Positions 1 to 30,769 of a stretch of 30,769 nt of DNA are shown here, piece by piece. How positions within the stretch are numbered: the stretch's first letter is position 1; each line of letters starts with the position of its first letter. The position numbers were made by a program, and so were the translations under genes. The DNA lies in contig CAYXRV010000001.1 in the NCBI GenBank assembly GCA_964466215.1, forward strand, positions 1 to 30,769. Reading direction: 5' to 3'. The stretch comes from an uncultured Candidatus Saccharibacteria bacterium. GTDB lineage: Bacteria > Patescibacteriota > Minisyncoccia > Minisyncoccales > Staskawiczbacteraceae. The notes below the pieces were generated by a model. It did not search any database, was not told the DNA's origin, and saw nothing but the letters and a program-made list of their open reading frames with translations.

Positions 1-33
1 TTTAGAAAATAAAATAGTTATAAATTTCTCAAA

Positions 34-2463
34 ATGTCTATTATCATATTAGGTCTTATTTTAGTTTTTATTTTAATTTTATTTGGATTTGTTATTGCTC
101 TGCGTTCTGAAGAAAGCGGTAAAAGCGCTATGATGGGCGGGTTAGAAACCGTTCTTTTTTTGGTTATGATGCCCAAAAACGACTTCAAAAAAGACGACTT
201 AATGCAAAAAGACGAAAAGATTTTAATTTCCCAAATGGAGCAAATTTTTGCCAATTTTTTATATCTTAAAAAAACCAAAATGTTTGGAGAACTTCCTTGC
301 GTGGCATTTGAAATTGCCTCGCAAATTGGCGGCGCGGATATTTCTTTTTATGTCGCGGTGCCAAAATATTTAGATACCGCTTTTGAAAAATATGTGCAGG
401 GAGTGTATCCGAGAGCAATTGTAGAAAAAGTTCCCCAAGACTATACCGTTTTTGAACCTCAGGGAGCGGTGGCGGGGGCATATTTAAAATTAAAAGAAAA
501 TCCGCTGTTTCCAATCAGCACCTATCAAAATTTGGAAAAAGACCCCCTTTCAACCATTACAAATAATTTGAGTAAAATTTCAGCGGACGAAGGAGCCGCA
601 ATCCAAATAATAATAAGGCCTTTAGCCGGTTTAAATTTAAGGGAAAAAGGAGAAAAAGTTTTGACAAAAATTAGAGAAGGAAAATCGGCCAGATCTGCCA
701 TGGCAGAAGTTTCTCAATCAGGTTTTTTAAAAATTATTGAAGAAATATTTAAGGGTCCAGAAGGCGTAAAAAACAAGGAAAAAGGATTTGAAGATGTAAA
801 AAATAAGCAGCAGGGGATTGACCAGAGAGACTATGACGCTATTCAAAGTAAAATTCAAAAGCAACCATTCCAGACTAATATAAGGATAATGACTTCCGCA
901 AAAACCTCAGATAGGGCAGAAGAAATTTTGGGGCATTTGCAAAGCGCGTTTTCTCAGTTTTCACTTTCGGCGATAAATAGTTTGGAGCCTCAAAATGTAC
1001 GTAAAAAAGAACTAAAAAAATTGATTTATGATTTTACTTTTAGGAATTTTAATCCAGCGCAAACAAATATTTTAAATTTAGAAGAATTATCTAGTATTTA
1101 TCATTTTCCAACACAATTTATTGAAACCCCTTACATTAAATCCGCAAAATCGGGAGTGGCAGCTCCGCCATCTGATTTGCCGGAGAAAGGAGTTAATTTA
1201 ATTGGCAAAGTTTTATTTCGCGGCGACGAAAAAAAAGTTTATTTTGCGTCAAGAGATGACAGAAGAAGACATTTTTATGTCGTTGGTCAAACCGGTACCG
1301 GTAAAACCACTTTATTAAAGGAAATGATAAGGCAAGATATTGAAAATGGCGAGGGTGTGGCTGTTGTGGACCCTCACGGAGAATTGGTCAACGATATTTT
1401 GTCGTATATTCCTAAAAATAGGGTTGATGACATAGTTTTATTTGAGCCGTTTGATTTAGAAAGGCCAGCCGGTTTAAATATGCTTGAGTATGACACTCCA
1501 GAGCAAAAAGATTTTGCCGTGCAGGAAATGATAGCTATTTTTTACAAATTATTTCCGCCGGAAATAATAGGGCCGATGTTTGAGCACTATATGAGAAATG
1601 CAATGCTGGTTTTGATGGCAGATAAAGACAATCCTGGCACTTTGGTTGAAATTCCAAAAATGTTTACCGACCCGTCATTTTTACAAGAAAGACTGACCAA
1701 GGTTACAGACCCAATTGTCAGGAATTTTTGGTTAAAGGAGTGGGCGCAAACAACAGGCAGCACAAAAAGCGATATGCTGGGCTATGTTGTTTCTAAAGTC
1801 GGCAGATTTATTGAAAACGAAATGATGAGAAACATTATCGGGCAATCCCATTCCAGTTTTGACTTGTCAAAAATAATGGATGAAGGAAAAATTTTCTTGG
1901 CTAATTTATCAAAAGGATTAACGGGCGAAGTGAACAGTTCTCTGTTGGGTTTGATTTTAGTTTCAAAAATGCAAATGGCTGCCATGAAGAGAGCCAGAAT
2001 TACAGAAGAAGAAAGAAAAGATTTTTATTTGTATGTTGATGAATTCCAGAATTTTACAACCGATAGCATTTCCACAATTTTGTCTGAAGCCAGAAAGTAT
2101 AAATTAAACCTGATAATGGCCCATCAATATATTCCTCAATTAACCGACCAAATTAAAAATGCCGTTTTTGGAAATGTGGGCACAATTGCATCTTATCGCA
2201 TTGGAGCTGAAGACGCCGAATTTTTAGAAAAACAATTTGAGCCGGAATTTTCAAGGTTTGACTTAGTAAATCTTGATAATTTTACTTTGATTTTAAAAAT
2301 GATGATAAATAACAAAACATCAACTCCATTTAAAATGGAAGCAATAAAACCTAAAAAAGGCAGGCCAGAAATAGTAGACCCTATCAGAAAAATATCAAAA
2401 CTAAAATATAGCAAAGCGCGGGCAATAGTTGAAAAAGAAATTAGTGAGAGGTCGTTTGTTTAA
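34..2463 (+). CDS. Membrane-anchored VirD4/TraD/HerA-like (FtsK-HerA superfamily, DUF87-type) ATPase, stand-alone
   Basis: 809 aa; N-terminal TM helix; Walker A GQTGTGKT, VVDPHGE motif, Walker B LYVDEFQ, SEARKY and AHQY motifs typical of VirD4/TraD coupling ATPases. Confidence 0.8.
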   Translation: MSIIILGLILVFILILFGFVIALRSEESGKSAMMGGLETVLFLVMMPKNDFKKDDLMQKDEKILISQMEQIFANFLYLKKTKMFGELPCVAFEIASQIGGADISFYVAVPKYLDTAFEKYVQGVYPRAIVEKVPQDYTVFEPQGAVAGAYLKLKENPLFPISTYQNLEKDPLSTITNNLSKISADEGAAIQIIIRPLAGLNLREKGEKVLTKIREGKSARSAMAEVSQSGFLKIIEEIFKGPEGVKNKEKGFEDVKNKQQGIDQRDYDAIQSKIQKQPFQTNIRIMTSAKTSDRAEEILGHLQSAFSQFSLSAINSLEPQNVRKKELKKLIYDFTFRNFNPAQTNILNLEELSSIYHFPTQFIETPYIKSAKSGVAAPPSDLPEKGVNLIGKVLFRGDEKKVYFASRDDRRRHFYVVGQTGTGKTTLLKEMIRQDIENGEGVAVVDPHGELVNDILSYIPKNRVDDIVLFEPFDLERPAGLNMLEYDTPEQKDFAVQEMIAIFYKLFPPEIIGPMFEHYMRNAMLVLMADKDNPGTLVEIPKMFTDPSFLQERLTKVTDPIVRNFWLKEWAQTTGSTKSDMLGYVVSKVGRFIENEMMRNIIGQSHSSFDLSKIMDEGKIFLANLSKGLTGEVNSSLLGLILVSKMQMAAMKRARITEEERKDFYLYVDEFQNFTTDSISTILSEARKYKLNLIMAHQYIPQLTDQIKNAVFGNVGTIASYRIGAEDAEFLEKQFEPEFSRFDLVNLDNFTLILKMMINNKTSTPFKMEAIKPKKGRPEIVDPIRKISKLKYSKARAIVEKEISERSFV

Positions 2464-3020
2464 GCTCTTTTTACGTATTCTCCGAGCTCCGTGTTTACCT
2501 CAATTATGTCGCCTTCTTCTATAAATAGGGGAACTTGCACCTCAGCCCCCGATTCTAATATGGCTAATTTAGTTCCTCCCTGCGCGCGGTCTCCCTTAAT
2601 TCCGGGAGGAGATTCTTTGACTTTCAGCTGAACCTTAATTGGAGCCGAAATATTGATTATTTTGTCGTCAAAAAGTATGCCCTCCACAAGAGAGTTGGGT
2701 TTAAAAAATTTAGCTTGTTTGCCAATTTGGTCTTCGGTGAAAGAAAAGCGATTTTTAGGGTCGTTCTCTTCGCAGAAAAAATATTGGCCTTTGTTGGAAT
2801 ACAAAAATTTAATATTTTTCTTTTCCAATTCCGCTTCGCCAAAAATATCGCCTTGCTGAAAGTTTTTTTCTCTTACAGCCCCCGAAATAAGGTTTTTGAT
2901 TTTACTTTGAATAACAGGTCTTCTTTGAGCCATTTTCAAAAGCTGAGCTTCCAAAACTTCCCATGGCTGACCTTCAAAAATAAATCTTGTGCCTTTTTTT
3001 AAATCTGTATGAGTTAACAT
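2460..3020 (-). CDS. efp: Elongation factor P
   Basis: 186 aa; DLKKG start; C-terminal PGIKGDRAQGGTKLAILESGAEVQVPLFIEEGD...GEYVKR EF-P signature. Confidence 0.95.
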   Translation of the reverse strand: MLTHTDLKKGTRFIFEGQPWEVLEAQLLKMAQRRPVIQSKIKNLISGAVREKNFQQGDIFGEAELEKKNIKFLYSNKGQYFFCEENDPKNRFSFTEDQIGKQAKFFKPNSLVEGILFDDKIINISAPIKVQLKVKESPPGIKGDRAQGGTKLAILESGAEVQVPLFIEEGDIIEVNTELGEYVKRA

Positions 3021-3032
3021 ATTATTTTATTT

Positions 3033-3704
3033 TTATTCAACTATTTTCCACTCAATTGTTGACTCCTTATCGGCAAATTCCAGCCATTCTCCATATTTGG
3101 AAATTACAAACCATTTTTTCTTCGCTTCCGACCAAACCATTGGACTTTCTTTATAAAATGGTTTTTTGACTATTTCTTTTGGTTTTAACGTGTCCATTTC
3201 AAGCCATTTTTTAAAAACAGTTTCAATGGAATAATCAAGTTTTCTAGAACTTGCCCATTGTGAAACTTTTTTAATCGCTTCTTTGGCTTTTTCAGTGGAG
3301 CCAGCCAAGTCCAAAAGCTGTTTGGCGGGTTTAGTGAATCTTGAATATATTATCTTTCTTTTTTTAGCATTTTCTTTCAATTCTTGCAAGGACAATCCTT
3401 TTGATTCAAAAAAATAAGTGATAATCTGGCGAATCGCGGTTTCTTCTTTTAAGTTGTTATATTCCTTAATGTGTCCTTTTTTAATATATTGTTCAATTTT
3501 TTTTGCATTTTTTTCGCCAATGCCAGCATCTTTTATTCCTTTTAATCCTTTTTCTTTATAAATTTCACCTATGTCAATTTTCAAATTGTCTAAAATGCTT
3601 ATGGCGTTTTTGTAAGCTCTTAATTTGTAGCCCAAAGCTTTATCTCCCTTTATTTCCAAAAGCCTTATTATATCTTTGAAAATTTTTGATATTTCTTCGT
3701 TCAT
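3033..3704 (-). CDS. DNA polymerase X/beta N-terminal 8-kDa helix-hairpin-helix domain fused to a domain of unknown function (no polymerase core)
   Basis: Residues 1-88 (MNEEISKIF...AYKNA...GIGEKNAKKIEQYIKKG) match the PolX N-terminal domain; the remaining ~135 aa show no DxD nucleotidyltransferase motif. Confidence 0.7.
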   Translation of the reverse strand: MNEEISKIFKDIIRLLEIKGDKALGYKLRAYKNAISILDNLKIDIGEIYKEKGLKGIKDAGIGEKNAKKIEQYIKKGHIKEYNNLKEETAIRQIITYFFESKGLSLQELKENAKKRKIIYSRFTKPAKQLLDLAGSTEKAKEAIKKVSQWASSRKLDYSIETVFKKWLEMDTLKPKEIVKKPFYKESPMVWSEAKKKWFVISKYGEWLEFADKESTIEWKIVE

Positions 3705-3743
3705 GGTTTGATTTTAGCTTTTTTTGTGCTAAAATTCAATAAA
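3705..3743. promoter_or_regulatory. Back-to-back -10 elements (GCTAAAAT on both strands), likely a bidirectional promoter giving leaderless or near-leaderless transcripts
   Basis: TAAAAT at 3730-3735 (+, preceded by TG-C) 8 nt before ATG 3744; TAAAAT at 3716-3711 (-) 6 nt before ATG 3704. Confidence 0.5.
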
Positions 3744-4313
3744 ATGAAAAGAAAACACAGAGTTTTTATCGCTATAAATCTGCCAAGTGATGTAAGAAAA
3801 CAATTAGATTCGTACAAGGAAAAATGGCAGGAACTGCCAGCTAAATGGACAAATTCAGATAATTTGCATATTACTTTGGAATTTTTGGGAAATTTAACCG
3901 AAGAGGAATTGGGAGAAGTTTGTGTGGTTGTGAAAGAGGTTGTAGAAAAACATAATTCTTTCAATATTAATTTAAATAAAATTATATATGGTCCAACAAA
4001 AAAAATACCGCCTCGGATGATTTGGGTTAAAGGCGAAAGTTCAAAAGAACTGACATTATTAAAAAACAATCTGCAAAAATCTTTATTGGAAATAGTGCGA
4101 TTCATTCCTGGAACGGGGACATTTTCTCCTCATATTACTTTGGCTAGAATAAGTGGCTGGGAATGGAGAAAAATTGAGCCGGAAGAAAGACCAGAAGTTA
4201 ATGAAAATATAGATTTTATTTTTACAGTTGAATCAATTGAAGTAATGGAAAGCGTTTTGAAGAAAGGGGGACCAGAATACACAATAATAGAATCGCATAA
4301 TTTTAAAATTTAA
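3744..4313 (+). CDS. thpR: RNA 2',3'-cyclic phosphodiesterase (2H phosphoesterase, LigT family)
   Basis: RVFIAI start and two HxT motifs (NLHITLEF, SPHITLAR); start moved from TTG 3708 to ATG 3744. Confidence 0.9.
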   Translation: MKRKHRVFIAINLPSDVRKQLDSYKEKWQELPAKWTNSDNLHITLEFLGNLTEEELGEVCVVVKEVVEKHNSFNINLNKIIYGPTKKIPPRMIWVKGESSKELTLLKNNLQKSLLEIVRFIPGTGTFSPHITLARISGWEWRKIEPEERPEVNENIDFIFTVESIEVMESVLKKGGPEYTIIESHNFKI

Positions 4314-4315
4314 AA

Positions 4316-5614
4316 ATGAAAATTCACTTTATCGGAATCGGCGGAATAGGCGTTTCAGGACTTGCTCAATATTATTTATCAAAGGGGCACATTGTCAGTG
4401 GGTCTGATTTGGTGTCGTCTGAAATTACAGAATTTTTAGAGGAAAAGGAGATTAAGATTACGATTGGCTCGCATTCAGAAAACAATTTAAGCAGAGATGC
4501 TAATTTGGTTATTTACAGTCCCGCGGTAAAGCCAGATAATCCAGAATACAAAAAAGCAAAAGAGTTGAATATTAAATTGCAAAGCTATCCCGAAGCCCTT
4601 GGAAATTTAACAAAACAATATTTTACAATTGCCGTTTCGGGCACTCATGGAAAAAGCACCACAACAGCAATGATTTCTCTTGTTTTGGAAAAATCGGGTC
4701 TTGACCCAACTGTTATTGTGGGCACAAAACTCAAAGAATTTGGCGATACAAATTTTAGAGCTGGTAAAAGTAAGATATTAGTAATAGAGGCAGATGAGCA
4801 TTTTGCTTCATTTTTGAATTATTGGCCAAAAATTATTGTTCTGACAAATATGGAAAAAGAGCACTTGGATTATTATAAAAATTTAAATAATATTAAAAAA
4901 ACCTACAAACAATACTTGAGCCATTTGGGCAAAGATGGTATTTTGGTAGCCAATAAAGAAGATAAAAACATCAATAAAATAGCAAAAAAGGGCAAACACG
5001 AGGTAACTTTTTACTCAATAAAACAAAAAGAATCAAAAAGATTGAAAAGAATTTTGAAAATACCGGGCAAACATAATGTTTATAATGCCTTGGCTGTTTT
5101 GACCGTGGCAAGAATTTTGGGAGTTACAGACAAAATATCTTTTGATGTTCTATCAAAATATAGAGGGTCGTGGAGAAGATTTGATTTAAAACAGAGGAGA
5201 GCTGGTGGCAAAAAAATTATAGTCATATCAGATTATGGTCATCATCCAACAGAAGTTTTGGCAACCCTAAGAGCCACAAGAGAAAAATATCCAAAGAAAA
5301 AAATCTGGTGTGTTTTTCAGCCGCATCAATATCAAAGAACATATTACTTGTTTAATAATTTTGTAAAAATATTCAGGTCGTTGGCGATAGACAACATTAT
5401 AATTGCCGATATTTATGACGTTGCCGGACGCGAAACAAAGAAAATAAATGCCGAAATAAGTTCAGAAAAATTAGTTAAAAAAATTGATAAAAATAATGTC
5501 AGATATTTTTTATTGTGCGACATAGAAAAACATATCAAAGAACATATTAAAACCGGAGAGGTTTTGATTATTATGGGTGCCGGCGATATTTATAAATTAG
5601 CCGATAAATTTTAA
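4316..5614 (+). CDS. murC: UDP-N-acetylmuramate--L-alanine ligase
   Basis: HFIGIGGIGVSGLA, GTHGKSTTT, EADE, DYGHHPTE, VFQPH and MGAGDI motifs. Confidence 0.93.
   Translation: MKIHFIGIGGIGVSGLAQYYLSKGHIVSGSDLVSSEITEFLEEKEIKITIGSHSENNLSRDANLVIYSPAVKPDNPEYKKAKELNIKLQSYPEALGNLTKQYFTIAVSGTHGKSTTTAMISLVLEKSGLDPTVIVGTKLKEFGDTNFRAGKSKILVIEADEHFASFLNYWPKIIVLTNMEKEHLDYYKNLNNIKKTYKQYLSHLGKDGILVANKEDKNINKIAKKGKHEVTFYSIKQKESKRLKRILKIPGKHNVYNALAVLTVARILGVTDKISFDVLSKYRGSWRRFDLKQRRAGGKKIIVISDYGHHPTEVLATLRATREKYPKKKIWCVFQPHQYQRTYYLFNNFVKIFRSLAIDNIIIADIYDVAGRETKKINAEISSEKLVKKIDKNNVRYFLLCDIEKHIKEHIKTGEVLIIMGAGDIYKLADKF
5510..5522 (+). repeat. 13-bp core copy (TTATTGTGCGACA) of the recurrent site, inside murC
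   Basis: Identical to the cores at 12671-12683 and 21162-21174 and to the reverse complement of 20163-20175. Confidence 0.55.
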
Positions 5615-5646
5615 AAATAAAAAAAGAGCTGACAAATGTCAGCTCT
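5613..5646 (-). terminator. Intrinsic terminator between murC and the convergent small ORF
   Basis: Stem AGAGCTGACA/TGTCAGCTCT (5625-5646) with an A-run on its left, i.e. a U-tract on the minus strand. Confidence 0.7.
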
Positions 5647-5663
5647 ATCTATCAAAGAGAATA

Positions 5664-5885
5664 TTAAATATCCTTAGGATAAGGTTTTTTATGACATCTG
5701 TTGCCAGATGTTATTTTCAAGGATAGTTTACTTCCGCCTGAATTAATTTTTGCTTTACAGCGATTACACACGTGTTTTCCTTTTGGTAGCATCTCAGTGC
5801 ATCTTTTGCCAGAATTAACACCTAAGCACTGGTTTGGCAATTCAACCTTTTCTGTCAATTGCGACTCCATTCTAAATCCTTTCAT
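5664..5885 (-). CDS. Small Cys-rich hypothetical protein, possible zinc finger (probable start ATG 5870)
   Basis: C-x8-C-x10-C-x2-C spacing plus a late C-H; AAGGA 6 nt before the second Met; own consensus promoter and terminator. Confidence 0.6.
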   Translation of the reverse strand: MKGFRMESQLTEKVELPNQCLGVNSGKRCTEMLPKGKHVCNRCKAKINSGGSKLSLKITSGNRCHKKPYPKDI

Positions 5886-5936
5886 AAAAGATTAACAAAG
5901 AACTAAAAAGTATTCCAATTTTTAGAATACTTTTCT

Positions 5937-5965
5937 ATTCTATTGATTTTATTGGTTATTGTCAA
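5937..5965 (-). promoter_or_regulatory. Sigma70-type promoter for the small Cys-rich ORF
   Basis: TTGACA (5965-5960), 17 nt, TAGAAT (5942-5937); a 10-bp inverted repeat AAAAGTATTC/GAATACTTTT (5906-5934) lies at the predicted start site. Confidence 0.65.
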
Positions 5966-6020
5966 TAGTATCGGCTAATCTTTAATTTTTTCGTAAAATA
6001 GGTATAATAAAATAAACAAT

Positions 6021-7220
6021 ATGATTAACACAAATCCCGACAAAATTAACGAAATATTAAGCAGGGGAGTGGAAGAAATTTTTGAAAAAGAAAATCTGCT
6101 TAAAAAGTTGCAATCAGGGGGACAATTAAGAATAAAGCACGGCATAGACCCCACCGGTCCTAAAATACACATAGGCAGGGCTTTTCAGTTTTGGAAATTA
6201 AGAGATTTTCAAGAACTGGGACACAAGGTGGTTTTGATTATTGGCGACTTTACAGCCCAGATAGGAGATGCTTCCGATAAGCAGGCAATGAGGAAAACTT
6301 TAACCGAAAAAGAAATAAAAAACAATATGAAAGATTATGCAAAACAAATCGGTAAAATTTTAGATATGAAGAAGGTTGAGTTGCACTATAATAGCGAATG
6401 GTTTTCTAAAATGAAAGTAAGAGATTTTGTGTCTTTGCAAATGTTATTTACGGCTCAGCAGACAATACAGAGAAGAAATTTTAAAGAAAGATGGGACGAA
6501 GGAAAACCAATCGGTCAGCACGAATTGGATTATCCTTTGTTTCAAGGATATGATTCAGTGATGATAAAAGCAGATATAGAAACCGGCGGCTCAGACCAGC
6601 TTTTTAATTTGCAAACAGGCAGAGAAATACAAAAAAGTTTTAACCAAAAACCTCAGGATATTATGATACTAAAAATGCTTTCGGGATTGGATGGCAGAAA
6701 AATGTCTACAAGTTGGGGTAATATAATAACAATTGTTGACGAGCCCAAAGATATGTATGGAAAAATAATGTCAATGAAAGATGAATTAATTGATGAATAT
6801 TTTGAGCTGGCCACCCGTTTGTCTAAAAATGAAATTAACGGTATCAAGAAATCTTTAAATAATCCGCGAAATATAAAAGCAAGGTTGGCAAAAGAAATTG
6901 TTACTTTGTATCACGGGAAAACTAAGGCGCAAAAAGCGGAAGAGGAATTCAATAAAGTTTTCAGAGATAGGCAAGCGCCGTCGGAAATAGAAATTTTTAA
7001 AACGGATGAAAAAGAATATCCTGTTTTAGATTTATTGTTTGATTCAAAAATTGTTTTGTCAAAAAATGAGGCAAAGAGATTAGTCGAAGGCGGAGCGGTA
7101 ACCACAGAAATTAATAACGAAAAAACAAAAATTGATGATTGGAAAAAAATGATTGAAATTCAAAATAATATGATAATTAAAGTCGGCAGAAAATTTATTA
7201 AAATTAAAAAAAATAATTAA
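6021..7220 (+). CDS. tyrS: Tyrosine--tRNA ligase
   Basis: GIDPTGPKIHIGR (HIGH-like), YPLFQGYD, GGSDQLFN, KMSTS (KMSKS-like), C-terminal S4 domain. Confidence 0.95.
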   Translation: MINTNPDKINEILSRGVEEIFEKENLLKKLQSGGQLRIKHGIDPTGPKIHIGRAFQFWKLRDFQELGHKVVLIIGDFTAQIGDASDKQAMRKTLTEKEIKNNMKDYAKQIGKILDMKKVELHYNSEWFSKMKVRDFVSLQMLFTAQQTIQRRNFKERWDEGKPIGQHELDYPLFQGYDSVMIKADIETGGSDQLFNLQTGREIQKSFNQKPQDIMILKMLSGLDGRKMSTSWGNIITIVDEPKDMYGKIMSMKDELIDEYFELATRLSKNEINGIKKSLNNPRNIKARLAKEIVTLYHGKTKAQKAEEEFNKVFRDRQAPSEIEIFKTDEKEYPVLDLLFDSKIVLSKNEAKRLVEGGAVTTEINNEKTKIDDWKKMIEIQNNMIIKVGRKFIKIKKNN

Positions 7221-7231
7221 TTTTTAAAATT

Positions 7232-7996
7232 ATGGCAGAAGAAAAAGGTAATTTGGCGTTAGCGATAGCCGTAGTCGTAGGATTTACGGCAGTTATCACT
7301 TTGGGGTTATATTTGATTTATGATAAATCATTAATTACATCATTGTTTACAAAAAAACAAGAAAAGCCAGTGGCTTGCGCTCAAGAAGCAAAAGTTTGCC
7401 CCGATGGGTCTTCTGTTGGCCGCACAGGCCCAAACTGTGAATTTGCAGATTGTCCTACAGTAAAACCACAAGATGAAACCGCTGGTTGGCAGACATATAA
7501 AAATGACCAATATGGATTTGAAATAAAATATCCAAAAAATTTTTCTGTAAACAAAAATTCTACAACAGATAATATAGTACTAGATTATGACAATTACGGA
7601 CAAAATTCTTTCTCTGTGAAAGTGAAAAGTTACACTGCATCTCTTGAGCAAAATGTAAAAAAATATGTAAAAGATAGCCAGAAAGCTAGCGCGTCGGCTG
7701 CAGCACCGTTAACAGTTACATATAAACCCTACATTGTTAGTAATCTGAATGGGTATTTAATAACAGAGCAATCTGGTGATGTTCCTGTAAATACATCTGT
7801 CACATTAAAAATTCAAAAAGAGAATAACATATTTAGTTTTAACTATTCATACCAAGGTTATATTTTACGAGAAAATCCATCAGATGTATTGGGCGGGCCT
7901 CCTATACCAGCAGGATTCCAAGATGAAGTTCAGGCAAAATTAAAAGCATATAATGAAATACAGACGATTATTTCTACTTTTAAATTTACGAAATAA
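7232..7996 (+). CDS. Membrane-anchored exported protein with a 4-Cys motif and a PsbP-like domain
   Basis: N-terminal TM helix; CAQEAKVCPDGSSVGRTGPNCEFADCP; WQTYKNDQYGFEIKYP...STFKF PsbP-like pattern. Confidence 0.6.
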   Translation: MAEEKGNLALAIAVVVGFTAVITLGLYLIYDKSLITSLFTKKQEKPVACAQEAKVCPDGSSVGRTGPNCEFADCPTVKPQDETAGWQTYKNDQYGFEIKYPKNFSVNKNSTTDNIVLDYDNYGQNSFSVKVKSYTASLEQNVKKYVKDSQKASASAAAPLTVTYKPYIVSNLNGYLITEQSGDVPVNTSVTLKIQKENNIFSFNYSYQGYILRENPSDVLGGPPIPAGFQDEVQAKLKAYNEIQTIISTFKFTK

Positions 7997-8005
7997 ATAA
8001 AAATT

Positions 8006-9445
8006 ATGCCTAGATTTTTAGTAAAAGACACGGCCAAACATATTGGAGAAAAGGTAAAAGTTGCCGGCTGGGTAAATAGTAGAAGGGCCCACGGCAAAAT
8101 TTTATTTATTGACCTCCGCGACAGAAGCGGAGTTTTGCAAGTGGTTTTTGTGCCCTCAAATAAAGAAGTTTATGAATTGGCTCAAAATTTAAGACCAGAA
8201 TGGGTGGTGGAAATTACGGGTCAAATTGTGAAAAGGCCGGAGCAAATGGTGAACCCAAAAATTGAAACAGGAGAAGTGGAGCTTTCAGTGGAGTCTTTAA
8301 ATGTCTTGGCAGAGGCGCAAACTTTGCCATTTTCAATTGATGAGACTGGTTATGAAATAAGCGAAGAGTTAAGAATGAAATACAGATATCTGGATTTAAG
8401 AAGAGAAAGATTAAAGAATAATCTTGTGGCTCGCAATATGGTTATTAGATTTATGAGAGATTTTTTAGATAAGGAAGGATTTGTTGAAATTGAAACTCCA
8501 ATGCTTACAAAATCAACGCCCGAAGGCTCAAGAGATTTTATTGTTCCTTCAAGATTGCATCCGGGCAGTTTTTACGCGCTTCCGCAGTCTCCTCAGCAGT
8601 ATAAACAGCTTTTGCAGGTTGCCGGCTTTGAAAGATATTTTCAGATAGCTCGCTGTTTAAGAGATGAAGACCCAAGAGGCGACCGCCAAACCGAGCATAC
8701 TCAACTGGATTTAGAAATGAGTTTTGTTGCAGAAGAAGATGTGATGAGCTTGATAGAAAGACTTTTTATAACTCTTATTAAAAATCTGTATCCAAATAAA
8801 AAGATACAGGAAATTCCTTTTCCAAGAATGAGCTATAAAGAAGTAATGAAAAAATATCATTCAGACAAACCGGATATTCGTAAAGATAAGTCAGACTCAA
8901 ATCTTTTGGCATTTTGTTGGGTAGTCGATTTTCCATTTTTTGAAAAAAACGATGAGGGCAAGTGGACGTTTACCCATAATCCTTTTTCTGCGGCAAAGCC
9001 AGAATTTAGAGAAGATTTAATAAATAAAAAAAATATAGAAAATATTTTAACCACGCAATATGATATCGTGCTAAACGGTTCAGAGGTAGGTGGAGGAAGT
9101 ATAAGAAATCACAAATCAGAAGCCATAGAGGCAGTATTTGAAATAATGGGTTGCAAGAAAGAAGAGATAAAAGAAAAATTCGGCCATATGCTGGAAGCCT
9201 TCACCTACGGCGCTCCGCCTCATGGAGGTATTGCTCCTGGCATTGATAGACTTTTGTCTATTTTGCATTCGGAGCCAAATATCAGAGAGGTGATTGCTTT
9301 TCCAAAAACGGGAGACGGGAGAGATTTAATGATGGGAGCCCCTGCGGAAGTTTATCAGAAACAATTAAAGGAACTGCATATAAAAGTTGACCGCGTTAAA
9401 TCTGAAAAGTCAAAAAAACCAGTCAAGAAAATAACAAAAAAATAG
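8006..9445 (+). CDS. aspS: Aspartate--tRNA ligase (bacterial type, short, no GAD insertion)
   Basis: OB-fold FIDLRDRSG, motif 1 EIETPML, ALPQSPQQYKQ, motif 2 RCLRDED, motif 3 PPHGGIAPGIDR. Confidence 0.93.
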   Translation: MPRFLVKDTAKHIGEKVKVAGWVNSRRAHGKILFIDLRDRSGVLQVVFVPSNKEVYELAQNLRPEWVVEITGQIVKRPEQMVNPKIETGEVELSVESLNVLAEAQTLPFSIDETGYEISEELRMKYRYLDLRRERLKNNLVARNMVIRFMRDFLDKEGFVEIETPMLTKSTPEGSRDFIVPSRLHPGSFYALPQSPQQYKQLLQVAGFERYFQIARCLRDEDPRGDRQTEHTQLDLEMSFVAEEDVMSLIERLFITLIKNLYPNKKIQEIPFPRMSYKEVMKKYHSDKPDIRKDKSDSNLLAFCWVVDFPFFEKNDEGKWTFTHNPFSAAKPEFREDLINKKNIENILTTQYDIVLNGSEVGGGSIRNHKSEAIEAVFEIMGCKKEEIKEKFGHMLEAFTYGAPPHGGIAPGIDRLLSILHSEPNIREVIAFPKTGDGRDLMMGAPAEVYQKQLKELHIKVDRVKSEKSKKPVKKITKK

Positions 9446-9450
9446 ATATA

Positions 9451-10407
9451 ATGAATAAAACCGACATACAACCAGTAATTAAAAATATTTTACTATTTAC
9501 TGTTTTTGTTTTTTTGACAATAATAATTCTTATGACCATTTTTAACAACTTGTCCGGATTTCTTAAAAATAAATTCTCTTTTAATAAAGAGAATATTTTA
9601 GCGAGCGTGAAAGAGTCGCCAGTTGAGCGGAATTTAGCGCCATATAAAAATCAACAGATAGAAGACTTAAAAATTGATGCAGAATCTGCCATTTCTGTGG
9701 AAACGGATTTATTGATGCAGAAAGAAGTTCTTTTTAAAAAAAATGAAACAAAAATTTTACCAATAGCCAGTTTGTCAAAACTCATGACAGCTTTGATAGT
9801 TTTGGAAAATTATAATTTACAGCAACAAGTAGCTATAACAGATATAGATGTATCGCAGGAGGGCGAACAAGGAGACTTAAAAGTGGGGCAAGTTCTTTCA
9901 GTAAAAAATCTTTTGTATATAGCATTGATTGAATCCAGTAATGATGCGGCTTTTGCTCTTTCTTCGGTTATAGGACAAGATAGGTTTGTGTATTTAATGA
10001 ACGTAAAAGCGGAAAATATAGGTCTTTTGAACACTCATTTTGCGGATTCCAGCGGATTAAATCCGGGCTCTTATTCTACTGCGAAAAACTTAGTCGCGCT
10101 GACAGAATATCTATTGAATAAACATTCGTTGGTTTGGCAAATCATAGGTCTTAAAGAATATGATTTATATTTAGACAATGGTCAATTTCATCATAAGTTG
10201 ATAAGCACCAATAAGCTTTTGGGAGAGATGCCCGAAATTATTGGTGGTAAAACCGGTTTTACAAATAATGCCAAAGGAACTTTTCTTGTGATTGAAAAAA
10301 GTCCAACAGAAGGAAATTATTTAATAAATGTTATTTTAGGCTCGACAGACAGATTAGAAGAAATGAAAAAAATAATTAATTGGCTAAACATTGCCTATAA
10401 GTGGTAA
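9451..10407 (+). CDS. D-alanyl-D-alanine carboxypeptidase (peptidase S11)
   Basis: SxxK (ASLSK), SxN (SSN) and KTG (GGKTGFT) motifs; N-terminal TM helix. Confidence 0.88.
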   Translation: MNKTDIQPVIKNILLFTVFVFLTIIILMTIFNNLSGFLKNKFSFNKENILASVKESPVERNLAPYKNQQIEDLKIDAESAISVETDLLMQKEVLFKKNETKILPIASLSKLMTALIVLENYNLQQQVAITDIDVSQEGEQGDLKVGQVLSVKNLLYIALIESSNDAAFALSSVIGQDRFVYLMNVKAENIGLLNTHFADSSGLNPGSYSTAKNLVALTEYLLNKHSLVWQIIGLKEYDLYLDNGQFHHKLISTNKLLGEMPEIIGGKTGFTNNAKGTFLVIEKSPTEGNYLINVILGSTDRLEEMKKIINWLNIAYKW

Positions 10408-10421
10408 TTTAAAAAATAATA

Positions 10422-11456
10422 ATGACGCTATTCACTTTTAATATTATTAAAGTTTTAGGTTCAGCAGCTATTGCCTCTGCTATAGCCGCCGTTTGGTGCC
10501 CTTCATTAATTAATTTTTTATATAAACATAAACTCTGGAAAAAAGAAGCCAGAACAAAAGCGATAAGCGGCGAAGATGCCACTGTTTTTTATAATCTTCA
10601 CAAAGAAAGAGAAACAAAAGCGCCTCGCTTTGGCGGACTGCTAATTTGGATAACGGTCGTTTTGGTTATTTTAATTTTTTATTGGTTTCCTAGTCTGAAT
10701 TTTCTATCAAGAAGTCAAACGTGGTTGCCGTTGTTTACTTTAATAACAACTTCATTGGTCGGGCTTTTAGATGATTCTTTGCAAGTTTTTGGAAAAGGCA
10801 AATATATTGGAGGAGGACTTTCGTTGAAAAAAAGACTTTTTGTTGTGGCTTTAATTGGACTTATCGGAGGAATTTGGTTTTATCAAAAATTAGGATGGGA
10901 TGTTATTACCGTTCCTTTGCTCGGTCAATTTTCAATAGGATATTTATATGTTCCTATTTTTATTTTAGTGATGGTGGCCACTTGGTCGGGAGGAATTATT
11001 GACGGATTAGACGGATTAGCCGGCGGTACTTTTGCATCAATTTTTGGGGCATTTACAATAATTGCTTTCTCTCAAGGCAAGGTGGATTTAGCAACTTTTT
11101 GCGCAGTGATTACGGGAACATTGTTCACTTTTTTATGGTTTAATATACCCCCTGCCAGATTTTATATGGGCGAAACAGGAATTTTGGGGCTAACTACCAC
11201 TTTGTCGGTTGTGGCATTTTTAACCGATTCGGTTTTGGTTTTGCCAATTATCGCCGGACTCCTGGTTTTGGAAACCGGGTCTGTGATAATGCAGCTTTTA
11301 TCAAAAAAAATCAGAAGAAAAAAAATATTTCTTTCCACTCCGATACATCATCATTTTGAAGCAATTGGCTGGCCGCAATACAAAATTACAATGCGAGCAT
11401 GGATTATTGGCATAGTTTTAGCAATTGTTGGAGTAGCTGTAAGATTATTAGGTTAA
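10422..11456 (+). CDS. mraY: Phospho-N-acetylmuramoyl-pentapeptide transferase
   Basis: Polytopic; GLLDD, DGLDGL, FYMGETG and PIHHHFE motifs; dcw context. Confidence 0.85.
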   Translation: MTLFTFNIIKVLGSAAIASAIAAVWCPSLINFLYKHKLWKKEARTKAISGEDATVFYNLHKERETKAPRFGGLLIWITVVLVILIFYWFPSLNFLSRSQTWLPLFTLITTSLVGLLDDSLQVFGKGKYIGGGLSLKKRLFVVALIGLIGGIWFYQKLGWDVITVPLLGQFSIGYLYVPIFILVMVATWSGGIIDGLDGLAGGTFASIFGAFTIIAFSQGKVDLATFCAVITGTLFTFLWFNIPPARFYMGETGILGLTTTLSVVAFLTDSVLVLPIIAGLLVLETGSVIMQLLSKKIRRKKIFLSTPIHHHFEAIGWPQYKITMRAWIIGIVLAIVGVAVRLLG

Positions 11457-11466
11457 AATTAAAAAT

Positions 11467-12429
11467 ATGAAAACAATACAAAAGTTAATTATTTTTGGAG
11501 TCATTTTATTCCTCGGAATATCTGGAGGTTTTTTTGCGACAAAAGCGCAGACTTTTTGCAGTTCTAATGCAACACTAAGATGCGTTGGTAATTCTGTTTT
11601 TTGGTACGACTCTTGTGGCAAGCAACAAAGCTGGGTCAAAGATTGTTTTAATGGATGTCAAAATGGACAGTGCATAAACCCTCAGCCTTCTTATGTAAAA
11701 CATTTTAAAGAAGGTTGTAGCAATGGTGATTTGTATTGGTACGATTCAAATGGAACTATTAATGATTTATATAAGTCTTGTTCCGATAATAATGAATGCA
11801 CAAAAGATAGTTGTTTGGGCAACAAATGCGTAAACGAAGGCGATTGTAAAAATAAAACAATGCCTTCTGTTTCGGCCGTTGTCGCGCCACTTGGCGTATT
11901 AGATATATCTGTTTTTTGCGGAATCAAAGATAATAATTTTAATTTTTCAAAAAATATTACTGTTGTCGCCGACCAAACAATTAATTGTTTGGTTATTGTA
12001 AAAAATACAACAACATCTCCCGTAAATGATATCACTGTAAGAGCAGACATTCCCACAGAAATTATCAATACCAGCGAATTAAAAATTGATGGATTATCAT
12101 TCAATGGCAATATAACTTCTGGCATCAATATTGGTAATTTTACACCAAATTTATCAAAAATAATTACTTTTGAAGGAAAAGTCCAGTCATTAATTACTCA
12201 AGTTTCAGCAAAACAAACCACGGGCATAATCAGTTCAGGCAATCTGTCTGCCTCGGATTCTTTGACAATTAATTTTCAGCCGATTATTGCCGGCAATATT
12301 ACGGCTCCAGTGGCAGATTCGTCCCCATTTGTTAAATTTTTAAAGCGTTGGTATATATGGATTCTATCGGCTATTGTATTATTTTTTTTATTTTTAATTA
12401 TATTCAAAAGAGTTTCCTCTAATATTTAA
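11467..12429 (+). CDS. Exported Cys-rich protein with a DUF11-like Ig domain and a C-terminal TM anchor
   Basis: Signal peptide; two WYDSxG Cys-rich repeats; CSDNNECTKDSC; GNITSGINIG domain shared with 28024-28962; C-terminal TM plus KR. Confidence 0.6.
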   Translation: MKTIQKLIIFGVILFLGISGGFFATKAQTFCSSNATLRCVGNSVFWYDSCGKQQSWVKDCFNGCQNGQCINPQPSYVKHFKEGCSNGDLYWYDSNGTINDLYKSCSDNNECTKDSCLGNKCVNEGDCKNKTMPSVSAVVAPLGVLDISVFCGIKDNNFNFSKNITVVADQTINCLVIVKNTTTSPVNDITVRADIPTEIINTSELKIDGLSFNGNITSGINIGNFTPNLSKIITFEGKVQSLITQVSAKQTTGIISSGNLSASDSLTINFQPIIAGNITAPVADSSPFVKFLKRWYIWILSAIVLFFLFLIIFKRVSSNI

Positions 12430-12443
12430 AGTCACGGTATAAT

Positions 12444-14957
12444 ATGAGACTAAAGCCCACCATTTTCGAATTTACTTCATATAAATTTGACCCTATTCAA
12501 AAAAGGATTTTTTTTAATTATAAAACCGAGTTTAAAGACGGAAACACTCTTTTTTTTACAGAAACCGTAGTTTTGCCAGAAATACCCAATGTTAAAGAAT
12601 TGCCACCGGGTCTTTTAGATAAAATATTTGAGGGGCTCCATTTAGTAATAGGTGTTAGCTATTGGAAATCTTATTGTGCGACAAAAATAAGAGTAAATTA
12701 TTCTTTGTCAAAGAGTGAATCGGATTTTTGGGATACAGTTTATAGAAAGGGTTTGGGTGAATTTTTTTATAAAAATAATCTTGATACCAAAATTTCTCCA
12801 AAATTTCCATTCAAAAAAAATGTAAAAACAAATTCTTACAAATTAGAAAAAAATAATAAATGTCTTGTCGGAATAAGCGGGGGAAAGGATTCAATAGTCG
12901 CAGTAGAGATTTTGAAAGAACAGAATTTTAATGCAACAGCTTTCTTCACCGAAACCCAAAATGAATCTAGTCTTGTTAATGCAATAATAAATATAACAGG
13001 AACAAAGTCCGTAAAAATAAGAAGAATTTTAGACGAAAAATTATTTGATTATAATAAATATGCAGGCCACGTTCCAGTTTCTGCAATATATGCATTTTTA
13101 AATATTCTTTGCGCAGTTTTGTATGAATATTCTTATTGTATAGTAGCCAATGAATACAGCAGTAATTTTGGCAACACAAAACATAAAGGTGAAGTTATTA
13201 ATCATCAGTGGAGCAAATCTTCGGAATTTGAAAACTTGTTTGTAAATTACGTTAAAAATTTTATAACCCCAGATGTTCATTATTTTTCTTTGTTGCGTCC
13301 GTTCTATGAAATTCGCATAGTGGAACTTTTTTCAAAATACAAAAAATATTTTTCTTATTTTTCCAGTTGTAATAAAAATTTTATAATTAATAAAAATGGA
13401 AATGAAGTTTTGTGGTGCGGAGAATGCCCAAAGTGCGTTTTTGTTTTTATCTTGTTGTCCGCTTTTTTGTCTAAAAAAGAATTAGTCAATATATTCAATA
13501 AAAATCTTTACGAAGAAAAAAAATTGATGCCATTGTTTAAAGATGTTTTGGGTTTTGGAAAAATAAAACCATTTGATTGCGTGGGAACTTTTCAAGAAGC
13601 AAGAGTGGCTCTATATCTGGCCTCTCCAAAGTTTAAAAATAATTTAATTATTAAAACATTTTTGTCAAAAATAAAAGAGCCAAAATCTTTAATAAAAGAG
13701 GTTTTTGGCGCTAATCTTGCTCCAAATATTCCCAGCCAGTTTAGATTTTCGGGAATAAAAAATGTTTTAATTTTAGGCTATGGCAAAGAAGGAGAAGTTA
13801 CTAAAAAATATATTCAAAAAAATTATCCTAAATTAGAAATTGGAATAGCCGATATTAAATTTAGCAAGAATTACTTAGATAAACAAAAAGATTATGATTT
13901 AGCCATAAAAAGCCCCGGGATTCCAAAAAGCTATGTTAAAATTAATCATACTACCGCTACAAATATATTTTTTGCAAAAATCAAACAATTAGGGAATAAA
14001 ACAATCGGCATTACTGGGAGCAAGGGCAAAAGCACAACAACGCAACTTATATATTCAATATTAAAAGAATCTGGAAAAGATGCAAGAATCTTGGGGAACA
14101 TCGGAAATCCAATGTTGCAAGCGTTGTTGGGCCCGATTAAAAAAGGTGAGATTTTTGTATTAGAGCTTTCCAGCTATCAATTAGATGATATTGATTTTTC
14201 GCCCAATATTGCAGTGATAACTAATTTATTTCAAGAACATATGGATTACCATTCCGGCGCTGAAAACTATTACTTGGCCAAACAGAATATAATTAATTTT
14301 CAAAGTCCAAACGATATATTTATTTATAATCCAAAATACAAAAAACTTGTTTTGTGGGCAAAAAAATCTCTTTCAAGAACAATTCTATTTCCAAATAATG
14401 TTCCATTAGAAAATTCTAAAATTCCTTTGATAGGTGGGCACAATAAAGAAAATATAAAAGCCGCGATTGCAGTAGCTAATATTTTTGGTGTATCGGATGC
14501 ACTAATTAAAAAAACAATTAAAAATTTTAAAAGTCTTCCTCATAGATTAGAATTTGTGGGAGAATTTTACGGAATTAAATTCTATGACGATGGCAGCTCA
14601 ACAAATCCAGAATCGGCAATATTGGCGATTAGGGCTCTTAAAAATATTGATACAATTTTTCTCGGCGGGGAAGATAGAGGTTATGATTTTTCGCAATTGG
14701 AGAAAACAATTAAAAAGTATAAAATAAGAAATATAGTGTTATTTCCAGATAGCGGAAATAAAATTTTAAAATCCAAAAAAAATTTTAACATACTATATAC
14801 TTCCAAAATGAAAAAAGCGGTTGATTTTGCTTATAAAAATACTAAAAAAGGTAAAATATGTTTACTGTCAGGAGCGGCTCCAAGCTATTCTTTGTGGAAA
14901 AATTTTGGAGAAAAAGGAGATCAATTCCAACAAGCAGTTAATGAATTTTTTGAATAA
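12444..14957 (+). CDS. murL-murD: Fusion of MurL (UDP-MurNAc-L-Ala-L-Glu epimerase) and a MurD-type ligase
   Basis: N-half: GVSYWK, PP-loop SGGKDS, NHQWSKS, FSSCN, WCGECPKC. C-half: GITGSKGKSTT, LELSSYQL, HMDYH, LPHRLE, LLSGAAPSY. Confidence 0.8.
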   Translation: MRLKPTIFEFTSYKFDPIQKRIFFNYKTEFKDGNTLFFTETVVLPEIPNVKELPPGLLDKIFEGLHLVIGVSYWKSYCATKIRVNYSLSKSESDFWDTVYRKGLGEFFYKNNLDTKISPKFPFKKNVKTNSYKLEKNNKCLVGISGGKDSIVAVEILKEQNFNATAFFTETQNESSLVNAIINITGTKSVKIRRILDEKLFDYNKYAGHVPVSAIYAFLNILCAVLYEYSYCIVANEYSSNFGNTKHKGEVINHQWSKSSEFENLFVNYVKNFITPDVHYFSLLRPFYEIRIVELFSKYKKYFSYFSSCNKNFIINKNGNEVLWCGECPKCVFVFILLSAFLSKKELVNIFNKNLYEEKKLMPLFKDVLGFGKIKPFDCVGTFQEARVALYLASPKFKNNLIIKTFLSKIKEPKSLIKEVFGANLAPNIPSQFRFSGIKNVLILGYGKEGEVTKKYIQKNYPKLEIGIADIKFSKNYLDKQKDYDLAIKSPGIPKSYVKINHTTATNIFFAKIKQLGNKTIGITGSKGKSTTTQLIYSILKESGKDARILGNIGNPMLQALLGPIKKGEIFVLELSSYQLDDIDFSPNIAVITNLFQEHMDYHSGAENYYLAKQNIINFQSPNDIFIYNPKYKKLVLWAKKSLSRTILFPNNVPLENSKIPLIGGHNKENIKAAIAVANIFGVSDALIKKTIKNFKSLPHRLEFVGEFYGIKFYDDGSSTNPESAILAIRALKNIDTIFLGGEDRGYDFSQLEKTIKKYKIRNIVLFPDSGNKILKSKKNFNILYTSKMKKAVDFAYKNTKKGKICLLSGAAPSYSLWKNFGEKGDQFQQAVNEFFE
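12667..12686 (+). repeat. 20-bp copy (AATCTTATTGTGCGACAAAA) of the recurrent site, inside the murL domain
   Basis: Identical to 21158-21177; 19 bp identical to the reverse complement of 20161-20179. Confidence 0.8.
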
Positions 14958-14958
14958 T

Positions 14959-16080
14959 ATGAGAAAACATCCAAATTATTATTTACTTTTTTTGGTAATT
15001 GTTCTAGTTGTTTTTGGCATTCTGTTTTTATCAACCCTTTCAGCGCCCGCATCTATCAAAAGTTTTGGCAACACAAACTATTATTTTATACATCAGCTGT
15101 ATTTGCTTTTGACTGGAATAATTTTGGCTGTAATCGCTTATAAATTACCATTAGATTATTTAAAAAAATTAGCGCCAATTTTATTATTTATTAATTTAGG
15201 GTTTTTAATATTTGCTCTTTTGCCAATTTTTGGCATTAAGTTTTGGGGAGCAAGACGCTGGATAAGCATAGGCATAGCCACTTTTCAGCCATCTGAAATG
15301 TTGAAAATTACAGCTGTTTTATATTTAAGCGCGCTGATTTCTAATAAATTATCGGAAAGTCGCAAAGGGGGATGGATATTTGTGGCAAAAAAAGGTTATC
15401 ATAATATAAAGTATGTATTTGCTCCTTTTTTAATTTTTTTGGCAATAATCTCGGCGCTTCTGTCTCTACAGCCAGATATTAGCACCTTAGGAATAATTGG
15501 ATTGACATTGGTTCTTGTATATTTTTTTGCCGGCACACCCGTTTGGAATACGATTTTTATATTATTCGGAGCCGTTGGCGGTTTGTTCGCTTTGATAAAA
15601 TTTGAGCCATACAGATTAGACCGTTGGTTAATTTTTTTGCATCCTGAGGCAGACCCTTTGGGCAAGGGATTCCAAATAAAACAATCTTTAATCGCTATCG
15701 GGTCGGGTGGATTTTTTGGAAAGGGCTGGGGAATGTCGGTTCAAAAATTTGGTTTTTTGCCACAGGCAATGGGAGATTCAATTTTTTCGATATTGGGCGA
15801 GGAAACTGGAATTATTGGTTGCTTGTTTGTGATTGCTCTTTTTTCATTTTTTTTATTTCTTGGAGTCAAAATCGCAAAATCGTCAAATGATAAATTTGCT
15901 CAATTGACTGCTATAGGAATTACTTTTTGGATATCGATTCAGGCATTTTTTAATATTGCCGCCAATTTGGGAATAGCGCCCTTGGCTGGCATTCCTTTGC
16001 CATTTTTTAGCTATGGCGGGTCGCATTTAATTACGGAGTTGATAGGAGTTGGAATGTTGCTTAATATATCTAAAACATGA
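14959..16080 (+). CDS. ftsW: SEDS peptidoglycan glycosyltransferase FtsW/RodA
   Basis: GARRWI, FQPSEMLK, QPD, GYQ-like GFQIKQSLIAIGSGG, LPQAMGDSIF, GIPLPFFSYGGS; start set at ATG 14959, 1 nt after the murD stop. Confidence 0.9.
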   Translation: MRKHPNYYLLFLVIVLVVFGILFLSTLSAPASIKSFGNTNYYFIHQLYLLLTGIILAVIAYKLPLDYLKKLAPILLFINLGFLIFALLPIFGIKFWGARRWISIGIATFQPSEMLKITAVLYLSALISNKLSESRKGGWIFVAKKGYHNIKYVFAPFLIFLAIISALLSLQPDISTLGIIGLTLVLVYFFAGTPVWNTIFILFGAVGGLFALIKFEPYRLDRWLIFLHPEADPLGKGFQIKQSLIAIGSGGFFGKGWGMSVQKFGFLPQAMGDSIFSILGEETGIIGCLFVIALFSFFLFLGVKIAKSSNDKFAQLTAIGITFWISIQAFFNIAANLGIAPLAGIPLPFFSYGGSHLITELIGVGMLLNISKT

Positions 16081-17192
16081 AAATATTATTTACGGGTGGT
16101 GGCACAGGAGGACATATTTTTCCGATAGTTGCCATTGCCAGAGAAATAAGAAGAATTTATCCAAAGAAAGATTTGGAGTTTTATTATTTGGGAGCGAAAG
16201 ATGAGTTTGGATTAATAATGTTAGGCCAGGAAGATTTTAAAATAAAAACAATAATATCGGGAAAAATCAGAAGATATTTCTCATACCAAAATATAATAGA
16301 TATTTTATTTAAAATACCTATTGGTTTTTTGCAAAGTATATTTTTACTTCTAGTAATTCGCCCTCAGTTGGTTTTTAGCAAAGGGGGGTCTGGGTCTATT
16401 TCTGTGACTTGGGGCGCAAGGTTTTTGAATATACCCGTATTTTTGCACGAATCGGACATTGTGCCCGGATTGTCTAACAGAGTCACTTCAAAATGGGCAA
16501 AAAAAATATTTGTGTCTTTTCCAAAAACAGAATATTTTGACCCCAAAAATACGATTTTAGTTGGAAACCCAATAAGAAAAGAATTACTGAATGGCGACAA
16601 AAAAACGGCGGGGGATTTGTTTGATTTGACTTTTCAAAAACCGATAATTTTATTTATAGGAGGGTCTCAGGGAGCAGAAGCTCTTAATGATTTTGTTTTA
16701 AATATTTTAAACGACTTTTTGTCAGAGTTTGAATTAATCCATATTTGCGGCAGAAATAATATAGAAGAAGTGGAGGCAGAATCTTTGGTGGTAATCAATA
16801 AAGATTTAGCAAAATATTACCATGTTGTAGGTTTTTTGGACGAAGAAAAAATGAAGCATGCCTATAAAGCCGCAGACTTCGTGGTATCTCGCTCGGGTTC
16901 AGGATCTATTTTTGAATTGGCGGCCATGGGGAAGCCAAGCATTTTGGTTCCATTGCCTTCGGCTGCGGCCGACCATCAGGCAAAAAATGCTTACGTTTAT
17001 TCGCAAACAGGAGCGGCGCTGGTTGTAGAGCAAGACAATTTAACTCGTAATTTCTTTTTGGATGTGATTCACAATATATTTTTGCATCCGGATAAATTGG
17101 AAAAAATGAAAGAAGAAGCGCTGAGATTCTCAAAACCATTGGCGGCCAAAGCTATTGCCAGAGAAGTTCTGGAATATTTTGAATTGGAATAA
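16077..17192 (+). CDS. murG: Undecaprenyl-PP-MurNAc-pentapeptide GlcNAc transferase
   Basis: TGGGTGGHIFP, KGGSGS, HESD, GNPIR, GGSQGA, SRSGSG and HQAKNA motifs. Confidence 0.95.
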   Translation: MKILFTGGGTGGHIFPIVAIAREIRRIYPKKDLEFYYLGAKDEFGLIMLGQEDFKIKTIISGKIRRYFSYQNIIDILFKIPIGFLQSIFLLLVIRPQLVFSKGGSGSISVTWGARFLNIPVFLHESDIVPGLSNRVTSKWAKKIFVSFPKTEYFDPKNTILVGNPIRKELLNGDKKTAGDLFDLTFQKPIILFIGGSQGAEALNDFVLNILNDFLSEFELIHICGRNNIEEVEAESLVVINKDLAKYYHVVGFLDEEKMKHAYKAADFVVSRSGSGSIFELAAMGKPSILVPLPSAAADHQAKNAYVYSQTGAALVVEQDNLTRNFFLDVIHNIFLHPDKLEKMKEEALRFSKPLAAKAIAREVLEYFELE

Positions 17193-17196
17193 AAAT

Positions 17197-18732
17197 ATGA
17201 AAACAAAAGATAGTAAAATAAAAAAAATTCGCGTCAGAATAGCTCCGTCGCCAACAGGAGCGTTGCACATTGGCACAGCCAGAAGCGCGCTTTTCAATTA
17301 TTTGTTTGCAATGAAGAATAGGGGTATTTTTGTGTTGCGCATTGAGGATACGGATTTAGAAAGGTCTGACTTAAAATGGACGCAAGATATAATAGAAGAA
17401 TTAAAATGGCTTGGCATAGACTGGCATGAGGGTCCGGACATTGATGGCAAATATGGTCCATACAAACAATCGCAGAGATTGGATATTTATGAAAAATATA
17501 TTAGAAAACTTTTAGACGAGAATAAAGCCTATTATTGTTTTTGTTCAGAAGACGAATTGGAAGAAATGCGCCAGGAGCAGATGGTTAGGGGAGTAGCTCC
17601 TCATTATAACGGGAAATGCGCCAATCTGCCAAAAGAAGAGGTGAAAAAACTTTTAGACCAAAAAAAACCATCGGTAATAAGATTTAAAATTCAACATAAG
17701 AAAGTTAAATTCACAGATTTAGTTAGAGGAGAAATAGAGTTTAATGCGGGACTTTTGGGGGACATTGTTATTGCCAAAAATTTAAATACTCCTTTGTATA
17801 ATTTTGCTGTTGCGGTTGATGATCAAGAAATGCAAATAAGCCATGTTATTAGGGGAGAAGACCATCTCTCAAACACTCCAAAGCAGATTTTAATACAAGA
17901 AGCATTGGATTTTGACCAGCCAATATATGCCCATTTACCATTGATTTTAGCGCCAGACAGGACAAAACTCTCAAAAAGGCACGGAACCGTTTCTATCGCT
18001 GAATACAGAGAGCAAGGATATTTGCCAGAGGCTTTGGTAAACTTCATGGCGCTTTTGGGCTGGAATCCGGGCACAGAAAAAGAAGTATTTACTTTGTCGG
18101 CTTTGACTAAAGAGTTTTCTATGGAAAAAGTTCAGAAAGCGGGAGCCGTTTTAAACATTCAAAAACTAAATTTTATAAACGGTTTTTATATACGCGAGAA
18201 AGCAACTGAAAAACTAACAGAACTTTGTTTGCCGTATTTAATTTCCGCAAAATTAATTGAGGAGTACAGTGGTGGTTATAAAATTGTGGAAACAGGCCAA
18301 GAAATACTTTTGGCAACTCTGCAAAAAATTGTGGAGGCGTACAAATCAAGATTAAAAAAGTTGTCAGAGATTACGGAATTCACAGATTTCTTTTTTAAGG
18401 AAAAGTTAGATTATCAAAAAGAAATATTACAATGGCAACAGATGACAGATGAAGATATCAGGGAGTCGCTTTTGGTATCAGAAAGAAAATTATCTGAAAT
18501 AAAAAATTGGAATGCAAAAAACTTAGAAGAAGAATTAATTAAAGAAGCCGTAAAATTGAATTTGGAAAAAGGTTATCCGGAAAAAAACAGGGGATTTTTG
18601 TTGTGGCCGTTGAGAACTGCTTTGTCGGGCAAGCAGGCGTCGGCCAGTCCGTTTGAAATTGCCGATATTTTAGGCAAAGAAAAAACTTTGCAAAGGATTA
18701 ATGAGGCAATAGAAAATTTAAAATATGAATGA
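17197..18732 (+). CDS. gltX: Glutamate--tRNA ligase
   Basis: RIAPSPTGALHIG, LRIEDTD, HVIRGEDH, KLSKR; start moved to ATG 17197. Confidence 0.95.
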   Translation: MKTKDSKIKKIRVRIAPSPTGALHIGTARSALFNYLFAMKNRGIFVLRIEDTDLERSDLKWTQDIIEELKWLGIDWHEGPDIDGKYGPYKQSQRLDIYEKYIRKLLDENKAYYCFCSEDELEEMRQEQMVRGVAPHYNGKCANLPKEEVKKLLDQKKPSVIRFKIQHKKVKFTDLVRGEIEFNAGLLGDIVIAKNLNTPLYNFAVAVDDQEMQISHVIRGEDHLSNTPKQILIQEALDFDQPIYAHLPLILAPDRTKLSKRHGTVSIAEYREQGYLPEALVNFMALLGWNPGTEKEVFTLSALTKEFSMEKVQKAGAVLNIQKLNFINGFYIREKATEKLTELCLPYLISAKLIEEYSGGYKIVETGQEILLATLQKIVEAYKSRLKKLSEITEFTDFFFKEKLDYQKEILQWQQMTDEDIRESLLVSERKLSEIKNWNAKNLEEELIKEAVKLNLEKGYPEKNRGFLLWPLRTALSGKQASASPFEIADILGKEKTLQRINEAIENLKYE

Positions 18733-19030
18733 AAAAGGGTTTGTGAGAAATATTGTAATTATAATTATACTTTTAATAGTGGTGTTTTTGAGTCAGCAAA
18801 CATACTTTAATAAAATCGGCAGAAATCTCTATTTCCAGGCGCAAACACAGATTAAAACATATTGGGCAAACATCTACCCCGGAGCGAGTGGGGAAGTGGA
18901 AAAGAAAAGCGCAGTTTTACAACAAGAAATTAATAAACAAAAAAATAATATTGCGCAAAATATTTGGAATAAAATAAAAAATTATTTTGCCGGTATTTTT
19001 ACAAAAGTTTCCGGCACGCCCGTGCAGTAG
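18725..19030 (+). CDS. Hypothetical single-TM protein
   Basis: 101 aa, hydrophobic N-terminus, overlaps the gltX stop. Confidence 0.6.
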   Translation: MNEKGFVRNIVIIIILLIVVFLSQQTYFNKIGRNLYFQAQTQIKTYWANIYPGASGEVEKKSAVLQQEINKQKNNIAQNIWNKIKNYFAGIFTKVSGTPVQ

Positions 19031-19147
19031 GAGATGCCTTAACAGTGTCTTTGCTCTGTTGTAGTATTATATATAATGTCGCAAAATGTAGGTAAACCGA
19101 AGTAATATAGAGTATAATAGGGCACCAAGCGCCATAAAGCAAAAGTT

Positions 19148-20119
19148 ATGAAAAAGTCATCAAAACCATTAAAAGAACATTTGCACGATTTTTTAGATTA
19201 TTGTGAAGTTGAAAAAGGTTTGCGTAATAATACTCAGGAAAATTATAAAAAATATTTAGAAAAGTTTTTTTATTGGCTAAATGATACCAAAAATAGCTCT
19301 CTGCTTCCCCACCAACTGACATCCGAACACATCTGGACCTATAGATTATACCTTTCCCGCCAACCAAGCCCGGCTACGGGCAAACTGCTGTCTAAGGGTA
19401 CCCAAAACTACTATTTAATCGCTCTAAGGGCCCTTTTAGCCTATTTTGTGGCTAAAGACATACTTTCACTGCCCCCAGGCAAAATAACCCTTCCTAAGGC
19501 CGATAAAGCTCAAAAAACAGTAAAATTCCTTAGTTTAGAGCAGATTGGCAAACTTTTGGCCTCGGTTGAACCAAAAGACGCTATTTCCATCCGTGACAGG
19601 GCTATTTTGGAGAGCTTTTTTTCAACCGGTCTTAGAATCGCAGAATTAGTATCTTTGAATCTTGAGCAGTTTAACAGCTTAAAAGATAAAAAAGATATGG
19701 AGCTTGGAGTGATTGGAAAAGGAGGCAAACCGCGTGTTGTTTATTTTTCTGAACGCGCTTTAAGCTTCATAAAAAAATATCTCGAAATAAGAAATGGAAT
19801 AGAAAATGCAAACACCAAAGCCCTGTTTATAAACTTTCGTGATAAAAAAGGAAATGCAGATAACCGTCTTTCGCCAAGGTCAATTGAAAGAATGGTAAAA
19901 AAATATGCCTTGTTGTCGGGCATACCAATTTTCACAACTCCGCATACCTTGCGCCATAGTTATGCAACAGATTTATTGAACCAAGGAGTTGACTTGCGCA
20001 GTATTCAAGAATTTTTAGGCCACAGCAATATCGCCACCACCCAAATTTACACGCACGTGACAAACAAGCGTTTGCGCGATATTCATCACCAGTTTCACTC
20101 AGACCCAGATAAAAAATAA
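19148..20119 (+). CDS. XerC/XerD-family tyrosine recombinase
   Basis: N-terminal SAM-like domain; catalytic TGLRIAE, GKGGKPR, HTLRHSYAT, LGHS and TQIY (R-K-H-R-H-Y). Confidence 0.92.
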   Translation: MKKSSKPLKEHLHDFLDYCEVEKGLRNNTQENYKKYLEKFFYWLNDTKNSSLLPHQLTSEHIWTYRLYLSRQPSPATGKLLSKGTQNYYLIALRALLAYFVAKDILSLPPGKITLPKADKAQKTVKFLSLEQIGKLLASVEPKDAISIRDRAILESFFSTGLRIAELVSLNLEQFNSLKDKKDMELGVIGKGGKPRVVYFSERALSFIKKYLEIRNGIENANTKALFINFRDKKGNADNRLSPRSIERMVKKYALLSGIPIFTTPHTLRHSYATDLLNQGVDLRSIQEFLGHSNIATTQIYTHVTNKRLRDIHHQFHSDPDKK

Positions 20120-20160
20120 GAGGTTGTAAACATCGTTAATATTAATTTTATTTACCATAA

Positions 20161-20182
20161 TTTGTCGCACAATAAGATTATT
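20161..20182 (-). repeat. 22-bp site, left member of a perfect inverted pair
   Basis: TTTGTCGCACAATAAGATTATT is the exact reverse complement of 21155-21176. Confidence 0.85.
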
Positions 20183-20184
20183 GC

Positions 20185-20214
20185 AAAATAAAACCGCCAA
20201 TGTTGCTTGGCGGT
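20185..20214 (-). terminator. Intrinsic terminator of the 20229-20489 ORF
   Basis: ACCGCCAA/TTGGCGGT stem (20193-20214) with an A-rich left flank. Confidence 0.7.
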
Positions 20215-20228
20215 ATGCCTTGCTTGGT

Positions 20229-20489
20229 TTACCCTTTGAGAAATTCTGTGTCAATTCCACATGACAAAAGTTCGGCTTGAATGGTGGCGGGAAATGGTAC
20301 GCAGGTTTTATTAGTTTTTGATTCCATACGTCGTAAAATTTCGGCACTTAAATGAAAAATTTTTTTGCGCAGAATTCCACAAAGTCCCGTAGTATTTACC
20401 TGCGCTATTATTTGTACTAATTTTTTAATCAGTTTTTCATTGGACATTTCCGCTAATTCATTTATGAATTCTTCCAGATGATTTGTCAT
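20229..20489 (-). CDS. Small hypothetical protein
   Basis: 86 aa; GGAG 7 nt before ATG; own promoter and terminator. Confidence 0.65.
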   Translation of the reverse strand: MTNHLEEFINELAEMSNEKLIKKLVQIIAQVNTTGLCGILRKKIFHLSAEILRRMESKTNKTCVPFPATIQAELLSCGIDTEFLKG

Positions 20490-20534
20490 TGTTTTTTCTC
20501 CGGATAAAGTTTTGAGATGAAAGGTTCTGATTGT

Positions 20535-20563
20535 TTTATATCACAGTAATATTTAAATTTCAA
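20535..20563 (-). promoter_or_regulatory. Sigma70-type promoter for the 20229-20489 ORF
   Basis: TTGAAA (20563-20558), 17 nt, TATAAA (20540-20535) with extended TG. Confidence 0.6.
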
Positions 20564-20566
20564 CTA

Positions 20567-20595
20567 TTGTCGCACAATTAGATATTTAGTATAAT
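20567..20595 (+). promoter_or_regulatory. Promoter of the LAGLIDADG-like gene, overlapped by a degenerate copy of the recurrent site
   Basis: TTGTCG (20567-20572), 17 nt, TATAAT (20590-20595); 20567-20586 reads TTGTCGCACAATTAGATATT. Confidence 0.55.
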
Positions 20596-20619
20596 TAACT
20601 TGCGTTAAAATAATATATT

Positions 20620-21117
20620 ATGCCAGTAAAAAATAATATTAATATTCCGGCGTTAGTTAACAAAGAAGGATGCTTTGATTTGCAGTTTAGAAAAGACACA
20701 AGGAGCGAGCGAACCGGCGCGCCGACATATTACAGATGGAAAATTCAGTTTGTTGTTACCGGCCCAAAAGAAAAAGAGAAGATGTTTAAAATTGTTAAAG
20801 GTGTGATTGGTTGCGGAGATGTTTGCATCACAAAAGACCAGGCCAGATATTCGGTGCAAAAAATTGATGATATAAATAATATGGTTGTGCCTTTTTTTCG
20901 GAAAAATCAGCTGGCTGATAAAAAGAAAAGAGACTTTGAATTGTGGCAAAGAGCGGTTGATATTATATATAAAAATAAAGGCAAATATCTTGTAAAATGG
21001 AAAAAAAACGACCTACTCTCTTTAATTGAAATTCAAAAATCGGCGGCAAAATACAAAAATAAACCAAAACAGCCAAAATGGATAAAAATGGCGCAAGCGT
21101 TGGCTAAGACGCTTTAA
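20620..21117 (+). CDS. Free-standing, degenerate single-motif LAGLIDADG-fold protein
   Basis: IPALVNKEGCFDL aligns with the LAGxxDGEGxFxx motif; downstream GCG, ARYSV, VPFF and K-K-x-DFELW pattern of LAGLIDADG endonucleases. Confidence 0.7.
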   Translation: MPVKNNINIPALVNKEGCFDLQFRKDTRSERTGAPTYYRWKIQFVVTGPKEKEKMFKIVKGVIGCGDVCITKDQARYSVQKIDDINNMVVPFFRKNQLADKKKRDFELWQRAVDIIYKNKGKYLVKWKKNDLLSLIEIQKSAAKYKNKPKQPKWIKMAQALAKTL

Positions 21118-21154
21118 TTTAGCGCTCGCTTCCCTACTCCGGCGTGTTTCCTAT

Positions 21155-21176
21155 AATAATCTTATTGTGCGACAAA
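21155..21176 (+). repeat. 22-bp site, right member of the perfect inverted pair
   Basis: AATAATCTTATTGTGCGACAAA. Confidence 0.85.
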
Positions 21177-21178
21177 AC

Positions 21179-21204
21179 AAAACCGACAAAAATGTCGGTT
21201 TTTT
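21179..21204. terminator. Bidirectional intrinsic terminator between the LAGLIDADG-like gene and uppS
   Basis: AAAACCGACA-AAAA-TGTCGGTTTT-TT. Confidence 0.75.
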
Positions 21205-21212
21205 AATTTTAG

Positions 21213-21284
21213 GCGGAAATAAGGATATTTTTCAACACGCCTCGCCCACAGCCAGCCCGAATTGAAAAATATCCCCATTTCCGC
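21213..21284 (-). repeat. 72-bp imperfect palindrome, copy 1 (24-bp stem, 24-nt G-tract loop)
   Basis: 63/72 identical to 22143-22214; on the minus strand the arms pair at 24/24 positions with 3 G-U/T pairs. Confidence 0.85.
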
Positions 21285-21295
21285 TTTTTATATGA

Positions 21296-21982
21296 TTACT
21301 TTCCGAATCTGCGAGCGCGGCGATTGAATTCTTCCAGAGCCAAGTCTAAATCTTGTTCTGTGAAATCGGGCCAAAGTTTTGGTGAAAAATATAATTCAGA
21401 ATAAGCGGCTTGCCATAAAACAAAATTAGACAATCTCATTTCTCCTCCGGCTCTTATTATTAAATCCGGAGCTGGCAGGCCATTTGTGGATAAGTAATTT
21501 TCAAATAATTTTTCGTCAATTTTTTCTGCTGGTATTTTCTCTTCTATTATTTTTTTTACTGCTTGCAAAATATCCCATTTTCCGCCATAGCTTATAGCCA
21601 AGTTCAAATTAAGGCTTGAGTTTTTGACTGTGGATTCTTCGGTTGTTTTTATGACTTTTTGCAGAGACTCCGGCAGTCTTTCTTTTTGCCCAATTATTCT
21701 TACCCTTACGCCGTCTTGATTATATTTTTCCAAATTATCAACGAGGCATTTTTCCAACAGTTTCATTAAGTAATTAACTTCTTCTTCTGACCTTGACCAG
21801 TTTTCTGTTGAAAACCCAAAAGCGGTAAGCGCTTTCACTCCCCTATTTTTGCACCATTCAGAAAAATCAACCAGATTTTTATATCCCTGCATATGGCCAT
21901 CCAAAGAAGCTATGCCTTTTTGTTTTGCCCAGCGTCGGTTGCCGTCAGGAAATAAAACAATATGTTGTGGTATGTGTTCCAT
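21296..21982 (-). CDS. uppS: Undecaprenyl diphosphate synthase (cis-prenyltransferase)
   Basis: DGNRRWA, FSTENWSR, AISYGG, PDLIIRAGGEMRLSNFVLWQ, RRFG. Confidence 0.95.
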   Translation of the reverse strand: MEHIPQHIVLFPDGNRRWAKQKGIASLDGHMQGYKNLVDFSEWCKNRGVKALTAFGFSTENWSRSEEEVNYLMKLLEKCLVDNLEKYNQDGVRVRIIGQKERLPESLQKVIKTTEESTVKNSSLNLNLAISYGGKWDILQAVKKIIEEKIPAEKIDEKLFENYLSTNGLPAPDLIIRAGGEMRLSNFVLWQAAYSELYFSPKLWPDFTEQDLDLALEEFNRRARRFGK

Positions 21983-22095
21983 AAATTTGAATTGGTTGTT
22001 TTTGTTGATACTTTGCTATTATAAATCCACAGGCGAAAGATAGCAGAATTAGCAACGCAATAACAATAGTTAGTATTATATCATTAAAATGGGCT

Positions 22096-22124
22096 TTGAC
22101 AAAGTCAGATATTTTTGCTATCAT
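22096..22124 (+). promoter_or_regulatory. Sigma70 promoter of rpmA
   Basis: TTGACA (22096-22101), 17 nt, TATCAT (22119-22124) with extended TG. Confidence 0.7.
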
Positions 22125-22142
22125 AATTTAAAGTAATCTACA

Positions 22143-22214
22143 GCGGAAATAAGAATATTTTTCAACACGCCAAACCCACCGCCAACCCGAATTGAAAAAT
22201 ATTATCATTTCCGC
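22143..22214 (-). repeat. 72-bp imperfect palindrome, copy 2, in the rpmA 5' leader
   Basis: Direct repeat of 21213-21284 with a compensatory G-C to A-T change in the stem. Confidence 0.85.
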
Positions 22215-22228
22215 TTAAATTTAAAAAT

Positions 22229-22510
22229 ATGTCAAAAACTAAACAAGGGGGTTCTTCCAGGTTAGGCAGAGATTCGGCCGCTCAAAGGCTTGGCATTAAA
22301 ATTCATGCCGGTGAAAAAGTGAAAGTTGGCATGATTATTGTCAGACAAAGAGGAACAAAATATCTCCTTGGCAAAAATGTAAAAAGGGGGTCAGACGACA
22401 CCATTTATGCAATGCGCGATGGCGTTGTTCGCTTTGGCACAAAGCAGAAAAAGCTTTTTGACGGTTCTCAAAGATTAGCAAAAATTGTAAACGTGGATAT
22501 TATTTCTTAA
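22229..22510 (+). CDS. rpmA: 50S ribosomal protein L27
   Basis: GGSSRLGRDS...RLGIK...IIVRQRGTK...GSDDTIYA...G.V.F. Confidence 0.93.
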   Translation: MSKTKQGGSSRLGRDSAAQRLGIKIHAGEKVKVGMIIVRQRGTKYLLGKNVKRGSDDTIYAMRDGVVRFGTKQKKLFDGSQRLAKIVNVDIIS

Positions 22511-24119
22511 TTGCCATTTTTATAAATTCCCTAAACAAGGGATGTGGTTTTAGCGGTCTTGATTTGAACTCGGGATGAAATTGGCTGGCCACAAAAAATG
22601 GATGATTTGGAATTTCAATAATTTCTACTAAATCTTTTTCGGGATTTACCCCGGCTATTATCATGCCATTTTTTTCTAAAAGTTTTCTATACTCGTTGTT
22701 TAATTCATAACGGTGGCGGTGGCGTTCCGATATATTGGGACTCCCGTAAGCTTTATGACTTGTTGTTCCGAATTTTAATTTGCAATTGTAAGCTCCTAAT
22801 CTCATTGTTCCGCCATATCTTCTTTCTTTTAAGAGAACTTTTTGCTCTGGCATAACATCAATCACAATATTTTTTGAAGATTGCTTAAATTCAGCCGAAG
22901 TGGCATCTTTTAATCCGCAGACATTTCTTGCAAATTCTATTACTGCCAATTGCATTCCCAAACATAATCCCAAAAATGGGATTTTATTTTTTCTGCAATA
23001 TTCAATCACTTTTATTTTCCCCTCTATTCCCCTATTCCCAAATCCTCCAGGCACAATTATGCCGTCAAATTTTTTAAGCGTTGAAAAAGATTTCGGATTT
23101 TTTTCAAAATCTTCTGAAGAAATCCATGTAATTTTTGCCTTTCTGTTGAAAGAAAAAGCAGCGTGTTTTATGGCTTCAATAACAGAAATATAAGAGTCTG
23201 TTAATGTAAAATGTCCCGATTCAAAGTATTTGCCAACTATGCCGATTTCAACCGGCAAGGGAGAATCTTGTATCATTTTAACTAATCCTTCCCATTCTTT
23301 TAAATCAGAAGCTTTGGATTTTAATCCAAACTTTTTTAATATTCTGTTGCCCATATCTTCTTTTTCAAAATTAATAGGCACCTCGTATATTGATTTTACG
23401 TCGGGGGCGGAAATAATATCTTCAATTTGGATATTACAAAAATTAGAAAGTTTTGTTTTTCTTGGTTCGTCTAGCGGAACTATAGATCTGGCCAAAATCA
23501 TATCGGGTTGGATACCGGCTGAGTTTAATGTTCTTACCGCATATTGTGTTGGTTTTGTTTTCATCTCGCCCATTATCTCTGGAATAGGCATATAGCTTAC
23601 CAAAATAAAAAGCACATCGCGGGGATTGCTTATTTTCAACATTCTGGCGGCTTCCAAAAACAACATATTTTGGTATTCGCCTATGGTCCCTCCTATTTCA
23701 ATTAAAATAAAATCGGCATTAACTTTTTTACCGGCTCTTTTTATTGTTGCTATCACTTCGTTTGGTATGTCGGGAACTACTTCAACGCATTTACCTCCGT
23801 ATTCCAGATTTCTTTCTTTATTAATTACCGACTGATAAACTCTGCCAGTTGTGAGATAATTGTCGGTGTAAATATTTTCGTCTAAAAATCTTTCGTAGTT
23901 GCCAACATCCTGGTCGCACTCTATGCCATCATCAGTCACGAAGACTTCTCCATGCTCAATAGGATTCATTGTACCGGCATCAACATTGATATAAGGGTCA
24001 ATTTTAATTGCCGTTACCTTAAATCCTTTGCTCTTTAAAATTCTTCCTATAGAGGCTGTTGCTATGCCTTTTCCAATGCCAGACATTACGCCTCCTGCTA
24101 CAAAAATATATCGCGCCAT
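22500..24119 (-). CDS. pyrG: CTP synthase
   Basis: GGVMSGIGKG, KIDPYINVDAGTM, EIGGTIG, GLCLGMQ, ERHRHRYE, SQFHPEF. Confidence 0.97.
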   Translation of the reverse strand: MARYIFVAGGVMSGIGKGIATASIGRILKSKGFKVTAIKIDPYINVDAGTMNPIEHGEVFVTDDGIECDQDVGNYERFLDENIYTDNYLTTGRVYQSVINKERNLEYGGKCVEVVPDIPNEVIATIKRAGKKVNADFILIEIGGTIGEYQNMLFLEAARMLKISNPRDVLFILVSYMPIPEIMGEMKTKPTQYAVRTLNSAGIQPDMILARSIVPLDEPRKTKLSNFCNIQIEDIISAPDVKSIYEVPINFEKEDMGNRILKKFGLKSKASDLKEWEGLVKMIQDSPLPVEIGIVGKYFESGHFTLTDSYISVIEAIKHAAFSFNRKAKITWISSEDFEKNPKSFSTLKKFDGIIVPGGFGNRGIEGKIKVIEYCRKNKIPFLGLCLGMQLAVIEFARNVCGLKDATSAEFKQSSKNIVIDVMPEQKVLLKERRYGGTMRLGAYNCKLKFGTTSHKAYGSPNISERHRHRYELNNEYRKLLEKNGMIIAGVNPEKDLVEIIEIPNHPFFVASQFHPEFKSRPLKPHPLFREFIKMAIKK

Positions 24120-24121
24120 AT

Positions 24122-24571
24122 TTAAATTTTTTCTTCTACAATGATTACTCTTACTTCAACTTCTAAGTTGTGATCCAGGCTAATTTTTATTGGAAACTCT
24201 CCCAGTGTTTTAATTGGTTTTTCTAATATGATTTTTGATTTTTTAACTTCAAATCCCACTTCCTTTAGCTTGTCTGCTATTTTTTGGCTGTTGATTGATT
24301 CAAAAAGCTGTCCTTCTCCGCCAACCTTAACCGGCATATTCAATTCCAATCCATCAAGACCAGACGCCATTTCTTGCGCTTTTTTCAAATCTTCCACAAT
24401 TTCTTTCTCTATAATTTCTTTTTGGGATTCAAGCCACTTCAAGGCCTGTTTAGTGGCAGTTTTCGCCAAGCCTTGAGGTATTAAAAAGTTTCTGGCGTGG
24501 CCATTTTTAACTTCTTTCACCTCGTATTTTTTTCCAAGGTCTTGAACGTCTTTTAGGAGAATTACTTTCAT
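24122..24571 (-). CDS. rplI: 50S ribosomal protein L9
   Basis: [14 protein letters not shown]...[16 protein letters not shown]; C-terminal LFESI...PIKTLG. Confidence 0.95.
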
Positions 24572-24605
24572 AATATGTTTTTATTTTTATTTAACAGCGT
24601 TTATC

Positions 24606-30769: not shown

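What the first reader, a model, noticed from the sequence alone, without database searches (positions are those of the whole stretch)
5510..21177. A ~20-bp asymmetric site recurs across the window, including inside essential CDSs
Seen: AATCTTATTGTGCGACAAA(A) at 12667-12686 (inside murL, codons KSYCATK), at 21158-21177 and reverse at 20161-20179. The 11-bp core ATTGTGCGACA also occurs in murC (5512-5522) and reverse at 20568-20578. One-mismatch variants lie at 19077-19087 (before xer) and 29685-29694 (TGTGCGATAA, before the GIY-YIG ATG). With ~33% GC the 11-mer is expected about 0.01 times per window (post hoc estimate); five exact copies are seen. Inference: a protein-bound chromosomal signal maintained even within coding sequence. 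Candidate roles are a fork-trap/segregation site (Ter/parS/matS-like), a recombination site, an operator, or a DNA uptake sequence (the Pasteurellaceae USS AAGTGCGGT shares GTGCG).
Basis: partly seen in the sequence, partly recalled or inferred. Interest (0 to 1): 0.8.

Follow-up and report, generated by a model that had tools for sequence, protein, structure and literature searches.

The report
Polar terminus sites tied to LAGLIDADG
The repeated word is a direction-giving chromosome signal that, across a whole family of ultra-small bacteria, points from both sides at the place where replication ends and persists only where a tamed homing-endonuclease-like gene sits at that spot, an arrangement that looks like a replication fork trap built from a protein family not known to do this.

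Summary
ATTGTGCGACA occurs 5 times in the window and 11 times in the 374-kb genome. It also occurs 5-37 times (median 16) in family genomes (Ca. Staskawiczbacteria) that carry one particular gene.

The sites are about 16 bp long and asymmetric (TTTT-ATTRTGCGACA-A). They lie almost always on the leading strand and concentrate around the replication terminus. They form two opposed groups with a single switch at the GC-skew maximum, beside xer and a 165-aa single-domain LAGLIDADG gene. The window itself contains that switch (about 19-21 kb).

Site number tracks the LAGLIDADG gene. Six of nine genomes without an intact copy hold 0-5 sites, although xer and its palindrome stay intact where I inspected them. 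One copy always forms the -35 of the LAGLIDADG promoter, as at tus/TerB and rtp. The catalytic acid is lost in about 10% of orthologs, whereas the strand residues next to it are invariant. Sites inside genes are held at synonymous positions.

Best reading: Ter-like polar sites read by a domesticated LAGLIDADG protein, forming a fork trap or other polar terminus barrier. Binding and fork arrest are inferred, not shown. The DNA-uptake reading is refuted.

Earlier notes of this scan saw the motif in other genomes and read it as Xer half-sites.

The parts
5508..5523 (+). Motif copy inside murC (left replichore, leading strand)
   Evidence: Exact 11-mer at 5512-5522. Exact in G002, which has the LAGLIDADG gene. 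Decayed by 2-3 substitutions in G003 and G001, which lack it.
12667..12686 (+). It is the innermost '+' site in this genome.
   Evidence: It lies at the orthologous position in 18 of 30 family orthologs. Codons TGT GCG ACA are used in 16 of 19 C-A-T orthologs, against about 3% expected from codon usage.
19074..19105 (.). Single-copy palindrome at the xer transcription start (AATGTCGC-N14-GCGACATT type; the right arm is degenerate here). It is a candidate dif or Xer site, not a member of the dispersed motif family.
   Evidence: It is conserved upstream of xer in the family, including LAGLIDADG-less G001, G003 and G064. In most loci it lies between the innermost + and - motif copies.
19148..20119 (+). 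Xer-type tyrosine recombinase gene
   Evidence: Pfam Phage_integrase, E 6e-39. The synteny xer - LAGLIDADG - uppS is conserved in 12 of 14 loci, and LAGLIDADG-uppS in all 14.
20161..20179 (-). Motif copy just downstream of xer, the first '-' site. It is the left arm of the perfect 19-bp inverted pair.
   Evidence: A '-' copy follows the xer stop in 7 of 10 loci with xer.
20229..20489 (-). 86-aa orphan ORF: variable cargo lying between motif copies
   Evidence: No Pfam match. No homolog in 40 relatives. Absent from the same position in G002.
20566..20595 (-). Operator-type motif copy that forms the -35 (TTGTCG, 20567-20572) and part of the 17-bp spacer of the LAGLIDADG promoter. The -10 TATAAT is at 20590-20595.
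   Evidence: The same geometry (TTGTCGCAYAAT, 17-bp spacer, TATAAT-like -10) occurs in 12 of 14 family loci.
20620..21117 (+). 165-aa single-domain LAGLIDADG protein, the proposed reader of the motif
   Evidence: Pfam LAGLIDADG_1. PDB sequence matches to I-OnuI/I-PanMI-type domains. AF2 model pLDDT 86; best folds are I-TnaI and I-CreI, TM 0.70-0.77. An intact ortholog is present in 62 of 74 family genomes, and motif number tracks it.
21158..21205 (+). Motif copy just downstream of the LAGLIDADG gene, followed by a terminator-like hairpin (21183-21205). Its orientation is the exception to the global polarity.
   Evidence: The same '+' copy after the gene occurs in G002 and G013.
19000..21000 (.). 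GC-skew sign change and convergence of gene orientation: the replication terminus lies inside the window
   Evidence: Cumulative GC skew of the window peaks at 19-21 kb. Genes from 4316 to 20119 are on +, and most genes from 21296 onward are on -.

Best explanation
The motif is the core of an asymmetric site of about 16 bp (TTTT-ATTRTGCGACA-A). It is a polar chromosomal signal of the replication terminus region in Ca. Staskawiczbacteria. Copies lie on the leading strand of both replichores, so they point at the terminus from both sides. They thin out with distance from it. Shown by the data: the polarity, the restriction to the terminus region, the selection at the DNA level inside genes, and the dependence of site maintenance on one gene. 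I read it as a domesticated homing-endonuclease relative that binds DNA without needing to cut it, and that represses its own promoter through the copy forming its -35. Most likely mechanism (inferred by analogy, not tested): the protein-site complexes are one-way barriers. They let a replication fork enter the terminus zone and hinder it from leaving, as Tus-Ter and RTP-Ter do. The polarity would come from the asymmetric site, bound more tightly on one side. xer and its palindrome (candidate dif) lie between the innermost opposed sites.
For: 1. Polarity and position. In ten relatives, each contig holding the LAGLIDADG gene shows one orientation switch, 0.1-14 kb from that gene, with interleaved orientations at the switch only in G012. 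Examples: G019 17 '+' then 5 '-'; G053 7 then 7; G052 7 then 10.
2. Terminus assignment. On the 738-kb contig of G023 the switch (194491|196089) coincides with the cumulative GC-skew maximum. All 13 exact sites are on the leading strand, and all lie within a 160-kb zone. dnaA lies roughly opposite, in G023 and in G053. The window's own skew peaks at 19-21 kb. The 6 G000 sites outside the window lie on the G-rich strand of their contigs.
3. Replication, not transcription. The orthologous copy in miaA is antisense to the gene in three genera. In G023, where miaA is on the lagging strand, its 1-mismatch version still follows replication direction.
4. Dependence on the LAGLIDADG gene. 62 genomes with an intact ortholog hold 5-37 sites (median 16). 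Nine without one hold 0, 2, 2, 3, 4, 5, 9, 16 and 23 (Fisher p 4e-6, not corrected for phylogeny). G001, G003 and G064 keep xer and its palindrome, lack the gene at the inspected locus, and hold 3, 4 and 0 sites. G041 has a pseudogene and 2 sites. The losses fall in at least 4 genera.
5. Resident gene. The gene sits directly beside uppS in all 14 loci, with xer upstream in 12.
6. Autoregulatory geometry. A motif copy provides the -35 at a fixed 17-bp spacing in 12 of 14 loci. Tus and RTP are autoregulated through a ter site in their own promoters (PMC10331603).
7. Catalysis dispensable. The catalytic acid is D/E in 121 of 134 homologs and S/N/G/Y/K in 13, while C18, F19, L21, Q22 and F23 are invariant.
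8. DNA-level selection. At the site in the murL-like gene, TGT GCG ACA is used in 16 of 19 orthologs against about 3% expected. In G069, G022 and G076 a second or shifted copy rewrites the protein to IVRH.
9. No Tus or RTP homolog in 5 genomes.
Against: No binding or fork-arrest data exist, so the link to the protein is correlative. G091 holds 23 sites but no detectable gene; an operator-like copy there is followed by GC-rich foreign-looking DNA. G003 keeps the site in the murL-like gene despite lacking the gene. In G000, G002, G013, G012 and a few loci, a '+' copy lies beyond '-' copies right at the gene. Two perfect barriers placed that way would enclose a stretch that no fork could replicate. 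The acid residue is still kept in 90% of orthologs, so some catalytic or metal-dependent role is possible. The core is odd-centred and only 5+5 bp palindromic, which is unlike the 22-bp even pseudo-palindromes of I-CreI-type dimers (own knowledge). With 14-37 sites there are more than in known traps. The motif resembles one arm of the xer-upstream palindrome (10 of 12), so Xer involvement is not excluded.
Confidence: 0.45

Rival explanations
1. The same polar sites, bound by the LAGLIDADG protein, do not stop replisomes. They act on another DNA motor or organiser at the terminus. They might unload or block SMC (like XerD/XDS or MatP/matS), or orient or halt FtsK on its way to dif (KOPS-like).
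For: Polarity towards the xer locus and restriction to the terminus zone fit a guide or roadblock for any translocase. In the terminus zone there is one site per 6-12 kb, which from my own knowledge is similar to E. coli KOPS density. Dedicated terminus systems of this kind exist (PMC11894783).
Against: FtsK with an intact gamma domain is present, so an ordinary KOPS reader exists. Yet the motif decays when only the LAGLIDADG gene is lost. matS and XDS are not known to need polarity (own knowledge; the XDS paper was not held).
Confidence: 0.25
2. The dispersed copies are Xer half-sites. They are read by the neighbouring tyrosine recombinase and serve SMC unloading (XDS-like) or bound swappable gene modules (pdif-module-like). 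The LAGLIDADG gene is only a passenger.
For: The motif matches the left arm plus spacer of the xer-upstream palindrome at 10 of 12 positions. Variable cargo genes lie between copies next to xer. Earlier notes of this scan read it this way.
Against: G064, G001 and G003 keep xer and an intact palindrome but hold 0-4 dispersed copies, and they lack the LAGLIDADG gene. The XerD-like arm is not conserved outside the genus. A full recombination site (two arms plus a central region) is absent from the dispersed copies. Most copies lie tens of kilobases from any module, many of them inside housekeeping genes.
Confidence: 0.1
3. The motif is the operator of an ordinary transcription-factor regulon (the LAGLIDADG protein or another factor), and its strand bias merely follows gene orientation.
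For: About half the copies are intergenic in genomes that are about 90% coding. One copy is a clear operator over the -35 of the LAGLIDADG promoter. Some copies lie just upstream of -35-like hexamers.
Against: Copies sit at no fixed distance from promoters. Many lie after stop codons, in convergent gaps, or deep inside genes. They are confined to 20-25% of the chromosome around the terminus. The copy in lagging-strand miaA follows replication direction, not transcription.
Confidence: 0.05
4. The copies are relics of a selfish element: target sites of an active homing endonuclease, or terminal inverted repeats of a small cassette that carries it.
For: Perfect 19-bp inverted copies bracket the 1-kb two-gene segment 20161-21177. 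G001 has a single copy at the empty xer-uppS junction. 90% of orthologs keep the catalytic acid.
Against: The gene is single-copy, lies beside uppS in all 14 loci across many genera, and diverges in step with its hosts. A host would lose, not conserve, 10-37 cleavable targets at synonymous positions. Selfish spread does not predict strict polarity about the terminus. Lineages without the catalytic acid keep the gene and the arrays: L046 is the G019 locus (26 sites) and L051 the G053 locus (15 sites).
Confidence: 0.05

Closest known systems
Tus-Ter replication fork trap (E. coli and relatives)
   Same: Asymmetric sites in two opposed groups flank the terminus, in both genic and intergenic positions.
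   Different: No Tus homolog. The proposed reader has a LAGLIDADG fold. There are 5-37 sites instead of about 10. Fork arrest is not demonstrated. The Tus mechanism involves a locked complex (abstract of PMC8707476), and nothing here suggests an equivalent.
RTP-Ter of Bacillus subtilis
   Same: A small dimeric protein whose polarity comes from an asymmetric composite site (strong and weak halves). The gene lies beside the innermost sites and is autoregulated (PMC10331603). This is the closer mechanistic analogy for a homodimeric LAGLIDADG protein on a half-symmetric site.
   Different: No RTP homolog. Unrelated fold. The site here is a single unit of about 16 bp, not two adjacent dimer sites.
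XerD/XDS (B. subtilis) and MatP/matS (E. coli) terminus organisers
   Same: Multiple specific sites are confined to the terminus region, and the motif resembles a Xer-site arm.
   Different: The sites here are strictly polar, and they decay when the LAGLIDADG gene is lost although xer remains. matS is a symmetric palindrome (own knowledge).
KOPS / FtsK-orienting polar sequences
   Same: They lie on the leading strand and point towards the dif region from both sides.
   Different: KOPS are 8-mers read by the FtsK gamma domain and are spread along the replichores (own knowledge). The site here is 11-16 bp, regional, and tied to another gene. FtsK with a gamma domain is present independently.
WhiA, and I-TevI autorepression (homing-endonuclease scaffolds reused as DNA-binding regulators)
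   Same: In WhiA a LAGLIDADG fold is kept by the host for sequence-specific DNA binding rather than homing (PMC3384342, PMC3781837). I-TevI, a homing endonuclease of another family, also represses its own promoter (own knowledge).
   Different: WhiA is a two-domain monomer with an added helix-turn-helix domain and acts as a transcription factor. The protein here is a bare I-CreI-sized single domain, with a polar array of sites at the terminus.
I-CreI / I-TnaI homodimeric LAGLIDADG homing endonucleases
   Same: Size (165 aa) and fold (TM 0.70-0.77). The LAGLIDADG_1 domain. Most orthologs keep the catalytic acid.
   Different: Not in an intron or intein. Fixed chromosomal position across genera. 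The acid is lost in about 10% of orthologs. Dozens of conserved genomic sites coexist with the gene.

Membership tests
Replication fork trap (Tus-Ter / RTP-Ter kind) | Asymmetric sites in two opposed orientation groups flanking the terminus | tested here: met
   One switch per genome in 10 genomes. In G023 the switch coincides with the GC-skew maximum, roughly opposite dnaA. The logo is asymmetric.
Replication fork trap (Tus-Ter / RTP-Ter kind) | Reader gene beside the innermost sites, with a site in its own promoter | tested here: met
The LAGLIDADG gene lies 0.1-14 kb from the switch. A motif copy forms its -35 in 12 of 14 loci.
Replication fork trap (Tus-Ter / RTP-Ter kind) | Protein homologous to Tus or RTP | tested here: not met
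   PF05472 and PF02334 are absent from 5 genomes; the E. coli and B. subtilis controls are positive.
Replication fork trap (Tus-Ter / RTP-Ter kind) | Specific binding of the protein to the sites, and orientation-dependent fork arrest | not testable with these tools
Replication fork trap (Tus-Ter / RTP-Ter kind) | dif between the innermost opposed sites | tested here: inconclusive
   A single-copy palindrome at the xer start lies between the innermost + and - copies. It is not proven to be dif, and a scan with the canonical dif consensus was uninformative.
LAGLIDADG homing endonucleases (the protein) | LAGLIDADG domain and fold | tested here: met
   Pfam, E 3.6e-10. PDB sequence hits down to E 4e-16. 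Fold match to I-TnaI and I-CreI.
LAGLIDADG homing endonucleases (the protein) | Invariant catalytic acid at the end of the motif | tested here: inconclusive
   D/E in 121 of 134 homologs and non-acidic in 13, while neighbouring residues are 99-100% conserved.
LAGLIDADG homing endonucleases (the protein) | Mobile context (intron, intein, or sporadic free-standing insertion) | tested here: not met
   Always beside uppS, in 14 of 14 loci. Single copy. Present in 62 of 74 family genomes.
DNA uptake sequences (DUS/USS) | Hundreds to thousands of copies dispersed genome-wide | tested here: not met
   11 copies in 374 kb. 14 copies on a 738-kb contig, 13 of them within 160 kb.
KOPS-type FtsK-orienting sequences | Short skewed words along whole replichores, read by the FtsK gamma domain | tested here: inconclusive
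   Polarity towards the terminus is met. However, the site is 11-16 bp, regional, and lost together with the LAGLIDADG gene while FtsK gamma persists in the family.
parS / matS | Symmetric palindromes without polarity; parS is origin-proximal | tested here: not met
   Sites are polar and asymmetric. There are no exact copies and only weak 1-mismatch matches near the skew minimum and dnaA of G023.
Xer half-sites (XDS-like or dif-module borders) | Maintained wherever the Xer recombinase and its site are maintained | tested here: not met
   G064, G001 and G003 keep xer and the palindrome but hold 0-4 copies.

The most novel reading that the evidence does not exclude
Ca. Staskawiczbacteria carry a third, independently evolved bacterial replication fork trap. 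A domesticated single-domain LAGLIDADG protein, largely freed from the need to cut DNA, binds 5-37 polar Ter-like sites that converge on xer and a candidate dif, and it represses its own gene through the innermost site. Fork stalling at these sites could also explain why gene content between them turns over quickly.
Probability: 0.35. Interest if true: 0.9.

Novelty: new variant of a known kind. Interest (0 to 1): 0.8.

Why it matters
Replication fork traps are known from only two unrelated proteins, Tus and RTP, in narrow bacterial groups, and why they exist is still debated (PMC10331603, PMC6549158). A third, convergent system would show that polar terminus barriers are a recurrent solution. 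Here it would sit in genome-reduced uncultivated bacteria and be built on a homing-endonuclease scaffold. It would add a new fate for domesticated selfish nucleases. It would also provide a small (165 aa), programmable-fold protein with a defined site of about 16 bp for testing how polarity arises. Even if the target motor is not the replisome, the motif is a ready marker of the terminus and of replichore orientation in fragmented genomes of this family. The natural gene losses accompanied by site decay form a clean comparative experiment.

Tried and rejected
- DNA uptake sequence: rejected on copy number and regional restriction.
- parS or another origin signal: rejected, because the sites surround the skew maximum, opposite dnaA.
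- The 86-aa ORF as the cognate regulator: rejected, because it is an orphan with no homolog in 40 relatives.
- An invertible segment or cassette driven by the 19-bp inverted pair: not pursued further. The same genes lie in a fixed order across genera, and the flanking copies belong to the genome-wide polar set.
- The XerD-arm-like TTATGGTAAAT next to the 20161 copy as the true dif: not conserved outside the genus.
- A scan with the canonical dif consensus: too many AT-rich chance hits to be informative.
- Co-variation of the G/A variant at motif position 4 with protein residues: no clear pattern. The A variant is mostly the promoter copy.
- The XDS paper (PMC7897262) is not held, so whether XDS sites are polar could not be checked.
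- The 29685 'variant': 3 mismatches over 13 bp, no support.

Full report
**Observation.** With one mismatch allowed the window has 6 matches against 0.33 expected, and none of 100 shuffles reaches 6. The genome holding the window is a 374-kb, 63-contig, 34.6% GC assembly. It has 11 exact copies, and every TGTGCGACA 9-mer lies in the full motif. Six of the 11 are intergenic. A logo from 103 sites in several genomes gives an asymmetric site of about 16 bp: a T-tract at -4 to -1, the core ATT(G/A)TGCGACA, then A at +11. The 19077 'variant' belongs to a different element (below), and the 29685 one has no support.

**Distribution.** Record titles place the relatives in Candidatus Staskawiczbacteria, Patescibacteria. 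The 11-mer is present in 24 of 24 sampled family genomes from 16 genera, while the backwards-read control is essentially absent. Other families of the order hold 0-4 copies. ATTATGCGACA is a second accepted form. In 74 family genomes at least 85% complete the two forms together occur 0-37 times. Some copies form tandem arrays at 11-34 bp spacing.

**Polarity and position.** In ten relatives with long contigs the copies form two orientation groups, with one switch on the contig that carries the LAGLIDADG gene:
- G019: 17 '+' then 5 '-'.
- G023: 6 then 7.
- G053 (a single 662-kb contig): 7 then 7.
- G052: 7 then 10.
- G058: 13 then 2.
- G012, G017, G018, G044 and G079 behave likewise; only G012 shows a few interleaved copies at the switch itself.

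I fetched the whole 737,971-bp contig of G023. Its cumulative GC skew peaks at 190-200 kb and bottoms at about 550 kb. Genes run co-directionally from minimum to maximum. The motif switch (194491|196089) sits at the maximum. All 13 exact copies are on the leading strand and lie between 159.7 and 319.8 kb, and the single ATTATG copy is also on the leading strand. dnaA lies at 578.6 kb in G023 and at 185.7 kb in G053, whose switch is near 471 kb. The switch is therefore the terminus.

The window's own cumulative skew peaks at 19-21 kb, where gene orientation converges. The six G000 copies outside the window all lie on the G-rich strand of their contigs. One orthologous copy, in miaA, is antisense to the gene in three genera. 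In G023, where miaA is on the lagging strand, its 1-mismatch version still follows replication direction. Polarity therefore follows replication rather than transcription.

**The gene at the switch.** Window 20620-21117 encodes a 165-aa LAGLIDADG_1 protein. Its sequence relatives are I-OnuI/I-PanMI-type domains. Its AF2 model (pLDDT 86) best matches the single-domain homodimeric enzymes I-TnaI and I-CreI. It is not a wandering element. In 14 of 14 loci it sits directly beside uppS, then L27 and pyrG, and xer lies upstream in 12. Variable small genes are inserted between motif copies. Orthologs at 48-90% identity occur in 62 of 74 family genomes.

In 12 of 14 loci the reverse complement of a motif copy (TTGTCGCAYAAT) provides the -35 hexamer TTGTCG at a fixed 17-bp distance from a TATAAT-like -10 of this gene. 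In the window this is 20567-20572 and 20590-20595. A protein bound there would shut off its own promoter. Tus and RTP are autoregulated in the same way, through a ter site in their promoters, and dif lies between the innermost ter sites (PMC10331603).

**Sites depend on the gene.** Genomes with an intact ortholog hold 5-37 sites (median 16, n = 62). The nine without one hold 0, 2, 2, 3, 4, 5, 9, 16 and 23 (Mann-Whitney p 4e-4; Fisher p 4e-6 for five sites or fewer; neither is corrected for relatedness).
- G001 and G003 belong to the window's own genus. There xer and uppS are 38-40 bp apart with no gene between them.
- In G064 the locus is intact without the gene, and xer and its palindrome are present.
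- G041 has a truncated copy with a stop codon.
- In G049 and G062 the flanking uppS gave no match either, so the locus may be unassembled.
- G091 remains unexplained: an operator-like copy is followed by GC-rich foreign-looking DNA.

At orthologous positions the decay is visible. The murC copy is exact in G000 and G002 but carries 2-3 substitutions in G003 and G001. A copy in the class II aminoacyl-tRNA synthetase gene is exact in G002, G013, G016 and G023, but changed in G001, including at synonymous positions.

**Catalysis.** The acidic residue ending the LAGLIDADG motif (E16 here) is D/E in 121 of 134 homologs and S/N/G/Y/K in 13. The following residues C18, F19, L21, Q22 and F23 are invariant. 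Lineages without the acid keep the gene, the operator and the arrays: the L046 locus is G019 (26 sites) and the L051 locus is G053 (15 sites). Cutting is therefore dispensable, but the 90% retention leaves room for a metal-dependent role.

**Selection inside genes.** In 30 of its orthologs, 18 carry the site at the same position. Where the protein reads C-A-T, the codons are TGT GCG ACA in 16 of 19, against about 3% expected from this genome's codon usage. Where the site is absent the residues vary freely. In G069, G022 and G076 a second or shifted copy rewrites the protein to IVRH.

**The xer-upstream palindrome.** The 19077 match is the left arm of a single-copy element of the form AATGTCGC-N14-GCGACATT. 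It starts just after a conserved promoter of xer, and its arms co-vary in the G019 lineage. It is intact in LAGLIDADG-less G001, G003 and G064. In most loci it lies between the innermost '+' and '-' motif copies. I take it as the candidate dif or Xer site, adjacent to xer as I recall for difSL/xerS (own knowledge). This is not proven, and a scan with the canonical dif consensus was uninformative. Its arm resembles the dispersed motif at 10 of 12 positions, which keeps a Xer connection open.

**Interpretation.** Shown: a family-wide, asymmetric site selected at the DNA level, arranged as two opposed leading-strand groups around the terminus, and maintained only where the LAGLIDADG gene is maintained. 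Inferred with fair confidence: the LAGLIDADG protein binds it and autoregulates. Inferred by analogy: the complexes act as one-way barriers forming a fork trap. No Tus or RTP homolog is present. FtsK with its gamma domain is present, so a KOPS reading would not explain the dependence on the LAGLIDADG gene. The main rival keeps the same reader but a different target motor (SMC or FtsK).

The main difficulty for a strict trap is the '+' copy just beyond the gene in G000, G002 and G013, with similar interleaving in G012.

I found no paper describing a LAGLIDADG-based terminus system or a fork trap in Patescibacteria. The closest reuse of this fold by a host is WhiA.

**Relation to earlier notes of this scan.** The motif and the gene were noted on other genomes of the family. 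One follow-up described a polar 'Xer-arm' motif pointing at xer, and another described gene modules bounded by half-sites. My results agree on polarity and terminus. They add the whole-chromosome skew test, the promoter geometry, the codon test and the gene-loss contrast.

Noticed in passing
window 21201-21288 and 22125-22232: Two copies of a roughly 90-110-bp element flank uppS. The same element matches many dispersed places in the same-genus genomes G001 and G002.
   Followed up: no
window 19074-19105: A single-copy palindrome lies at the xer transcription start. It is conserved across the family, including genomes without the LAGLIDADG gene, and its arms co-vary in one lineage. It is a candidate dif adjacent to xer.
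   Followed up: partly
window 20229-20489; L041-L053 between xer and uppS: Gene content between motif copies at the terminus varies even within a genus. The window has an 86-aa orphan, G002 has an extra 1 kb, and G023 has 4.5 kb of cargo. The borders usually fall at motif copies.
   Followed up: partly
L128 (G091:C14) 2600-3019: Directly after an operator-like motif copy downstream of xer, the sequence turns GC-rich (about 55% against a 35% background) and no LAGLIDADG gene is found. This could be a foreign insertion, a replacement, or a chimeric contig.
   Followed up: partly
L021 (G016:C2) 1309-1351; L024 (G016:C11) 870-959; G069 Mur-ligase (murL-like) ortholog: Tandem arrays of 2-3 motif copies at 11, 16, 19 and 34 bp spacing occur, some upstream of the LAGLIDADG gene and one inside a coding sequence.
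   Followed up: no
L016 (G013:C8) about 2450-2500; L017 (G013:C12) about 10250-10300: Perfect DnaA-box 9-mers (TTATCCACA / TGTGGATAA) lie 15-40 bp from motif copies at two loci of G013, and a near-perfect one lies at a third locus (L019). This may be chance.
   Followed up: no
G047:C19 9032-9577; G054:C16 13310-13861: In two genomes the LAGLIDADG ortholog matches in two pieces (about residues 2-105 and 95-164), suggesting a frameshift or a small insertion. Both genomes still hold 18-19 sites.
   Followed up: no
G040 (another family of the order) C8 41353-41871: A 42%-identical LAGLIDADG homolog with an internal TAG occurs outside the family, in the non-family genome with the most motif copies (4 + 2).
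   Followed up: no

Follow-up and report, generated by a model that had tools for sequence, protein, structure and literature searches.

A polar array of dif-arm-like sites at the replication terminus of a family of ultra-small bacteria, with a LAGLIDADG protein as candidate reader

Introduction

To our knowledge, dedicated replication fork traps have evolved around two unrelated proteins only, Tus and RTP, each in narrow bacterial groups. In the Tus–Ter system of E. coli and the RTP–Ter system of B. subtilis, as in the array described here, about 10–25 asymmetric sites form two opposed groups that flank the terminus and dif, and the gene for the binder (a role that is presumed in our case) adjoins an inner site and has a site in its own promoter. 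Both Tus and RTP are autoregulated via that promoter ter site (PMC10331603), and whether other bacteria control the end point of replication is an open question (PMC10331603, PMC6549158). We found no paper in the searched literature that ties LAGLIDADG proteins to replication termination, and none on dif or terminus motifs in CPR bacteria.

Several further systems invite comparison. KOPS are 8-mers that occur at high density over the whole chromosome, whereas the word described here is 11–13 nt long, occurs in about 10–28 copies, and lies near dif. The dif modules and IMEX elements are bounded by complete two-armed Xer sites, whereas our sites consist of one arm of ~13 bp. WhiA reuses the LAGLIDADG scaffold for noncleaving, sequence-specific DNA binding in chromosome biology, as we propose here, but it combines two LAGLIDADG domains with a helix-turn-helix and has no acidic catalytic residues, in contrast to the single 165-aa domain considered below. 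Finally, dif-like XerD-binding sites (XDS) at the B. subtilis terminus unload Smc–ScpAB (Karaboja et al. 2021, as quoted in PMC11840125). Like XDS, the sites described here are extra, dif-like, one-armed, and concentrated at the terminus beside the Xer/dif system; unlike XDS, they form a strictly polar and larger array that covaries not with Xer but with a LAGLIDADG gene, in bacteria where the Smc hinge and ScpA were not found (five genomes).

Results

The locus in the window

The window (the whole stretch of DNA analysed, 30,769 nt) contains the following features:

5512–5522, minus strand: polar motif copy TGTCGCACAAT, within coding sequence 4316–5614, antisense to the gene
12673–12683, minus strand: polar motif copy, within the 837-aa coding sequence 12444–14957; 20 nt match the right inverted-repeat arm
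19076–19103, plus strand: dif-like 28-mer (11-6-11), just 5' of xer, with left arm TGTCGCAAAAT
19148–20119, plus strand: xer, an Xer-type tyrosine recombinase (Pfam Phage_integrase, E 6e-39, plus an N-terminal SAM-like domain)
20161–20182, plus strand: left inverted-repeat arm, a polar motif copy (core 20163–20173), whose counterpart in relatives is the distal member of a tandem pair 5' of the gene
20229–20489, minus strand: orphan 86-aa ORF with its own terminator (20193–20214), between the distal and proximal sites
20567–20595, plus strand: promoter of the LAGLIDADG gene, in which a motif copy (core 20568–20578) gives the −35, TTGTCG
20620–21117, plus strand: single-domain LAGLIDADG gene, 165 aa (Pfam PF00961), candidate reader of the motif
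21155–21176, minus strand: right inverted-repeat arm, a polar motif copy (core 21164–21174), between the stop codon and the terminator
21179–21202, no strand assigned: bidirectional intrinsic-terminator hairpin that closes the LAGLIDADG unit
21296–21982: uppS, the downstream neighbour of the LAGLIDADG gene

The initial annotation of this DNA described an inverted 22-bp repeat enclosing two divergent genes, with a third copy over the −35 and spacer of the LAGLIDADG gene, and we confirm that observation. The two arms, 22 nt each and 100% complementary, are separated by 972 nt and enclose the 86-aa ORF on the minus strand and the 165-aa ORF on the plus strand; the third copy, at 20567–20583 in direct orientation, is identical to the left arm at 16 of 17 bases and supplies the −35 of a promoter with a 17-nt spacer and the −10 TATAAT, 25 nt upstream of the ATG at 20620. 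When up to three mismatches are allowed, the 17-mer has 6 matches in the window versus 0.12 expected by chance, and an exact copy of it lies inside a coding sequence at 12668–12684. As stated there, the LAGLIDADG gene resides in no intron or intein; its neighbours are xer and uppS.

The 86-aa ORF matched no Pfam family and has no homologue among the 73 other genomes of the family; it lies between two motif copies, and nothing else in the window resembles a module. A mobile element with 22-bp terminal inverted repeats is rejected as an account of the locus, since more than 60 genomes share the synteny of the LAGLIDADG gene, the smaller ORF is an orphan, and the supposed ends are motif copies found genome-wide. 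A segment inverted by the adjacent recombinase finds no support either, the sites being one-armed.

The polar motif and its copies

A homodimeric LAGLIDADG protein is expected to recognise a target of ~22 bp with two half-sites, and the initial annotation had taken the 22-mer as the site of this protein. The site is, however, no private pseudo-palindrome of that length: the conserved element is asymmetric and ~13 bp long (core TGTCGCAYAAT, extended ttTGTCGCAYAATAaa), carries no information past ~13 bp and no second half-site or conserved spacer, and recurs about 10–28 times per genome. The 22-bp length is a property of the local copies in the window's genome only, and the three 22-mers are members of a chromosome-wide array. 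In that 374-kb genome only one word family is more over-represented than the core, which has 10 exact 12-mers; the 12-mer is present in 22 of 24 genomes of the family versus 1 of 16 from other families, and a reversed-pattern control for this survey gave 0 matches.

Most copies sit within coding sequences, in arbitrary frames. The copies at 5512 and 12673 lie in different frames, so that the motif is conserved at the DNA level, and conservation of the encoded protein is rejected as the source of the intragenic copies. We also reject a role as a general promoter (a −10 lies at the right distance only at the LAGLIDADG copy, and most copies are intragenic) and as a DNA-uptake sequence or Chi-like word (the density is too low, and the copies are restricted to the terminus region). 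Tandem copies occur 16 bp apart in one genome (G016), and the direct distal and proximal copies lie 23–41 bp apart in relatives.

Polarity and position of the array

A single strand switch accounts for the orientation of 89 of 92 copies over seven contigs, and on either side of dif their 5'-to-3' direction leads outward. The copies are crowded near dif and xer, with a density that rises toward dif; almost all lie within about 125 kb of it, and intact core coding sequences host copies up to 100–200 kb away. In the 738-kb contig of G023, one of two near-complete relatives, the switch falls between 194,491 and 196,089, bracketing dif at 195,563, with the GC-skew maximum at 196,000 and dnaA roughly opposite at 578.6 kb, and the 13 exact copies are all found between −36 and +124 kb relative to dif. 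In G053, the other near-complete relative, seven minus-strand copies are followed by dif at 471,872 and then by seven plus-strand copies; the switch falls on a plateau of the skew, with the GC-skew maximum about 20 kb away, and dnaA is at 185.7 kb. Within the window itself, cumulative GC skew peaks and gene orientation flips at about 20 kb. Taken together, skew, gene orientation, and strand switch place the locus, with its neighbours xer and dif, at the replication terminus, in agreement with the initial annotation.

The polarity is unlikely to be a by-product of gene orientation: the only copy found inside a minority-strand gene (G053, position 411441) and all copies at LAGLIDADG promoters track the replichore and not the gene. 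The one local exception to the polarity rule is the right arm of the inverted repeat (21164, minus strand), whose orientation is wrong for a simple trap. A site is present 3' of the LAGLIDADG gene in most loci; its orientation is inverted in genus g1 and G013, and direct elsewhere.

dif, Xer, and the motif

The dif-like 28-mer occurs once per genome, is conserved across the order, and lies at the motif strand switch in both G023 and G053, and xer is syntenic with it and with the LAGLIDADG gene. An alternative position for dif, at 20150–20189, is not supported, the conserved single-copy site being that at 19076–19103.

A single base distinguishes the left arm of dif, TGTCGCAAAAT, from the polar motif. 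The same distance of one base separates arm and motif in the 21 gene-bearing genomes with a recognisable dif arm of the TGTCGC type, and the two are identical in most of the gene-less genomes inspected. The difference falls at position 8, where 92 of 92 polar sites have Y and the family's dif arm has A. The polar motif is derived from one arm of dif. Since the motif is a near-copy of that arm, Xer becomes a competing candidate binder. The initial annotation did not mention the near identity. In a covariation test of flanking half-sites, three gene-less genomes with a diverged dif (G028, G033, and G036) had no repeated arm within 1.5 kb.

The LAGLIDADG protein

The 165-aa ORF matches Pfam LAGLIDADG_1 (PF00961) over residues 16–112 with 41.1 bits (cut-off 23.1), and a profile of its alignment matches I-OnuI-family structures in the PDB (E 1.6e-21). 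An AlphaFold2 model (mean pLDDT 86, pTM 0.80) has a predicted I-CreI-like alpha-beta-beta-alpha-beta-beta-alpha fold with a basic C-terminal helical tail, for which Foldseek returned I-TnaI (5gkk; E 1.8e-9, TM 0.70/0.78) and many I-CreI variants. The LAGLIDADG motif had been called eroded, which is true of the helix (IPALVNKEG) but not of the catalytic position, where the acidic residue E16 is kept; the active-site lysine K102 is retained as well.

Across 129 homologues, ~17 residues, mostly in the DNA-binding beta-sheet, are 100% invariant, while the catalytic position is D or E in 115 and N, S, G, Y, K, Q, T, A, or I in the rest (~11%). Both the acid and the lysine of the active site are kept in most homologues, and nicking or cleavage may therefore persist. 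The pattern suggests that the conserved feature of the protein is putative sequence-specific DNA binding rather than cleavage. The protein shares with I-CreI and I-TnaI its Pfam family, predicted fold, similar size, and the residues K102 and E16; it departs from them in that its gene lies outside any intron or intein, is fixed in synteny, vertically inherited, and present in 66 of the 74 genomes of the family, in that the catalytic acid is replaced in a minority of homologues while the DNA-binding sheet is invariant, and in that the host genome contains many copies of its putative target. These features mark it as what is probably a domesticated, vertically inherited, single-domain LAGLIDADG protein, and the suggestion that the gene is not a mobile homing endonuclease is upheld by its synteny and vertical inheritance.

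Covariation of gene and motif

The order xer–LAGLIDADG–uppS recurs in most fetched loci and in several genera. In all 14 cases with dif and the LAGLIDADG gene on one contig, the gene is directed away from dif; in the window its transcription runs head-on to replication. The overlap of the motif with the −35 is present in most of 12 fetched loci (not in L002 or L003) and also in G023, with TTGTCG-17-TATAAT-type promoters in most loci and genera examined.

Gene and motif largely co-occur across the genomes compared, as the initial annotation had suggested checking. Genomes of the family that bear the orthologue are the only ones in which at least 7 exact copies were seen; orthologue-bearing genomes outside the family have 0–6. 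In G001 and G003, of the same genus, the gene is missing, xer abuts uppS, and only 1–4 sites are left. The flanks of the sites differ as well, reading ttTGTCGCAYAATAaaat in genomes with the gene and TAAATGTCGCACAATATTA in those without. In family f35, two genomes (G206 and G109) have a single, different Xer (34–35% identity) and different dif arms, and keep TGTCGCACAAT in polar order beside the LAGLIDADG orthologue; a third (G233), without the orthologue, has no motif copies. An orthologue with no motif nearby, which had been named in advance as evidence against a link, was found only once in about 20 loci inspected, in the distant G126 (no motif within 60 kb).

G091 carries a full array of 15–19 copies of the gene-bearing class and no detectable LAGLIDADG gene; a different gene directly follows xer, which is not the position that the LAGLIDADG gene takes in G023, a genome of the same genus where 2–3 extra genes, each followed by a site, lie between xer and the LAGLIDADG gene. 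Many genomes of the order without an orthologue have 2–6 copies, typically one per side of dif–xer, and outward-pointing copies flank dif–xer in gene-less genomes of at least 10 families. The motif can thus exist without the LAGLIDADG protein. The gene occupies the place where gene-less relatives have a single site, and copies flank it there.

Discussion

The reading that we prefer, at a probability of about 0.5, is that a domesticated and self-regulated LAGLIDADG protein reads the polar terminus array in the manner of Tus or RTP; its gene is the likeliest candidate among possible readers. The protein would bind the polar sites and repress its own promoter via the copy at the −35, and its asymmetric binding would give the terminus region a directional property, most likely that of a barrier that admits forks to the dif zone and blocks their exit, as in Tus–Ter and RTP–Ter. 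Fork arrest is known in those two systems, whereas here we describe a candidate trap read from genome sequence. The differences extend to the parts: the LAGLIDADG fold resembles neither Tus nor the winged-helix RTP, a search of five genomes for the Tus family (PF05472) gave no match, and our sites derive from a dif arm, the innermost lying within about 1 kb of dif. Against the preferred reading stand the near identity of the motif to the Xer arm of dif, the 2–6 copies in many orthologue-less genomes of the order, the 0–6 copies in orthologue-bearing genomes outside the family, the catalytic residues kept by most homologues, the conservation of only ~13 bp versus the ~22 bp expected for a LAGLIDADG homodimer, the array without a gene in G091, the orthologue without a motif in G126, and the orientation of the right inverted-repeat arm.

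A serious rival, although one we consider rather unlikely, is that the copies are one-armed Xer sites (half-dif) read by Xer, and that the LAGLIDADG gene is a formerly selfish gene parked by a conserved site downstream of xer and merely using, or regulated by, that site. The motif is one base from the dif arm in the family and identical to it in other families, its 11–13 bp suit one recombinase arm, dif–xer is flanked by outward copies in gene-less genomes of at least 10 families, the array of G091 persists without a detectable gene, and the B. subtilis terminus region offers a parallel in XDS, as far as these are described in PMC11840125. Several observations speak against Xer: f35 genomes with another type of Xer and other dif arms nonetheless have TGTCGCACAAT beside the orthologue, 7 or more exact copies were seen only in orthologue-bearing genomes of the family, gene and array are lost together within a genus in which Xer and dif are unchanged, and site flanks differ with the presence of the gene. 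The split between Y8 in the sites and A8 in the family's dif arm would also be needless for a single reader, and the DNA-contact sheet of the LAGLIDADG protein is invariant.

Compatible with either reader, but improbable in our estimation, is the idea that the sites are junctions for exchange of gene modules at the terminus, where recombination or nicking would swap cassettes such as the 86-aa ORF and, originally, the LAGLIDADG gene. The orphan ORF does lie exactly between two direct copies that are 23–41 bp apart in relatives, the LAGLIDADG gene sits, flanked by copies, at the single-site place of gene-less relatives, each extra gene of G023 is followed by a site, and the catalytic acid is kept by most homologues. 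However, canonical Xer recombination is not expected of one-armed sites that lack a second arm and conserved spacer, most copies lie in intact core coding sequences with nothing inserted, and module exchange leaves polarity and terminus crowding unexplained. Less probable still, indeed very unlikely, is a translocase signal independent of the LAGLIDADG protein, either KOPS-like, guiding FtsK toward dif, or XDS-like, unloading SMC. Copies that are polar relative to dif and denser toward it would suit such a signal, and FtsK with a gamma domain is encoded in 5 of 5 genomes tested. The motif is nevertheless unlike KOPS in its length and in its few copies near dif, and both the promoter overlap and the joint loss of gene and array would go unexplained. 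SMC unloading is itself unlikely, because profile searches did not find SMC_hinge (PF06470) or ScpA (PF02616) in G000, G023, G053, G012, and G019, four of which are 98–100% complete (controls were positive in 10 of 14 and 9 of 14 genomes).

Returning to the LAGLIDADG protein as reader, a bolder and distinctly tentative version is that a third, independently evolved terminator system arose from a homing endonuclease that targeted the dif arm and was tamed into a noncleaving (or nicking) polar barrier, with its sites multiplied on both sides of dif so as to confine fork fusion to the dif zone in these Smc-less CPR bacteria, and with dif itself escaping by a one-base change.

The terminus of these ultra-small, Smc-less bacteria carries a family-wide polar array and encodes a candidate reader with a third type of fold, and with one small protein and a 13-bp site, the question of whether further bacteria control the end point of replication becomes testable. 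If the preferred reading is true, it would clearly exemplify the recruitment of a selfish homing endonuclease to chromosome maintenance, and also a dif site that evolved to avoid the LAGLIDADG protein.

The terminus locus and the polar motif

The 22-bp arms that lie 972 nt apart around the LAGLIDADG gene are copies of an asymmetric element, the polar motif TGTCGCAYAAT. The window sequence bears out the perfect inverted repeat enclosing two ORFs, with a third copy over the LAGLIDADG promoter, that the initial annotation described:

5512-5522, polar motif copy inside coding sequence
12673-12683, polar motif copy inside coding sequence, sharing 20 identical nt with the right arm
19076-19103, dif-like site (11-6-11), single copy, immediately upstream of xer
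19148-20119, Xer-type tyrosine recombinase gene (xer), upstream of the LAGLIDADG gene
20161-20182, plus strand, left arm, 22 bp, perfect inverted repeat with 21155-21176
20193-20214, terminator of the 86-aa ORF
20229-20489, minus strand, 86-aa ORF between the arms
20567-20583, third motif copy, direct orientation relative to the left arm, 16 of 17 bases matched
20567-20595, LAGLIDADG promoter, TTGTCG-17 nt-TATAAT, its -35 supplied by the third copy
20620-21117, plus strand, LAGLIDADG gene, 165 aa, Pfam LAGLIDADG_1 match above threshold
21155-21176, minus strand, right arm, between the LAGLIDADG stop codon and the bidirectional terminator
21179-21202, bidirectional terminator, 3' of the right arm
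21212-21284, hairpin repeat copy, ~73 nt, just 3' of the LAGLIDADG terminator
21296-21982, uppS, downstream of the LAGLIDADG gene

The site does not belong to the LAGLIDADG gene alone: apart from the further in-gene copies, the 374-kb draft genome of the window contains 10 exact occurrences of the 12-mer, its second most over-represented word family. The copies at 5512-5522 and 12673-12683 lie in different reading frames, and conservation is thus at the DNA level. The 12-mer was found in 22 of 24 same-family genomes versus 1 of 16 from other families, and a reversed-pattern control gave zero matches. Information content over 40 sites delimits ttTGTCGCAYAATAaa, a conserved element of ~13-14 bp that lacks a second half-site.

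Polar sites within essential-looking coding sequences are common among relatives; in the window, an 837-aa ORF (12444-14957) accommodates the exact 20-nt arm copy at codons for KSYCATK. One compared genome, G016, carries three copies in tandem at 16-bp spacing on one contig (C2:1309-1351) and three (19 and 60 bp apart) upstream of its LAGLIDADG gene (C11:870-960), a tighter spacing than a 22-bp LAGLIDADG footprint permits. No long word set is more over-represented in the window's genome than the hairpin repeat (~73 nt, ~10 copies genome-wide), whose stem arms GCGGAAATAAGGATATTTTTCAA and TTGAAAAATATCC..TTTCCGC enclose a GC-rich loop.

The 86-aa ORF matches no Pfam family and has no homologue among 73 genomes of its family. 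It is inserted between two promoter-proximal motif copies that stand 23-41 bp apart in relatives, and on this basis modules may be exchanged at the sites as a side effect. In G023 (C1:189464-195563), 2-3 extra genes lie between xer and the LAGLIDADG gene with a motif copy after each, which hints at module insertion at sites.

Motif copies form a polar array around dif

Copies are co-oriented within contigs and switch strand once: over the window and six contigs (G019:C1, G023:C1, G012:C2, G017:C3, G018:C7 and G053:C1), 89 of 92 copies fit one switch, with the minus strand on the left and the plus strand on the right. The switch point holds the single-copy dif-like site directly upstream of xer, a site conserved across the order. 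On the 737,971-bp contig of G023, the switch falls between 194,491 and 196,089, with dif at 195,563 and, at 196,000, both the peak of cumulative GC skew and a flip in gene orientation; dnaA lies at 578.6 kb. On the single 661,750-bp contig of G053, dif (471,872) stands between seven copies on the minus strand to its left and seven on the plus strand to its right; the slope of the skew shows a break at ~470 kb and its maximum is at 492 kb, with dnaA at 185.7 kb. In the window, skew peaks at ~20 kb, where genes converge.

Copy density falls with distance from dif (G023 range, -36 to +124 kb), and the majority of copies lie within coding sequences. Replichore, not gene direction, is followed by the G053 copy at 411441 and by all LAGLIDADG-promoter copies. 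The right arm (21164, minus strand) is an exception to the polarity rule, common to genus g1 and G013 and not to other genera. These sites constitute a polar terminus array. The initial proposal of a domesticated LAGLIDADG protein that binds the 22-mer, represses itself and perhaps organises the terminus or assists Xer is partly supported and considerably widened, to sites that occur genome-wide and are polar around dif.

Candidate readers of the array

AlphaFold2 models the 165-aa protein with confidence (pLDDT 86) as one LAGLIDADG domain that carries an additional basic, helical tail at its C-terminus. By structure it comes closest to I-TnaI and I-CreI, and by sequence to single domains from enzymes of the I-OnuI family. 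Among 129 homologues, ~17 residues, mostly in beta-strands, are 100% invariant and the catalytic acid is replaced in ~11%, including in G053 with its full array, a combination that favours DNA reading by this protein. The LAGLIDADG motif of the protein had been called eroded, which is only partly right, as the window protein retains both E16 and the active-site lysine K102; it may still nick or cleave DNA. A distant orthologue adjoining xer in G126 (C2:15311-15820) retains a canonical FVDGEGCF motif and may represent a form within the family that still acts as an endonuclease.

Several features of gene and array argue for the LAGLIDADG protein as reader. The gene is present in 66 of 74 family genomes (with one more copy cut short by the end of its contig), and the recurrence of the xer-LAGLIDADG-uppS order across genera points the same way as this inheritance. 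So does the promoter overlap, the site forming the -35 of the gene in most loci of several genera, often with a second site 23-41 bp upstream. The gene is directed away from dif in 14 of 14 cases with both on one contig. Gene and array are also lost together: G001 and G003, of the window's genus, lack the gene, with xer abutting uppS, dif unchanged and just 1-4 sites, and G007 and G064 lack it and have 0-2 sites. Finally, site class differs with gene presence. The 66 sites from gene-bearing genomes of the family read ttTGTCGCAYAATAaaat (position -1 T in 44/66, +13 A in 46/66), whereas 29 sites from 17 gene-less genomes, G001 and G007 included, read TAAATGTCGCACAATATTA (-1 A in 28/29, +13 T in 26/29).

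Xer is nonetheless a natural candidate on sequence grounds, since the motif is one base away from the dif arm TGTCGCAAAAT of the window's family and identical to that of several other families. Many gene-less genomes across the order have 2-6 copies, typically with one outward-pointing copy on each side of dif-xer; together these indicate that the motif arose from the Xer arm long ago. Yet in G206 and G109, of another family (f35), the single Xer is of another type (34-35% identity) and the dif arms differ (GTGCGTATAAT and TTGAGTATAAT), while TGTCGCACAAT is retained beside the orthologue in the order minus-minus, dif, plus. This retention favours the LAGLIDADG protein, as does an apparent escape of dif: among gene-bearing genomes, the dif arm is one base off the motif in all 21 whose TGTCGC-type arm can be recognised (at position 8 in the window's family, at position 6 in G040 and G256), and it equals the motif in most gene-less genomes inspected. 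G233, also of f35, has neither orthologue nor any site.

Against the LAGLIDADG protein stand G091, with a full array and no LAGLIDADG gene detected; the few sites in orthologue-bearing genomes outside the family; G126, with no TGTCGCACAAT copy within 60 kb of its orthologue; and a conserved length of just 13 bp where ~22 bp is expected for a homodimer. G049, also without the gene, is uninformative because the dif locus is likewise missing from its assembly. On balance, reading of the array by the LAGLIDADG protein is the best-supported inference, with a probability of roughly 60%.

Some gene-less genomes differ at xer itself. In G007 (C8; loci L052/L054) and G014 (C16; L053/L055), both family members, xer is lengthened to 439-456 aa by an unrelated C-terminal part and followed in tandem by a second paralogue (314-317 aa). 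G253 has two dif-like loci (L114 on C22, L115 on C4), each with outward-pointing TAAATGTCGCACAATATTA-type flanking sites and only one with xer; these could reflect a second replicon or a mixed bin.

Possible function of the array

Unloading of SMC at XDS-type sites is unlikely, as neither the SMC hinge nor ScpA turned up in the five genomes searched (four of which are 98-100% complete), with positive controls. FtsK with a gamma domain is present, but the motif has too many bases and too few copies for a KOPS-type guide. The array resembles Tus-Ter and RTP-Ter in having polar sites grouped on both sides of the terminus in opposite orientation, in the gene of the (here putative) binder beside an inner site, and in a site within that gene's promoter; Tus and RTP are each autoregulated through a site in their own gene's promoter (PMC10331603). 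By this analogy, the array would most likely serve in fork trapping.

Follow-up and report, generated by a model that had tools for sequence, protein, structure and literature searches.

The window, meaning the whole 30,769-nucleotide stretch of DNA analyzed here, carries a gene for a small LAGLIDADG-fold protein at the point where many chromosomal copies of an asymmetric 15-bp motif converge, beside a dif-like site and a switch in GC skew. The copies are strongly polar, their abundance across genomes tracks the gene, one of them overlies the promoter of the gene, and constraint on the catalytic residue has been lost among orthologs of the protein. We lean toward a model in which this domesticated protein binds the copies as polar, Ter-like sites, represses its own gene, and most likely arrests replication forks that have run past dif, where binding, repression, and arrest are all inferred. 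A fuller account is offered only tentatively and could well prove wrong. It holds that a LAGLIDADG endonuclease that invaded xer was tamed in a clade of Parcubacteria, and that this gave rise to a third independent fork trap, whose 15-bp, Xer-arm-like sites bracket dif and arrest overshooting forks.

The features of the window relevant to this model are the following.

5512 to 5523, minus strand: motif copy with one mismatch (ATGTCGCACAAT), oriented like the copy at 12668 and likewise on the left replichore.
12668 to 12684, minus strand: near-full copy of the polar motif within an 837-aa ORF, antisense to that ORF, on the left replichore.
19076 to 19103, plus strand: candidate dif, ATGTCGCAAAA-TGTAGG-TAAACCGAAGT (11-6-11), 45 nt upstream of xer, where motif orientation flips.
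19148 to 20119, plus strand: Xer-type tyrosine recombinase gene (Pfam Phage_integrase, 134 bits, plus N-terminal SAM-like domains).
20161 to 20182, plus strand: left repeat arm, which holds one motif copy (20162-20176) and lies between the xer stop codon and the ORF86 terminator.
20193 to 20214, minus strand: terminator-like hairpin after ORF86.
20229 to 20489, minus strand: ORF86, an 86-aa orphan divergent from the LAGLIDADG gene.
20567 to 20595, plus strand: promoter of the LAGLIDADG gene, TTGTCG-17-TATAAT, with a motif copy (20567-20581) over the -35 and spacer that is a putative operator.
20620 to 21117, plus strand: gene for the single-domain, 165-aa LAGLIDADG-fold protein (Pfam PF00961), the proposed motif-binding protein (binding inferred).
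21155 to 21176, minus strand: right repeat arm, with a motif copy 38 nt past the LAGLIDADG stop codon, within the 3' UTR.
21179 to 21202, no strand assigned: bidirectional terminator-like hairpin separating the LAGLIDADG gene from uppS, which converges on it.
21296 to 21982, minus strand: uppS, convergent with the LAGLIDADG gene; the right replichore begins here, with a switch in gene strand and GC skew.

The first-pass annotation described a perfect 22-bp inverted repeat enclosing the gene and a third copy over its -35 and spacer, and both descriptions are accurate. A repeat search finds two 22-nt arms that are 100% complementary and 972 nt apart (20161-20182 and 21155-21176), and the third copy at 20567-20583 matches the repeat at 16 of 17 positions. 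With three or fewer mismatches allowed, the 22-mer has three matches, whereas shuffles predict 0.01. However, the repeat had been taken for a feature of this locus alone and for a 22-bp pseudo-palindromic site, and these views must be abandoned. The two arms and the promoter copy are three instances of an asymmetric chromosomal motif, tTGTCGCAYAATAAa, whose conserved core is about 15 bp rather than 22 bp. Another copy is present at 12668-12684, and the own genome has eight copies of the 17-mer. The codons that hold the site in the 837-aa ORF hold none in the G184 and G312 orthologs, although G184 has one about 50 codons away in the same gene. Thus, sites turn over. Tandem pairs of sites about 24 bp apart are found in five genomes (G158, G372, G354, G217, and G385).

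The motif is far more common than expected. Its exact 12-mer is present 10 times in the 374-kb own genome and 7 times in G184, compared with expectations of 0.11 and 0.24, and a reversed control motif yields zero copies. Genomes in which the motif is enriched carry 4-19 copies, where about 0.1-0.25 exact copies would arise by chance.

Site orientation follows the direction of replication. In G184, G312, G217, and G207, 81 of 89 sites are located on the lagging strand (p = 2.5e-16), a count whose scope is summarized as five genomes from four genera and two families. Six of the eight exceptions fall within about 2 kb of dif, and the exact sites outside the locus in the own genome obey the rule without exception (7/7). 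Two sites in head-on genes are oriented according to replication, not transcription. The flip in orientation occurs at a unique, dif-like sequence of 28 bp that closely precedes xer, where GC skew also switches, and this dif candidate is situated between the opposed groups of sites. The cumulative GC-skew maximum falls at about 19-21 kb in the window, at 228 kb in G312 (gene at 228.2-228.7 kb), at 49 kb in G217 (gene at 48.7-49.2 kb), at 189 kb in G207, and at 489 kb in G184. An association with the terminus had been suggested from the window alone, and the skew switch, the dif-like site, and the polar array converging there all support it. The sites are also biased in their distribution, with 13 of 13 in G184 lying in an origin-distant portion that makes up 44% of the chromosome (p = 2e-5) and 15 of 19 in G312 lying on the terminus contig (p = 3e-4).

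Several other readings were set aside. By our own estimate, a GC-skew bias acting on a net excess of 1-2 C would give a strand preference of about 1.3-1.7 to 1, not 81 to 8. A KOPS-like role is rejected given that the copy number is far too low and that even G381, a genome without the motif, has FtsK complete with its gamma domain. A peptide motif is rejected because in-gene sites use all three reading frames.

In the model we favor, forks arriving from the origin reach the A-rich tail of each site first, and sites scattered over the terminus-proximal chromosome have TTGT heads that all face dif just upstream of xer, with the LAGLIDADG gene at the convergence point. The most likely role would be polar arrest of forks beyond dif, with organization of the terminus domain as the main alternative. 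This alternative, which we judge unlikely but worth keeping in mind, supposes that the protein-bound array works like MatP and matS, organizing the domain or marking it to serve segregation, compaction, or the timing of Xer/FtsK. Polarity would then exist only because tight asymmetric complexes are tolerated solely in the fork-permissive orientation. The same evidence serves both explanations, and this question has also arisen for Tus traps of very great width (PMC8707476). In the window, G217, and G207 the sites closest to dif are interleaved and face outward around the gene, which fits a role other than a trap better, whereas in G184, G312, and G104 a narrow innermost opposed pair brackets dif. 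The right arm (21155-21176) has the orientation opposite to that predicted from the polar array. Because the presumed blocking faces of both arms point outward, about 1 kb would be stranded between two arrested forks, which is awkward for a strict trap. The perfect inverted pair is a lineage-specific arrangement, and it is not what a simple fork trap would have. However, matS-type sites are palindromic and non-polar, and the orientation rule observed here is nearly absolute.

Co-occurrence of gene and motif had been proposed as a check, and the check, once run, favors the link. Among 401 genomes of the order, counts of 4-19 are found only together with a close ortholog of the gene, with the exception of G081 (4 sites, no LAGLIDADG gene detected), and counts elsewhere are 0-2. 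The enriched groups are family f1, genus g163 of family f27, and one genome of f36. The Parcubacteria clade of the fuller account is a family-level one, and the source records name Ca. Staskawiczbacteria among others. A natural deletion provides a second line of evidence. The congener G381 lacks the segment corresponding to window positions 20098-21294 and retains xer, dif, and ftsK, and it has at most one motif copy genome-wide (one exact 12-mer; one fourteen-mer at one or fewer mismatches), compared with 15 in G001. The first-pass annotation also stated that orthologous genes without the motif nearby would refute its proposal. This situation is encountered only with distant orthologs (40-50% identity); the genomes of G186, G053, and G346 have zero copies of the motif. 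The compared genomes are interrelated, and the independent contrasts are few, amounting to three clades and one deletion.

The candidate dif at 19076-19103 satisfies the definition of such a site: 28 bp, present once, and built of inverted 11-bp arms around a 6-bp spacer. The own genome has no second copy, the 28-mer recurs unchanged upstream of xer in G207, and the arms are palindromic (ATGTCGCAAAATGTAGGTAAAGCGACAT) in G184 and G381. It was identified by aligning the regions upstream of xer. A first dif regular expression gave only the type present in G312 and G217, and the window contains no dif with E. coli-like arms. The polar motif does not satisfy the same definition, being multi-copy and having one arm only. 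However, positions 1 and 9 are the only differences between the motif and the dif left arm ATGTCGCAAAAT, and so Xer could contribute to binding.

This resemblance leads to an explanation we consider improbable, namely that the motif is a half-site for the neighboring tyrosine recombinase and that the LAGLIDADG gene is a mere passenger that once homed into xer and does nothing at the sites. Indeed, the motif matches generic dif arms (ATGTCGCAAAA, ATGTCGTACAA, GTTCGCATAA, and ACTTCGCATAA), its orientation flips at dif, and homing can explain the linkage of the two genes. In G346, the LAGLIDADG stop codon is followed by a relic duplicate of the final 17 codons of xer, an invasion scar in that gene. 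The xer gene adjoins the LAGLIDADG gene in four of five genomes examined (about 6 kb separates them in G207), is directly 5' of it in five loci from three distant families, and has a homolog beside it in every distant family examined. However, motif enrichment is restricted to genomes with close LAGLIDADG orthologs, and G381 lost its sites along with the LAGLIDADG gene despite keeping xer and an intact dif. Moreover, 99% of sites have C or T at motif position 9 and hardly any have A, the base carried at this position by the four type-A dif left arms read in f1, and the sites have no adjacent second arm or 6-bp spacer.

The 165-aa protein matches Pfam LAGLIDADG_1 (PF00961) at 41.1 bits (cut-off 23.1), with residues 16-112 covering positions 8-101 of the 102-position profile. 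An AlphaFold2 model (pLDDT 90.4) contains the elements H9-16, E17-26, E37-49, H50-63, E67-71, E74-79, and H82-95, and by AlphaFold2 and Foldseek it meets the criterion of an alpha-beta-beta-alpha-beta-beta-alpha core fold. The top Foldseek matches are I-TnaI (E = 2.8e-10, TM 0.70-0.78), I-CreI (TM 0.70-0.76), and the I-OnuI family. A beta-hairpin, FDLQFRxD...P.Y..W..QF, has positions that are invariant in 28 orthologs and represents a conserved DNA-contact hairpin. There is only one domain, with no Pfam match to WhiA or to a helix-turn-helix. A two-copy homodimer prediction from a 28-row alignment scored 0.00 and is given no weight either way.

The LAGLIDADG motif had been called eroded, and this is correct for the helix-packing glycines but not for the catalytic acid, since the protein of the window keeps E16, which aligns with the catalytic glutamate of I-OnuI-type enzymes. 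Of 30 orthologs, 14 have another residue at this position (G, N, Y, S, I, T, Q, or K), including those of G184, G312, and G217, all of which retain polar arrays. The gene is single-copy in its own genome and in most f1 genomes (five have a second match), is present in 20 of the 22 genomes of the family, and occupies a fixed synteny of dif, xer, and the gene itself, followed by convergent uppS. Thus, it does not meet the criterion of selfish mobility (intron, intein, or patchy free-standing insertion). Most distant orthologs (40-50% identity) keep the canonical endonuclease motif, IAGFVDGEG. Domestication, as first suggested, remains the best reading of these sequences. The protein appears to be a vertically kept LAGLIDADG DNA-binding protein with a dispensable catalytic residue, for which DNA binding is inferred. 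On this reading, an endonuclease that homed into the 3' end of xer founded the lineage, and the present protein, with DNA cutting no longer needed, would bind the 15-bp motif. A GCGACA hexamer is shared between the motif and the xer 3' end, and it is the sole basis for possible descent of the motif from an ancestral homing site, which is a lead only.

A motif copy in the promoter of the gene was also part of the original proposal, and the arrangement recurs, as 23 of 30 orthologous loci have a copy 33-161 nt ahead of the start codon. In the window, TTGTCG-17-TATAAT is the best promoter-like site on the plus strand (10/12) and lies 25 nt before the ATG at 20620. Since the site covers the -35 and spacer, occupancy would result in negative autoregulation, although repression is inferred. 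Such an operator-like site would also be expected if the protein were an ordinary transcription factor, the motif its regulon, and polarity a by-product of the co-orientation of genes with replication. The share of intergenic sites agrees with this idea (40/89, or 45%, versus about 7-21% non-coding DNA from a crude ORF call). Given this excess and the several sites that abut hairpins, a transcription-related role is not excluded. However, we regard a simple regulon as very doubtful. Forty-seven of the 89 sites are inside coding regions, 45 of these are antisense to the gene, and sampled sites outside the LAGLIDADG promoter have no -10 box at promoter spacing. Furthermore, promoters oriented like the autoregulated one would drive head-on transcription, the opposite of the 82-86% gene co-orientation with replication, and the sites are restricted to the terminus-proximal half of the chromosome.

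The first-pass annotation counted two divergent genes within the repeat. The 165-aa gene on the plus strand stands, but ORF86 could be either spurious or a gene of very recent origin. It has no Pfam match and no relative in any fetched locus or genome, and a database of 5.8 billion proteins, searched at lengths of 47-151 residues (other lengths were outside the search), holds no match except ORF86 itself. The flanks of the arms are identical beyond the 15-bp motif, implying a recent duplication or conversion. Eight of 30 loci, and two close relatives as well, have a site on the 3' side of the gene, and it may point either way. That the 1-kb segment is a mobile element with terminal inverted repeats and an active free-standing homing endonuclease, or is invertible by the adjacent recombinase, can be set aside as barely credible: it would account for perfect 22-bp terminal repeats beside a tyrosine recombinase, the kept glutamate, the identical flanks, and the absence of the segment from G381 with a single motif copy left, but the cassette is single-copy, has no transposase domain and no target-site duplication (flanks CATAAT and ACAAAA differ), has inverted copies close to the gene at just 5 of 32 distinct loci and no inverted isoform among loci examined, keeps its position and orientation relative to xer (co-oriented) and uppS (convergent where seen) in every locus examined, and has arms that are ordinary members of the genome-wide motif.

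Taken by analogy, the layout is that of a Tus/Ter or RTP/Ter fork trap built on an unrelated fold, from which fork arrest is inferred. As in Tus/Ter, asymmetric sites numbering about 5-20 per chromosome form two opposed groups directed toward dif, and they are spread across the terminus-proximal chromosome, some within genes (PMC8707476, PMC6549158). TerB is located in the tus promoter, and tus is autoregulated (PMC8707476, PMC6549158). The array likewise meets the criteria of opposed asymmetric groups converging on the terminus and dif (G184, G312, G217, G207, and the window) and of a terminus-adjacent protein gene whose promoter contains a site (20567-20595 in the window; 23/30 loci). However, there is no sequence or fold relationship to Tus, whose Pfam domain (PF05472) has no match in the own genome (88.6% complete), whereas a control search finds Tus in E. 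coli. In addition, the site sequence is unrelated and resembles an Xer arm, some innermost sites are interleaved, and the gene, xer, and dif form a linked group spanning about 1.5 kb.

The system resembles RTP/Ter of Bacillus subtilis in that the gene for a small protein is found at the terminus next to the sites that belong to it. Upstream of rtp, TerI and TerII are arranged as an inverted pair. The tandem pairs with a spacing of about 24 bp are reminiscent of the bipartite A/B sites in that system, but RTP is a winged-helix dimer whereas the protein here has a LAGLIDADG fold, and the RTP domain (PF02334) has no match in the own genome.

Fold and Pfam family are shared with single-domain LAGLIDADG endonucleases such as I-CreI and I-TnaI, and CPR bacteria are known to carry rRNA-insertion enzymes of this class, such as I-ShaI (PMC11270868). 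The distant orthologs that keep IAGFVDGEG, one with its scar in xer, are akin to homing endonucleases. However, the gene in the window is in no intron, intein, or rRNA insertion and is vertical and syntenic, its helix-packing glycines are lost, and the catalytic acid is widely replaced among its orthologs. An active nuclease would not be tolerable with its inferred 15-bp asymmetric target present many times in the host chromosome. A parallel in fate is WhiA, where a LAGLIDADG scaffold has abandoned cleavage for a chromosomal DNA-binding role, which is inferred here. WhiA has two degenerate LAGLIDADG domains and a C-terminal helix-turn-helix. In contrast, the present protein has one domain and no helix-turn-helix, and WhiA is not known to be linked to a polar terminus array. 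Finally, dif is immediately upstream of a single xer at the skew switch, as in XerS/difSL and XerH/difH, and there is precedent for dif beside a single xer gene (PMC1914069, PMC2731167). This likeness concerns only the neighboring dif-xer module, as the polar motif is multi-copy and single-armed.

Literature searches turned up neither a LAGLIDADG-type terminator nor a polar terminus motif for CPR bacteria. The known fork traps are only two, Tus/Ter and RTP/Ter, which are mutually unrelated and restricted to four clades (PMC6549158), and with so few examples the reason for such traps is hard to state. The site-protein pair is small (15 bp and 165 aa), making direct testing in E. coli feasible, and it might be used as an orthogonal polar DNA roadblock. 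If our interpretation is true, it would be a clear case of a selfish nuclease becoming hardware for chromosome architecture, with polar barriers linked to dif and Xer both physically and by sequence. A third invention, in ultra-small CPR genomes, would mean that polar terminus barriers are a recurrent solution.

The first-pass annotation had described a perfect 22-bp inverted repeat around the LAGLIDADG gene and a further copy over that gene's promoter, and both are confirmed. The 22-mer has three matches in the window at up to three mismatches, compared to 0.01 predicted from shuffles. The third copy (16/17 identical) overlies the -35 hexamer and spacer of TTGTCG-17-TATAAT (20567-20595), which is the top-scoring promoter-like site on the plus strand and is located 25 nt 5' of the ATG of the 165-aa ORF. 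The locus carries the following features.

19076-19103: dif-like site, a 28-mer with an 11-6-11 layout (ATGTCGCAAAA-TGTAGG-TAAACCGAAGT), 45 nt 5' of xer
19148-20119: gene for a Xer-type tyrosine recombinase, left neighbour
20161-20182: left arm of the inverted repeat, TTTGTCGCACAATAAGATTATT
20229-20489, minus strand: ORF86 (86 aa), the second enclosed ORF, with a terminator-like hairpin
20567-20583: third copy of the repeat
20620-21117, plus strand: LAGLIDADG gene (165 aa)
21155-21176: right arm, complement of the left arm
right neighbour, convergent: uppS

No relatives of ORF86 were found in the fetched loci or among near-length proteins of a 5.8-billion-protein database. The spacer before uppS carries a separate 23-nt inverted repeat (21213-21235 / 21262-21284, 91%) whose arms resemble an internal uppS segment (21563-21586, 87%), as though fragments of this gene had been copied into the terminus.

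The repeat is one instance of a more widespread element. With up to two mismatches allowed, eight copies of its 17-mer core are present in the 374-kb assembly, all with zero or one, and a copy at 12668-12684 lies within an 837-aa ORF. When 110 sites from five genomes are combined in a logo, information is confined to about 15 positions (tTGTCGCAYAATAAa), with none in the flanks, and thus the site is asymmetric and shorter than 22 bp. This does not agree with the 22-bp pseudo-palindromic recognition site proposed earlier. The additional bases shared by the two arms in the window instead point to recent duplication or conversion. In four genomes (G184, G312, G217, and G207), sites fall between genes in 45% of cases, and several are beside hairpins. 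Intergenic copies often abut such hairpins in G312 contig 1 (e.g. 135321-135377, 208863, 240354), where GTACCACCGACCCATCGGTGGTAC recurs, and in G207 contig 2 (149806, 168633), where the hairpin is GGGGTGTCGGACACCCC. The adjoining hairpins in the window are the terminators at 20193-20214 and 21179-21202.

The orientation of the sites follows replication. In the closed genome G184 (661,750 bp), cumulative GC skew is minimal at 165 kb and maximal at 489 kb, and the LAGLIDADG gene is located at 469.6-470.1 kb. Sites occupy the minus strand at 383-470 kb and the plus strand at 472-576 kb and 9-13 kb, and none were found across 362 kb around the origin. The skew maximum of G312 contig 1 (228 kb) falls exactly at the gene, with 16 minus-strand sites to its left, six plus-strand sites to its right, and no exceptions. 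The maximum is also at the gene in G217, from another family (49 kb), and G207 is similar. When the four genomes are pooled, the lagging strand carries 81 of the 89 sites (p = 2.5e-16), and the eight exceptions include six at a distance of about 2 kb or less from the switch. In the window's own assembly, all seven exact sites outside the locus are on the C-rich strand. The sites are also concentrated near the terminus, with 13/13 in 44% of the G184 genome (p = 2e-5) and, in G312, 15/19 on the contig that includes the terminus (p = 3e-4).

Sites within genes are antisense to co-oriented genes, and two sites in head-on genes keep the replication direction. All three reading frames are used, which indicates that selection acts on DNA rather than on a peptide. 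The first site beyond dif encodes the same antisense peptide, LLLCDKI, in two genera (G184 at 472493 and G312 contig 1 at 231299). This innermost far-side site seems to be positionally conserved, although orthology of the two genes is not established.

Cumulative skew in the window climbs to approximately 21 kb and then declines, with a peak region at about 19000-21300, and gene strand changes from plus to minus at 21.2 kb. These two features together indicate that the window holds the replication terminus. The link to the terminus suspected from the sequence alone is therefore strengthened, as the skew maximum, strand switch, and dif-like site coincide where the motif array converges. The dif-like site is unique in each genome searched; its 28-mer has palindromic arms in G184 and G381 and is identical in G207. 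Apart from the eight exceptions, motif sites lie on opposite strands on either side of dif with their TTGT ends toward it, and the innermost opposed pair is spaced by 2.3 kb in G184, 2.5 kb in G312, about 2 kb in G104, and 7.5 kb in the window (12684 to 20162). Ter sites likewise "point toward the dif site", such that only forks leaving dif are blocked (PMC6549158), and the opposed groups of the polar motif share this geometry.

For the 12-mer TTGTCGCAYAAT, exact matches were tallied across 401 genomes of the order. It occurs 10 times in the window's own genome and 4-19 times in each of 19/20 other gene-bearing genomes of the same family, 3/3 genomes of genus g163 in family f27, and one f36 genome, whereas the remaining genomes, save G081, have 0-2. 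Chance expectation from a first-order Markov model is 0.11 for the own genome and 0.24 for G184, and the reversed 12-mer is absent from each genome of the window's family. With one mismatch allowed, the own genome has 15 copies.

The cleanest contrast is G381, a member of the window's genus whose flanking genes share 79-85% nucleotide identity. The counterpart of window 20098-21294 is absent, leaving 13 nt between the stop codons of xer and uppS with one solo motif copy (ATGTCGCACAAT) in the gap. A 14-mer has one match at up to one mismatch in this genome versus 15 in G001. Motif abundance thus tracks close orthologs and is lost with the gene, but G081 has four sites and no detected LAGLIDADG gene, and no motif was found in genomes with distant orthologs (G186, G053, and G346). 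Independent contrasts are few (three clades and one deletion), and the compared genomes are mutually related. The architecture and the dependence of the motif on the gene are directly evident from these comparisons.

A role for the recombinase must also be considered. Only two positions distinguish the motif from the dif left arm, and it falls within the range of dif arms across the order, where the site 5' of xer occurs with four or more types of arm (ATGTCGCAAAA, ATGTCGTACAA, GTTCGCATAA, and ACTTCGCATAA). Because of this resemblance, Xer may contribute at motif sites, or the sites may derive from dif. However, G381 retains xer, an intact dif, and ftsK, and this deletion, together with the confinement of the motif to genomes that have a close ortholog, argues that the LAGLIDADG protein is required.

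The window's Xer protein shares 89% identity with its counterpart in G207, from another genus, whereas at the DNA level xer reaches only 70% identity with the gene of G381 (L042 8612-9571), below the flanking genes. The dif-xer module may have been exchanged. In locus L110 (GCA_030651135.1, 300-3399), from a close relative whose LAGLIDADG protein is 86% identical, xer and the LAGLIDADG gene are separated by a block of about 3.1 kb that holds GmrSD/HNH, an EcoRI-type methylase, and two further genes, and the terminus resembles a hot spot for insertions. In G381, a 1.3-kb insertion (L042 6817-8173) with two ORFs (170 and 180 aa), missing in the window, separates gltX from the gene homologous to the window's 101-aa ORF.

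The 165-aa ORF matches Pfam LAGLIDADG_1 (41.1 bits, cut-off 23.1), and its structure model (pLDDT 90.4) forms an alpha-beta-beta-alpha-beta-beta-alpha domain whose top structural matches are I-TnaI, I-CreI, and I-OnuI-type enzymes. The gene is conserved and not mobile. It is single-copy in its own genome, with orthologs in 20/22 other genomes of the family (48-72% identity) and in four further families (f6, f27, f36, and f53; 43-50%), and weaker ones in others. It directly follows xer in the window, G184, G312, and G217 (about 6 kb away in G207), with uppS convergent on its 3' side in the first three. The catalytic position is E in the window, aligned with the catalytic E of I-OnuI-type enzymes, but is G, N, Y, S, I, T, Q, or K in 14/30 orthologs. 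The first beta-hairpin (consensus GCFDLQFRKDxRxxRxxxPxYYxWxxQF) is invariant across 28 sequences at F19, D20, L21, Q22, F23, R24, D26, R31, P35, Y37, W40, and Q43, and near-invariant at several others. As inferred from sequence, cleavage is thus dispensable whereas the predicted DNA-reading surface is strongly constrained. All 556 database relatives are labelled solely "LAGLIDADG family homing endonuclease" or "hypothetical", mostly from Ca. Staskawiczbacteria, Parcubacteria, or Patescibacteria. G354 contig 104 carries two tandem paralogs (4753-5229 and 5430-5924), the second 45% identical to the query. In the G017 ortholog (L118), the motif is eroded to IESAG and the reading frame contains a TAG, and a copy of GTGTCGCACAAT persists 20 nt past the stop.

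Orthologs in distant families keep a canonical motif (IAGFVDGEG in G053 and G186; VAGLTAGEG and VAGLTTGEG in G346 and G325) and begin no more than about 60 nt from the xer stop codon. In G346 (L114), a relic of the last 17 xer codons (KRLRDIHRQFHSGKNLK*) lies just after the LAGLIDADG stop, and a decayed xer relic follows the gene in G186 (L116). As judged from sequence, these relics are the scar of an endonuclease gene invading the 3' end of xer. In the window's lineage the helix-packing glycines are replaced (NIPALVNKEG versus IAGFVDGEG). A homing endonuclease would have become fixed beside xer and dif and later been domesticated. Insertions in CPR rRNA genes are rich in single-domain LAGLIDADG enzymes (PMC11270868), which offers a ready source for such a gene.

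A motif site is located 33-161 nt 5' of the start codon in 23/30 orthologous loci and overlaps the -35 in every sequence read. Tus represses its own synthesis via TerB in the tus promoter (PMC8707476), and the LAGLIDADG gene is parallel in its own-promoter site, although repression here is inferred. A second site just past the stop codon occurs in 8/30 loci and two close relatives, inverted in the window, G217, and L110 and direct in G001, G354, L112, and f36 genomes. Thus, the perfect bracket emphasized by the first-pass annotation is real in the window but is a lineage-specific form of a commoner layout with one site before and one after the gene.

The data are most simply read as a Tus/Ter-like system that uses an unrelated fold, wherein protein-motif binding, self-repression, and fork arrest are all inferred. 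An asymmetric, sequence-specific protein-DNA complex would be tolerated solely in the fork-permissive orientation on each replichore. Such complexes would converge on dif, and the self-controlled gene would sit where they meet. Interleaving of the sites closest to dif was observed in the window, G217, and G207. The presumed blocking faces of the window's two arms are both outward, and about 1 kb would remain between two arrested forks. This arrangement fits a leaky barrier, a local regulatory or insulating role, or terminus organisation better than it fits a strict trap. The right arm is within the 3' UTR of the LAGLIDADG gene, 5' of the terminator hairpin, and we speculate that transcription may clear it.

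Tus and RTP are the only known fork-trap systems in the literature searched (PMC6549158), neither of their Pfam domains was found in the window's own genome, and no description of a system like this one was found in that literature. The comparison supports and sharpens the initial inference of a domesticated, site-recognising terminus protein, with binding itself still inferred, and the Tus/Ter-like reading makes this gene and its motif a candidate for a third type of polar terminus system.
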